Translations under genes and position numbers: made by a program
In this document: in pieces, positions 1 through 64,000 of the stretch
Layout: each line of letters opens with the position of its first letter
Position numbering within the stretch: the stretch's first letter is position 1
The notes under the pieces: generated by a model
Database searches by the model: none
What the model was told of the DNA's origin: nothing
The model's input: only the letters and a program-made list of their open reading frames with translations
Assembly: GCA_964016885.1 (NCBI GenBank)
Contig: OZ024741.1
Span: forward strand, 87,048,001-87,112,000
Length of the DNA: 64,000 nt
From: Eledone cirrhosa
Taxonomy: Eukaryota
Reading direction: 5' to 3'

Positions 1-22
1 TATTATTATTATTATTATTATT

Positions 23-2135
23 ACAGCTGCATTTATCTTGCTTTATGTTCATACGAGTTATCACCAAGTCACAACCAGTGACTTCAAGAGACAACAAGGT
101 CCGCCATGTTCAAGAAAGAACATACATACTCACACATGCATCTTTAGGTGTTTAGATTTATGATGTACTTATATTGACAGAATCTTCCTTAGTATATGGG
201 CAGTTCCCATTAGTACTATCTTTTGTATTTCTCCTATACGCGGGTTTCCTAGGATTTGCGATAAGTAATCATTAGACCCCTTAGGTATCATTCCTAGAGC
301 GCCTACAACCACTGGTATTGTTTTAGTTCTCAATTTCCACATTTTTCCAATTTCTATCTCCAGATCCTTATACTTGCTCAATTTTTCAAATGTTTTTATA
401 GATACATTCTTGTCTATTGGAACGGACATATCAATTAGCAAGCATACCCTCTTTTTAAAGTCCTTCAATATTATATCAGGTCTATTTGCATCTATTTTTC
501 GGTCTGTTTGGATGCTAAAGTTCCACAAGATTGAGATGTGATCTTTTTCAAGTATGGGAGGTGGTTGATGCCCCCACCAATTCTTTTGATGGGGCAGGTC
601 AAAATGCTTACACATTATCCAATGTATGTATTGTGCAGCTCTGTCATGCCTGTTTAGGTATTCGGTTGGAGCTATAGGACTGCACATTGAAATTATATGG
701 TCAATGGTCTCTGGTTGTTTTTTGCATACACGGCATAATGGGCTGCATCCATTTTTTATTATGTTGGCTTGGTAATTTTTTGTTGGCAGACACTGATCTT
801 GTGCTGATATAATCAGTCCTTCAGTCTCCGATTTCAGTCCAGAGGATGCCAACCACTGATGGGTTAAAGTTTTGTCAACATCAGGATTGTTAGCTCGTTC
901 TGGGTATTTTCCATACAGAGGCTTTTCTTGCCATTTCTTAACCAGTTTCTGTAGCAGTTCTTTCTTTGCAGTTACTTTTACCTGCTTTGCTTTTTCTGTG
1001 TTTTCCATTTCAGCAGTAAATGGGACTTCTGAAATTTGTAGTCCATTACTGTACCTTTGTGCATCTTTTGTAATTGAGTATGATCTTTTGATGCTTTCGT
1101 GTTTCAAAACGAGTTTGATCATCCAATCATTTGATTCCCTTAGATATGTAGATAATCCAATTGTTGCAGTTTTCAACGCAATGTCTAACTGGATTTTTTC
1201 TTGATCAAGTTCTCTTATCACGTTCCCCCGATCAAGATTAATGTCTGAACTCTTCAGCAGCTTTCCTCTGGTGAACGTTGCTTTGGCGCATTTATCTAGT
1301 CCAAACTCCATTTTAATTTTAATGTCATCACTGAACTGCTCCACAGTGGATAATAGCCCTTGGAATTGTTCATCATTTTTTGCAAATAGTTTCAGGTCAT
1401 CCATGTAGAACAAGTGATTAATGGTTTTGTCATAGACTTTATATCCATGTTTTGTTTCATTGAGCATTTTACTTAATGGTATAAGTGCGATGCAGAATAA
1501 AAGCGGTGATAAAGAGTCACCCTGAAAAATTCCACAATTAATATTAACATCTCCAGCTTCCAGTGATTTTGTTTCACTATTCAAAAGGAGTGTCGTTTTC
1601 CATGTCTTCATACTGAATGACAAAAACCTCCTGACAACGGGAGATATTTTGAAAATCTCTAAACATTTTTCAATCCAACTGTGTGGCAAACTATCGAATG
1701 CTTTTTTATAATCTATCCAAGCAATTGATAGATTTTTGTGTCTATTATGACAATCTTCCAGTATCATTTTGTTAACCAAAAGCTGATCCTTACAGCCATA
1801 TGAGCCTCGTTTACACCCTTTCTGCTCAATGGGAAATAGGTCATTTGTTATCAGGTGGTCATATGTGTATTCAGTTAGGACTGATATTAAAATTTTATAC
1901 ATTGTGGTCAAGCAAGTTATCGGTCTGTAATTTTTGGGATTGTTTGTCTCATCATTCTTCGGAAGCAGGAATGTAATGCCGTTAACTAGCCATGATGGTA
2001 TCTTTTCTGCCGCCTTAACTATTTCATTGTAAAGTTGGGCTAACAGCTCATGAGACTCTGTGAAGGCATTTATCCAAAAATTTTGTATTTTGTCTTTTCC
2101 TGGGGATTTCCATTTGCTGGTTTTTCTTAGAGCCA
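23..2135 (-). mobile_element. R4/Dong-like RLE non-LTR retrotransposon, family A, copy A1 (5'-truncated, internal in-frame deletion)
   Basis: ORF 169-2136 has RT motifs (WIDYKKAFD, QGDSLSP, FYMDD), a CxxC...HxxxxC knuckle (CRVCKKQPETIDHIISMC), RHD and the RLE motif RPD...LID...K. Flanked by (ATT)n at 1-22 and 2135-2158. Confidence 0.93.
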
Positions 2136-2136
2136 T
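169..2136 (-). pseudogene. Truncated RT-RLE polyprotein of copy A1
   Basis: Begins inside the RT region. Lacks about 107 aa present in A2 and A3 (reads ELDQEK|IQLD instead of ELDQEQTYKYLG...GRGLIQLD). Confidence 0.88.
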
Positions 2137-2371
2137 TATTATTATTATTATTATTATTGAATGCCATGGTTGACGGAGGCTCGGCTCTGTAAGGTATAGT
2201 AATTTTTAACCGTTAAAACAATTGTAAATTGTTTAAAACTTGAACCAAATTGTTGATAAAGACACCCTCCTCCTCGTGAGAGGGGTCTTTCTGTCCGTTA
2301 TTTGGCCCTTCGGGGTTAAATAACCAGTTATTGGGGTTTTGTACCCAAAATTTCATTTTAAACAAAAAAAC

Positions 2372-4463
2372 ATGGCTACCAAAAAGAAATTTCATACGTC
2401 ACTCCCACTCATTCCGTCTTCTTCTTCCTCAATCATCACTACAGCAGAGAGAAGATTGTCTCTCTCCCTCCCTTCTTTAAATGTGTCTCTCTCCCTCCCT
2501 TCTCTTTCGCAAGCGACGAAAGAAAATAAAAGTCTCGTGCAAAGCGTGCAAGGTTTCTCCACGACGACGACGACAGCGACGAAACAGGTGTGCGGGAAAT
2601 ACGAAAACCCAGTTCATTCGTCTGACGTCAGGAATAATAGCAGTAGCAGCCGTAATAACAACAGCAACAGTGACAATGAAAACAACAGTAGCAGCCGCAA
2701 CAGCATCACCAGCAGCATAAACAACAACAGCATTAGCAGCAGCAACACCAACAACAACCACAGCAACAGCGGCGGAGGCAGTAGTCGTAGTACCTGCAGC
2801 AACAACAAAAGTACCAGCAGCTCTGACGACAACAACAACAGCAGAGAAAAACCAATCTCATTTGCAGGTATTGCGAAAAACCTGGAAACAATCCTCATAA
2901 CAAATGAGGAATTAGAGGAAGCGAAGAAGATGGTGACAAAGAACGGACACCGAGCAATCTGCAAGGCAGCGAAAAATTTTTTCGAAACCCAAGAGCACTG
3001 TACGGTCACGTACCGTACAGTAAGTACAAAATCCCGTAGGGTGGAAAGAGCCACAGAGGCCCAAATACAAAAAGCCTTGGGGTCTGTGTGGCAGAGGAAA
3101 ACGCACATCACCCGAGGCAAAAAATACGCCACCGTAGACGTACTTTTTGCCACACCCCAGGAGGCAAAGGCCCAATCAGTAGTGACCCTAAGGAGCGAGG
3201 AAATGGTGTTGGTGCCCTCCTACTGCGGGCAAAAAATTGTGAGGGTCAAACTGACCCACGTCCCCCCCCGGAATGACCCCTTCTTGGCTGGCCGCGTCTG
3301 TCCTCGTCGGAATCGAGGACAAAACAACTGTACTGCAAGTACAGAAAAAAGTAAGAGAAGATTGGGTCGGCTCCTCCATTGAGATGCTAATCCAAACCAA
3401 CCAGGAGTGCATCGAAGCTATCCCGGATGTGATAGACTTCGATAACGGCACTCAACTGCCCATAAGTGTTGAGGGCAAACGCCCGAAATGCTTTCGCTGT
3501 GGATCGAAGACTCACCTCAGGGCCTTCTGCAACGAGAAGACCCTGAGAAAGGAGAAAACCCCCCTCCTCCCGAATCCGGTTCCACGGCTACCAGCAACAG
3601 GACAAGCGGCAACCAGGAACGATAGGTCCGTGGCACCCATACCCACTCCACGGAAATCAAAGACAGCAGCAGCAGTGGAAATATTAACAACAACAACAGC
3701 AATACCAAATGCAGCTGCAACAGAGACTCCAGTGCAAACATCACCAACAACAACAAGTGAAAGAGTGGAGCTGGTACCCCTCCCCGACCTTACAGAATCA
3801 GACATGGAGTGTGAGGTGGGAGAGGGATGGCAAAAGGTCTCAAGAAGGCACAAACGCAGAAGCAGCGCATCGTCGCCTTTGAAAAGGGAGGAAAGAAATG
3901 AGAAAAGGGTAAAGTCTACTGCAAAGAGACCCACAGCAGCAACACCACCAACACCATCACCACCCACACCAGCACCACCATCACCACCGGCGACAACCCC
4001 ACCGCCAACAACACCTTCAACACCACAAGCACCAACATCGCAAACACAACAACAAAACACACACACCCAGCAACAACGACAAGAAAATAGCAGAACCACA
4101 CCCCACCCCCAGAAAAACAAATGCACGGCAATAAATACACACAACAAGAAACTAATGACTTACATAATTGAACACACAGACATTTCACAACAGGACTACA
4201 TAATACCAGCACCAATCAAAACGCCAACTAACATAAGACTGCTAAAAATAGCACAGAAACAATACACAAACATTAAAACGAAATTCCCCAACGCAGTTGG
4301 TGATTTCAGGGACCTAGGAGGAACCATCAATCGAAGAGTATACTCAGACATTCTCTTAGAAGAGCCGACGACCAGCCGAAGGGACGATTCAACGGTCCCT
4401 TCACCAGACGATCAAGTGAAAAGGGATGTAAAAACCATCCCTCCTCTACCAAAAGTACGGTAA
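2372..4463 (+). CDS. Tx1 ORF1, gag-like nucleic-acid-binding protein (one +1 frameshift in the C8 run at 3262-3269)
   Basis: ORFs 2339-3382 and 3273-4463 join at VPP|GMTPSWL. Contains a CCHC knuckle (CFRCGSKTHLRAFC), Asn/Ser-rich and Pro/Thr-rich tracts. Homologous to the T2 ORF1. Confidence 0.8.
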
Positions 4464-4498
4464 GTGGTCTTTCCCATCTTTTCCACTCTATTTTAAAC

Positions 4499-7400
4499 AT
4501 GACCTCACTCAGAATAGGCAGCATAAATGCGCGTGGCTTGGGGTCGTCATGGAAGCAGGGTCACCTGCTCAACGACCTCAGGTCACTAAACATAGATGTA
4601 GTGGCCATCAGCGAGACCAGAATCTCCGAAGCACGGGCCTTCGTACCGATCTTCGGCGGCTACGATGTGTACGCATCTCCCAGCCGTCCTGGATCGGGTG
4701 GAGGAGTTGCTGTGCTTTTTCGGAGAGGTTTGGATCTCGCCATACGGGCCATCTTCCTGGACCCAGAGGGTAAGCTGGTGGTGCTGGACGTGACCAGCGG
4801 AGACGGGCAAGCTTTCAGGCTAGTGGCCGTCTATGCCCCGACAGGAGCAGGGCGGCCTGATTTCTTCCGGCGTCTGGAGACCTTTCTTGGAACGTCCCGC
4901 TCTTTAGTGTTAGTGGGCGACTGGAACGGGATCTTAGATGCACGCTGGGACTGTGTGGGATTAGCGGATAGGGGTGGAGGGTGCAAGAGCCTCACCAACC
5001 TGCTCAGGCGTTTTGAACTGTCTGACAGGTACCGATTGGATTTCCCGAATGTGCCAATGTGGACTTGGACAAACCGCATAGGGTCATCCAGATCATATCT
5101 AGATAGAGTATTTTGTAGGGAAATAGATAGGTCTAGCATAGGCTGTCCACAATTCAAGATAGTCAGCTACACGGACCACAAATTCGTGATCTGTGTGCTT
5201 GACTTAGATAGGCTTCATAGACGAGGACCCGGCTACTGGAAGCTAAACGCGTCCTTACCAGCGCGCAAGGCCTACAGAGACCGGATTAGCGAACTAGTTA
5301 AGCGGGCGTTGACGGGGGCCATCGTCAACAACAAGTGGTGGTTTGCTCTGAAAAGAGCGATTAGAATAGAATCGATTAGGTTTAGTAAGGCTTTAGCAAT
5401 AGAGAAAAATAGAGCAGAGGGAGAACTAGTTAGAAAATTAGACGAGGCGCTTAGCAAAGGCATTGCGACCGACGTGCTTGCGGCGAAATTGGCCCTTGAC
5501 CAATTCTTCAATGCAAAGCACGAAGGCTGCGTTGTCAGAGCTAAGGTGCGTGCTCTCAGACACGAGGGGACGAAAGCCGTTCAATGGGCCCGAGTGGCGG
5601 AGGCGCGTCGTGGCAACAAAGCCACGATCCGGTCTTTGGTGGACCACGACGGGCGCATGCTACTCGATCCCGGGCAAATGTGTGAAGCTTTTCAGCAACA
5701 CTTCGCTCAGCTGTTCGGGGGAAGCGGGGGGCCGGGTAGAGGGATGGACTTTAGTGTCTACCTCGACGGACTGCCGCGGCTCTCGGCCACTGAGGCGAGG
5801 TGTTGCGAAAAGCCGATAACAGCCGCTGAAGTACGGGAGGCAATGACTGGCTGCACAAGGGGTAAATCGCCTGGTTTGGATGGTCTGCCCTATGAACTTT
5901 ACGTACAGATGCCAGACTTGTTCGGAGGCCTCTTGGCGGACGTCTACTGCAACTGGCAACAGAACGGGAGAATTCCCAGTTCTGTGAGCCGAGGAGCGGT
6001 GGCACTGCTGAGAAAGGATCCGAACAAGGGGGATAACATAGACAATTTCCGGCCCATAACTCTGCTAAACACAGAGTTTAAGATTTTGGCCAAGGTGCTA
6101 GCAAAGAGGTTGGCGCTTGTCGTTGGTGGTCTGGTGGGAGAGGCGCAGACATGCGCCATTCCCGACAGATCCATCCACGACAACCTCCACCTCATGCGAT
6201 ACATCGTTGAGAGGGTAGCTAGGGAACCTGGCACGGGTGGGTCCTTGATCAATTTAGATCAGTCGAAAGCTTTCGATAGGGTCGACCATCGTTACCTAGC
6301 GGCAGTCCTGAGGGCGGCTGGCTTTGGGCCCGTCTTCAGAGGCTGGATCGCTGCCATGCACAGCGACATCTGCTCTGTGGTGAGAGTGAACGGTCACCTG
6401 TCGGAACCGTTCAACATCATGCGCTCGGTCCGCCAAGGATGTCCCCTCTCGTCCCTCTTGTACGTATTGACTCTCGAGCCATTACTGCACAAACTGGAGA
6501 CGTTGAGGGGAGTCCCGCGCGAACTAGGATGCGGAAGATCCGTGTCAGCATATGCGGACGATGTCACCGTAGTGGTGTCGAACGCCAAACACATCGAGGC
6601 GATCGGCACTACACTAAGAGAATACGAAGCGGTGACAGGAGCAATGATCAACCAGGAAAAGTCAGTGGGCCTGCAGCTCGGCACCTGGAGAGGCAGGTCC
6701 ATGCCGTCCAACAGCGTCGTCGGGCGCTGGACGGACGGACCGGTTAAATTGCTAGGGGTCTGGTTCGGTCCGGACCTCCAGACGGACAAAAACTGGGACG
6801 AGGTGACGAGCAGGGTGGCTTCTCTCACCCAGAAATGGGCGGAGAGGAAGCTATCCCTGAAAGGTCGAGCGGAGGTGGCTAACGCGTACATCGCGTCTGT
6901 CATCTGCTACCGCCTAACCGTCGTACCTTGTCCTAAGCCTCGCCTGACTGCGCTGGAGCGTTTGCTCTTTCGCTTTTTGTGGAAGGGACGTGCTCCGATG
7001 GTCAGGCGGTCCATCTGTTGTCAACACCCGCTACGTGGAGGGCTGGGCATGCCGTGGCTGATGATGCGCAGGCACGCGCTCAGGCTACGACATCTCCACC
7101 TCTTCCTCGACGGTGATCAGGTGTGGTCGCCGTTTGCTAGACGCGTTTTTCCCCAGCTCGTTTCCTTGACGGAGCTGCAGTCCTGGGTCAAGCGAAGACC
7201 GAGAGGGAGCGCCTGGAGACTGGAATGTCTTCAGGCGCTCACAGCCCTCGACCAATCGGGCAATGTGATCGGTGGAAACTCCACCTCGGCGTTCTATAGA
7301 GGATTAGTGGAGGGGAAGAGCGACGACGTACTTGGGGAAACTCTAGGCGTCGACGAAAATCAACTAGCCAATCTCTTCGGAAGAACTTTCGGGCCAGGGC

Positions 7401-7918
7401 CTATGGACAACTTCCAGAAATCTCTGGCCTGGCAGTGCTACCGAGGAGCCTTGCCAGTTCGGGATAAACTCTACAGGCATGGAGGTGCCGTCAGCCGGGC
7501 ATGTCCGAGATGCGCGCAGGGCGACGAAACCGTCCTGCACGCACTCGTCCAGTGTCCGAAAATTGCTGACTTGTGGGTTTATGTCGAACACCTGCTGTCG
7601 CGTTTAGGACGGATCCAGCTATCATCTGAGTCTATCGTGAGGATTGCCCCGCCCTCCTCCTTTAGCCGGGAAGGGCAGGCAGTTTTTATCTGTCTGGTGG
7701 CCATGGCGAAAGAGATAGTATGGTGGACACGTTTGAAAGGGCTGAAGACGAGCACTTACCTCTTCGGTGATGCTCTGATTGACTTTTTCAAATTTCATTT
7801 GAAAAGGAAAATCAGAGTAGAGAAGGAAGTGCTCTCTTCCCAGCATTTTGTTGAAAGATGGGTGAGAGAAGCAAGAATGGCCCGAGTGAATGGGCCGACT
7901 CTGAGTATATATCTGTAA
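4499..7918 (+). CDS. Tx1 ORF2: AP endonuclease + reverse transcriptase + C-terminal Cys/His motif, intact 1139 aa
   Basis: APE motifs SINARGL, AISET, GDWN, YLDR, TDH. RT motifs KSPGLDG, LDQSKAFD, QGCPLS, YADD. C-terminal CPRC...HALVQC. Confidence 0.95.
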   Translation: MTSLRIGSINARGLGSSWKQGHLLNDLRSLNIDVVAISETRISEARAFVPIFGGYDVYASPSRPGSGGGVAVLFRRGLDLAIRAIFLDPEGKLVVLDVTSGDGQAFRLVAVYAPTGAGRPDFFRRLETFLGTSRSLVLVGDWNGILDARWDCVGLADRGGGCKSLTNLLRRFELSDRYRLDFPNVPMWTWTNRIGSSRSYLDRVFCREIDRSSIGCPQFKIVSYTDHKFVICVLDLDRLHRRGPGYWKLNASLPARKAYRDRISELVKRALTGAIVNNKWWFALKRAIRIESIRFSKALAIEKNRAEGELVRKLDEALSKGIATDVLAAKLALDQFFNAKHEGCVVRAKVRALRHEGTKAVQWARVAEARRGNKATIRSLVDHDGRMLLDPGQMCEAFQQHFAQLFGGSGGPGRGMDFSVYLDGLPRLSATEARCCEKPITAAEVREAMTGCTRGKSPGLDGLPYELYVQMPDLFGGLLADVYCNWQQNGRIPSSVSRGAVALLRKDPNKGDNIDNFRPITLLNTEFKILAKVLAKRLALVVGGLVGEAQTCAIPDRSIHDNLHLMRYIVERVAREPGTGGSLINLDQSKAFDRVDHRYLAAVLRAAGFGPVFRGWIAAMHSDICSVVRVNGHLSEPFNIMRSVRQGCPLSSLLYVLTLEPLLHKLETLRGVPRELGCGRSVSAYADDVTVVVSNAKHIEAIGTTLREYEAVTGAMINQEKSVGLQLGTWRGRSMPSNSVVGRWTDGPVKLLGVWFGPDLQTDKNWDEVTSRVASLTQKWAERKLSLKGRAEVANAYIASVICYRLTVVPCPKPRLTALERLLFRFLWKGRAPMVRRSICCQHPLRGGLGMPWLMMRRHALRLRHLHLFLDGDQVWSPFARRVFPQLVSLTELQSWVKRRPRGSAWRLECLQALTALDQSGNVIGGNSTSAFYRGLVEGKSDDVLGETLGVDENQLANLFGRTFGPGPMDNFQKSLAWQCYRGALPVRDKLYRHGGAVSRACPRCAQGDETVLHALVQCPKIADLWVYVEHLLSRLGRIQLSSESIVRIAPPSSFSREGQAVFICLVAMAKEIVWWTRLKGLKTSTYLFGDALIDFFKFHLKRKIRVEKEVLSSQHFVERWVREARMARVNGPTLSIYL

Positions 7919-8179
7919 ACTAAAGGTGGAAAACTGGGAGAGGGCACTTGCCTTGGTGGTCAGGGTCATTGTGGCTTTTTACTGGGCTTTCTCCACAAAT
8001 GTCCCTCCGAAGTCTCCCCCCTATTGGGGAATTTTTTCATTGTTATTTTCATTGTTATTTTTGTTACATCCTCTGTTTTTGTTTTTTTACACGCAGAAAT
8101 GCCCATTTGTACCGTCCTGCATTGTCCTGCACTGTCCTTAATGTCTACTTTATGTAAACCCTTGTGGTTAATAAAGAAA

Positions 8180-8181
<2 letters not shown>

Positions 8182-8274
<93 letters not shown>
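8182..8274. repeat. (ATT)31 microsatellite between the 3' ends of T1 and A2
   Basis: Perfect trinucleotide run, read directly. Confidence 0.97.
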
Positions 8275-11200
8275 TGCATTTATCTTGCTTTATGTTTATA
8301 CGAGTTATCACCAAGTCACAACCAGTGACCTCAAGAGACAACAAGGTCCGCCATGTTCAAGAAAGAACACACATATTCACACATGCATCCTTAGTGTTTA
8401 GACTTGTGATGTACTTATATTGACAGGATCTTCCTTAGTATATGGGCAGTTCCCATTAGTACTATCTTTTGTATTTCTCCTATACGCGGGTTTCCTGGGA
8501 TTTGCGATAAGTAGTCGTTAGACCCCTTAGGTATCATTCCCAGAGCGCCTACAACCACTGGTATTGTTTTAGTTCTCAATTTCCACATTTTTCCAATTTC
8601 TATCTCCAGGTCCTTATACTTGCTCAATTTTTCAAATGTTTTTATAGATACATTCTTGTCTATTGGAACAGACATATCAATTAGCAGGCATACCCTCCTT
8701 TGAAAGTCCTTCAATATTATATCAGGTCTATTTGCATCTATTTTTCGGTCTGTTTGGATGCTAAAGTTCCACAAGATTGAGATGTGATCTTTTTCAAGTA
8801 TGGGAGGTGGTTGATGCTCCCACCAATTCTTTTGATGGGGCAGGTCAAAATGCTTACACATTATCCAATGTATGTATTGTGCAGCTCTGTCATGCCTGTT
8901 TAGGTATTCGGTTGGAGCTATAGGACTGCACATTGAAATTATATGGTCAATGGTCTCTGGTTGTTTTTTGCATACACGGCATAATGGGCTGCACCCATTT
9001 TTTATTATGTTGGCTTGGTAATTTTTTGTTGGCAGACACTGATCTTGTGCGGATATAATCAGTCCTTCAGTCTCCGATTTCAGTCCAGAGGATGCCAACC
9101 ACTGATGGGTTAAAGTTTTGTCAACATCAGGATTGTTAGCTCGCTCTGGGTATTTTCCATACAGAGGCTTTTCTTGCCATTTCTTAGCCAGTTTCTGTAG
9201 CAGTTCTTTCTTTGCAGTTACTTTTACCTGCTTTGCTTTTTCTGTGTTTTCCATTTCAGCAGTAAATGGGACTTCTGAAATTTGTAGTCCATTACTGTAT
9301 CTTTGTGCATCTTTTGTAATGGAATATGATCTTTTGGTGCTTTCGTGTTTCAAAACGAGTTTGATCATCCAATCATGTGATTCCCTTAGATATGTGGATA
9401 ATCCAATTGTTGCAGTTTTCAACGCAATGTCTAACTGGATTAACCCACGTCCTCCTTCTTTCCTAGGGAGATATATTCTATCTATGTCTGCCTTAGGGTG
9501 ATGCATTCTGTGCATGGTTAAGAATTTTCGGATTTTTGTATCGAGCCTACGGATCTCTGTGCTTGACCAGTTGATGACATTGTAACTGTAGGTTACTACT
9601 GGTATGGCAAGCGTGTTTATGGCATCGATCCTATTCCTTGCATTCAATTCCGTTCTTAAGATTGCTCTGACTCTGCGGTAACATTCCTTCCTTATCCTTT
9701 CCCTCATTGTCGAGTGCTTGATTCCGTCTCCTTCACAAACACCTAGATATTTGTAAGTTTGTTCTTGATCAAGCTCTCTTATCACGTTCCTCCAATCAAG
9801 ATTAATGTCTGAACTCTTCAGCAGCTTTCCTCTGGTGAACGTTGCTTTGGCGCATTTGTCCAGTCCAAACTCCATTTTAATGTCATCACTGAACTGCTTC
9901 ACAGTGGATAATAGCCCTTGCAATTGTTCATCATTTTTTGCAAATAGTTTCAGGTCATCCATGTAGAACAGGTGATTAATGGTTTTGTCATAGACTCTAT
10001 ATCCATGTTTTGTTTCATTGAGCATTTTACTTAATGGTATAAGTGCGATGCAGAATAAAAGCGGTGATAAAGAGTCACCCTGAAAAATTCCACAATTAAT
10101 GTTAACTTCTCCAGCTTCCAGTGATTTTGTTTCACTATTCAAAAGGAGTGTCGTTCTCCATGTCCTCATACTGAATGACAAAAACCTCCTGACAACGGGG
10201 GATATTTTGAAAATCTCTAAACATTTTTCAATCCAACTGTGTGGCAAATTATCAAATGCTTTTTTATAATCTATCCAAGCAATCGATAGATTTTTGTGTC
10301 TATTATGACAATCTTCCAGTATCATTTTGTTAACCAGAACCTGATCCTTACAGCCATATGAGCCTCGTTTACACCCTTTCTGCTCAATGGGAAATAGGTC
10401 ATTTGTTATCAGGTGGTCATATGTGTATTCAGTTAGGACTGATGTTAAAATTTTATACATTGTGGTCAAGCAGGTTATCGGTCTGTAATTTTTGGGATTG
10501 TTTGTCTCATCATTCTTCGGTAGCAGGAATGTAATGCCGTTAACTAGCCATGATGGTATCTTTTCTGGCTCCTTAACTATTTCATTGTAAAGTTGGGCTA
10601 ACAGCTCATGAGACTCTGTGAAGGCATTTATCCAAAAGTTTTGTATTTTGTCTTTTCCTGGGGATTTCCATTTGCTGGTTTTTCTTAGAGCCAAGCGCAG
10701 CTGTTCAACTGTTATATTTTCCCATGTTTGTTCTTCAAGGTGAGCTGTTTCTTTCATTTGTCTGTCTATCCATGGGGCATGTATGTTATGAACTTTTTCT
10801 TCGGCCCAGATCTTTTCCCAGAATTCTTGCACTTCCTCCTTGGGTGGTATTGATTTAGCAGTTATTGTTGACTTACCAATTTTTCTGTAGAAGTTTCTTT
10901 GGTTGTTTTTGAACATATTATTGTCCTTATAGAATCTAGATCGTTTTTCAAAGCGCCTTATACGAGCAGCTTTGGCCGACACTTTTTGCTTGATTGTTTC
11001 TATCAGCATGTCTATGTCACATGTTGATCTTATACTGTACTTTTTTTTCAATTTTCTAAGTTTAGTTTGTTTAACATGTTCACCTACTTTATAGTTTGTT
11101 AAAATTTCTATGTCAGATCGGAGAAGGTTTATTTGGCGATTGATGTTATCTTGCCAAGTAGATTTCTTGTGGGAATTCCTTTGTTTTTTCATCTTCACTC

Positions 11201-11560
11201 CACATAAGTGAGTGGTGACTTTAGCCGATGCATAATAGAGATGATTTAAGTCAGTAATGTTTATTTTGTTTGTGATGATAATGTTTTTGAGAATTATGTT
11301 AGTCTTGTGTATTATCTTTTGGTTCTGTTTGGAGTTCTGGATCTTAGGGAGGGTGTCTCGTTCCCCCATGTCAGATTCTTTCATTTTCATCCATTCGATC
11401 ATAATTTCATCCTTCAAGTTGGCAAGTTCATTCTCATTCATTTCTTTATCATTTACGATCTCATTATTTTCATTTGGAGTTTCATCCTGAGCATGCACTC
11501 CCTCCACTTTTTCGCTCCTTTCTTTAATTTGTTCTGTTGCCAGTGATTCCGCCCCAACTC
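8275..11560 (-). mobile_element. R4/Dong-like RLE element, family A, copy A2 (5'-truncated)
   Basis: Highly similar to A1 and A3. Flanked by (ATT)n on both sides. Confidence 0.94.
8415..11507 (-). CDS. RT-zinc knuckle-RLE polyprotein, uninterrupted over 1030 aa, N-terminus lost
   Basis: Motifs WKSPG, QGDSLSP, YMDD, YKYLG, EGGRGL, CRVC..H....C, RHD, RPD..D..K. The frame stays open upstream into the microsatellite with no native start. Confidence 0.92.
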   Translation of the reverse strand: MEGVHAQDETPNENNEIVNDKEMNENELANLKDEIMIEWMKMKESDMGERDTLPKIQNSKQNQKIIHKTNIILKNIIITNKINITDLNHLYYASAKVTTHLCGVKMKKQRNSHKKSTWQDNINRQINLLRSDIEILTNYKVGEHVKQTKLRKLKKKYSIRSTCDIDMLIETIKQKVSAKAARIRRFEKRSRFYKDNNMFKNNQRNFYRKIGKSTITAKSIPPKEEVQEFWEKIWAEEKVHNIHAPWIDRQMKETAHLEEQTWENITVEQLRLALRKTSKWKSPGKDKIQNFWINAFTESHELLAQLYNEIVKEPEKIPSWLVNGITFLLPKNDETNNPKNYRPITCLTTMYKILTSVLTEYTYDHLITNDLFPIEQKGCKRGSYGCKDQVLVNKMILEDCHNRHKNLSIAWIDYKKAFDNLPHSWIEKCLEIFKISPVVRRFLSFSMRTWRTTLLLNSETKSLEAGEVNINCGIFQGDSLSPLLFCIALIPLSKMLNETKHGYRVYDKTINHLFYMDDLKLFAKNDEQLQGLLSTVKQFSDDIKMEFGLDKCAKATFTRGKLLKSSDINLDWRNVIRELDQEQTYKYLGVCEGDGIKHSTMRERIRKECYRRVRAILRTELNARNRIDAINTLAIPVVTYSYNVINWSSTEIRRLDTKIRKFLTMHRMHHPKADIDRIYLPRKEGGRGLIQLDIALKTATIGLSTYLRESHDWMIKLVLKHESTKRSYSITKDAQRYSNGLQISEVPFTAEMENTEKAKQVKVTAKKELLQKLAKKWQEKPLYGKYPERANNPDVDKTLTHQWLASSGLKSETEGLIISAQDQCLPTKNYQANIIKNGCSPLCRVCKKQPETIDHIISMCSPIAPTEYLNRHDRAAQYIHWIMCKHFDLPHQKNWWEHQPPPILEKDHISILWNFSIQTDRKIDANRPDIILKDFQRRVCLLIDMSVPIDKNVSIKTFEKLSKYKDLEIEIGKMWKLRTKTIPVVVGALGMIPKGSNDYLSQIPGNPRIGEIQKIVLMGTAHILRKILSI

Positions 11561-11636
<76 letters not shown>

Positions 11637-11642
11637 GTTATT
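11561..11642. repeat. (TAT)n microsatellite with one GTT interruption
   Basis: Read directly; separates the A2 5' end from the B1 3' end. Confidence 0.95.
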
Positions 11643-13858
11643 CCTTGAGTCTCAGTCATTGATGTTAGTTAACTGGAAAGTCCGTTGGAATGAATATCAA
11701 GCCACTACCTGCAGCCTCAGATATTCAGGATGTATCGGAGGGTTCTTGCTGTTCCCAGCAAGCATGCCTTTTGAAGCGTTCCAAAAAGCGTGAAGGGGCC
11801 GATTTTCTTTAACCATCCCTGGAAACTTTTGGAGATAGTCCCCAGTGCGCCTATGACAATCGGGATCACTTTGACTTCATGGCAGTTCCAAATCCTTTTT
11901 ACCTCCCACTTTAAGTCCTGGTATCGGTTAATTTTCTCCCTCTCCTTCTCTTGCACTCTCGTGTCGAATGGGCAGGCTACATCCACAATCAGGCATGATC
12001 TTTTTACCTTGTCCAAAACCACCAGGTCAGGTCTATCGTGTTCCAGCTTCTTGTCCGTCTGTATCCGAAAATCCCACAGCACCTTCACCTGATCGTTCTC
12101 TATCACCGCCTCTGGCTTATGCTCATACCATTTCTCAGAATGTGGTAAATTGTTTACTTTGCACAGGTGCCAGTGGATCACCCTGCCCATCACATCATGT
12201 CTCCAGCCCTTATAGTGGGTCTGGGCTAGGTGTTTACACTCGGATACAATGTGAGCCACAGTCTCCTCTCTCTCTCCACAGATCCTGCACAGTGGGCTAG
12301 CCTCCTCCTTGTAAATATGGTGTTTCAACCACTTCGTTTTGAGGGCCTGCTCCTGCGCAGCTATTAACATTCCTTCTGTAGCCTTTTTGAGGTCTCCTCT
12401 TCTCAACCAGTTCCATGTCTGTGGATCTCTAAATTCAGTTTTCTCAAAGAAGGTACTATGAAGGATTTTTCCTGAAGGCTGCTCTTTCTCCTTGATGTTA
12501 TTTCCTCCTTGGACATCCCCTGGCTTATTGTCCCCTACTTCAGTACAGTTCTGAGCATTGGCTCCTTACTATCAGTCACGTATTTGTGTAGGTTGTTTTT
12601 CTCCATCTGAACACAGTCCTCTATGCTGATAAGACCTCTTCCACCCTCAGATCTCCTTAAGTAGAGTCTATCGACATCACTCCTCTTGTGGAACATGTTG
12701 TAGATAGTCAATAGCTTCCTAGTCTTCCTATCCATTTCTTTTTGTCCAGCAACATTCCATCTCAGGATTCCCGCACTGTACCTAATAATAGACACAGCTC
12801 GGGAATTTACTGCGCTTATGGCATTTCTGCTGTTCAGATGTGACTTCAATACGCTCCTTACTCTCCGAATGTATTCAGTTCTTAACAATTCCTTCATTTT
12901 TTTGTTCTTTATGCCATCAGCCTCCAGAACGCCCAAATACTTGTATCCTTCCTCAGAGTCAATTTCCTTTATCATCTCACCTGTTGGTATCTGGATTCCG
13001 TTACTTCTGCTCAACCTACCCCTCCTCATCACAATGACTCCACACTTACTAATACCAAACTGCATACATATATCACTGCTGAAAATACGGACAGTGTCAA
13101 CAAGCACATCCAACTCCTTCTCACTCTTCCCGAAGAGCTTAAGATCGTCCATGAAGAGGAGGTGATTGATGGTAAGCCCTCCCTTTCCTAACCTGTATCC
13201 TGCTCTCACTTTTCGCAGTACACTGGTCAGGGGCATCAGGGCAAGGACAAACAGCAGAGGGGACAGGCTATCTCCCTGGAAGATACCTCTCTTGATTTTC
13301 ACGTTTCCCAAGGATTCTCCAGTTGATATTAACTCTGTTTCCCAGGACTTCATACTTTTGCCCAACAATTGTCTGATGTTATCTGCCACCTTGAAGATCT
13401 CCAGGCTTTTGGTGATCCAAGAATGAGGCACCATGTCAAATGCCTTTCTGTAGTCTATCCATCCCATGGCAAGATCAGTGTGTCTCCTCCTGCAATTCCC
13501 CATTACCATCTTATCAATAAGTAACTGGTCCTTTGTACCACGTGACTTCTTTCGGCATCCTTTCTGTTCGTCCGGTAACAAGTTGTTTGTGTGGAGGTGA
13601 TGGTAGATTTCCTCAGACACAATGCTCGTCAACAGTTTCCACATTACGGACAGACATGTGATAGGTCTACAGTTAGTAACATCATTAGCCTTGATTCGGT
13701 CTTTCATTATCAGAACTGCGGTACCTTTTGTCAACCACTCTGGTACCTCACCTGACATCAAGCAGTCATTGAACATGGTTGTCAGTTTCGGGTGGAGGGA
13801 TGTTATATTTTTAATCCAATACCCTTGCACACCATCTGGGCCTGGTGATTTCCAGTTG

Positions 13859-13860
<2 letters not shown>
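11643..13860 (-). mobile_element. R4/Dong-like RLE element, family B, copy B1 (5'-truncated, frameshifted)
   Basis: ORF 12535-13830 (RT: WIDYRKAFD, FMDD) and ORF 11717-12406 (CRIC..H....C, RHD, RPD...VD). (TAT)n at 13861-13912. Confidence 0.92.
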
Positions 13861-13912
<52 letters not shown>

Positions 13913-16900
13913 GGCGACCTACGTAGTAAATCGTATCATCGGGAGCTCCGCAAAGGTTTGGTGTTTTCAGTTGTTTATAATTGCCATTTATGGAAATTTT
14001 TTATTGTTAACTGTATATAAGTGCACATACATTGTTTTCTGAAAAGGACGCTCAAAAAGATTGGGGCCTTGAGCCCCAAAATTTAAACTTTTATAATTAT
14101 CAAACAAAAATTTATTTGAAAAATATCATGGATGACACAAAAATATAAGCAGTAGCAATATTTTAAATTTGTCTCAGGCAGACATTTATTTCCCGCTATT
14201 ACCAATGATTGCAGGTGTTAAAGCCGTCACTCCCACCACCACCACAGCGACAACAGAAACAAAAGAAAAAAATAAATTAACTCATGATATCGAAATGAAT
14301 TCAACCAAAATGAACTCTTCCACACCGAACACCACTGACGCCACCAGCACCACAACTGAAACTAAAATTAACAATAACAAAAATAACGATAACAACAACA
14401 GCAACAATGAAATTAAGAAAACCACCTTGAGTTTTACCAGAGTACAAAACAGTGCGAAGCGATACAGGTAACTCAGGAGGAATTAGAAGAAGCCAAAAGA
14501 ATGGTAAAGAAAGATGGGTACAGGGTCAGTCCCCCCCCCCCCACCTAATAAAATGGAGCATCGTCGCCTATGCACCGTGTCTTATCGGACAATTAACATA
14601 AAATCGCGCCGAGTGGAACGGGCACCCGAGTCCCAAATCCAAAAAGCTTTGAGACATGTGTGGGAAAAAAAACTCCACATCAGACGTGGGCAGAAATATG
14701 GAACCGTGGACGTGTTCTTTGAAACACCACAGGAGACCAGAGAACACTCCATGGCCCCATTAAGCAGTGACGGCTTCACACTCGTCCCAAGCTATTGTGG
14801 CCAGAGACTCGTGAAGATCAGGGTGACCCACGTTCCACCGGCCATCGAAATTCCTGGCTAATGGCTGCCGTCCTCGCCGGCATCGAGGCCAACACCAAGA
14901 TAATCGTAATAACGAATGAAAAGCAGGAGAACTGGTCTAGATCTGGGATGGAGCTCCTGATCCAAGCGGACCATAAAAGCATTGAGGAGATCCCAGAAGT
15001 AATAGACCTCACTGACGGCAGCCACATCACCGTAATCGTCGAGGGCAGAAGGCCTAGGTGTGTCGTTTGTGGTGAAGGAACCCACCTAAGGGCTTTCTGT
15101 CCTCAGGCTAAAAGGTTGAGGCCACCTCTCTTACCCACCCCAGTGACTCAACCATCAACACCACCAGCAGCAGAGATGAGAGCAACAACTGTAGCAGCAA
15201 CAACAGAAGCAACTGTAACAGCAACAACCGCAGCAACAGGAGCAAAACCAACACCACTACCACCCAACGCGCCAGAACTAGCACCAGCGCCTACACCATC
15301 CACCATGCCACAACCAAAACCAACGCCTGTGGAGGATTTTCCACTTCCCGACTTATCGCAACTGGAGACAGATTGTGACGACGAGGAGTGGGAAACGGTA
15401 TCAGGAAAAAAGAAAAAAAGAAACCAAAAAAGAAAAAATTCTCTTCCTTCCCCTCCAAAAACAAAATACAGAGGGAAACAAATAAACTATCAAACAAAAA
15501 AGTTAGGACAGATATGCCACCATCCACACCAGCATCACCAACCCCATCACCAGAAACACCAACACCATCACCATCATTAACCCCAACACCACCATCACCA
15601 ACACCACAAAAGTCACCAAAAAGCGAAACAGAAAGAAACCCACAACAAACGCAAACAAAACAAAACAACCAAAACGATACACACTACACAGCATTAAATT
15701 TGAACAACAACCACTCCATTTCAGCATGACCTCACTCAGAATAGGAAGCATAAATGCGCGTGGCTTGGGGTCGTCATGGAAGCAGGGCCACCTGCTCAAC
15801 GAACTCAACGACCTTAGGTCACTAAACATAGATGTAGTGGCCATCAGCGAGACCAGAAACTCCGAAGCACGGGCTTTCGCACCGATCTTCGGCGGCTACG
15901 ATGTGTACGCATCTCCCAGCCGTCCGGGATGGGGGGGGGGGGAGGAGTTGCTGTGCTTTTTCGGAGAGGTTTGGATCTCGCCATATAGGCCATCTTCCTT
16001 GACCCAGAAGGTAAGTTGGTGGTGCTAGACGTGACCAGCGGAGACGGGCAAGCTTTCAGGCTAGTGGCCGTCTATGCCCCGACAGGAGCAGGGCGGCCTG
16101 ATTTCTTCCGGCGTCTGGAAACCTTTGTTGGAACGTCCCGCACTTTAGTGTTAGTGGGCGACTGGAACGGGATCTTAGATGTACGCTGCGAATGTGTGGG
16201 ATTAGCGGATAGGGGAGGAGTGTGCAAGAGCCTCACCAACCTGCTCAGGCGTTTTCAACTGTCTGACAGGTACCGATTGGATTTCCCGAATGTGCCAATG
16301 TGGACTTGGACAAACCGCATAGGGTCATCCAGATCATATCTAGATAGAGTATTTTGTAGGGAAATAGATAGGTCTAGCATAGGCTGTCCACAATTCAAGA
16401 TAGTCAGCTACACGGACCACAAATTCGTGATCTGTGTGCTTGACTTAGATAGGCTTCATAGACGAGGACCCGGCTACTGGAAGCTAAACGCGTCCTTACC
16501 AGCGCGGAAGGCCTACAGAGCTCGGATTAGCGAACTAGTTAAGCGGGCGTTGACGGGGGCCATCGTCAACAACAAGTGGTGGTTTGCTCTGAAAAGAGCG
16601 ATTAGAATAGAGTCCATTAGGTTTAGTAAGGCTTTAGCAATAGAGAAAAATAGAGCAGAGGGAGAACTAGTTAGGAAATTAGACGAGGCGCTTAGCAAAG
16701 GCATCGCGACCGACGTACTTGCGGCGAAATTGGCCCTTGACCAATTTTTCAATGCAAAGCACGAAGGCTGCGTTGTCAGAGCTAGGGTGTGTGCTCTCAG
16801 ACACGAGGGGACAAAAGCCGTTCAATGGGCCCGAGTGGCGGAGGCACGTCGTGGCAACAAAGCCACGATCCGGTCTTTGGTGGACGACGACGTGCGCATG

Positions 16901-18453
16901 CCTCTCGATCCCGGGAAAATGTGTGAAGCTTTTCAGCGACACTTCGCACAGCTGTTCGGGGGTAGCGGCGAGACGGATCGAGGGATGGACTTTAGTGTCT
17001 ACCTCGACGGACTGCCGCGACTCTCGGCCACTGAGGCGGAGTGTCGCGAAAAGCCGATAACAGCCGCTGAAGTACGGGAGGCAATGACTGGCTGCACAAG
17101 GGGTAAATCGCCTGGTTTGGATGGTCTGCCCTATGAACTTTACGTACGGAGGCCTCTTCGCGGACGTCTACTGCAACTGGCAACAGAACGGGAGAATTCC
17201 CAGTTCTGTGAGCCGAGGAGCGGTGGCGCTGCTGAGAAAGGATCCGAACAAGGGGGATAACATAGATAATTTCAGGCCCATAACTCTGCTAAACACAGAG
17301 TTCAAGATTTTAGCCAAGGTGCTAGCAAAGAGGTTGGCGCTTGTCGTTGGTCCTCTGGTGGGAGAGGCGCAGACGTGCGCCATTCCCGACAGATCCACCC
17401 ACGACAACCGCCACATTATGCGATACATCGTAAAGAGGGTAGCTAGGGAACCTGGCACGGGTGGGTCCTTGATCAATTTAGATCAGTCGAAAGCTTTCGA
17501 TAGGGTCGACCAACGCTACCTAGCGGCAGTCCTGAGGGCGGCTGGCTTTGGGCCCGTCTTCAGAGGCTGGATCGCTGCCATGCACAGCGACATCTGCTCT
17601 GTGGTGAGAGTGAACGGTCACATTTCGGAACCGTTCAACATCATACGCTCGGTCCGCCAAGGATATCCCCTCTCGTCCCTCTTGTACGTATTGACTCTCG
17701 AGCCATTACTGCACAAACTGGAGACGTTGAGGGGGGTCTCGCGCGAACTAGGATGCGGAAGATCCGTGTCAGCATATGCGGACGATGTCACCGTAGTGGT
17801 GTCGAATGCCAAACACATCAAGGCGATCGGCACTACACTAAGAGAATACGAAGCGGTGACAGGAGCAATGATCAACCAGGAAAAGTCAGTGGGCCTGCAG
17901 CTCGGCACCTGGAGAGGCAGGTCCATGCCGTCCAACAGCGTCGTCGGACGCTGGACGGACGGACCGGTTAAATTGCTAGGGGTCTGGTTCGGTCCGGACC
18001 TCCAGACGGACAAAAACTAGGACGAGGTGACGAGCAGGGTGGCCTCTCTCACCCAGAAATGGGCGGAGAGGAAGCTATCCCTGAAAGGTCGAGCGGAGGT
18101 GGCCAGCGCGCACATCGCGTCCGTCATCTACTACCGCCTGACCGTCGTACCTTGTCCTAAGCCCCGCCTGACTGCGCTGGAGCGTTTGCTCTTTCGCTTT
18201 TAGTGGAAGGGACGCGCTCCGATGGTCAGGCGTTCCATCTACTGTCAACACCCGCTACGTGGAGGGCTGGGAATGCCATGGCTGATGATGCGCAGACACG
18301 CGGTCAGGCTACGACATCTCCACCCCTTCCTCGACGGTGATCAGGTGTGGTCTCCGTTTGCTAGACGCGTCTTTCCCCAGCTGGTCTCCTTGACGAAGCT
18401 GCAGTCCTGGGTCAAGCGAACACCGAGAGGGAGTGCTTGGAGACTGGAATGTC
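13913..18453 (+). mobile_element. Tx1-like element copy T2 (divergent ORF1, degenerate ORF2, 3' end lost at the inversion junction)
   Basis: ORF1 fragments 14169-15729 with knuckle CVVCGEGTHLRAFC. ORF2 from 15726 is nearly identical to T1 but has frameshifts (G-run ~15931, deletion ~17147) and a stop at 18018-18020. Confidence 0.92.
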
Positions 18454-19597
18454 AGTACAAGACAATACAGGATGGTACAAATGGGCATTTCTTCGTGTAA
18501 AAAACAAAAACAGAGGATGTAACAAAAAAAAAAAACAATGAAAAATTCCCCAATAAAAGGGAGACTTCCGAGGGACATTTGTGGAGAAAGCCCATTAAAA
18601 GGCCACAGTGACCCTGACCACCAGGGCAAGTGCCCTCTCCCAGTTTTCCACCTTTAATTTACAGACACATATTCAGAGTAGGCCCATTCACTCGGGCCAT
18701 ACTTGCTTCTCTCACCCATCTTTCAACAAAATGCTGGGAAGAGAGCAGTTCCCTCTCTACCCTGATTTTCCTTTTCAAATGAAATTTGAAAAAGTTAATC
18801 AGGGCATCACCGAAGAGGTAAGTGCTCGTCTTCAGCCCTTTCAAACGTGTCCACCATACTATCTCTTTCGCCATGGCCACCAGACAGATAAAAACTGCCT
18901 GCCCTTCCCGGCTAAAGGAAGAGGGCGGGGCAATCCTCACGATGGACTGAGCTGAGAGCTGGATCTGTCCTACACGTGACAGCAGGTGTTCGACATAAAC
19001 CCACAAGTCAGCAATGCTCGGACACTGGACGAGTGCGTGCAGGACGGTTTCGTCGCCCTGTGCGCATCTCGGACATGCCCGGCTAACGGCACCTCCATGC
19101 CTGTAGAGTTTATCCCGAACTGGCAAAGCTCCTCGGTAGCACTTCCGAAGAGATTGGCTAGTTGATTTTCGTCGACGCCTAGAGTTTCTCCAAGTACGTC
19201 GTCGCTCTTCCCCTCCACTAAACCTCTATAGAACGCCAAGATGGAGTTTCCACCGATCACATTGCCCGATTGGTCGAGGGCTGTGAGCGCCTGAAGTCAT
19301 TCCAGTCTCCAAGCGCTCCCTCTCGGTCTTCGCTTGACCCAGGACTGCAGCTCCGTCAAGGAGACGAGCTGGGGAAAGACGTGTCTAGCAAACGGCGACC
19401 ACACCTGATCACCGTCGAGGAAGAGGTGGAGATGTCGTAGCCTGAGCGCGTGTCTGCTCATCATCAGCCACGGCATGCCCAGCCCTCCACGTAGCGGTTG
19501 TTGACAGCAGATAGACCGCCTGGCCATCGGATCGCGTCCCTTCCACAAAATGCGAAAGAGCAAACGCTCCAGCGCAGTCAGGCGGGGCTTAGGACAA
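18453..19597 (-). mobile_element. Tx1-like 3' fragment (ORF2 C-terminus + 3'UTR), inverted relative to T2
   Basis: ORFs 18659-19126 and 19297-19686 match the T1 ORF2 C-terminus, with an internal deletion of about 50 bp near 19145. Confidence 0.9.
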
Positions 19598-19792
19598 AAA
19601 AAATAACAGGATGTAACAAAAAATAACAATGAAAAATTTCCCAATAGGGGGGAGAATTCTGAGGGACATTTGTGGAGAAAGCCCATTAAAAGGCCACAGT
19701 GACCCTGACCACCAGGGCAAGTGCCCTCTCCCAGTTTGCCACCTTTAATTTACAGACACATACTCAGAGAAGGCCCATTTACTCGGGCCATA
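19596..19792 (-). mobile_element. Short Tx1-like 3'UTR fragment
   Basis: Reverse complement matches T1 ~7877-8085. Followed on the right by degenerate (AAT)n. Confidence 0.85.
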
Positions 19793-19817
19793 AAAATAAT
19801 AATAATAAAAATAATAA

Positions 19818-20025
19818 GCGCACTGGGGACTATCTCCAAAGGTTTCCAGGGATGGTTAAAGAAAATCGGCCCCTTCACGCTTTTTGGAACGCTTCAAAAG
19901 GCATGCTTGCTTGGAACGGCAAGAACCCTCCGATACGTCCTGAATATCTGAGGCTGCAGGTAGTGGCTTGATATTCAATCCAACGGACTTTCCAGTTAAC
20001 CAACATCAATGACTGAGATTCAAGG
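19818..20025 (+). mobile_element. Family B 3'-terminal fragment, copy B2
   Basis: Encodes ALGTISK...ARTLRYVLNI* plus the B 3'UTR. Flanked by (AAT)n. Confidence 0.9.
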
Positions 20026-20060
20026 AATAACAATAACAATAATAATAATAATAATAATAA

Positions 20061-23000
20061 CGAGATTGGTCTATTTAAATTAGATGAACAAAAATTGGCC
20101 GGGCAGGCTCGGGTAATAAGAACTAATGGGTGGATAAGCGAGCTGGAACTGGAGGAACTGAGCAGAGAGAATGGCTTGGAGATGGCGGGTGTAGTATGCC
20201 AGACAAGCGAGCCAGTGGGAAATGAAGGTGAAGAGGTCCTGAGAACGGCGGAACCACCCGAAACAGACAATGATCTGAATACTGAGATAAATAATACCTG
20301 GAACAGAGATACGGCCACTGAGGAGATGAATGCTGACGGGCTAGGACAAGATTCGGTTGACATCCTAAATTTAGTGGTAGATGAATTGAACAATGATAGT
20401 GGGAGACCTATGAACCTAAGATTTGTAGACAGGAAAAAGTTAAAAGAAACAACAGCTAAGGTAAACAAAGTCATCCCATACCTTGAGGCGAGGAGCCTTC
20501 ACCAGTGCAACAATATCCTCAAAGCAACAGCAAATACGGTGAGGAAACTACTTGGTATAAAAGCGAGAGCAAACAACAGACAAGAAAGAGCAGAGCCGTG
20601 GTGGAAGAAACGACTGAGTGGTCAAATCGGGGAAATGAGAAATGATATAGGAAAGCTTGAGTCACTACTGAATGGGACACTAAAAAACATAGGCACTAAA
20701 AATAGACTGGAAATAAAGTACAAAACTAGGAGGAAAAAGCTAAATATTATCATAGAGGAACTGAAGCAACGCATTGTAGCAAAGAGTGCAAAAATCAGGC
20801 GATACGAGAACAGAGTCAGTCAGTATAAACAGAACCGCATGTTCGACAACAACCAGAAGATGCTGTTTGGACAGCTTGAGGGGAAAGAAAGAGGCAACGA
20901 CTTGATCCCTGGGGCGGAGCAAACTAAAACATTCTGGAGAGGAATATGGGAGCAGGATGTTAGACATAATGTCCAGGCAGGGTGGATTGAGACAGTACAG
21001 AGGGAGATCGGTGAGCAGGCACACCAACAAACTGATTTGAGTATCACAGTTGAAACTCTTAAGGGGCAGGCCAAAAAACTAACCAACTGGAAATCACCAG
21101 GCCCAGATGGTGTGCAGGGGTATTGGATTAAAAATTTAACATCCCTCCACCCGAAGCTGACGGCCATGTTCAATGACTGCTTGGTGTCGGGTGAGGTGCC
21201 AGAGTGGTTGACAAAAGGTGCCACAGTTCTGATAAAGAAAGACCGAATCAAGGGTAATGATGTTACCAACTATAGACCTATCACATGTCTGTCCGTAATG
21301 TGGAAACTGTTGACGAGCATTGTGTCTGAGGAAATCTACCATCACCTCCACACAAACAACTTGTTACCGGACGAACAGAAAGGATGCCGAAAGAAGTCAC
21401 GTGGTACAAAGGACCAGTTACTTATTGATAAGATGGTAATGGGGAATTGCAGGAGGAGACACACTGATCTTGCCATGGGATGGATAGACTACAGAAAGGC
21501 ATTTGACATGGTGCCTCATTATTGGAGAAAAGCCTGGAGATCTTCAGGGTGGCAGATAACATCAGACAGTTGCTGGGCAGGAGTATGGGGTCCTGGGAGA
21601 CAGAGTTGACATCAACTGGAGTATCCTTGGGGAGCGTGAAGCTCAAGAGAGGTATCTTCCAGGGAGATAGCCTGTCCCCTCTGTTGTTTGTCCTTGCCCT
21701 GATGCCCTTGACCATTATGCTGCGAAAAGTGAGAGCAGGATACAAGTTGGGAAAGGGAGAGCTTACCATCAATCACCTCCTCTTCATGGACGATCTTAAG
21801 CTCTTCGGGAAAAGTGAGAAGGAGTTGGATGTGCTTGTTGACACTGTCCGTATTTTCAGCAATGATATATGTATGCAGTTTGGTATTAGTAAATGTGGAG
21901 TCATTGTGATGAGGAGGGGTAGGTTGAGCAGAAGTAACGGAATCCAGGTACCACCAGGTGAGATGACAAAGGAAATTGACTCTGAGGAAGGATACAAGTA
22001 TTTAGGTGTTCTGGAGGCTGATGGCATAAAGAACAAAAAAATGAAGGAATTGTTAAGAACTGAATACATTCGGAGAGTAAGGAGCGTATTAAAGTCACAT
22101 CTGAACAGCAGAAATGCCATAAGCGCAGTAAATTCCCGAGCTGTGTCTATTATTAGGTACAGTGCGGGAATTCTGAGATGGAATGTTGCTGAACAAAAAG
22201 AAATGGATAGGAAGACTAGGAAGCTATTGACTATCTACAACATGTTCCACAAGAGGAGTGATGTCGATAGACTCTACCTAAGGAGATCTGAGGGTGGAAG
22301 AGGTCTTATCAGCATAGAGCACAGTGTTCAGATGGAGAAAAACAACCTATACAAATACGTGACCTATAGTAAGGAGCCAATGCTCAGAACTGTACTGAAG
22401 GAGGGGACAGTAGGCCAGGGGATGTCCAAGGAGGAAATAACATCAAGGAGGAAGAGCAGCCTTAAGGGAAAATCCCTTCATAGTACCTTCTTTGAGAAAA
22501 CTGAATTTAGAGATCCACAGACATGGAACTGGTTGAGAAGAGGAGACCTCAAAAAGGCTACAGAAGGAATGCTAATGGCTGCGCAGTAGCAGGCCCTCAA
22601 CACGAAGTGGTTGAAGCACCATATTTACAAGGAGGAGGCTAGCCCACTGTGCAGGATCTGTGGAGAGAGAGAGGAGACTGTGGCTCACATTGTGTCCGAG
22701 TGTAAACACCTAGCCCAGACCCACTATAAGGGCTGGAGACACGATGTGATGGGCAGGGTGATCCACTGGCACCTGTGCAAAGTAAACAATTTACCACATT
22801 CTGAGAAATGGTATGAGCATAGACCAGAGGCGGCGATGGAGAACAATCACGTGAAGGTGCTGTGGGATTTTAGGATACAGACGGACAAAAAACTGGAACA
22901 CGATAGACCTGACCTGGTGGTTGTGGACAAAGAAAAAAGATCGTGTCTGATTGTGGATGTGGCCTGCCCTTTCGACACGAGAGTGCAAGAGAAGGAGAGG

Positions 23001-23296
23001 GAGAAAATTAACCGATACCAGGAGCTAAAGTGGGAGGTGAAAAGGATTTGGAACTGCCATGAAGTCAAAGTGATCCCGATTGTCATAGGCGCACTGGGGA
23101 CTATCTCCAAAAGTTTCCAGGGATGGTTAAAGAAAATCTGCCCCTTCACGCTTTTTGGAACGCTTCAAAAGGCATGCTTGCTTGGAACAGCAAGAACCCT
23201 CCGATACGTCCTGAATATCTGAGGCTGCAGGTAGCGGCTTGATATTCATTCCAACGGACTTTCCAGTTAACCAACATCAATGACTGAGATTCAAGG
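20061..23296 (+). mobile_element. R4/Dong-like family B copy B3 (near full length, pseudogenised)
   Basis: ORFs 20095-21609, 21522-22589 and 22611-23222 are collinear pieces of one RT-RLE protein, with a frameshift at ~21520 and a TAG at 22587-22589. Confidence 0.93.
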
Positions 23297-23324
23297 AATA
23301 ACAACAATAATAATAATAATAATA

Positions 23325-26238
23325 ACAAATAATCCCACAAAAAATCTACTTGGCAAGAGAACATCAATCGCCAAATAAACCTTCTCCGATCTGACAGAAA
23401 TTTTAACAAACTATAAAGTAGGTGAACATGTTAAACAAACTAAACTTAGAAAATTGAAAAGAAAGTACAGTATAAAATCAACAAGTGACATAGACATGCT
23501 GATAGAAATAATCAAGCAAAAAGTGTCGGCAAAGCTGCTCGTATAAGGCGCTTTGAAAAACGATCTAGATTCTATAAGGAGAATAATATGTTAAAAAACA
23601 ACCAAAGAAACTTCTACAGAAAAATTGGTAAGTCAACAATAACTGCTAAATCAATACCACCCAAGGAGGAAGTGCAAGAATTCTGGGAAAAGATCTGGGC
23701 CGAAGAAAAAATTCATAATATACATGCCCCATGGACAGACAGATAAGTGAAAGATACAGCTCACTTTGTGGAACGCATATGGGAAAATATAACAGTTGAA
23801 CAGTTGCGCTTGGCTCTAAGAAAAACCAGCAAATGGAAATCCCCAGGAAAAGACAAAATACAAATTTTTTGGATAAATGCCTTCACAGAGTCTCATGAGC
23901 TGTTAGCCCAACTTTACAATGAAATAGTTAAGGAGGCAGAAAAGATACCATCATGGCTAGTTAACGGCATTACATTCCTGCTTCCGAAGAATGATGAGAC
24001 AAACAATCCCAAAAATTACAGACCGATAACTTGCTTGACCACAATGTATAAAATTTTAACATCAGTCCTAACTGAATACACATATGACCACCTGATAACA
24101 AATGACCTATTTCCCATTGAGCAGAAAGGGTGTAAACGAGGCTCATATGGCTGTAAGGATCAGCTTTTGGTTAACAAAATGATACTGGAAGATTGTCATA
24201 ATAGACACAAAAATCTATCAATTGCTTGGATAGATTATAAAAAAGCATTCGATAGTTTGCCACACAGTTGGATTGAAAAATGTTTAGAGATTTTCAAAAT
24301 ATCTCCCGTTGTCAGGAGGTTTTTGTCATTCAGTATGAAGACATGGAAAACGACACTCCTTTTGAATAGTGAAACAAAATCACTGGAAGCTGGAGATGTT
24401 AATATTAATTGTGGAATTTTTCAGGGTGACTCTTTATCACCGCTTTTATTCTGCATCGCACTTATACCATTAAGTAAAATGCTCAATGAAACAAAACATG
24501 GATATAAAGTCTATGACAAAACCATTAATCACTTGTTCTACATGGATGACCTGAAACTATTTTCAAAAATGATGAACAATTGCAAGGGCTATTATCCACT
24601 GTGGAGCAGTTCAGTGATGACATTAAAATTAAAATGGAGTTTGGACTAGATAAATGCGCCAAAGCAACGTTCACCAGAGGAAAGTTGCTGAAGAGTTCAG
24701 ACATTAATCTTGATCGGGGGAATGTGATAAGAGAACTTGATCAAGAGGAAACTTACAAATATCTAGGTGTTTGTGAAGGAGACGGAATCAAGCACTCGAC
24801 AATGAGGGAAAGAATAAGGAAGGAATGTTACCGCAGAGTAAGAGCAATCTTAAGTACGGAATTGAATGCAAGGAATAGGATCGATGCCATAAACACGCTT
24901 GCTATACCAGTAGTAACCTACAGTTACAATGTCATCAACTGGTCAAGCACAGAGATCCGTAGGCTCGATACAAAAATTCTAAAATTCTTAACCATGCACA
25001 GAATGCATCACCCTAAGGCAGATACAGATAGAATATATCTCCCTAGGAAAGAAGGAGGACGTGGGTTAATCCAGTTAGACATTGCGTTAAAAACTGCAAC
25101 AATTGGATTATCTACATATCTAAGGGAATCACATGATTGGATGATCAAACTCGTTTTGAAACACGAAAGCATCAAAAGATCATACTCCATTACAAAAGAT
25201 GCACAAAGATACAGTAATGGACTACAAATTTCAGAAGTCCCATTTACTACTGAAATGGAAAACACAGAAAAAGCAAAGCAGGTAAAAGTAACTGCAAAGA
25301 AAGAACTGCTACAGAAACTGGCTAAGAGATGGCAAGAAAAGCCTCTGTATGGAAAATACCCAGAACGAGCTAACAATCCTGATGTTGACAAAACTTTAAC
25401 CCATCAGTGGTTGGCATCCTCTGGACTGAAATCGGAGACTGAAGGACTGATTATATCAGCACAAGATCAGTGTCTGCCAACAAAAAATTACCAAGCCAAC
25501 ATAATAAAAAATGGATGCAGCCCATTATGCCGTGTATGCAAAAAACAACCAGAGACCATTGACCATATAATTTCAATGTGCAGTCCTATAGCTCCAACCG
25601 AATACCTAAACAGGCATGACAGAGCTGCACAATACATACATTGGATAATGTGTAAGCATTTTGACCTGCCCCATCAAAAGAATTGGTGGGAGCATCAGCC
25701 ACCTCCCATACTTGAAAAAGATCACATCTCAATCTTGTGGAACTTTAGCATCCAAACAGACCGAAAAATAGATGCAAATAGACCTGATATAATATTGAAG
25801 GACTTTAAAAAGAGGGTATGCTTGCTAATTGATATGTCCGTTCCAATAGACAAGAATGTATCTATAAAAACATTTGAAAAATTGAGCAAGTATAAGGATC
25901 CGGAGATAGAAATTGGAAAAATGTGGAAATTGAGAACTAAAACAATACCAGTGGTTGTAGGCGCTCTAGGAATGATACCTAAGGGGTCTAATGATTACTT
26001 ATCGCAAATCCTAGGAAACCCGCGTATAGGAGAAATACAAAAGATAGTACTAATGGGAACTGCCCATATACTAAGGAAGATTCTGTCAATATAAGTACAT
26101 CATAAATCTAAACACCTAAAGATGCATGTGTGAGTATGTATGTTCTTTCTTGAACATGGCGGACCTTGTTGTCTCTTGAAGTCACTGGTTGTGACTTGGT
26201 GATAACTCGTATGGACATAAAGCAAGATAAATGCAGCT

Positions 26239-26240
<2 letters not shown>
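23325..26240 (+). mobile_element. R4/Dong-like family A copy A3 (5'-truncated, frameshifted)
   Basis: ORFs 23747-24649 and 24580-26094 are near-identical to A1/A2. Followed by (AAT)n at 26241-26273. Confidence 0.93.
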
Positions 26241-26274
<34 letters not shown>

Positions 26275-29200
26275 GACATTCAAACATTACATTACAATGA
26301 AACTTATGCTTATTTTGGTTTTTTTTTACCTATTTGTTTGTTTGTTTATTTATGTTCGTCTACAGCGTGATAGTGCCACGCTAAAATCACCGGAGGTGAT
26401 GAAATCACCGGTGGTTATGTAACCATACATTCACCAATCCTCGATAAGAGTGTTTCAGTGTCGAACCTAAACAGTTCGAATAACGGTGAAGTGGAGACTG
26501 GAATGTCATGTGACAGACTCTCACCCAGCAGGTGTTCTCTGGCTCAGCAGCAGGGACCTGGCTGTCAATCAAATACTGCTGGTGTCGGAGGAAGAAGAAG
26601 GAAAAGGACCAGAACCAACTGGACGAAAGAATTGAATATAACTGTTATGCAATGTTACCTGAAGAGTAACCCCAAGGAAAAAGGCTATAGGAAACGGATG
26701 CATACAAACATTGGCCGGGCAGGCTCGAGTAATAAGAACTAATGGGTGGATAAGCGAGCTGGAACTGGAGGAACTGAGCAGAGAGATTAGGTTGGAAATG
26801 GAGAGTGGAGTATGCCAAGCAAATGAGCCAGTGGGAAATGAAGGTGAGGAGGTTGAGAGAACGGAAGAACCATCCGAAGCAGACAATGATCTGAATGCTG
26901 AAATAAATAACATCTGGAACAAAGATACGGCCATAGAGGAAATGAATGCTAACGGGCTAAGACAAGATTTGGTTGATATCCTAAACTTAGTGGTAGATGA
27001 AATGAACAATGATAGTGGGAAACCTATGAACCTAAGATTTGTAGACAGGAGAAAGTTAAAAGAAACAACAGCTAAGGTAAACAAAGTCATCCCATACCTT
27101 GAGGCGAGGAGCCTTCACCAGTGCAACAATATCCTCAAAGCAACAGCAAATGCGTTGAGGAAATTTGCATAAAAGCGAGAGGAAACAACAAACAAGAAAG
27201 ATCAGAACCTTGGTGGAAGAAATGACTGAATGGTCAAATCAGGGAAATGAGAAATGACATTGGAAAGCTTGAGTCCCTACTGAATGGGACACTAAAAACA
27301 TAGACACTAAAAATAGACTGGAAATAAAGTACAAAACTAGGAGAAAAAAGCTAAATATTATCATAGAGGAACTGAAGCAACGCATTGTAGCAAAGAGTGC
27401 AAAAATTAGGCGATACGAGAGCAGAGTCAGTCAGTATAGACAGAACCGCATGTTTGACAACAACCAGAAGATGTTGTTTGGACAGCTTGAAGGGAAAGAA
27501 AGAAGCAACGACTTGATCCCTGAGGCGGAACAAACTAAAACATTCTGGAGAGGAATATGGGAGCAGGATGTTAAACATAATAACCAGGCAGTGTCGATTG
27601 AGACAGTACAAAAGGAGTTAGTGAACAGGCACACCAACAAACTGATTTGAGTATCACAGTTGAAACTCTCAAGGGGCAGGCCAAAAAACTTTACCAACTG
27701 GAAATCACCAGGCCCAGATGGTGTGCAAGGGTATTGGATTAAAAATGTAACATCCCTCCACCCGAAGCTGACAACCATGTTCAATGACTGCTTGATGTCA
27801 GGTGAGGTACCAGAGTGGTTGACAAAAGGTACCACAGTTCTGGTAATGAAAGACTGAATCAAGGGTAATGATGTTACCAACTATAGACCTATCACATGTC
27901 TGTCCGTAATGTGGAAACTGTTAACAAGCATTGTGTCTGAGGAAATCTACCATCACCTCCACACAAACAACTTGTTACCGGACGAACAGAAAGGATGCCG
28001 AAAGAAGTCCCGTGGTACAAAGGACCAGATACTTATTGATAAATGGTAATGAGCAATTGCAAGAGGAGACGCACTGGTCTTTCCATGGGATGGATAGACT
28101 ACAAAAAGGCATTTGACATGGTGCCTCATTCTTGGATCACCAAAAGCATAGAGATCTTCAAGGTGGCAGATAACATCAGACAGTTGTTGAGCAAAAGTAT
28201 GAAGTCCTGGAAAACAGAATTAACATCAGCTGGAGAATCCTTGGGAGGCGTGAAGCTCAAGAGAGGTATCTTCCAGGGAGATAGTCTGTCCCCTCTGTTG
28301 TTTGTCCTTGCCCTGATGCCCCTGACAATTCTACTGCGAAAGGTGAGAGCAGGATACAAGTTGGGAAAGGGAGAGCTTACCATCAATCACCTCCTCTTCA
28401 TGGACGATCTTAAACTCTTCGGGAAGAGTGAGAAGGAGTTGGATGTGCTTGTTGACACTGTCCGTATTTTCAGCAATGATATATGTATGCAATTTGGTAT
28501 TAGTAAGTGTGGAGTCATTGTGATGAGGAGGGGTAAATTGAGCAGAAACAACGGAATCCTGGTACCAACAGGTGAGATGATAAAGGAAATTGACACTGAA
28601 GAAGGATACAAGTATTTGGGTATTCTGGAGGCTGATGACATCAAAAACAAAAAAATGAAGGAATTGATAAGATCTGAATACATTCGGAGAGTAAGGAGCG
28701 TATTAAAGTCACATCTGAACAGTAGGAATGCCATAAGTGCAGTAAATTCCCGAACTGTGTCTATTATTAGGTACAGTGCGGGAATTCTGAGATGGAATAT
28801 TGCTGAACTAAAAGAAATGGATAGGAAGACCAGGAAGCTATTGACTATCTACAACATTTTCCACAAAAGGAGTGATGTTGATAGACTCTACTTAAGGAGA
28901 TCTGAAGGTGGAAGAGGTCTTATCAACATAGAGGACTGTGTTCAGATGGAGAAAAACAACCTACACAAATACGTGACCGATAGTAAGGAGCCAATGCTCA
29001 GAATTGTACTGAAGGAGAAGACAATAGACCAGGGGATGTCCAGGGAGGAAATAACAACAAGGAGAAAGAGCAACCTTCATGAAAAATCCCTTCATAGTAC
29101 CTTCTTTGAGAAAACGGGATTCAGAGATCCACAGACATGGAACTGGTTGAGAAGAGGAGACCTCAAAAAGGCTACAGAAGTAACCTTAAAAAGGCTACAG

Positions 29201-29933
29201 AAGGAATGCTAATGGCTGCGCAAGAGCAGGCCCTCAAAACGAAGTGGTTGAAACACCATATTTACAAGGAGGAGGCTAACCCACTGTAGAGGATCTGTGG
29301 AGAGAGAGAGGAAACTGTGGCTCACATTGTATCCGAGTGTAAATACCTAGCCCAGACTCACTATAAAGGCTGGATACATTATGTGATGGGCAGGGTGGTC
29401 CACTGGCACCTATGCAAAGTAAACAATTTACCACATTCTGAGAAGTGGTATGAGCATAAGCCAGAGTCGGTGATAGAAAACGATCAGGTGAAGGTGCTAT
29501 GGGATTTTAGGATACAGACGGACAAGAAACTGGAACACAATAGACCTGACCTGGTGGTTTTGGACAAGGAAAAAAGATCGTGCCTGATTGTGGATGTGTC
29601 CTGCCCATTCGACACGAGAGTGCAAGAGAAGGAGAGGGAGAAAATTAACCGATACCAGGACTTAAAGTGGGAGGTAAAAAGGATTTGGAACTGCCATGAA
29701 GTCAAAGTGGTTCCGATTGTCATAGGCGCAGTATGTACTATCTCAAAAAGTTTCCAGGGATGGTTAAAGAAAATTGGCCCCGCCTCGCTTTTTGGTACAC
29801 TTCAAAAGGCATGCTTGCTAGGGACAGCAAGAACCCTCCGATACGTCCTGAATATCTGAGGCTGCAGGTAGTGTCTTGATATTCATGTCAACAAACTTTC
29901 CAGTTAACTAACATCAATGACTGAGATTCAAAG
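26275..29933 (+). mobile_element. R4/Dong-like family B copy B4, probably full length with 5'UTR, degenerate
   Basis: N-terminal motif WTKELNITVMQCY...GYRKRM, typical of R4-clade N-termini. RT at 28043-29212, RLE at 29317-29859, with multiple stops and frameshifts. Confidence 0.9.
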
Positions 29934-29951
29934 AACAATAATAATAAGAAT

Positions 29952-31118
29952 GCTTTTTTTTATTAACCACAAGGGTTGACACAAAGTATAACATTAAGGA
30001 CAACACAGGACAAAAGAAATGGGCAGTTCTGCGTGTAAAAAAACAAAAACAGAGTATGTGACAAAAAAGGAAACAATGAAAAATTCCCCAATAAGGGGGG
30101 GGGGGAAGACTTCCGAGGGTTGCTTGTGGAGAAAACCCACAAGAAAAGCCACGGTTACCCTGACCGCTAGGGCAAATGCCCTCTTCCAGTTTTCCTCTTA
30201 CAATGCTACAGGCACACGCTCAGGGTAGGCCCATTCACACGGGTCATTTTTGCCTCTCTCACCCACCTTTCAACAAACTGGCTGGAAGTTAGCACTGCCC
30301 TCTCCACCCTGTTTTTCCTTTTCAGGTGAAACTTGAAAAAGTTAATGAGGGCGTCACCGAAGATGAAAGTAGGTGTTTACAGCAGATGGACCGCCAGCGA
30401 TGGACCACAAAAAGTGAAAGAGCAAACGCTTCAGCGCAGTCATGCGAGGCTTAAGACAAGGCAAGACGGTCAGGCGTTAGTAGATGACGGACGCGATGTA
30501 CGCGTTCGCCACCTCCGCTCGACCTTTCAGGGATAGCTTCCTCTACGACCATTTCTGGGTGAGAGAGGCCACCCTGCTCGTCCCCTCGTCCCAGTTTTTG
30601 TGCGTCTGGAAGTTCGGACTGAATCAGACCCCAAGCAATTTAATCGGTCCGTTCGTCCAGCGCCCGACGACGCTGTTGCACGGCATGGACCTGCCTCTCC
30701 AGGTGCCGGCCTACTGATTTTTCCTGGTTGATCATTGCTCCTGTCAACGCTTCGTATTCTCTTAGTGTGGTGCCAATCGGCTCGATGTGTTTGGCGTTCG
30801 ACACCACTACGGTGACGTTGTCGGCATATGCTGACACGGTTCTTCCGCATCCCAGTTCGCGGGGGAACCCCCTCAACGTCTCCAGTTTGTGCAGTAATGG
30901 CTCGAGAGTCAATACGTACAACAGGGATGAGAGGAGATATCCTTGGCGGACCGACCGCATGATGTTGAACGGTTCCGAAAGGTTACAGTTCACTCGCACC
31001 ACAGAGCAGATGTCGCTGTGCATGGCAGCAATCCAGACACTGAAGACAGACCCAAAGCTAGCCGCCCTCAGGACTGTCGCCAGATAACGATGGTCGATTC
31101 TATCGAAAGCTTTCGACT
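29952..31118 (-). mobile_element. Older, internally deleted Tx1-like copy
   Basis: RT fragment (SKAFD, QGYLLS, YADN) joined to the ORF2 end and 3'UTR, with AATAAA and an ATT-type tail. Confidence 0.87.
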
Positions 31119-31127
31119 AATAGTAAT

Positions 31128-31290
31128 GCTTTCTTTATTCACCACAAGGGTTGACACAAAGTATGACAGCACAGAAAAATACAGGACGGTACAAATGGGA
31201 ATTTCTGCGTGTAAAAAAAAACAAAAACAGAGGATGTAACAGAAAAAGGAACAAGGAAAAATTCCCTAATAGTGGGGAGACTTACGAGGG
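31128..31290 (-). mobile_element. Tx1-like 3'UTR fragment marking the right edge of the array
   Basis: The minus strand reads ...CCCTTGTGGTGAATAAAGAAAGC followed by ATTACTATT, as at the T1 3' end. Confidence 0.85.
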
Positions 31291-31589
31291 TCACTATTCC
31301 CTTCAGTGAGCCAGTCAGGTATTTTTTCGGGCTCTGCTAGCATCTCATTAAAGTTTGCAAATGCTTCATGTGTTCCTGTTCAATATTTTAATCAAAACTG
31401 GTGCCTTCCAGTTGCTTGATTTTTTAGTGTGCTAGATACATCATCTATTGTGATGTCTTCCTACAGTTATTTATTTGACATTTTCCTAAATGTTAAATAT
31501 AATCTAATAGTGTACTTCTTATAATGTCTATTATATTATTATGTCGTATTCTTCATTTATCATATATTTATTTTTGGACACGTAGTTTT

Positions 31590-31915
31590 GTCAGACAGCA
31601 AGTTAACAAATATGCTGGCAGAGGGAAACCACTCTTTCCGACAGTGAAAAGATGGAAGCTTGCCCGGTATGGTCATATATCCCACCACAGTTTCTTGTCC
31701 AAAACCATCTGTCAGGGCACAGTCGAGGAAGGACGGAGAAGAGGCAGACAAAGAAAATCCTGGTCGGACATGATTGAATACTGGACTGGTCACAACACCG
31801 AAACCCTTCTACGTATGACGGAGAATAGAGACCAATGGTGACTACTGAGTGTAAAAGAGTCTAGAGTGGCACCCCAATGACTGGCTGCATCAGTTGCGGG
31901 AACGTGATGATGATA
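31590..31915 (+). mobile_element. RTE-clade LINE 3' fragment
   Basis: Encodes KLARYGHI...QGTVEEGRRRGRQRKSW, the RTE C-terminal motif, and ends in a short (GAT)n tail. Confidence 0.75.
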
Positions 31916-33024
31916 ATATTATTGATGTTATTGATGTTATTGATGTTATATTTAGTAACTCTTGACATTGTCAATTTATTTTCTAATTTATCGGCCGTAA
32001 TGTTTTACTGCCAAATATACTTGTATATCAAAGAATTAACATTATCTTAAGTACGCCAGAAAACAGAATACTCTTGACTTTTAAGGAAAAGATATTCGTT
32101 ATTTTTGTTGTTAAGCATTAATTAATTGTTTAGTTCTATAGAGTGTCTTAGCTACCAATGATAGGTCTCCGTCTACAGAATGGTTAAGAGGTTCTCTGTT
32201 AATATATCTTATTTTCTCATTAGTGTATTTCATTGTCGCAAATTCACGCAACCCATGCAGCTGCAGCAAGGGAATCAATGTCTATATGGTGCTAAGAATT
32301 CTGAATCCCGGCTTACATTGGCTGGAGAGATAGAATGACAGATGATGAAATTGCAAAAGAGACATCAAACCCTTATGTGTTATAGTGACAAATGCTTGTA
32401 CAACAGGAGTGCCACTCTCTAATTCTCAGTAATTGTATGTGATGACAAGTACAAATAAGATGATCAACAATCAAGTAAATCACAGGTTTCACTCCAGTGT
32501 TTCCTTCTCTTAGAAGAAGGAAACTCTGGAATGAAACCTTAGAAGAATGCCGTAACAACAGCTTGGGGTCCTTCACATACTGTGCGCCCTAACACCAACT
32601 AGAGAGATTTCTGAGTTCCGGCACAAAGGTAGGTTGTCATAATAATGACTAAGGAGTTCCTTCTACTTTGATATTGAATCCAGAATGACCCTTCTCCTTG
32701 TCAGATTGCCACTCAAGGCTGACAAGTTCTGCTTACCCGGAACAACTAGTTTTATAGCACCAGTAACTCTTCGTCGTCCCTTCTCCTTATCAATACCAAA
32801 CGTTTCCACCACAGAAAAGCCAGCAGCTTGACGTCGATTGTCAGAGGCTATATCAGACGCAAGACTGTTAAAATGGTCAATAATTTCATAAATCGATCTG
32901 TTTCTGGAAATTTAAAAAAAAAGGAATGTAAACATTTGATCACAGTAATTAGTATCGATCACCAATTATCAATTTTGGTAAAAATCTCAAGCCATGATTT
33001 CCTTGATCAGTATGATTAGGTCTT

Positions 33025-33066
<42 letters not shown>

Positions 33067-33069
<3 letters not shown>

Positions 33070-33480
33070 TAATGGTAGCTAAGATGCTTCCATAGGCGGT
33101 ATGCCGATTGAGCACTCTATGCTGCTACGGAGCAGAGTATGATAGAATAGAAAACGAAAAATCAGTGATGCATCGGAACTCAATTTATTGAGCTACAATT
33201 GTTTCCCCGGCGAACAGCTCGAGGTGTGATCTGTATGTGGATCGACCTGACTCTGGATTCGTAGGTTCCTCGGACACGTCTATTGATTTCGGAGCATATC
33301 CACTTTCTGGAGTTTCTGATCCTACGGGTCTATATCGTCCACCTTCATCCGCTTTGCGCGTCCTTGGGCTGGTCACTGGTTAGTGACGTCATCATTATTC
33401 TGACCACTGGTGGCAGCCCGCTGCCCATCAGGGCGTGAGCTGTCACTCACCCACTGTCACGTCGGCAAAATTACTACTGT
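33067..33480 (-). repeat. Unclassified non-coding interspersed repeat, copy 1
   Basis: Reverse-complement homology to 38700-39090 (e.g. AGCTAAGATGCTTCCATAGGCGGTATGCCG). Bounded by (TA)n and (CA)n. Confidence 0.75.
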
Positions 33481-34235
33481 GTTTGCCAGCTCACACTCCC
33501 ACGCGCGCACACACACACACACATAAATAGTTACACAAATATACGCATACATGCACACAGAGAGGCACACACACACACGCGCGCGTTTATATACGGCGCA
33601 TATACACACACATACATGCACCTGTATATATACATACACACACGTACACATTCGTACATATACATACATATACACGCATAGATATATATACATACACATA
33701 CATACACACATACGCACACCTGCACATATATATGTGTATACGGTGGCTGCCAACTCGTTTTCGAGTACGGCCACTACTTTATATCCATGTAGGAGAACCC
33801 CTACCGATGCGCTGAACGAGTGTGACTTTTTAGTCCAGCCAGCAACTTGAAAACTCTGGTACAAACACTACACTTGTGACAATTATTGACACATAGTGCT
33901 GGGCCCATGGTACCATGTGACGACAAGTGCAGAGAGATCTCCAGATATAAAGCAATGTCTGTGCCGTGAAGCTTTTATAGTGAGCAAAGGCACTGCACAA
34001 AGCCAGTCCCACTCTCTTAACCAAGATGATATTTACCAAAAAGAACAAGTCAACATCATTGGATACCATCAGGGTTGCAGGTGTTATATCAGAGTTTTCC
34101 TTCTCCTAGAATTCTGCCTTGACAAATACACACATACATACACACATATATATATACACACCTACCCAGACGCCACACACACGTATACACACATACATCT
34201 ACATACATGTATATATATATACATAAACACACACG

Positions 34236-34321
<86 letters not shown>

Positions 34322-34633
34322 CCTTTATATATTTTTTCCTCTACACGTGTGCATACACACACACTCACACATATATTCTTACACATATGTATATATGTAT
34401 ATATACACACATCTACACACACATAAAAAAATATGTAAAAAATACATATAAAGATACACATTGTGCTGTACATGTAAAAATGCACCTTGATGTACGTGCT
34501 GACAGAGTTGATATTATGTTGCCAACGAGGATTAATCCACGTATAGACACCTCAAGCAAGGCTACATATGGGGAGTTCATGGTATTAATGTAAAGGGGGT
34601 GCCTATACCGTATAAGAAAATGCATGCAGGATA

Positions 34634-34676
<43 letters not shown>

Positions 34677-34964
34677 CAAATAACGAAACGAAATTAAATT
34701 TCGTTTCGTTTGTAACTCACTTTTGTATGACTGACGCTTAAACAATTAAGTCAAAAATGTACATCCACATATGTATACTGAAATACTAGTATGCATATGA
34801 ATACACACACGTATACATATGTAGATGTACCGAGTTTTTCACTGGTCACTTTACTGTGAGTGTCCAGCTATTCTGTATGTAAACACACAGACAAACCGGT
34901 TTTTAGAGTCATACTGGTTTTTGAGGAAACACCTTTCCTCTATTCTCCAGAAAGCCAGACAAGG

Positions 34965-35009
34965 AATATTGAACTAGTTTCGTTGTTGTTACAACTCATC
35001 AGCAATATT
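34965..35009 (-). ncRNA. Type I minimal hammerhead ribozyme
   Basis: AATATTG-CTGATGA-GTTGT(AACA)ACAAC-GAAA-CTAG-TT-CAATATT: 7-bp stem I, 5-bp stem II, palindromic ACTAGT stem III, GUU triplet. Confidence 0.85.
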
Positions 35010-35465
35010 TACCTATCTTCCGGCCCTTCTAGAGAATCGTAAAAGCACATATCGTTATATGCTTTTTATATGAAAATTAGTAGTGGGCAGACTAATTTGC
35101 ATAGAGCGTGAGTACGTACCGGTTCAACGGAGACGATAAAAACAAATAACGAAACGAAATTAACCAGTGAAAAACTCGGTACATCTACATATGTATACGT
35201 GTGTGTATTCATATGCATACTAGTATTTCAGTATACATATGTGGATGTACATTTTTGACTTAATTGTTTAAGCGTCAGTCATACAAAAGTGAGTTACAAA
35301 CGAAACGAAATTTAATTTCTTTTCGTTATTTGTTTTTATCGTCTCCGTTGAACCGGTACGTACTCACGCTCTATGCAAATTAGTCTGCCCACTACTAATT
35401 TTCATAGAAAAAGCATATAACGATATGTGCTTTTACGATTCTCTAGAAGGGCCGGAAGATAGGTA

Positions 35466-35510
35466 AATATTGTTGATGAGTTGTAACAACAACGAAACTA
35501 GTTCAATATT
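35466..35510 (+). ncRNA. Hammerhead ribozyme copy with a core C-to-T mutation (TTGATGA)
   Basis: Identical to 34965-35009 except for the first core base. Confidence 0.7.
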
Positions 35511-35731
35511 CCTTGTCTGGCTTTCTGGAGAATAGAGGAAAGGTGTTTCCTCAAAAACCAGTATGACTCTAAAAACCGGTTTGTCTGTGTGTTTACATAC
35601 AGAATAGCTGGACACTCACAGTAAAGTGACCAGTGAAAAACTCGGTACATCTACATATGTATACGTGTGTGTATTCATATGCATACTAGTATTTCAGTAT
35701 ACATATGTGGATGTACATTTTTGACTTAATT

Positions 35732-35792
<61 letters not shown>

Positions 35793-36273
35793 TATATATA
35801 TTTATATATATATATATATATCTATATATCTCACGCTGCATTAAAACACTAGTCATCTACACTTGGAAGACGTTTTGAAATATTCTCTACATTGTGTATA
35901 TATAACGTTTAACGGAAGAGTAGATAAAACATGGCAGGCCTTAAGGATTGCAAAAAAGAGCTCTAGGCGAATAAATTTTAGATGAAACTATAGACCATTT
36001 TAACACCTAGGAATCTGTATTTAAATTTATATATTATTGTTCTGTATATATGTACGAAATACTAGTTTGTTTATCAATTGATATATCCTCTTATATATCG
36101 CTTATACATATATATTATAGATGCTCTGAACAGAAGTTTATTGAACTTTGTACTGAGAAACATTATTGATATATATTTTATATGTATTGATTAAACCTAA
36201 AATTAACTTATATATGATATGTTAGTGCACATTTTACTTCAGACCAATCATGTTTTTCATGTTTTATCAACAG

Positions 36274-36490
36274 TTTCTATATCAACTAACAAAAACAGTA
36301 TCGAACTTATTTTTATAGAACAAGAACAACGAATTCAAACTGCATATTCGACATCATCAACAAGAAAAAAAAGGAAAAGGCTTGCTATTTATTACGTATA
36401 TGCATATACTAACAACCTCCAGACGCACAAGGAATGGACATCCATTGTTTCCGATGATGAATGTTCCAGTTTGCTCATGGAAATATACAT
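36274..36490 (+). CDS. Candidate host exon (unassigned)
   Basis: T-rich tract + CAG acceptor at 36271-36273, GTAAGT donor at 36491, and one open frame (SISTNKNSIELIF...LLMEIY) in non-repetitive sequence. No recognisable domain. Confidence 0.3.
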
Positions 36491-36704
36491 GTAAGTAGCT
36501 GAGCATTCCACAGATACATGTACCCTTAACGCAAATCTCATGGAGATACAACGTCACAGTGTGTGACATGGTTGGCCCTTTAAATTACAAGTACATTTCT
36601 ATATTAAATATTTATACTCTGCTATGTATTGAGTACCTTACCTACTGTGGTTACCTCCGATTGAACCCGGAATAAACACACACACACACACACGCGCACA
36701 CACA

Positions 36705-36839
<135 letters not shown>

Positions 36840-36842
36840 TTA

Positions 36843-36907
36843 GAAGAAGAAGAAGAAGAAGAAGAAGAAGAAGAAGAAGAAGAAGAAGAAGAAGAAGAAG
36901 AAGAAGA
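36843..36907. repeat. (GAA)n microsatellite following a (CA)n/(TA)n compound repeat
   Basis: Read directly. Confidence 0.95.
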
Positions 36908-38289
36908 TTCTGTTAATTCGCCGCCACTCCTCTAAGATGTTAAAAAATATTGATTTTCTCACAATCTTCATCAGTGAAAGTTGCAAGAAATGAGGAAGGA
37001 ATTTTAACTTCGTGGAGAATGACTTTCGTATTAAATATATTGATGACGGAGATATATATCTGATACAAGTTATTAAAATTCATTTTACTTTCAAAACTCA
37101 ATATTAGACTGACATCTCAACTTTTTGTTTTCTATTGAAATTTCTTGATGTACATTAATAAGTTCTTTCGCAAAATTTCTCTAACAACTGGATCACTATT
37201 ATTGGATCAAAACTGTTCCTTTTTGCATCAATCCATCGTTTTTCAGATATAGTGCGATATGAGAGAAGTTTGGTTGTTGTTTCTAGCAAGTAGAGGAACT
37301 GATTGAAACACCTTCGTTGATGTACTGTTTGTTCCTCGGTTATCTTCGATAAAGTAAGCTCGTGCCAGCAATGGTCATCAAACATTTTCTTTAGACATAA
37401 TGTTTCTAGGATTACCTTTTCTAAATCGTCCTTTCTCTTTCTATAACAGCTGATTATTATTTATGCTATTTCTAGCAGTTGTAACAACTCTACAGGAAGA
37501 AATGTTGTTTTTGTTGTTGCTATTGTTCTTTGACTCTAGCTCAGCGCAATTGATCAAACGTATGGTTAAAGTCATTCCAACTATGACTATCAGAAATACC
37601 TGTTTGAGACAAGAAAACCAGCGTATCATCAGAGTTTCGTCAAACTGTAGCTATCATAAACAATGCATCTAGGACCACATTATCTATTGTGTTCTTTTTG
37701 GAGGCTAGGGCGTAATTTGAGGAAGATTTGAGAGAGTTATTTTTAGCATGTTAAATGACAGCGTAGAGATTACCTTTGGCTTCTGTAATATATGTTGGTG
37801 AAAACATCCGGTCTAGTTATGTCATCTGATAATTAAACCAGGTCAATAAATTTATTTCTGTTTATTTTGAGAGCACAACATTTAACTGATGGTAAAAATC
37901 TAAGCAAATTGACATTATTCTTTATGAATTTCATGATCGTCACAAACTACAGTTAGGTTCCAGTGGTAGTGTATCTGATAGTAGTTCAGAAAGAATCATT
38001 TAGATAATATAGATATAGAGATATGTATTTATATCCTTAATGTTTGTATATAACTTAGATGTAGCTCAAACAGTGCATTCTCTATGAAAAATAATTGTCA
38101 TTATGCACTCTTAGATTCATGCTCTTTTGTATAAAATAAATTTCATCAAATTACGTGAACTATAACTTTTGTAAGAAACGATTATAATCAATTGAAACAA
38201 AAGTTTTGGCAGCCATTCCTGCAATTATAAGCGCTTGCCTTCACAAATACACAGGCGCATCCCATAAATAAATACCTGCCTGTGTGTGC

Positions 38290-38329
<40 letters not shown>

Positions 38330-38338
38330 ATATATATG

Positions 38339-38369
<31 letters not shown>

Positions 38370-38591
38370 ATATATATGTATATATATATATGTATGTACA
38401 TATATGTATATGTCTGTATGTGTTTATGTATAGGAGTATATATACGCGTATGCATGTGTGTGTGTGTGTGTGTGTGTGTGTTGATTTATATGGATATGTA
38501 GGCAGGCGTCTGTGTATGCGTATGTTTATATGTTCTCCTTAAGTGTGTATGTATAACGGGAGTCTATGCGTACGGATGTTGTTATCTATGT

Positions 38592-38659
<68 letters not shown>

Positions 38660-38699
38660 ATGTGTGTGTGAGGGCGCACAAGGTCGTGTGAACTACCAA

Positions 38700-39090
38700 A
38701 CCCACCAGTAATCCATCGAAGTCTGGCAGAAACGGGACAGCTGATGATGGTCAGTCGAATGATACCTGTTGGTCAACATTATGATGACGTTGGAAAACAG
38801 CGGCCAATAACAGGACGCGCGAAGAGGATGTTTTTGACGCTAACTCCCCAGTGAGAGAATTTGCTCCGAAATCATTAGACGTGTCCGTCGAACCTGCGGA
38901 TCCAGAATCAGACAGATCCACACAATGATCGTGTCTCGAGCTGTCCGCCGGCGAAACAATTGTAACACACAATAAATTGAGTTCAGATGCATCACTGATT
39001 TATATTATACTGTTTATATTATATCATACACTGCTCCGTAAGGACATAGAGTGCTCAACCGGCATACCGCCTATGGAAGCATCTTAGCTA
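38700..39090 (+). repeat. Unclassified non-coding interspersed repeat, copy 2
   Basis: Homologous to 33067-33480 in opposite orientation. Bounded by (TG)n and (CA)n. Confidence 0.75.
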
Positions 39091-39097
39091 ACATCAG

Positions 39098-39184
<87 letters not shown>

Positions 39185-39201
39185 CACACACACACACACG
39201 C

Positions 39202-39238
<37 letters not shown>

Positions 39239-39257
39239 TATATACTTACATATATAT

Positions 39258-39307
<50 letters not shown>

Positions 39308-39858
39308 TATATTATATTTTGAGAATAAACTCTCAGTCGTTTACATCCGGGAATGCGGGACGGCTAATTTGGCCTGGCTGCACACGTGTAGTCAGACCTG
39401 CTAAATTTTTGATGTGAAATATACTAATTTTACTGGGTTCCTGTTGATAAGCACAGAAGATTTGGATATTTCACTTTTTATTTCAATTCCATTTCGATTC
39501 TCTTTATTTTTCAATTCACGTACCACCGTTGCGAAACGTATTTGGGTTTCGAGGTTCAAATTCATCTACGGAGCAGGTTTGGATTTTGAAATTTAAATAT
39601 GTCCAGGAACCATGGCCATTGCCAATATAAGCTTGTCTTTATTGGCTTATATCGAGACAGACAAATTGTATTCACTTTAATTAGTTTATTTCATTAATAG
39701 CTAACTTTGTCTGTTACAATGCAAACACGTTTTGTGTTTATCATATATTTTAATGTATATATATATATATAGTTTGAAGGTGAAATTTATTTAATATTAT
39801 TACACATCGCTTAGTTCTACACCGCTATACTATACTTACTGGAAATTATATATATATA

Positions 39859-40350
39859 GAAGTGGTTTCACAACAGTTAGTTCATCATACCGAGAACAAT
39901 TGTTTCACCTTAGCGGATCCCCAGTTCGTAATGGACATGGTTATACGGAACAGGAAGGACACCCGTATGAACGCGCATGCGCAGAAACGGTCACTTCACT
40001 CAGGCAATACTAAATTGAGTGCGAGAGGTGTAAGAGAGATAACTGCGAAAGTCAGAAAGTTTCTAGTTGATAAGAAAATTAGGATGTTCTTGTAAACTAC
40101 AAAGCTCCGGATTGAATTACAACATCCTAATTTTCTTATCAACTAGAAACTTTCGGACTTTCGAAGTTATCTCCCTTACACCTCTCGCACGCAATTTAGT
40201 ATTGCTTGAGTGAAGTCAGCGTTTCTGCGCATGCGCCTTCATACAGGTGTTCTTCTTGTTCCGTATAACCATGTCCAATACGAGCTGAGGACCCGCTAAG
40301 GTGAAACAATTGTTCTCGGTATGGTGAACTAACTGTTGTGTAACCACTTC
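39859..40350. mobile_element. MITE-like foldback element with ~230-bp imperfect terminal inverted repeats
   Basis: GAAGTGGTT...AGGATGTT mirrors AACATCCT...AACCACTTC, with a ~30-bp spacer and TA on both sides. Confidence 0.85.
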
Positions 40351-40413
40351 TACCTAACTCGTCCCATGGACTGAGTGCTCTACCACTACGGATATTACCT
40401 TCCAGTGTTCTAC

Positions 40414-40459
<46 letters not shown>

Positions 40460-40619
40460 GAAAGTTAAAAACAACACAGGAGTACAAGTTACGAAAGGTA
40501 TTAGGTTCACACTTATTGAGAGTGGGGGGGGGGGGGGACGTTTCGGGCATAAGCACTTCATCAGGAGAGTGGTGGGAAGGAGAAGGAGGTGGAAACCTGA
40601 GAGGGAGTGAGGGGGATAT

Positions 40620-40719
<100 letters not shown>

Positions 40720-40997
40720 ATAAATATTTCGTATCTCCAAAGAAATACAGTTTTAGGAAGCCGTAGCTATGCAAACACCTGGGGGCTAACGCCCTCTGGT
40801 GATGTCCAGCAGAAGCAAGGGGGACAACCGTCTATTCATTTCAGGCTTAACTGGCCTTCGTCAGGACGGTCCCTCCCACCGCTTGCGACTGCTGGACTAG
40901 AAGACAGCTGAGAATATATACGGAGCACCTGCTGGCCCTCACACACAGGCTGTTCATGTAACAAGCAGTACTTCTGCCAACAAGAGGCGAGCATGTC

Positions 40998-42295
40998 ATA
41001 GATCTCTGTTTTACAAACAACGCAGTGCTCATCCACAATGTAAAGGTGACACCAACGATTTTCTCGGATCATAACTTAGTACACCTAATGATATGTGGTC
41101 CGAGAGAATCAACAGAGACACAACCATCAAGAAGTACCGGGGCCTTATCCAGCCTTAACTTCTACAAGGCTAACTGGAAAAAGATCAAAAGAGAAATCCG
41201 GAAGCAAATGTGGAGCGACATCCCCACACAAGACACCAACACATATTTTCAACACTTCATGACAACGATACAAACTATATGCCAAACGTTTGTCCCGGAG
41301 AAAAAGGCCAACAGGCACAAAAATCTTATTCCCAGAGATAGGAAAATCCTTATGAGACGGAGAACTAAGCTCTCAAACCAGTTGAATGCACAAAAAAAAC
41401 AAAAAAAACAAAACAAGAAGGAATCCTATTTGAAACGTGCACTAATTGACATCGAGATTGCACTCAAACTTTCCCATGAAAATGAGAGGGCAGAGAAAGA
41501 AACCAGGGCCATAGAAAATATTAAAACAAACCCTAAGGCCTTCTTTAAATTTGCAAAAGAGACTGCCTAGGTACACTCTTCCATAAAAACGGTTCATTAA
41601 CCGAGAATCCCCAAGAGATAAGTGAAATACTGAACGAACAGTACAAAAGTGTGTTCACATGTCCACTGAGGCACATGCAAATAACAAAGCCAGAGGATTT
41701 CTTTGATGCCACAATACTCCATGAAGAAATGGCGACCATCAACCACATCGACATAACGGAGGAGGATGTGGTATCACCATAGATGAAATTAGAACAGACT
41801 CAGCTGCTGGACCTGATGGATTCCCAGCAGTCCTCTTAAAAACATATAAGCGGGCCTTAGCTACTCCACGACGACACTCTTCAGAAGCTCCTTGTCTAAC
41901 AGTAGACTACCCAGTGAGCTGAAAGAAGGCACAATATGCCCTATCCATAAAGGAGGTAGCAGAGCGGAGGCCAAAATCTATAGGCCAGTCTCCCGGACGT
42001 CACATATCAGTAAGGTCATGGAGCGAATCATCAGAAAGAAACTGATAACTTTCCTCGAGAAAAATGATCGCCTGACTAGCACGCAGCATGGCTTTCGCCC
42101 AGGAAGAAGCTGCCTAACACAGCTGCTACATCACTACGACTGGGTACTGAAACAACTGCTAGACAGCGCACATGTGGACGTGATGTATCTTGACTTTGCG
42201 AAGGCCTTTGACAAGGTCGATCACGGATTGATATGTCACAAGGTACACAGACCTCGGCATAACTGGAAAAGTAGGTGAGTGGCTGCATGACTTCT
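40998..42295 (+). mobile_element. CR1/L2-group LINE ORF2 relic
   Basis: IDLCFTNN...SDHNLV (APE end), AAGPDGFP, QHGFRPGRSCLTQLL and YLDFAKAFDKVDH, with multiple frameshifts. Confidence 0.82.
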
Positions 42296-42296
42296 T

Positions 42297-42800
42297 ATAT
42301 ATGTATGTACGTGTACATACTTATATTTAAGTAACAGCCGTACTAAGAGTGGGAAATGAAATTTCGTTTCATTTTTTTCCGTTTATCGTTTTCGGTGCAC
42401 CCGGCCGATTAACCCACTCGATATGCAAATTGGGCTACTCAGCCGTCAATATGCATAAGGTAAGTATATACGTTCAACAATCTGGCAGGAAGGTATACGT
42501 TGCTGACGATAGCTAATAAGCTTGAAACTAGTACAGCGTTCCTTTGTCAGTGTTGAACAAACGAGCAGCGATGGTTGCTAGACACTACGGCTTAATACGG
42601 GATTTTTGTTTACATACACACCGAGCATTATAATAAATGTTCGGTGAATCCATACGTACATATATATATGTGTGCATGTATATATATATATATACATACT
42701 ACTGTACGTCTCTATACATATATGTATGTACGTGTACATACTTATATTTAAGTAACAGCCGTACTAAGAGTGGGAAATGAAATTTCGTTTCATTTTTTCC

Positions 42801-42806
<6 letters not shown>
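42297..42806 (+). mobile_element. Retrozyme-like non-autonomous element, 421-bp unit with ~90-bp terminal direct repeat, ending in (TA)n
   Basis: 42297-42386 is repeated at 42718-42806. Contains an internal hammerhead and is homologous to the 466-bp unit. Confidence 0.78.
42497..42539 (+). ncRNA. Type I minimal hammerhead ribozyme
   Basis: ACGTTG-CTGACGA-T-AGCT(AATA)AGCT-T-GAAA-CTAG-TA-CAGCGT: 6-bp stem I, palindromic ACTAGT stem III, GUA triplet. Confidence 0.82.
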
Positions 42807-42845
<39 letters not shown>

Positions 42846-43607
42846 AAAGGTAAACAGAAATAACAAAGCAAACAACGCAGTACAATGAAGAAATATATTA
42901 GTTTAACGCTTGATAAAGTAGGAAAAGAGTTTTAATATTTTGGACACTAGTCCTTCATCAGAAGATAGAATGGAAAATAAAAGATGAAATAGGAAGTTAG
43001 TGAGTGAGAAGGAACGGAAAAAAGATTTTGCGAAAAAGCACGTCAGTAGTCAGTCAGCCATTTCATTCACCAAATTCCAATTCCACCCACAATGCATTGG
43101 TTAACCCATAACTGTTTTAAAAGTTGGTTAGCTAAAGTTCAGCGCGGTGCGATGGAATGGGAAGCCACATAACTGTTCATCAGTAATCATATTAAATATA
43201 TATGCATGTTTTAAAATATTTATGAAACAACGGCCACACTACATCGGATATTCATAGTTCTTGATACAAATTAATTCAGAGGAAACGGTTCAAAGCTGTG
43301 ATTTAACCAACGGAACTTAGAAAATGTTCGTTTGTTTCTATTTTCACTATTATTGTATTCGTTGCATTCTTTACTTTTGCACACGTTTATATTTTTAATA
43401 TTATTTTAAATTCATTTCCGCAAATCTTGGTTTTAGAATTTTTAGAATTATATTCTAGGATTTACTTTACCGTTAATATTTTCCTTTATCTTATTTCCAT
43501 GTTTTTATTTTATTTTTTTATTTATTTATAGGTTGAAAAATGTAAACAAGAAGCTTACGAATAAAATATTCTATTCACATTTTAATGGTTTACGATGGTC
43601 TCTAACC

Positions 43608-43795
43608 AGGTGGATTGGCAGTATCGGTAGAGAGTCGGACGCCATGCTTTCCAGAATAGTTACGTCTCTTTACGGTCTGAGTTCAAATCCCGCCGAGATT
43701 AACTTTGCCTTTCATCCTTACGGGGTCGATAAAACAAAGTACCAGTAATGTAGTGGGTAATTGCTGGCCTTGTGCCAAAATGTAGGAACAATTGT
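43608..43795 (+). mobile_element. tRNA-derived SINE
   Basis: A box TGGCAGTATCGG, B box GAGTTCAAATCC and central TTTGCCTTTCATCCTTACGGGGTCGATAAA. Three more copies are present in the window. Confidence 0.85.
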
Positions 43796-43848
43796 TAATA
43801 TATAGAAAATGTTTCTTTTTAATTTTTATTTTAAAAGATCATCCACAC

Positions 43849-43878
<30 letters not shown>

Positions 43879-43879
<1 letters not shown>

Positions 43880-44071
43880 ACAAAGAGGGTGTGTTAAGAT
43901 ATCAGGTGGACCATAACGCACCAGAGTACTCAATACTTAGGGTAGTAGACTAGGTAATAGGAGCTTAGCCGTCGGGGTCCTGACTCTTTTCCGATTACCC
44001 TCTCTACTACCCTAAATATCGAATACTCTGGTGCGTTATGGTCCATCTAGTTTCTTAACACTTTCTTTGTT
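43879..44071. mobile_element. Short MITE-like imperfect palindrome inside (TA)n
   Basis: GGACCATAACGCACCAGAGTA..TTAGGGTAGTAGA is mirrored by TCTACTACCCTAA..TACTCTGGTGCGTTATGGTCC. Confidence 0.75.
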
Positions 44072-44147
44072 ATATATATATATATATATATATGAAAATA
44101 TATATATACATATATATATACATATATATATACATATACATATATAC

Positions 44148-44220
<73 letters not shown>

Positions 44221-44414
44221 AGTGGAAGCTTAGAAAAATCGAAGCTTTGGCTGTGGGCAAGCAAAGTCGACCTACAATAGGAATGAGTTAGTAAAGCACT
44301 CAATAAGGGTAGGTCCTTAGAGTAATAACATACGTTTAAATAGCTTGACAAATTGAACATTGCGGTAGGCAAAACCCAACCACACAATACCAAAGTAATG
44401 AAAGAACTAACAGG

Positions 44415-44787
<373 letters not shown>

Positions 44788-44797
44788 TATATATATA

Positions 44798-47700
44798 TCT
44801 TGGTTGTCCATCGTAAACGATGATGACATCTTCTTTATTTTAGTTCCCGTCTGCCATGGACACGAAGGTGGCTATGGAGGCCGATCCTTGACTTGCAGGT
44901 CCGGTGACAGTGGGGGCAGGGGAAGAGACCGGAGTCGCTTGGGGCAGCTGTTGATGTCTTTCTCCTCCTTTCACGGGCCTCAGTGACCTCTGCCCGTCTC
45001 TTCTCTTCAAAAGAGCCTTTGGCGCGTCTGGTAAGGGCTCGCCACTCAGTCCTGTCCTGAGCATGACACTCGAGTTGTTTTGGCGCGATTCCAGTGTTGT
45101 TGATACTGGACTTAACGCAGTCTTTGACCTCTTGAGAGGCCTGCCCCGCTTTCGTTTCCCCGAACAGAGTTCCCCATACATCAGTTGCTTCGGAAGCCTG
45201 TGATCATCCATCCGGGTGACAAGTCCCACCCATCGAAGTTGGCTCTTCAGTATCATAACTTCGACACTGGTTGTCTCAGCCATGTCAAGAACTTCCATGT
45301 TGGAGACCTTGTCCTGCCATTTGATGTTCATGATTGACCGCAAGCTGCGCATGTGGAACCGTTCCAGCTGCTTCAGGTACCTTCTGTACAGGGTCCATGT
45401 CTCACATCCGTAGAGGAGGCTGGTGAGAACAACGGCCCTGTACACCTTGAGCTTGGTGGACTGCCTGATGTTGTGCTAGTTCATGAGGCGTGTCCTCAGG
45501 CGGCAGAGGGCTTGACTGGCCTTGCAGATTCTGGCGTTTATCTCCTTGCTGATGACACTGCCGAGGTACTTGAATCGTCCACCGTCTATAGCTGGGTGCC
45601 TCCGATGGAGATGGAAGGAGGGTGGGCGACGGAGGCAGGTGCAGGGTGGAACAGGATCTCAGTCTTTCCAAGGCTAATTGTGAGACCGAAGAGGCAGGAG
45701 GCCTCCGCGAACTTGTTGACGATGAGTTGGAGGTCAGACTCCCTGTGGGCCATGAGGGCACAATCGTCAGCAAAAGGTGCCTCCAGGACGACCCGCTGCA
45801 CGATCCTTGTCTTGGCCGTCAGGCCCTGCAGGTCAAACAGGGAGCCGTCCAGTCTGTATCGCAGATACACTCCGTGCTCGAGGTCCTTGGCTCGAGGTCC
45901 TTCAACAGGTTGAAGAGGACGGGAACCAGCACGCATTCTTGCTTGACGCCGTTGGTGATTCCGAACGGCTCCGATGCCTCTCCGCCCAGGCGCACCTGCC
46001 CGGTCATGTCGTCATGGAATTGCCGTATTAGGTTCACAAACTTTGTAGGGCATCAAAACTTCGACAAGATCGACCAGAGGGCTTCCCTGTTGACAGTGTC
46101 GAATGCCTTCCTCAAGTCTATGAAGACGGCAAAGAGGTCCATGTTCTGTTCGACACACTTTTCCTGCACCTGGAGTACAGAGAAGATCATGTCGATCGTG
46201 CTGCGGTTTGGGCGGAACCCACACTGGGCCTCAGGCAGGTTGTCCTCCGAGATGTTGGCAATGAGGCGGTTGAGCATGACCCGAGCCAGGACCTTCCCAG
46301 CGATGGACAGGAGAGAAATGCCCCGATAGTTTCCACAGCCAGTTTTGCTGCTTTTGTTCTTAAAAAGCGAGACAACTGTGGCATCCCTGAAGTCTTTGAG
46401 CACCTCTTCTTCCTCCCATATGCTGACGAGGAGGGTGTGGAAGGCCCTCAGGGCAGCTGCTGGACCGGCCGACTTGAAGATCTCGGCAAGAATCCCGTCC
46501 TTCCCAGGGGCCTTTCCTGAGCTAGTCTGGTTGATTGCCTTCGTAACTTCATCCAACGTGGGGGGAGGTCGAGGCTGCCGACTACGGGCTTCTGTGGAAC
46601 CTGGTTGAGGGAGGCAGGGTCGACAGTGGAGGGCCTGTTGAGCAGGTTGCTGAAGTGCACTCTCCACCTCGAGTTGATGCTGCTCTTCTACTTCAGCAGG
46701 ATCGAGCCGTCAGCAGACAGCAGCGGTGTGGTGACAGGCTTGGGGGGTCCGTACACGTCCCCGATGGCGCTGAAGAACATCTTGGATTTCTTTGTGTCAG
46801 CGTATCTCTCGACTTCTTCGGCCTTCTTTTGAATCTGGTGTGCATCCATGTCGTCTTGAACTTGTCTGCCTGTGTGCTGGTGATGGTGAGGTCGTTCTCG
46901 GCGCAGAAACTCAACAGTATGAGGCCGTTAGAGTTCAGCCTCCCTGTGTCGTGAGGTCCCAGCACGCCTCTCCAGTTGCTGCTGTCAGAACCGACTCTTG
47001 CGTTGAAGTCCCCCAGTAGGATGAGTTTATCGCTTGGGGGACGCCCTTCACGAGTGCGTTGAGTTCTCGGTAGAAAGCGTCCTTTGCTTCATCGCTGCTG
47101 GTGAGAGTGGGAGCGTACGCGCTGATGAGTGTGACATGCCGCCGAGATGGTCCGAAGGGGAAGCGGAGCTTCATCAGCCGCTCACTCACATGTGTCGGGA
47201 GGTCTGGTAGCTGCTTGCAGAGTGAAGTCCTGATGGCCAGGCCTACCCCGTGGATCCTGTCCTCGTCCTTTGCATTGCCCTTCCAGAAGAAGGTGTAGCC
47301 TCTTTTCGGTTCTGCTACTGATCCTTCTTCAGCAAGTCTAATCTCGCTGAGGGCGGCTATATCGATCCGGTAGCGAGCTAATTCCCTTGCTATGAGGACA
47401 GTTCTTCTCTCTGACCTCAAGGAGGGTGCGCACATTCCATGCGCCAAGAATCAAGTTCTTCTTTCTTTTATGTTGGTTTCGACCGCTTGCAAGGGCAAAA
47501 CCGCCAGCCGCGGTAGACTGGCTGGCTTTGTATGGGACGAGCATTTGGTTAGGGCTCCTTTTATCGCCTCTCCCCTCGTGCGAGGGTGAGCAGTGCTCCC
47601 CTGAAAAGAGCTGCTCAGTCGCCCGGTTGAATGCCTGATCTCCTCTGTCATCCCAGGCTCAGGAAGAGAATGACTTGCGGATCCAGGCCGCCCACGTGTG

Positions 47701-48302
47701 AGTTTGAGACTGGCAACTCCCAGAGGTTACCTCCACCTGTTACCTCCGCCTCTCGCCCACCGCCGCAGGGCTTTGGGAGTGCACGCTAAAGAAGAAACCT
47801 GTGCGGGAAAGGTTTATAGTGGGAGGGCCAGTGCACAGTGACGGTCCCACTCACTCGGCCGCAGAAGCCAGAATCCGGTGGTACGGAGGACTGTCACGAC
47901 CACGGACTTCCTTGGCCGCAGTGGATGGACACGACGTCTGTAGTGCCTTGCCGTGCCCTAGCGCTCCACACCGCTTGCTGTCGCCGCCTTCGTGACTGTT
48001 GGGACGATGTTGCCCTCCTCCACTCACTCCGCCGTGTCCAGTCTTCGCATGCAGGGGCAGGAATCCCCTATCTAACTCACCGGGGGGTTTCAGACCCGTC
48101 CGGCTACCCTCAACCTGGTTCGACCCGCTAGCCAAGGCTGTTTACCAGGGTGTGGTCGCTGTCGCATGCTACAGCTTCTTGGGGCCACAGTCAGTTAAGA
48201 GCTGAGTGTCAGGTGGGACCCAATGCAGGACGAGCTGTCCTGAAAAGGGCATGGCTAGTCCCCCGACTGTACAGAGGTACATGCCCCTCCCTGACACCCC
48301 AG
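44798..48302 (-). mobile_element. RTE (BovB-like) LINE, near full length, degenerate
   Basis: Fragments GAWNVRTL, RELARYRIDIAALSE, SAYAPT, KAPGKDG, QCGFRPNRST, FIDLRKAFD, GVKQECVL, FADD and LLYGCETW, plus a long structured 5'UTR. Confidence 0.9.
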
Positions 48303-48915
48303 GCATATACACACGGGCATACACATACATATGTAGATGTGTATATACATATTTACACATTTTGGGAAAGCCGTTGACTCTTATCAGTTCTTCCGCCCTC
48401 TGTCAGGTCACTCTTGAGTGGTACTGGTAACATGTAAACCAGTACAACCTGTCGCATGGTCGGGTCGCCGGCGACTAAATTGGCAACCTTACCAAGTTCA
48501 CTTGGTGAGGAGGGTGATTTTGGACACCTTGCAAGACAAAAAACAAATATATATATATATATATAATGGATGTTTATTACGTGTATATATATATATAATA
48601 ATGTACACCATTTTACCAGGGGGGAAAAATACTGCCCCCCCCCCCCACACACACACACATACACACCCAACATCAACATACAAAGAGACTTATATACACA
48701 CACACACACGCACTTCTCCGTATAAGACAAAAGCTGAAATATATCTTTTGACGTGCTAAAATCCCCCCCATTGCTTTCAGACACATTACTGACCATCCCT
48801 GCCACCACGAATTACTCTGCTATACACACACACACACACACACACACTTATCTCAATAGCCATTTGACACACATCGCTGCTAACCATTATCACAACATCG
48901 AACACCTTACTACTA

Positions 48916-49003
<88 letters not shown>

Positions 49004-49028
49004 TTGTTGTGAAAGAGTAATTTCTCAA

Positions 49029-49258
49029 TCTTGGCGCAAAACCAATTTTTTATTCACATGACCTCTACCGACCAATCAAAATTGTTTTGACCACAAGAAT
49101 TGTTGCTGGAGCCACTTTTTTAACATAAAAACAGTCTTGGCGCAAAATCAATTTTTTACACTCACATGACCTCTACCGACCAATCAAAATTGTTTTGGCC
49201 ACAATAAATTTTGCAACACCAAAGTAACGCTGGAGCCACTTTTTTAACATAAAAACAG
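49029..49258. repeat. Local tandem duplication (~106-124 bp unit, 2 copies)
   Basis: TCTTGGCGCAAAA...TAACATAAAAACAG occurs twice in tandem. Confidence 0.85.
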
Positions 49259-49474
49259 GTAGTATTCCCAAAACTAATCAGATCAGAGCAAACAGCATGG
49301 ACACTCTATCTCAAAATTATTTTTGAAAAGCATTTAGAAATGCGCAACCGGTAAAAACTTAAAAACTTAAAACCACAACTGAATACTAACCCATAGAATC
49401 ACTAATACTCTTTTATTCCTAATTAAACCATTTTTCAACTGTGAACAATTTGTCAGCATTTTCTATTCCGTTTA

Positions 49475-49523
<49 letters not shown>

Positions 49524-49537
49524 ATATATATATATAT

Positions 49538-49662
49538 AATTGTTTCTACTTTTGGCATAAGGCCAGCAATAACCCAGTACATTACTGGTACTTTATTTTA
49601 TCGACGCCATAAGGATGAAAGGCAAAGTAGACCTCGGCGGGATTTGAACTACTGCCAATCCA
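49538..49662 (-). mobile_element. SINE copy with an internal deletion between the A and B boxes
   Basis: Reverse complement of 43608-43795. Confidence 0.8.
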
Positions 49663-49678
49663 CATAATGGATGTTTAT

Positions 49679-49731
<53 letters not shown>

Positions 49732-49784
49732 GGTGATTATTATGATGATGATGCGGAGAACGAGGGGGATAATGGTGATATTAA

Positions 49785-49927
49785 TAATTGTTTCTACTTT
49801 TGGCACAAGGCCAGCAATTATTCTAGTGTATTACTGGTACTTTATTTTATCGACCCCGTAAGGATGAAAGGCAAAGTTAACCTCGGCGGGATTTGAACTC
49901 AGACCGTAAAGGGACGTAACTATGCTG
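49785..49927 (-). mobile_element. 5'-truncated SINE copy
   Basis: Reverse complement of the 43608-43795 family. Confidence 0.8.
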
Positions 49928-50619
49928 ATATATTAATAATGATGACGAGCATGATGATAATGATGATTATGATGATTATGATGATTATGATGATTATGAT
50001 GATTATGATGATTATGATGATTATGATGTTGACGACGATAATGGCAATATCTATAACAATCGCAATATCAAGAGACATAATTAATCATTTGTGCGTGTGT
50101 GTATTTGTGTGCATGTGCGTGTGTGTGTGCATGTGTGCATGTGTGCATGTGTGCGTATTTGTGTGTATATGTGTATATTTCTCTATCTAGCTATCTATGT
50201 ATCTCTTTTTCTCTCTCACACAAACACACATACAGTCACGCACACACACACACACAGACACACTCACACACACACACACACACACACGCACACACACACA
50301 CACAGACACACTCACACACAGACACACTCACACACAGACACACTCACACACACGACATGGTGTTTATTTTGGTCTAATATTGAAGCCAAATTTTTTCCTC
50401 CTTAGTGTAAAATAATACACACACCGATTTAGAAATGTTACTATTCCACACTAAGCATAAATAACTGAGGAAATACAAAATATCTTTAATTCGTATTTTC
50501 AATAAACATGTTATGTGTGTGTGTGTGTGATAGTATGTGTGGATGTATGTGTTTGTGAATGTGTGTATGTGTGTGTAATATATATATATACGTGTGTGTA
50601 ATATATATATATATATATA

Positions 50620-50710
<91 letters not shown>

Positions 50711-50743
50711 AGATACATAGATACATATGTGTGTGTATGTATG

Positions 50744-52690
50744 TTTGACATCAATAACTACTACTTCTCCATCACTTCTTCTCCATTCTTCTTAGAGCTA
50801 TCAATTTCGCTAAAACGCTCACGGTGGTTAAGGATTTCGAAGTTGATGTTATCCTCAATGCTCGTAAGTCGGTGTTTAATTTCGACGACTCTATTTGGAT
50901 AAAAAAATTTAATAGTACCCCATTCGACGTGAGTATGCGCGCCAGCGTTTCGGCGGAGGTTACAGATCTCATCGACCTTTTCCTTCTTTCCTCTATCAAG
51001 GAAGAATTCCCTAATGTAGGCGGTGGTTTGTACCGCGATGACGATCTTTTGACCATGACAAAGTGCGGTCCCCGCGTTTGCGACAGGTTTAGAAAAGAAC
51101 TCACAGCCTTCTTTAAAGGCTTCAACCTCGCCATACAGTTTGAGGCCAACTTTTCGGTCGTAAACAATCTCGACGTTACCTCAATTTGTCGAATGGCTTG
51201 CACTACCCGTATAGAAAGCCGAATGATACGCTTAATTACATCAGTAAGCATTCTAACCATCCTGCCAGCATAACCAAGAACCTGGTAAGAAACGTTTCTT
51301 TGAGTATTTCCCGTCTATCTACAAACGAGCATATTTTCACCGACCATTCCACATATTACAATGAAGCTCTTGTTCGGAGTGGATTTGTCGATAAGGTAGC
51401 ATATACTAAGTATGAGCATAAACCTAGGAAAAATTGATCCCGACGCATTATATAGTATAACCCACCATAAAATATGGAGGTGGCCATACCATTAGCTAAG
51501 ATCTTTCTCTCCCTTATTAAGAAGCACTTCCTCTCAGCGCATAAATATAATAACATTTTTAATAGAAATACCGTTAAAATATCTTACTGGAGTCTAAAAG
51601 ACAACCACACCCAATATAGGTTACACTGGGAGATCCTAACTAAAGCTAGATCGTATAACGGAAATAAAAGCCCATGCGATCTTTGTGCCGCTGAAGCCCT
51701 GGAAATACTCTACGCCAATGATCACATCTTAAACAAAAATCTGAGGCAATTTCGGCTTGTAAACACAAATTGCATAAAACTTTCCTGTATTACAGCCCCA
51801 CATTATACCCTAACGGATAGTACGAACAATACGCGGATAATTTACGTCTTGATGTAGTAGCTAAGTATATTCTATGTTTATACCATTACTTATTTGTATA
51901 GGTAAGTATACCTTACCCGAATGTTTTGTGGAGGTACGTATACTTTCTCGTACGTATTTATGCTTGTATTTGTTATAGGTGTATATATTATATATACTGG
52001 TATATGTGTATATGGTTATGTGTATTTTGTGTTTGCGTGTGTGTGTATGCGTGTTTACACGTATGTAAGATGTGTATATATGTGTACATTGAGTTTCGGT
52101 ATACGTACGTTTGGTGAACATATGTGTATTTACCTGTAGGTATGTGTGTGTATGCGTCATATACGTATTTATGTGTGTATGTTTATATACGTTTATATAA
52201 TTATATGTATACACACACATATTATTTTATGTGTATTTGGTGTATACGTTCGTATGTGTGCGGGTACATGTGTCGCGCGGGTTTATGTATGTGTTCGTGT
52301 GTTTATGTGTGCGTGCATGTATATGCATGCATGGTGGGTGTTTTCGTGTATGCACGTGTATGTACGTATATAGATGTGTGTATGTATATATATATTTAAT
52401 TATTATTACTTTTATGATTTTAATAACCTCTGTCATTTTCGTTCTACTAATTTATTTACATTATTCTTAACTCCGAAGCCGAGAATCATTCGGTTTCCTA
52501 AATATAATATTAGTCTACAACCCCATTTATAAATGTGATTTTGTCTTTGCGTGTATTTGTTCTCAACGTCCACATAACAACGTATTATCTTCGTTTTTTT
52601 CTTTCATTGCCAGGGAACGTCTTCACGAACCAAAGTATCGTCTTCCTGTTTTCCTTCGGTTGCAAAACTTTAATCTGTTATTTTAATAAA
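50744..52690 (+). mobile_element. Degenerate Penelope-like element (YRDD type) with probable 3' region
   Basis: [10 protein letters not shown] (motif A), FDVSM, GLYRDD, YRKPND...SNHP and a GIY-YIG C-terminal remnant (LKD...W.I...CDLC..E...LN). The 3' boundary is uncertain. Confidence 0.75.
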
Positions 52691-52692
52691 TA

Positions 52693-53589
<897 letters not shown>

Positions 53590-53710
53590 ATACTTTGGGA
53601 GGGCCATGTTGCCAATAAGAAACACACGCACCAGTTGCTTTCACTTCAATTTATTATATATTTATAAATTTATAAATTTACAAATTTATAAATTTCTGGT
53701 TGGTATATAT

Positions 53711-53755
53711 AGTCATAGTTCTTTCGTCACACACTCTGTGACCTCTTCAGTGACT
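53711..53755 (-). ncRNA. Minimal hammerhead ribozyme in the inverted PLE1 arm
   Basis: Reverse complement of 57248-57292. Confidence 0.72.
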
Positions 53756-54392
53756 GGGGATTCCTTTCTTTGTTTCTGTGCCTCTCCTTTGTTCTGTCCT
53801 ACGCCATTTTGTTTCTGTGTGTGTGTTGTGTGCTCAGTCTGCGCATGCGCCACATCCGGGTGTCTGTGTGTGTTTATGTTCATTTATTTATTTGTTTATT
53901 TACATGTTACTGGTTGGTTGTTTGTTATATGTGTATGTGTGTTTTCATTTTGTCCTTAATTGAAAGTTGTGATGTTGCTATTCCACTCATATTTTCTATT
54001 TAATTTTGGTTGTAATTCTTTTATGTTTATTGCCTCTGTAATTTGTCTAAACATTGCGTCTTTTCTGTGTGTAGATTCTATTTTTATTTCTATGTTCTCT
54101 AATTTACCCTTGTGTTCTATCTTAGCATGTTGGTAGAGTACAGATGATTCTTTATTATCTTGAAGGTCTCGCCAGTGTTCATTTATCCGTTCCCCTACAC
54201 TACGAGCTGTCTCACCTATGTACACTATATTTTTGTCTCTACATTGTCCTTCAGTACATCTTATGCTATACACTACATTTCTAGTTTTACAGTTAATATG
54301 GGGGCTTATTTTACAGGTTATACATTTCTTATCTATACATGAGGGTCTTTGAAAAGGGTATGTCTTGCTAATAAGTGTTTTTACGGAGGTAC

Positions 54393-57047
54393 TTGGTATT
54401 TCTAGTAATGACAGTAGCACAGAAATCACAGAAATAAGGGAAAGTAATAGGATTAAAAGGAGAAGGGAGACTAAGGACAAAGAGAATAACCAAGACGAAC
54501 ACACAGACACACAAAATAGGGTAGATAACAACAATGAGCCAGTGGAAAGAGACAGGAGTAATTATGAGAGACATAGAAACAACCATGAGGCTGTTGGTGG
54601 AAATAGAAATAGAAACAACACAACTAACAATAACAATAGCACTAGTACACATAAAGCAGCAGCCTGGAACTCTACGTTTTATAATCCCTCCGATAAATCA
54701 TTCGACCTGCGACGAGTCCACGCCACGACTTTACCATTTAACAAACGCACGCAATTGCCGTCGCAGGTCGATGAACAAACAGAAGCACAATTTAGTATAG
54801 CTAGATCTGAACTTAGAAATATTATAGAACAGTATAGCAAGAAGCATAATAGAATGGAGGCCCAGCAACTGGGAGAAAAATCTGCAAATGGCTTGCGTAA
54901 GCTCATGAAGCGCTCACGTAATGGAGAGATAGCATGCTTTCCAACAGACAAGTCTGGCAGAATGTCGGTTGACAGCCTTCCAAACTACATCCAGGCAATG
55001 CAACCCCACATCACTAACACAAGAGAGGTAACACCACAGGAGCATGAGGATAGAGAAAAAGCCCTCAATGCCCATATGGTGATGTGGACGAATATAATGC
55101 AGCCCAACAAAAGGACTGCCAACAACTTCCAGGCCTGGAACAATGACGTGCCGGCGTTGTATGGGCTTCGAAAAGACCATAAAACGGGCTGTGACTCTGT
55201 CGCGGGACCACCAACACGGCCAGTCTGTGGAGCTAACATTGCTAGTAACTACAGACTGTCCTACTTCCTCTCCCTGATCATACGCCCCATCATTGAAATG
55301 TTCCCAGATGTATGTGACAGCACGGAGGACCTCCTCAGCAGAATCGGCGTGATTAACCGATCTGGGGACCTAACAAACTGCATAATAGGCAGTATGGATG
55401 TTGTGTCCCTGTATCCATCTATTGACGTGGATTTTGCTGTGGAGAAATGCGTAGAAATGATCAGTGAGAGCAAGGTTGAGTTCCGTGGGATTGATACCAG
55501 TGAGCTGGGACTCCTACTTAAGCTTACCTATAGTAATAGTTACCTAGACACATATGACCTTAGCAGCCTGTGCCCTACAAGACCAGCAAGAGGCAGACCA
55601 CCTACCATTACCTCAATGGCCAAGAAAACCCACACAGATAGATGGAACGGGTGGACCAGAGCCATACGGACACCCGAAAACCACGATGAACTGAAGAAAA
55701 TGATTGCACATGCGGTAGGGGCCAGCATAAAACTAACCGTTAAGGAACATATGCTCAAATTTAATGGAAAAACATATGCCCAAGAGGAAGGAGCAGCCAT
55801 TGGTGTTAGCATTGCAGGCGACATAGCTAACTTATTCATGGTATGGTGGGACAGTAGACTTAAACTTAAACTTAAAGAACAATTAGAAGACCCCTTAACC
55901 CTGATAATGTACTCCCGCTACGTAGATGATATAAACATCGTAGTTAAGACACCCCCACTAGAGAACAGTCAGGAACTAGAGAAAAACACAATGGAAAGCA
56001 TCCAGCAAATAGCAAACTCCATCCACCAGAGCATTAGAGTTACTATAGACTACCCAAGTAAACACCCCAACCATCGATTACCTGTACTAGACACAGAGCT
56101 CTGGTTAGATACCATTAACAACAAAAAACAAATCCTCCATTCCCATTATGCCAAACCCATGACTTCCAAACATCTGATCCACCGAAACTCGGCCATTTCG
56201 GACCATACCAAAATCAACATACTGATTGCGGATTTGGTACGGGTGATGAGAAATGTGTCCCGCATGTGCAACCCCGAAGAACTAGAGAGACACATACAAC
56301 ACTTCATCCACCGTATGCAGTTATCTGGCTACAATCAGAGAAAAAATCAGAGTGTATAGAGGAGCCGGAACCAAATGGGAAAAAATGGTAAATAATGACA
56401 TAAATGGGACCTGCCCCTTGTATAGGAGCACATTTTGGAATAGAATAGAAAGAACTAGGAACAAGGCTAATAGAATAAACTCATGGTATGATAGCAATAA
56501 ATACCAGAGTGTAATGTTCATCAATACAACCCCTAGAGGTGAATTAGCTTACAAATTTAGAAGGGCCCTAAATAAACATAAACTCAACATTAAGATAGTA
56601 GAAAGACCAGGTACCTCCGTAAAAACACTTATTAGCAAGACATACCCTTTTCAAAGACCCTCATGTATAGATAAGAAATGTATAACCTGTAAAATAAGCC
56701 CCCATATTAACTGTAAAACTAGAAATGTAGTGTATAGCATAAGATGTACTGAAGGACAATGTAGAGACAAAAATATAGTGTACATAGGTGAGACAGCTCG
56801 TAGTGTAGGGGAACGGATAAATGAACACTGGCGAGACCTTCAAGATAATAAAGAATCATCTGTACTCTACCAACATGCTAAGATAGAACACAAGGGTAAA
56901 TTAGAGAACATAGAAATAAAAATAGAATCTACACACAGAAAAGACGCAATGTTTAGACAAATTACAGAGGCAATAAACATAAAAGAATTACGACCAAAAT
57001 TAAATAGAAAATATGAGTGGAACAGCAACATCACAACTTACAATTAA
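54393..57047 (+). CDS. PLE reverse transcriptase + GIY-YIG endonuclease (5'-truncated, one frameshift in an A-run at ~56341)
   Basis: DKSG, SMDVVSLYPSI, GAAIG, YSRYVDD, LPVLD, Cys linker CIDKKCITC (Neptune-like), VVYSIRC...YIGET...RINEH...E...LN. Confidence 0.9.
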
Positions 57048-57247
57048 GGACAAAATGAAAACACACACACACATAGAACAAACAACCAACCAGTAACATG
57101 TAAATAAACAAATAAATAAATGAACATAAACGCACACAGACACCCGGATGTGGCGCATGCGCAGACTGAGCACACAACACACACACAGAAACAAAATGGC
57201 GTAGGACAGAACAAAGGAGAGGCACAGAAACAAAGAAAGGAATCCCC

Positions 57248-57292
57248 AGTCACTGAAGAGGTCACAGAGTGTGTGACGAAAGAACTATGACT
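57248..57292 (+). ncRNA. Minimal hammerhead ribozyme in the PLE1 3' pLTR
   Basis: AGTCA-CTGAAGA-G-GTCACA(GAGTG)TGTGAC-GAAA-GAAC-TA-TGACT. Confidence 0.75.
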
Positions 57293-57442
57293 ATATATAA
57301 ACAACTATCTGGTTGTGGAACCAACCAACCAACCAGAAATTTATAAATGTGTAAATTTATCAATTTATAAATATATAATAAATTGAAGTGAAAGCAACTG
57401 GTGCGTGTGTTTCTTATTGGCAACATGACCCTCCCAAAGTAT

Positions 57443-57500
<58 letters not shown>

Positions 57501-57733
57501 CAGAGAATGTCTGTTTGTCTGTCTGTCTGATTCCCTAAAACTCGAGAACCACACAACCGATTGTTTTCAAACACATGTAATACTTATGGTCCTGTGAGTT
57601 TTTTGAGCAAAAACAATTTCAAATTTTCAATGCCCTAGGGACCGCATTACGCGATTTAGCGATCTGTTTATAATTCTTAGTTTTCTTTTTAGATAGATAC
57701 ATAGATATAACGTTGCGCCCTTATAATATCTGT

Positions 57734-60700
57734 TAAGTGTTAATTGAACAAGTACTTTCATGCTTTCGCAATCTTCAGGTTCATATTCTGTGGTGACAGT
57801 CAAGTTTTCAATTTTCAACTGTAATGAGATGGGTAAATTTTATGCCTTATATACAGTGAAAAGCGGCTACAGAATGCTAGATTCTGCAAACTGTATTCGA
57901 CCAATCGGTGTGTAGTTTCATTGGATTGCTAAAGCTGATTGGTTTAGGTGTCACGGTTGGTTGAGCATATCTAACGACTACTATTTGACCCTATCCAAAG
58001 CATCAATTGTTTTGCTATTTTTAGAAATGATGAAAATAGCATTTTCTAGTAATCATCACCATCAACATCACTTCCATTATTATTACTGTTGTTGTTGTTG
58101 TTAGTGGTAGTAGTCGACATGGTCGTAGTCATAGTAGGAGTAATACCCCATTATTATTGTTCATTTAGCTTGGGTTGGAATTTATTAATAAAATACTTTT
58201 CTTTGATTTTTCTCTTGATTTCACTTGGGCTGTTCATATATTGACCGTTGTGTATGGATTGACATGTGCCACATCGACTATCATTGCATTTAGATACAGT
58301 GAATGATTGGTCTTTGTTGTTAAGGTCAAACTTTGCTTTTGTTAGTAATTGCTTCAAATTTTTCGGCTGTCTTTTACTAAGAGTCAAAGATCGGTCTGTG
58401 ATTAAGCCTTTTAATTCATTACTTTGAGCAATGAACGGTAGGTTTGCTTTGGCAGTGTTGAAGATATTCTGGTGACATGGGTTGTGTGTCATTATAAATG
58501 GTATGGCCAGTTCTTGGTTTCTTCTTCCTTGGGTTGTCCTAAGTTGTTGTATAGGTATTTTTATAGCCCGCTGTATGCCATTTTCTATAAGTAGAGATGG
58601 GTATTTTTTTTTGAGCAAAAATTCTCTTAGTTCTGTTAGGCGTTTGTTCCTGGTATTCGTATCTTCTACAATGGTACAAATTCTTCTGGCTAGGCAGTAT
58701 GGGATGTTGCGTTTTGTATGAGGTGGATGGCACGACTTAAAATTCAGATATTGATGGGTGTCTGTGTGTTTATAATATATATCCGTGGTAATGGTGGTGT
58801 AGTTTTTGATTACCATTATATCTAGGAATGGTAATTTGGTACTACTCATCTCTTTTGTGAATTGGAGAGATGGGTGTAGGTTATTCAGGAGGATATTGAA
58901 CTCATCCAGAGTATCTAGAGATTCTGTCCAGATGATGAAACAGTCGTCAAGGTATCTCTTCCAAGATTTTTCAATGTACTTTCTAAAGTCAGTACTATAT
59001 TTTTGCTCTATTTCTTGGTAGAGTTGTTGTTCTAAGTATCCCATTACAGAGTTCGCGTAAACGGGAGCAAACTTCGTTCCCATCGCTGTGCCTCTAATTT
59101 GGTTGTAGTTCTTTCCATTGAAGAAGAAAGTGTTGTTTTCCAGAATAAGTTTAACTGCGTCTAATATAAATGGCACTGTGAATCTGGTGGGAATCACTTC
59201 TCTATGTTTTTCCACCCAGTATTTAACCGCCTTTATTCCTAAATCATGTGTAATGTTGGTGTAAAGGCTTACCACATCAAAACTAAGTAGAAGTGAATTC
59301 GTTTCCGTGGTTTTGGGAAGATGGGACAGGAAGTCGATATCATCCCGGATGAAACTGGGTATGTGAATAATGTCAACAAAATTGTTTAGACGGTGGGTGG
59401 GGCATGCTGGACCAGCTATAATAGGTCTAAGTTTTAAGTCTTTTGGGTGTAGTAATTTAATGAACTCACTGTTTTGTTCTTTTACTGCCAGTTGTATTTC
59501 TTTTGAATTATGAACTTTCGGTAGACCATACAGGTTGCTGGGTTTTGGCTCAAAATTGGTAATGTAGTCTCTTTCTTCATAAGTAAGTGAGTTGTGGTAT
59601 TTTGAAGCCAGGTTGTTGATCTTCTTCATGATGTTGTGGTCTATATTTGACGGTATTTCATGATAGAATGTTGTGTCTTTCAGTTGTTGCTCAACCAAAT
59701 CTTTGTAGTATTCAGCATCCATTATAACAACTGCACCCCCTTTATCTGCTTGTTTAATTATTATTGTTTTATCATTTTGTATACGTTTAAGTGCAGACAT
59801 TTCTGATTTGTTAATGTTTGGCCTAACATTAGTATTATGTCTAAGAGGAAATTTAGACAGGATGTCAATGTATTGGTCGAGATAGATATTTCTTCCTTTT
59901 GGCGGAGTGAAATTTGATTTATTCTTTACTAGTGATTCATCACTCATTACTTTTATCAGCGAAGAATTCTACAAGACGTAATTTACGACAGAATTCTTGG
60001 TTATCCTCCTTCAGTTCTTGGTGGTTGACTGTTGGAGTCGGTGTGAATTTCAGTCCTTTTGACAGAATTTGCATTTCATCATTGTCAAGATCACTTTTGG
60101 ATAAATTAATTATTTTAGGATTTACGTGTACAGTTGTTTTGGGTATGTTTCCTCCTGGAGTTTTTCTTTTTCCGGTTTTTGTTGTCCTGACGTTAAAAAA
60201 GGGATTTTTCTCTGTTCAGGATTTATATTCCTGTTGGTGTTTGCCTGATGAACTTTTGGTCGCGATATTATATTTGGTTTCGTTATGTTTTTTGTCCTAT
60301 TTTTGGTATTATGTATATTATTTTTCCATTTCTTGTTAGTATTATTTTTAACAATCTGGGGAAATGACCTAGGTTTGCTTTCAGGTTTAAATCGTTTTTT
60401 CGCCCAGTTTCCTGTGGATAATCTCTGTTGAGATCTTGAGAGTGATCTGGTTATTCTACGGTTTTTTCACCCGTTCCTTGTGGGTAGTCTCTGTTGAGAT
60501 CTTGAGAATGATCTCTTGGTTTTTCTACTTCTCATAGTCTGGTCAAAAGAATATCTATCGTGTTTGTGCTTTTTGTTCATGTTGTGTGCGTTAGGGTGTT
60601 TTTGTAGGAAAAGCGAATAGTTCTTACCGTAGTTCTTCTTTGATTCAAGGTAAGGTGAGTGTTTGTGTTGCCACGTGTTCTGGCGTATGCTGTGTTGGGG

Positions 60701-61360
60701 AGATTGTCCACTTTTAATGCTTTTTATCAGAGTTCCAGAGTTTTTACCGTAATTTGCAGCATTTTCGTCGAGAAATAATTGTTTCTGCTGCCATAACTTT
60801 CTTGATTTGCTTTCTTCTTTTGAGATATCTCTGATCCATAGTTCTCGTAGTTTTTCAGCTATATTACCAGTCGTTAGCTTTGAAATTTTGACTTCAATTT
60901 GGTCATCAATAGCTTCATATTTGGCTTTGTAGCTGGATTGTTTACATTGAGAAATGGAGATGTCGGTCCTGAATTTTGTCAATGTAAGTTCCCATCGGAG
61001 TTTTGTTTCTTCTTCTGGTTCTCCTACAATTTCTGTAATTAGGTATTTACGAGGGAGTATGGGTGCCGTTAGAGAGAGCCATTTCGAATGTGTTTCGACA
61101 TATTTTTCGCATTTGTATGCTTTCCAGAAGTTTTGTTTTCTTATGTTAAGAATTTTTTTCCATGTCTTCCACATTTTTTTTCTTATTCGATGTGTTTTGT
61201 TTTTCAAATTTCTTTCGTTTTGTTCTGACATCCAAGGGGGTTGTTGTAGGCTTTCTCTTGTATCTTTGATAACTGTTGGTATAATTTCAGCTAAATTCTT
61301 AATTTCAGAGTTTATATGTTCAGTTATAAGTTTTCCGTCTGTAGATTGTTTTTCTATTTA
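57734..61360 (-). mobile_element. Penelope-like element PLE2 (long N-terminal region, GIY-YIG core deleted)
   Basis: ORF 58154-59947 has ADKGG, SFDVVSLYTNI, GTAMG, RYLDD, LPFLD and CNDSRCGTC, then jumps to E....NKFQPKLN. Upstream are INLSK...KGLKFTP and ORF 60467-61231. Confidence 0.88.
57745..57783 (-). ncRNA. Minimal hammerhead ribozyme in the PLE2 3' region
   Basis: TGAAC-CTGAAGA-T-TGC(GAAA)GCA-T-GAAA-GTAC-TT-GTTCA, with a palindromic AGTACT stem III. Confidence 0.72.
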
Positions 61361-61641
61361 AAGGAAATAGAAAAACAATTACTGTGGTTACCCCCGATTG
61401 AACCCGGGATAAACTTATATATATACTCGTATATATCGTGTGTGAAGCTCAGCGTTTCTGTAATTGCAGTTATTTTCTGCGCCTGAGCTTCCTATATCTT
61501 ATATATATATTGTTTTTTTTCTGGCAATATTATAACAATATGACCCTACCCAAGTATAACAATATATATATATATATATTCTATTTTAGGAATATGTTTT
61601 GAGAGTGTATGTATGTGACACATGCGCGCACGCACACACAC

Positions 61642-61776
<135 letters not shown>

Positions 61777-62002
61777 TACGCACATACATACACATTCACA
61801 TAACCTCTCAAAACATATTCCTAAAATGGAATTTCTATGACAAATCCTACAACTATAAGTGGACCTAAAGTACACATTCCTAGCTTATATCTTCCGTCCA
61901 ATTCCCACCACTGAACCTTTAACCAATGTTTTAACACGCACATATATATATAGAAATCTTCCTACAACAACGTTGACCTGTTAAATCTGAGCTTTTCGAA
62001 TA

Positions 62003-62170
62003 TTAATAATTGTTTCTACTTTTGGCACAAGGCCACCAATTACCCCGTGCATTACTAGTCCGTAAAGGGGCGTAACTATGCTGCAAAGCATAGCATAGTT
62101 ACGCCCCTTTACGGACTGAGTTCAAATCCCGCCGAGGTTAACTTTGCCTTTCATCCTTACGGGATTCGAT
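62003..62170. mobile_element. Rearranged (fold-back) SINE copy
   Basis: SINE 3' end on the minus strand, a perfect 26-bp hairpin (62057-62082 / 62092-62117), then B box and core on the plus strand. Confidence 0.78.
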
Positions 62171-62995
62171 TTGTTTGCAATTATGCAAACAGACTCTTTA
62201 GACCATGCCAATAGCTAGTGATATTTCCTGGAATATACAGTGACTGATCGGCCTGATTTGAATACTAGCAGACTGGCTGATCAGTCAGATCTGCATATTA
62301 GCAGACCCACTGATCAGCCAGATTTGCATATCAGCAGATAGCGCAATCAGTTTCATGTATACGAGCGATGAATGGCCGCCTTTGTTACTAGCTCTGACAG
62401 TTGGCAAGTATGCGGTATACGGTACTGATGAAGGGTAATCAGCCAGAAACATTGTGTCTTCCGTTCTGTTTATATGCCAACACATGAGCAAGAATGACGG
62501 AGTCATTTTACTGACATGGCTTAAAGAGGTTCTTTGTATAATTGCAAACGAATCGAATATTATTATTAATATTCGAAAAGCTCAGATTTACATTTCTTGT
62601 ATTCAGCCATGGAGAGCGATAAAACTATTTATATATATATATACTAGCCGAATTACCCGCGCCTTTACACTTTTTTTGTAAGAAAATGATGATTGATTTT
62701 AAATCAGTGATATAATTTATGGAGAAAAACTTTTCAAAATATCAATTCAAATCTTTTGTGAATAGGCATCATATCTTGTCATTTACCTATGGTTTAAATT
62801 TCATATAAATCGAAGGGAAAAAATGTTCAGCTTGTGTTTGTGCCCCCGGATAACCCTTTAATAAAATGAAATACACTTATCCAAGTAGCCTGGGCAATGT
62901 AGTTTCAGAATATATATGGTTATGGGAGTCTATCTCCAAAACCATAAGAGGAGTTCGTGAACAAACAAAGAGGAACTACAACTTTATATATATAG

Positions 62996-63095
<100 letters not shown>

Positions 63096-63246
63096 ATATA
63101 AAGTATTCCACTAAAGTGATTCAGTCATTCTCGCAACACGAACTATGAACAGATCTTCTTCAACAGATCATTTTTTTAATAAATCAAAATTTTAATCATC
63201 AAATATTTAATATTTGATCAGATGAATTACCTCGAAACTGGTAATA

Positions 63247-63849
63247 TCTATCTAAATATTACTAAAAGTCTGTGATTGCTTGTCTGTAATGTAATACAGC
63301 CAAACGGGTACGTAATGACCCTGAAATGCGAATTCAAATGGAATAAAACAAGTTTCGCGTAAATCGAAGAACGGGTTCTTCTGGGTATCTTCATAAACAA
63401 AGAGAGAGAAAGATAGAGAGAAAGAGATAGTGGTTGTGAAAGAATAAATTGAAAAAGAGAGACATGGGGAGAGGGAGAGGAGACAGAGAAGGAAATGGAA
63501 GAGAGCTGGTGGTGTTGTTGTGTGTATATATATATATCAGTGTGTGTATATATATATGTGTGTGTGCGTGTGTGTCTATGACCAGTGTATATAGATCACA
63601 GACACCCACAAATGTACACACACACACATACATCTCTCTCTATATATATATGTATACACACACACACACACACATTTATATATATACACATACACACACA
63701 TATATATATGTATGGGCCTTCCAGTTTCATTTGACATCATATAAATGTCTGTGTATATTTTTATTATTTAAAAATTATTTTTAAGTGAACATGATTTAAA
63801 AAAAAATATTTTGAAGTGAACGTGACCAAACGGGTCACGGGTGGTCTAG
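63247..63849 (+). mobile_element. Non-autonomous Helitron, followed head-to-tail by a second copy (63850 to window end)
   Basis: 5' A|TC, 3' hairpin CGTGACC-AAACG-GGTCACG (63821-63839) and CTAG|T. The 5' sequence restarts at ~63851. Confidence 0.82.
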
Positions 63850-64000
63850 TATACTACTAAAACTCTGTGATTGATTGCTTGCTTGCTTGTCTGTAATGTA
63901 ATACAGCCAAAAGGGCGCATAATGGGAAAATACTTTGAAAGGAAGTTGCCCCTGAAATGGGAATACAAATGGAATAAAACAAGTTTTGCGTAAATCGAAC

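What the first reader, a model, noticed from the sequence alone, without database searches (positions are those of the whole stretch)
1..31290. 31-kb array of three retrotransposon families sharing one (TAA)n target with strict opposite polarity
Seen: about 13 copies or fragments with no intervening host DNA, mostly separated by TAA/ATT repeats. All 7 RLE copies (families A and B) read into (AAT)n on their sense strand. Every Tx1 copy adjacent to a repeat lies on the (ATT)n strand. The rule holds in both halves although the array flips at 18453. Known: Dong (R4 clade) targets TAA repeats, and TRAS/SART insert in opposite orientations in insect (TTAGG)n. Inference: an RLE and an unrelated APE endonuclease converged on opposite strands of one microsatellite. 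Each insertion leaves target on both sides, giving a self-expanding, telomere-array-like locus.
Basis: partly seen in the sequence, partly recalled or inferred. Interest (0 to 1): 0.85.

Follow-up and report, generated by a model that had tools for sequence, protein, structure and literature searches.

The report
Two retrotransposons share one microsatellite
Two unrelated kinds of jumping gene sit on opposite strands of the same three-letter DNA repeat all over this animal genome and pile up into nested clusters like this 31-kb one, likely because each primes its insertion on a different strand; the cluster is interstitial, not a telomere.

Summary
Observation confirmed. The 13 copies (3 A, 4 B, 6 T) and short TAA/ATT tracts cover 31,292 of 31,293 bases, and the array runs about 4.9 kb further upstream. 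A and B are R4/Dong-like elements with a restriction-like endonuclease; T is a young Tx1-like element with an APE endonuclease.

The polarity holds genome-wide. In 194 repeat-separated neighbour junctions, A/B sides read (TAA)n in 212 of 214 and T sides (ATT)n in 125 of 129; the remainder are five mixed tracts and one reversal. All 83 T1 5' ends sit in exact ATT|G phase. 5'-truncated ends follow the rule too, so the repeat is the target, not only a tail.

The telomere-like reading is not supported. The locus is interstitial, such nests are common, and the flip at 18453 is a repeat-free tail-to-tail junction, likely a deletion.

A new result lies outside the window. Tandem T copies often share their first 2 kb with the downstream neighbour (10 of 22 pairs, against 5 of 1168 pairs from different loci) but not their 3' part. 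This suggests insertions whose 5' end is copied from the resident copy.

Verdict: a new variant of known site-specific LINE biology.

The parts
1..23 (+). (TTA)n tract at the 3' end of A1; upstream of the window it abuts a 5'-truncated B copy
   Evidence: (L002)
24..2134 (-). A1: R4/Dong-like family A, 5'-truncated (positions 2476-4894 of a 4,894-bp natural copy), about 317-bp internal deletion
   Evidence: 97% identity
2135..2158 (+). (ATT)8 tract between the A1 5' end and the T1 5' end
2159..8181 (+). T1: full-length 6,023-bp Tx1-like element. ORF1 has one CCHC knuckle and one extra C in a C-run; ORF2 is 1,139 aa, APE-RT-zinc finger, open
8182..8274 (+). (ATT)31 tract between the T1 3' end and the A2 3' end
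8275..11560 (-). A2: family A, 5'-truncated at position 1608, 99.8% identical to an intact copy; RT, CCHC and PD-(D/E)xK endonuclease in one open frame
11561..11640 (+). (TTA)n tract between the A2 5' end and the B1 3' end
11641..13859 (-). B1: R4/Dong-like family B, 5'-truncated at about 2177 of 4,385 bp
13860..13912 (+). (TTA)17 tract between the B1 5' end and the T2 5' end
13913..18453 (+). T2: T element with a second type of 5' UTR and ORF1; ORF2 95% identical to T1; last 952 bp missing
18453..18454 (.). Polarity flip: tail-to-tail T/T junction with no repeat and 1-nt microhomology; spanned only by the window's own place among 40 scored matches
18454..19597 (-). T3: T fragment 4770-5976, last 47 bp missing
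19598..19794 (-). T4: short T 3' fragment (about 5719-5920), joined to T3 without a repeat
19795..19813 (+). Imperfect (AAT)n tract
19814..20037 (+). B2: short 3' fragment of family B
20038..20058 (+). (AAT)7 tract
20059..23305 (+). B3: family B, 5'-truncated at about 1157, frameshifted
23306..23332 (+). (AAT)6 tract with an imperfect end
23333..26239 (+). A3: family A, 5'-truncated at about 1995, frameshifted
26240..26273 (+). (TAA)11 tract
26274..29935 (+). B4: family B, 5'-truncated at about 715 (inside the 5' UTR), decayed
29936..29947 (+). Short degenerate (AAT)n tract between the B4 3' end and the T5 3' end
29948..31117 (-). T5: older T subfamily, 4100-4870 joined to 5596-6021
31118..31293 (-). 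Degenerate ATT tract plus T6, an old T 3' fragment (5842-6021); its 5' end abuts host DNA without a repeat

Best explanation
The array is a nest of two R4/Dong-like families (A, B) that sit on the (TAA)n strand and a Tx1-like family (T) that sits on the (ATT)n strand of the same microsatellite throughout the genome, likely because their target-primed reverse transcription starts from a nick on opposite strands. Shown: the domain content, the flank strand, the phase at T ends, repeat left on both sides, and genome-wide nesting. Inferred from the established TPRT model: A/B prime from the (TTA)n strand; T primes from the (TAA)n strand, with junctions that fit a 5'-AAT^AAT-3' (TpA) nick. Each insertion splits one tract into two, so targets multiply locally and nests grow. 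Inferred for tandem T copies: a new copy nicks the tract 30-51 bp upstream of a resident T. Its cDNA end, often incomplete, pairs with the resident copy and copies that copy's 5' part and the tract back to the nick. The flip at 18453 is likely a later deletion between two facing T copies that fused two nests of opposite polarity.
For: Flanks of 5' ends over 250 loci: A/B truncated ends TAA 91, ATT 1 (a SINE mis-hit), neither 55, of 147; A/B full ends TAA 19, neither 6, of 25; T full ends ATT 69 of 69; T truncated ends ATT 7, neither 8, of 15. Sets not chosen by flank: A copies anchored internally, 10 of 19 visible 5' ends TAA and 0 ATT (L171-L200 rows, my count); older T copies anchored at the 3' end, ATT 12, TAA 1, neither 16, of 29 visible. 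Background under 1%. Phase: 83 of 83 T1 5' flanks end in ATT; 93 of 95 T 3' flanks begin with ATT. Neighbours: A/B against T opposite in 75 of 75, A/B against A/B same in 58 of 59, T against T same in 21 of 21. Imperfect tracts are duplicated: in the ten-copy C1 array all nine spacers are suffixes (50 or 51, 36, 30 bp) of the left flank, and 34 bp at C1:22 Mb. 5' sharing between neighbours: 10 of 22 against 5 of 1168; 3' sharing 2 of 22 against 65 of 1168. Activity: both ORFs intact in 28 of 36 T copies; 1,216-aa ORF intact in 5 of 7 A copies.
Against: No cleavage assay, so strand choice by the enzyme is not shown. About 40-55% of truncated 5' ends have no tract by my strict rule (decay, later deletion or looser targeting). 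There are a few real exceptions (L127, L324, L342). Most loci were the best 30-40 of 55 to 3,909 candidates per search, biased to young copies and to nests. 12 of 22 tandem pairs share no 2-kb 5' block, and young T copies are mostly full length whether or not a T head follows them, so healing of truncations could not be tested. Clade names rest on domain architecture, not on a tree with named references. The flip junction was not shown in reads.
Confidence: 0.78

Rival explanations
1. Targeting is real, but the strand is chosen by base-pairing of the RNA 3' tail, (AUU)n for T and (UAA)n for A/B, with the nicked strand; the endonucleases nick either strand of AT-rich repeats.
For: Both strands of the repeat hold TpA steps (sequence). 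T 3' tracts are longer than T1 5' tracts (median 42 against 26 bp), as an RNA-borne tail would give. One 24-bp pure spacer at C4:358 Mb is longer than the pure suffix of its left flank.
Against: In the C1 array the sequence right after the T 3' end is the imperfect target itself, starting ATTATTGTT or GTT, so little or no repeat tail came from the RNA there. Tx1-clade specificity is attributed mainly to the endonuclease (PMC4494074, passage).
Confidence: 0.25
2. The repeats are heads and tails that belong to the elements; insertion is not into pre-existing microsatellites.
For: T1 5' tracts have a sharp lower edge near 18 bp (79 of 83 are 18 bp or more), which an RNA starting inside the tract could also give. 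LINEs with TAA tails exist (I element; PMC3747384, passage).
Against: 5' ends truncated at dozens of arbitrary positions still abut the tract in the right polarity. Tract imperfections are duplicated from the local flank. T sits at the ends of compound host repeats (CAT/ATT, TTC/ATT) and in SINE tails.
Confidence: 0.05
3. Neighbouring T copies share 5' blocks through unequal crossing-over or gene conversion after insertion, not through the insertion mechanism.
For: Some pairs are near-identical throughout (C2:28 Mb, 0 differences; C3:247 Mb, 2-5 differences), which fits plain duplication. Breakpoints recur near 2.0-2.2 kb and 5.2 kb.
Against: Unequal crossover predicts that the 3' part matches the left neighbour. 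In 4 of 4 tested array copies it does not (12, 3, 12 and 17 differences), and the best match is at another locus (for C1arr_7 tied with a non-adjacent copy of the same array). Sharing is anchored at the 5' end and not enriched at the 3' end. Two-copy arrays show it too.
Confidence: 0.25
4. The locus is a telomere-like or host-maintained array (chromosome end, centromere or piRNA cluster).
For: 31-36 kb with no host DNA; a ten-copy T array lies 1.7 Mb from the end of C1.
Against: Interstitial position; hits spread along the large sequences (14, 10, 22, 14, 11 per fifth; 1 of 71 within 2 Mb of an end); nesting is the common state of these families; mixed ages and mostly dead copies. Centromere and piRNA status were not testable.
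Confidence: 0.05
5. The two halves are joined at 18453 by an assembly error.
For: The junction lies between two high-copy repeats and was found once among 40 scored matches of 1,107 candidates. No listed contig spans it (most rows were not shown).
Against: The junction is abrupt, between diverged copies on opposite strands, with 1-nt microhomology, which repeat collapse does not usually make (my inference). The depth bin over it is above zero in all 4 runs laid. The polarity result does not depend on this junction.
Confidence: 0.1

Closest known systems
Dong / DongAg / DongBg (R4 clade)
   Same: TAA microsatellite target, reported for silkworm, mosquito and the snail Biomphalaria (PMC3812793, passage). 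Single ORF with RT, CCHC and restriction-like endonuclease (architecture of Dong recalled). Dong-R4 has recently active copies in Octopus vulgaris (PMC13282606, Table 1 passage).
   Different: Two families about 40% identical in protein share the target here and share a 116-nt 5' end at 80%. They interleave with an APE element on the other strand.
Microsatellite-specific Tx1 elements (Kibi, Koshi, crocodilian TTCC/TTTC families)
   Same: APE-RT-zinc finger ORF2, ORF1 with a CCHC knuckle, insertion into a microsatellite (PMC4494074, passages and section 15).
   Different: The target is (ATT)n. I found no (ATT)n-specific Tx1 in the papers held, but Fig. 3 and the supplements of PMC4494074, Kojima and Fujiwara 2004, and Repbase could not be seen.
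Keno (APE, Tx1) and Utopia (RLE) in U2 snRNA genes
   Same: Parallel evolution of one target by an APE and an RLE element (PMC4640811, passage).
   Different: Same site and same 3' flank there; here opposite strands of a microsatellite that regenerates with each insertion.
TRAS and SART in Bombyx telomeric repeats
   Same: Two families inserted in opposite orientation in one simple repeat (PMC10088271, passage).
   Different: Both are R1-clade elements at chromosome ends; here two unrelated endonuclease classes, at interstitial sites genome-wide.
Homology-assisted 5' attachment in R2; chimeric L1 insertions
   Same: cDNA annealing to target sequence gives uniform 5' junctions in R2 (PMC3774820, passages). 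cDNA pairing with a nearby resident L1 is known from cultured cells (recalled, Gilbert and colleagues; not found).
   Different: Here the partner is the resident copy just downstream, the duplicated block is 1-5 kb, and the event repeats to build natural head-to-tail arrays.

Membership tests
R4/Dong clade (families A, B) | Single long ORF with RT | tested here: met
   1,216-aa ORF in 5 of 7 A copies; RVT_1 E 2.6e-29. No intact B ORF among 6 copies fetched.
R4/Dong clade (families A, B) | C-terminal CCHC zinc finger and PD-(D/E)xK restriction-like endonuclease, no APE | tested here: met
   Motifs visible in A and B translations. A aligns with R2 proteins through these motifs, E 9e-27. No Exo_endo_phos hit.
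R4/Dong clade (families A, B) | No N-terminal C2H2 fingers (unlike R2); Myb-like N-terminal domain (feature recalled) | tested here: inconclusive
   No C2H2 pattern in 13 of 13 relatives. The A N-terminal piece folds as four helices, pLDDT 85, but has no PDB match below E 1.
R4/Dong clade (families A, B) | Insertion into (TAA)n in sense orientation | tested here: met
R4/Dong clade (families A, B) | RT phylogeny groups with Dong/R4/Rex6 rather than HERO, NeSL or CRE | not testable with these tools
   No named reference among 13 homologues; Repbase not held.
Tx1 clade (family T) | Two ORFs; ORF2 is APE, RT, zinc finger, of the L1 group | tested here: met
   Pfam Exo_endo_phos, RVT_1, zf-RVT. Best solved relatives are L1 endonuclease and ORF2p, with the catalytic N, E, Y, D, N, D, H present.
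Tx1 clade (family T) | ORF1 with a gag-like CCHC knuckle rather than Transposase_22 | tested here: met
   One CX2CX4HX4C in the ORF1 translation; no Pfam ORF1 family hit. Feature per PMC5203782 passages.
Tx1 clade (family T) | Target-sequence preference | tested here: met
   83 of 83 T1 and 35 of 37 T2 5' flanks end in ATT.
Tx1 clade (family T) | RT phylogeny groups with Tx1L/Keno/Kibi | not testable with these tools
   No named Tx1 among 34 + 9 homologues or the cluster members read.
Telomeric retrotransposon arrays (TRAS/SART, HeT-A/TART type) | Located at chromosome ends in or in place of telomeric repeats | tested here: not met
   87 Mb into a 416-Mb sequence; 1 of 71 hits within 2 Mb of an end.

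The most novel reading that the evidence does not exclude
T is an active, (ATT)n-specific Tx1 element that builds head-to-tail arrays with no second-strand cut: it nicks the tract just upstream of a resident copy, and its cDNA invades that copy and copies its 5' end. This would repair truncated insertions to full length, swap 5' UTR/ORF1 heads between subfamilies (T1 against T2), and, with Dong elements on the other strand, turn (TAA)n microsatellites into self-expanding nests across the genome.
Probability: 0.5. Interest if true: 0.72.

Novelty: new variant of a known kind. Interest (0 to 1): 0.55.

Why it matters
Each ingredient has precedent: Dong in TAA repeats, microsatellite-specific Tx1, APE/RLE convergence on U2, and opposite orientation of TRAS/SART. 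The combination, two endonuclease classes on the two strands of one microsatellite, was not found in the ten literature searches run. It gives a clean pair for asking what sets strand and phase in target-primed reverse transcription.

The larger point is the 5' end. How a LINE's 5' end is attached is called the greatest uncertainty of the R2 model in PMC3774820 (passage). Here young, intact copies carry SNP haplotypes that record the event, so it can be tested by a genome census and a marked-insertion assay.

It also offers a mechanism for TE hotspots in large mollusc genomes. A 2026 octopus annotation reports hotspots and active Dong-R4 and L1-Tx1, but the word 'target' does not occur in its main text.

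Tried and rejected
Inversion as the cause of the flip: T6, at the far end, is only 77-83% identical to the 3' end of T2-type copies, whereas T2 matches them at 93-95%. T6 is therefore not T2's missing end. Rejected in favour of deletion between facing copies.

Inverted segmental duplication of the two halves: A1 and A3 are 99% identical but have different 5' ends and different neighbours. Rejected.

A ribozyme at the shared A/B 5' end or the T 5' end: an Rfam scan of L235, L239 and L100 gave 11 matches, all below the gathering score and none a self-cleaving ribozyme family.

Test that T copies upstream of a T head are more often full length: no power. 29 of 32 young copies are full length, and all three truncated ones lack a T head downstream.

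Read support for the flip: four runs, contigs only. No spanning piece was among the 32 listed of over 23,000. Inconclusive.

Fold of the A N-terminal domain: no match under E 1. ESM Atlas for T ORF1: best 0.84, a lead only.

Named relatives for clade assignment: none useful. The only named T-like hit was a short 64% match in an Octopus sinensis gene model.

Earlier findings of this scan: three look-ups, nothing.

Rows set aside: the 30 'T2 truncated' rows are breaks against the window's T2 reference, which has internal deletions, not element ends. One 'A ATT' row is a SINE patch. The C1:234 Mb pair is not directly adjacent and was not counted among tandem pairs. Partial pairs (C1arr 1/2, L106, two 580-bp comparisons) were left out; their first differences were at 1410, 186, 165 and none.
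Full report
Setting. The window is G000:C2:87,048,001-87,112,000 in a 3.0-Gb animal assembly; C2 is 416 Mb long. I did not determine the species. The TE set, and a short match in an Octopus sinensis gene model, suggest a cephalopod; that is an inference.

Anatomy. Self-comparison and alignment to natural full-length copies give 13 pieces: three of family A, four of B and six of T. With the short tracts they cover all but one of 31,293 bases. Left of 18453 the tracts read ATT on the + strand, A/B lie on - and T on +; right of it everything is mirrored. The nest continues about 4.9 kb upstream of the window with older B pieces and two SINEs.

Families A and B. A full A copy is 4,894 bp; 5 of 7 fetched copies hold an intact 1,216-aa ORF. 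It has RT (Pfam), a CCHC finger and a PD-(D/E)xK motif, and aligns with R2 proteins at E 9e-27. B is 4,385 bp and 33-51% identical to A in protein pieces. A and B share their first 116 nt at 80%. Architecture and target fit R4/Dong; no tree with named references was possible.

Family T. T1 is 6,023 bp. ORF2 is APE-RT-zinc finger, closest among solved structures to L1, and ORF1 has one CCHC knuckle. Both ORFs are intact in 28 of 36 copies, and the best 40 matches to its 5' end are all 100% identical, so it is young and probably active. T2 carries another 5' UTR, and its ORF1 core is 53% identical in protein, on an ORF2 that is 95% identical.

Is the repeat a target or a tail? 3' tracts cannot tell, so I scored 5' ends. 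In 250 loci, truncated A/B 5' ends abut (TAA)n in 91 of 147, (ATT)n in 1 (a SINE mis-hit) and neither in 55; full T 5' ends abut (ATT)n in 69 of 69. These loci are enriched for nests. In sets chosen without regard to flank, 10 of 19 visible A 5' ends are TAA and none ATT (rows L171-L200), and 12 of 29 visible 5' ends of older T are ATT, 1 TAA and 16 neither. Background is under 1%. Phase is exact: 83 of 83 T1 5' flanks end in ATT, and 93 of 95 T 3' flanks begin with ATT. Where the tract has imperfections they are duplicated from the local flank, so the tract was there first.

Polarity. Among 194 distinct repeat-separated junctions in 315 loci, A/B sides read TAA 212, ATT 1, mixed 1; T sides ATT 125, mixed 4; SINE sides ATT 44, mixed 1. 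A/B and T are opposite in 75 of 75 pairs. The rule is near-strict, with rare exceptions (L127, L324, L342).

Mechanism. By the established TPRT model the nicked strand primes the antisense cDNA. A/B would therefore prime on (TTA)n and T on (TAA)n; the T junctions fit a TpA nick. Whether the enzyme or RNA-tail pairing picks the strand is open. Each insertion leaves tract on both sides, so targets multiply. In five anchored sets of 30 ends, the number abutting another member was 20 (A 3'), 18 (T 3'), 17 (B 3', one not scored), 23 (T1 5') and 20 (T2 5', one not scored). The window is thus a long example of a common structure. It is not telomeric: 1 of 71 hits lies within 2 Mb of a sequence end (contigs of unknown length left out).

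The flip. At 18453 T2 has lost 952 bp and T3 47 bp of 3' end, with 1-nt microhomology and no repeat. Only the window's own place spans it among 40 scored matches. An inversion is not supported. A deletion between facing T copies is the simplest reading; read support was inconclusive.

Tandem T arrays (outside the window). C1:441.09-441.14 Mb holds ten T copies head to tail. Every spacer is a suffix of the left flank (50 or 51, 36 or 30 bp), while the left flank itself is unchanged. The rightmost copy is the most diverged (47 private substitutions, against 0-5 for the other complete copies) and the only complete one with a broken ORF2, so growth is probably leftward. In one alignment of 50 complete copies, 10 of 22 adjacent pairs differ at no more than one site in the first 2 kb, against 5 of 1,168 pairs from different loci. 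For the last 2 kb the figures are 2 of 22 and 65 of 1,168. Shared blocks include locus-private alleles. Beyond the breakpoint, 4 of 4 tested array copies do not match their left neighbour and match best elsewhere, against unequal crossover. I infer that the cDNA end pairs with the resident copy and copies its 5' part and the tract back to the nick. Against this: 12 of 22 pairs share no such block (expected when the cDNA is full length), a few pairs look like plain duplications, and gene conversion is not excluded.

Comparison with what is known. I saw passages only, plus one section of PMC4494074. Dong targets TAA repeats, also in a snail (PMC3812793). Tx1 families target (TC)n, (TTC)n, (TTCC)n and (TTTC)n (PMC4494074). 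Keno and Utopia are an APE and an RLE element on one U2 site (PMC4640811). SART and TRAS insert oppositely in telomeric repeats (PMC10088271). R2 cDNA can anneal to its target (PMC3774820). Dong-R4 and L1-Tx1 are active in Octopus vulgaris (PMC13282606) and abundant in coleoids (PMC8967140). Ten searches (listings only, apart from the papers named) showed no (ATT)n-specific Tx1 and no opposite-strand sharing by two endonuclease classes. The library lacks most subscription papers and Repbase. The target list in Fig. 3 and the supplements of PMC4494074 could not be seen and may bear on novelty.

Verdict. This is a new variant of site-specific LINE biology. Interest 0.55, raised by the neighbour-templated 5' ends, which bear on an open step of TPRT.

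Noticed in passing
G000:C1:441,086,500-441,143,100 (L251, L091-L096); also C3:247.09-247.13 Mb and several two-copy sites: Head-to-tail T arrays (ten and at least five copies) with spacers equal to a suffix of the left flank, and 5' blocks shared with the downstream neighbour.
   Followed up: yes
window 43609-43791, 49540-49927, 62010-62163; L239:879-1060: A 182-bp SINE (tRNA-like head and Deu-like core, both recalled) has T's polarity in 44 of 45 tract sides, and its last 20 or so bases resemble the T 3' end. Possibly T's non-autonomous partner; its 5' ends are less tied to ATT (16 of 53).
   Followed up: partly
window 13913-15720 against 2159-4480: T1 and T2 have unrelated 5' UTRs and 53% identical ORF1 cores on a 95% identical ORF2; both start with G directly after ATT. 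Head replacement at the ORF1/ORF2 border.
   Followed up: partly
L235:193-310 and L239:1086-1200: A and B share a 116-nt 5' end at 80% identity though their proteins are about 40% identical; no Rfam match. Candidate promoter or processing element.
   Followed up: partly
L096, leftmost copy of the C1 array: A T copy ends at position 2112 and is followed by the spacer; identical to its neighbour up to 1410. Suggests priming inside the RNA at an A/U-rich site.
   Followed up: partly
L269 (C1:197.44 Mb), 5' flank of T: A 30-bp imperfect ATT segment is duplicated in the flank, in a host repeat related to the C1 array's left flank. Possibly the footprint of an aborted or lost insertion.
   Followed up: no
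window 54353-57047 (+) and 58154-61357 (-): Decayed RT ORFs with weak RVT_1 hits and a C-terminal stretch that looks GIY-YIG-like by eye; probably Penelope-like elements. 53319-54407 and 56596-57733 are a 94% identical inverted pair.
   Followed up: no
window 44800-48000: GC-rich (55-57%) block with several ORFs of 150-245 aa in an AT-rich background; probably another TE fragment.
   Followed up: no
L012, L016, L228, L273, L342: Places where (TAA)n turns directly into (TTA)n. Such switches would seed adjacent nests of opposite polarity like the two halves of the window.
   Followed up: partly

What the first reader, a model, noticed from the sequence alone, without database searches (positions are those of the whole stretch)
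34671..35736. Non-coding 466-bp hammerhead replicon inserted as head-to-head, more-than-unit-length arms in (TA)n
Seen: each arm is a circularly permuted, slightly more than monomeric copy of the same unit. The arms join 5'-to-5' at ~35163 and both 3' ends merge with (TA)n through TTTA(T) microhomology. A minimal type I hammerhead with palindromic stem III is present. Known: metazoan non-LTR retrozymes form circular RNAs, and minimal PLE hammerheads are proposed to cleave as dimers. Inference: reverse transcription of a circular or multimeric RNA by Penelope-like machinery. The topology copies that of PLE1 at 53584-57448.
Basis: partly seen in the sequence, partly recalled or inferred. Interest (0 to 1): 0.78.

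Follow-up and report, generated by a model that had tools for sequence, protein, structure and literature searches.

The report
Octopus retrozyme with Penelope insertion footprints
This is a young insertion of a 466-base non-coding repeat with a hammerhead ribozyme motif, laid down as two mirror-image arms in a TA microsatellite as Penelope-type jumping genes do, so it is likely a new octopus member of the known animal 'retrozymes' copied by Penelope enzymes.

Summary
Observation real. Right arm 35164-35736 (+, 573 nt) and left arm 35163-34671 (-, 493 nt) are each slightly more than one 466-nt ORF-less unit, joined head-to-head, both 3' ends in (TA)n. Two corrections. (1) The hammerhead is the canonical HH9-like type I form typical of non-LTR retrozymes, not the minimal PLE form; the right-arm copy has a C3U core change. 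(2) The 3' ends are not randomly permuted: a public run shows (AT)n at the left arm's end in 12 contigs and 5 nt from the right arm's end in 2, and a sister family (about 420 nt, 42297-42806) ends at the homologous site. The 69-nt offset is the known PLE 'tail'. The sister unit is colinear, about 60% identical and keeps the fold with compensatory changes. Inverted 5' copy, tail and TA target are textbook PLE insertion marks, and PLE mobilisation of retrozymes is already proposed in print. Verdict: new member of a known kind, probably cephalopod. Its value is insertion-level evidence for the retrozyme-PLE link. Cleavage, circular RNA and the partner PLE are untested; an uncleaved tandem transcript explains the arms as well as a circle.

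The parts
34636..34672 (.). left (TA)n target run; left arm's 3' end overlaps it by TAT
34671..35163 (-). left (inverted) arm, 493 nt = one 466-nt unit plus 28-nt redundancy; 5' start equals right-arm position 35312, 3' end equals 35339 (major end of the family)
   Evidence: major end
34671..34738 (-). 69-nt 'tail' present only at the left arm's 3' end (equals 35271-35339)
34965..35009 (-). canonical type I hammerhead, intact core, palindromic helix III; Rfam HH9 match 34949-35020, 37.7 bits (gathering 52)
35163..35164 (.). head-to-head junction, about 1 nt microhomology; 35164-35311 (148 nt) is the spacer between the inverted arms
35164..35736 (+). right arm, 573 nt = one unit plus 107-nt identical redundancy (35164-35270 = 35630-35736); 3' end at the minor site
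35299..35327 (+). 13-bp hairpin just upstream of the major 3' end; the left arm's 5' start (35312) is its first loop base
35373..35380 (+). octamer ATGCAAAT, conserved in position in the sister family (42423); role untested
35466..35510 (+). second hammerhead copy with C3U change (35473); nearly all depth in the three public runs that cover the site has C; predicted cut after 35503
35735..35829 (.). right (TA)n target run; right arm overlaps it by TA
42297..42806 (+). sister family copy (unit B, 420-421 nt plus 90-nt redundancy), colinear, about 60% identical, canonical hammerhead with U.U at the base of helix II (cut after 42533), 3' end TTTAT|(TA)n at the homologous site; no inverted arm
53586..57446 (+). 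PLE1 for comparison: 5'-truncated, frameshifted RT + GIY-YIG element with an inverted 822-nt 5' arm, both ends in (TA)n, minimal-type hammerhead at 57253; no sequence similarity to the unit

Best explanation
The element is one recent insertion of a protein-less, highly folded 466-nt hammerhead-bearing unit (a non-LTR retrozyme), likely copied into a TA microsatellite by the reverse transcriptase-endonuclease of a Penelope-like element acting in trans. Shown: the anatomy, the intact hammerhead on the left arm, two preferred 3' ends about 70 nt apart, a fold conserved with a sister family, and that all three arms in the window run through the predicted cleavage site. Inferred: a tandem precursor is transcribed; the hammerhead, probably as a dimer through its palindromic helix III, would release monomers whose ends are held together by a long extended stem I and could be ligated into circles; a TA-targeting PLE protein would cut both target strands and prime cDNA internally at the major site (35339) on one strand and the minor site (35270) on the other; the two cDNAs, each longer than one unit, would then be joined head-to-head. 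The template must exceed one unit: uncleaved tandem RNA (about 55%) or ligated circle (about 45%).
For: Anatomy. Preferred ends: run X1 (1043 contigs laid) shows (AT)n behind 35339 in 12 contigs and behind 35265 in 2, and summed depth falls from about 650k to 355k across 35339/35340; unit B ends at the homologous TTTAT. Fold: z -10.3 (A) and -7.6 (B), 0 of 100 shuffles each; separately folded A and B share 62 of 153 pairs, 14 with both sides changed, against 2.8 +/- 3.9 shared pairs in 60 randomly diverged controls; 94 of 121 A pairs can form in B against a null of 69.5 +/- 4.3, 0 of 2000. In the cleaved monomer the first 7 nt pair with the 3' region at P 0.72-0.99, and the major end lies in a 12-nt single strand inside a domain closed by sequence downstream of it, which fits internal priming. 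Same layout in PLE1 and two more TA-flanked palindromes, one with a 65-nt tail. Literature: inverted 5' copy, tail, TA bias (PMC8557442 passages; PMC3846280 passages, including mobilisation in trans); two internal RT start sites, both strands cut and extended (PMC11167929).
Against: No RNA evidence was obtained and no genome is held. No sequence similarity between the unit and any PLE end in the window, so no partner is identified. One search showed no strand-change joint, so inverted arms are shown for this copy only. The tail is 69 nt against the 30-40 nt reported. Rfam score is below gathering. Outside the hammerhead arm and the TA-rich hairpin, covariation is weak (44 of 62 pairable, 24 of 2000 nulls reach it; 7 double changes, 203 of 2000), and only two families were compared. 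No copy with two full tandem hammerheads was seen. 8 of 9 Xenopus retrozyme dimers did not cleave in vitro (Li et al. 2026), so activity cannot be assumed.
Confidence: 0.78

Rival explanations
1. The unit is the pLTR or gutted remnant of an ORF-bearing PLE, and these copies are by-products of the parent rather than a self-propagating family.
For: A Neptune-like PLE in L008 has a hammerhead core 84% like unit A's over 38 nt in its 3' pLTR. Li et al. 2026 find 24 of 57 Xenopus retrozyme families homologous to known TEs, nearly all PLE termini. 37 of 47 loose-end rows were hidden and short unitigs may hide ORF junctions.
Against: The unit wraps onto itself at period 466 in both arms and at 420 in a sister family; one 416-nt contig of run X6 follows the circular order with no foreign flank; the share of X1 records running on into unlike sequence is 0; no ORF remnant; the hammerhead is canonical, whereas PLE1 and L008 carry minimal-type ones. 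Ancestry from a pLTR is not excluded.
Confidence: 0.1
2. The unit is a retrozyme, but another non-LTR reverse transcriptase in this genome (L1/Tx1-, RTE- or R4/NeSL-like) mobilised it, with the inversion made by twin priming.
For: Such elements are abundant in the window. The left arm's 5' start lies 41 nt downstream of the right arm's 3' end modulo 466, the geometry expected from twin priming on one 2.4-unit RNA (model recalled; chance roughly 1 in 10).
Against: No poly(A) or simple-repeat RNA tail; both ends sit in (TA)n like the window's PLEs, whereas the R4/NeSL-like elements sit in (AAT)n; two recurrent internal start sites are a PLE property (PMC11167929). The same geometry could also come from a PLE dimer.
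Confidence: 0.07
3. The mirror arm came from a DNA-level inverted duplication or an assembly error around a single 1.2-mer copy.
For: Arms are 99.3% identical and share private alleles (for example G35257, about 1% of depth in X1); the junction was not checked against reads.
Against: Flanks beyond the TA runs are not duplicated; the left arm stops exactly at the family's major end, 69 nt past the right arm's end; the arms differ at 3 sites; other PLE-type palindromes recur in the window.
Confidence: 0.05

Closest known systems
Metazoan non-LTR retrozymes (Cervera & de la Pena 2020, PMC7229834; Li, Clavereau & Pollet 2026, bioRxiv 10.64898/2026.07.22.740005)
   Same: Non-coding, GC under 50% (36%), canonical type I hammerhead with short palindromic helix III, highly self-paired, apparently high copy, head-to-tail continuity; unit B has the U.U helix II base described for axolotl HHR_Amex2.
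   Different: 466 nt is just above the 150-450 bp range of the 2020 paper (inside Li's 51-972). Here it is a 1.1-1.2-mer with an inverted arm in (TA)n, not a tandem array; the main texts read do not describe inverted arms, tails or TA targeting for retrozymes. No cephalopod retrozyme paper was found. RNA not tested.
Insertions of EN+ Penelope-like elements (Neptune, Hydra, Naiad type; PMC8557442, PMC3846280, PMC11167929)
   Same: Inverted 5'-truncated copy joined head-to-head, partial tandem, optional tail on one arm, (TA)n target without a readable TSD, two start sites.
   Different: No RT or GIY-YIG ORF; tail 69 nt instead of 30-40; canonical instead of minimal hammerhead; the junction is not a fold-back palindrome (148-nt spacer).
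Non-autonomous PLEs such as MRC1 of Chlamydomonas (PMC8557442)
   Same: ORF-less unit with pLTR-like redundancy and head-to-tail copies, moved in trans.
   Different: MRC1-type elements generally share 3' sequence with autonomous Chlamys, most of which lack hammerheads; here no shared end with the window's PLEs was found.
Minimal hammerheads of PLE pLTRs (Cervera & de la Pena 2014, PMC4209133)
   Same: Type I topology, palindromic helix III region, dimer cleavage proposed; oppositely oriented pairs 100-700 bp apart were already noted in Schistosoma.
   Different: The minimal form has a 4-5 bp helix I, a longer helix II and an extra base before helix II (as in PLE1 at 57253); this unit has the canonical 6 + 4 bp layout.

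Membership tests
Non-LTR retrozyme | Canonical type I hammerhead in each unit | tested here: met
   Rfam HH9 model 1-77, 37.7 bits (below gathering 52), 6-bp helix I, 4-bp helix II with hexaloop; unit B 19.7 bits; right-arm copy has C3U
Non-LTR retrozyme | Short non-coding unit, GC under 50%, no LTR/PBS/tRNA module | tested here: met
   466 nt, GC 0.36, longest stop-free stretch 60 codons, no tRNA gene in the window; PBS/PPT motifs not searched separately
Non-LTR retrozyme | Stable, highly self-paired RNA fold | tested here: met
   z -10.3 and -7.6; fold shared between families with compensatory changes
Non-LTR retrozyme | Head-to-tail tandem copies with two or more full hammerhead units somewhere in the genome | tested here: inconclusive
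   Only 1.1-1.2-mers in the window; circular-order continuity in runs X1, X6, X10 but no listed piece spans a whole unit; no genome held
Non-LTR retrozyme | Self-cleavage as monomer or dimer | not testable with these tools
   Helix III palindrome is predicted to self-pair at about -6.6 kcal/mol; no assay
Non-LTR retrozyme | Expressed as abundant linear and circular RNA | not testable with these tools
   No run on record as RNA was offered; not evidence either way
PLE-type insertion | Inverted 5'-truncated copy, head-to-head | tested here: met
   this copy only
PLE-type insertion | Optional tail on one arm from two RT start sites | tested here: met
   69-nt offset; (AT)n ends at 35339 (12 contigs) and 35265 (2 contigs) in X1; longer than the 30-40 nt reported
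PLE-type insertion | AT-rich or (TA)n target | tested here: met
PLE-type insertion | Palindrome at the inverted junction | tested here: not met
   Left arm starts at a hairpin loop, but the junction itself has a 148-nt spacer and is not a fold-back
Autonomous PLE or its pLTR | RT + GIY-YIG ORF linked to the repeat | tested here: not met
   No ORF, no tblastn match of window PLE proteins to the units, unit followed by itself; one search has limited power to exclude rare ORF-linked copies
Non-autonomous derivative of a specific PLE | Shared terminal sequence with an autonomous partner | tested here: inconclusive
   No match to the three PLEs in the window; rest of the genome not available
Minimal PLE hammerhead (min-HHR) | Short helix I, long helix II, extra base before helix II | tested here: not met
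   PLE1's own motif at 57253 does fit

The most novel reading that the evidence does not exclude
Octopods carry at least two old, structurally conserved retrozyme families whose ligated RNA circles are read directly by a (TA)n-targeting Penelope-like enzyme that starts at two structure-defined internal sites. The inverted arm, tail and TA junctions would be the first insertion-level proof of which autonomous element moves canonical-hammerhead retrozymes, and the conserved domain around 35270-35370 would be the cis-acting recognition signal.
Probability: 0.35. Interest if true: 0.68.

Novelty: new member of a known kind. Interest (0 to 1): 0.46.

Why it matters
A 2020 review (PMC7761336, passages) states that animal retrozymes show no conserved motif that reveals their mobilising element; present support for PLEs is co-occurrence and pLTR homology. 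This locus adds a different kind of support: a canonical-hammerhead unit with PLE integration marks, plus two diverged families that point to a conserved folded domain around the start sites. That gives a small, defined RNA for the existing in vitro PLE assay and a way to ask whether circles or uncleaved multimers are the template. Each part is known; the combination is a useful confirmation, not a new class.

Tried and rejected
No whole genome is held, so no genome-wide survey. Sequencing-run search: no RNA holder listed; 20 of 24 rows hold part of the stretch, of which 4 rows were laid (X1, X6, X10 and the added X23); small unlaid shares are not used as evidence. X23 gave 0 reads (no test); X6 and X10 cover the unit at depth about 5 and 10-30, origin unknown, so no claim of horizontal transfer or expression is made; summed contig depth is not a copy number. 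Pattern scans: family-specific pattern 0 hits in metagenome contigs; looser pattern 0 in viral contigs and 12 in metagenome contigs, none homologous beyond the hammerhead core; only L008 is PLE-linked. Rfam miRNA hits are TA/CA-repeat artefacts. My descriptor missed unit B's and PLE1's hammerheads, so it undercounts. Twin-priming geometry was checked on PLE1 and not found: its main arm starts well inside the ORF. An snRNA-type promoter role for the octamer, as recalled for newt satellite 2, found no paper in the library. Literature searches with no description of this combination: (0 papers). Supplements of PMC7229834 could not be read and those of the Li preprint are closed; either may list cephalopod or inverted examples. 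No earlier notes on this genome or look-alike sequences.

Full report
Setting. The window is repeat-rich animal DNA: R4/NeSL-like and L1/Tx1-like retrotransposons on the left, long (TA)n and (CA)n runs, and three Penelope-like elements (PLEs) on the right. The best named hits of the PLE1 protein are Octopus vulgaris proteins at 65-70% identity, so the host is probably an octopod; this is inferred. No whole genome is held.

Observation. The structure is as described. The right arm (35164-35736, +) is one 466-nt unit plus 107 identical nt; the left arm (35163-34671, -) is one unit plus 28 nt; they match over 425 nt with 3 mismatches and meet 5'-to-5'. Both 3' ends overlap (TA)n by 2-3 nt, and the flanks beyond are unrelated. 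The unit has no reading frame over 60 codons, GC 0.36, and the window has no tRNA gene. Three differences in 425 nt suggest a young insertion.

The ribozyme. A type I hammerhead lies at 34965-35009 (-) and 35466-35510 (+); a strict descriptor gave no hit in 10 of 10 shuffled windows. The left copy is intact; the right has C3U, and nearly all depth in the three runs covering that site has C, so the right copy is likely inactivated. Helix III is the palindrome AACUAGUU, too weak as a monomer but predicted to self-pair at about -6.6 kcal/mol, which fits dimer cleavage. It is not the minimal PLE form. It aligns to Rfam HH9 over positions 1-77 (37.7 bits, gathering 52) with a 6-bp helix I, 4-bp helix II and hexaloop. 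Cervera and de la Pena 2014 (PMC4209133, parts 1-2 of 4 read) call that layout canonical; PLE1's motif at 57253 has the minimal layout.

A sister family. 42297-42806 holds a 420-421-nt unit plus 90 nt, colinear with unit A at about 60% identity (alignment score 161 vs -65 +/- 15 in 100 shuffles), with a hammerhead of the same helix III and a 3' end at the homologous TTTAT before (TA)n. Both units fold far better than shuffles (z -10.3 and -7.6) and better on the ribozyme strand. Folded separately they share 62 of 153 pairs, 14 with changes on both sides, against 2.8 +/- 3.9 in 60 controls. With the real substitutions re-dealt, 94 of 121 pairs remain possible against 69.5 +/- 4.3 (0 of 2000). 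Without the TA-rich hairpin and the hammerhead arm the signal is weaker: 44 of 62 (24 of 2000 nulls reach it) and 7 double changes (203 of 2000). So structure is conserved, most clearly in the extended stem I. In a monomer cut at the hammerhead this stem pairs the 5' and 3' ends, as a circle-forming RNA would need. Of 16 variant sites in public runs, 6 are unpaired in the predicted fold, 8 keep a pair and 2 break one.

The family elsewhere. Twenty of 24 listed runs hold part of the stretch, none on record as RNA. One unit (35164-35629) was laid on four runs. X1 gave 1043 contigs over all 30 bins at very high summed depth, with (AT)n loose ends behind 35339 in 12 contigs and behind 35265 in 2, and a depth drop across 35339. 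X6 and X10 cover the unit at low depth; one X6 contig follows 416 nt in circular order. X23 gave no reads. Ten of 47 loose-end rows were shown; none from X1 looked like an ORF junction, but short unitigs weaken that test. No strand-change joint was listed. So 3' ends are mainly fixed at one major and one minor site, and the window's two arms use one each.

What is known. Craig et al. 2021 (PMC8557442, passages) give the standard PLE insertion: partial tandem, an inverted 5'-truncated copy, a 30-40-bp tail on one end, (TA)n bias linked to the CX2-5CxxC linker, and non-autonomous members such as MRC1. Arkhipova et al. 2013 (PMC3846280, passages) add head-to-head arms and mobilisation in trans. 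Frangieh et al. 2024 (PMC11167929, parts 1-2 of 4) show a PLE protein cutting and extending both strands, starting internally at two sites that define the tail, with unprocessed RNA the dominant template. Cervera and de la Pena 2020 (PMC7229834, parts 2-4 of 6; supplement unreadable) define animal retrozymes, show circles in coral, mussel and axolotl, and name PLEs as the strong candidate mobiliser. Li et al. 2026 (bioRxiv 10.64898/2026.07.22.740005, parts 1-3 of 5; supplements closed) support this by co-occurrence and pLTR homology; only 1 of 9 dimers cleaved in vitro. The window shows the same layout in PLE1 and two other TA-flanked palindromes, one with a 65-nt tail.

Mechanism. Shown: anatomy, ends, conserved fold, and that all three arms pass through the predicted cut (by 191, 340 and about 237 nt). 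Inferred: tandem transcript, dimer cleavage, possible ligation, internal priming by a TA-targeting PLE protein at two sites on the two target strands, head-to-head joining. The major start lies in a 12-nt single strand within a domain closed by sequence on both sides of it, which needs a longer-than-unit RNA. Circle and uncleaved multimer both provide that. The left arm starts 41 nt after the right arm's end modulo 466, which would fit both arms coming from one 2.4-unit RNA by twin priming (model recalled); the chance of this is about 1 in 10 and PLE1 does not show it.

Pure pLTR? Unlikely for these copies: the unit is followed by itself, has no ORF remnant and matches no PLE end in the window. 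Descent from a pLTR remains open; L008 shows a PLE with a similar hammerhead core. The partner element is not identified.

Verdict. A real, well-formed new member of the animal non-LTR retrozymes with PLE insertion marks. My searches found no paper on cephalopod retrozymes or on inverted, tailed, TA-targeted retrozyme insertions, but unread supplements may hold such cases, and earlier unchecked notes of this scan describe similar non-coding PLE passengers in other animals. Interest 0.46; 0.68 if circles are shown to be the PLE's template.

Noticed in passing
window 53319-53555 and 57497-57733: Beyond both (TA)n runs of PLE1 lies a 237-bp inverted pair (229/237 identical) that resembles the end of a Helentron/HINE-type element (recalled). 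Either two independent insertions tail-to-tail, or 3' flank carried on both PLE arms; the right copy cuts PLE2's 3' end.
   Followed up: partly
window 42297-42842: Second retrozyme family (420-421-nt unit) sitting at the end of a LINE fragment, no inverted arm; its redundant ends differ by one T in a T run.
   Followed up: yes
window 39857-40417: PLE-type palindrome in (TA)n, arms 215/232 identical, 65-nt tail on the right arm, decayed hammerhead-like motif at 40285.
   Followed up: partly
window 43875-44075: Small palindrome in (TA)n with both ends at the same point; arms 73/88 identical.
   Followed up: partly
window 40826-40871 (-): Another well-formed type I hammerhead, on the minus strand just upstream of the LINE fragment at 40962-42296; context not worked out.
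   Followed up: no
window 35373 and 42423: Octamer ATGCAAAT conserved in place between the two families; newt satellite 2 is recalled to use an snRNA-type promoter with an octamer, not confirmed in the library.
   Followed up: partly
window 57424-57447: PLE1 copies end 24 nt after an ATG (MTLPKYNN), probably the start of the ORF; a related end occurs at about 61540-61565.
   Followed up: partly
run X10, record 9, at 35165: One low-depth contig joins unrelated sequence to the unit one base from the right arm's 5' start (35164); may be a preferred stop site or an edge effect.
   Followed up: no
L008 84-2163: Neptune-like PLE (RT, CX4CxxC linker, GIY-YIG) with a hammerhead core 84% like unit A's in its 3' pLTR.
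   Followed up: partly
window 1-31300: Dense nest of R4/NeSL-like elements in (AAT)n and L1/Tx1-like elements, several near intact (ORFs of 1204 and 1078 codons).
   Followed up: no
window 62425 (+): Hammerhead-like core in a possible further PLE end near 62200-62640.
   Followed up: no
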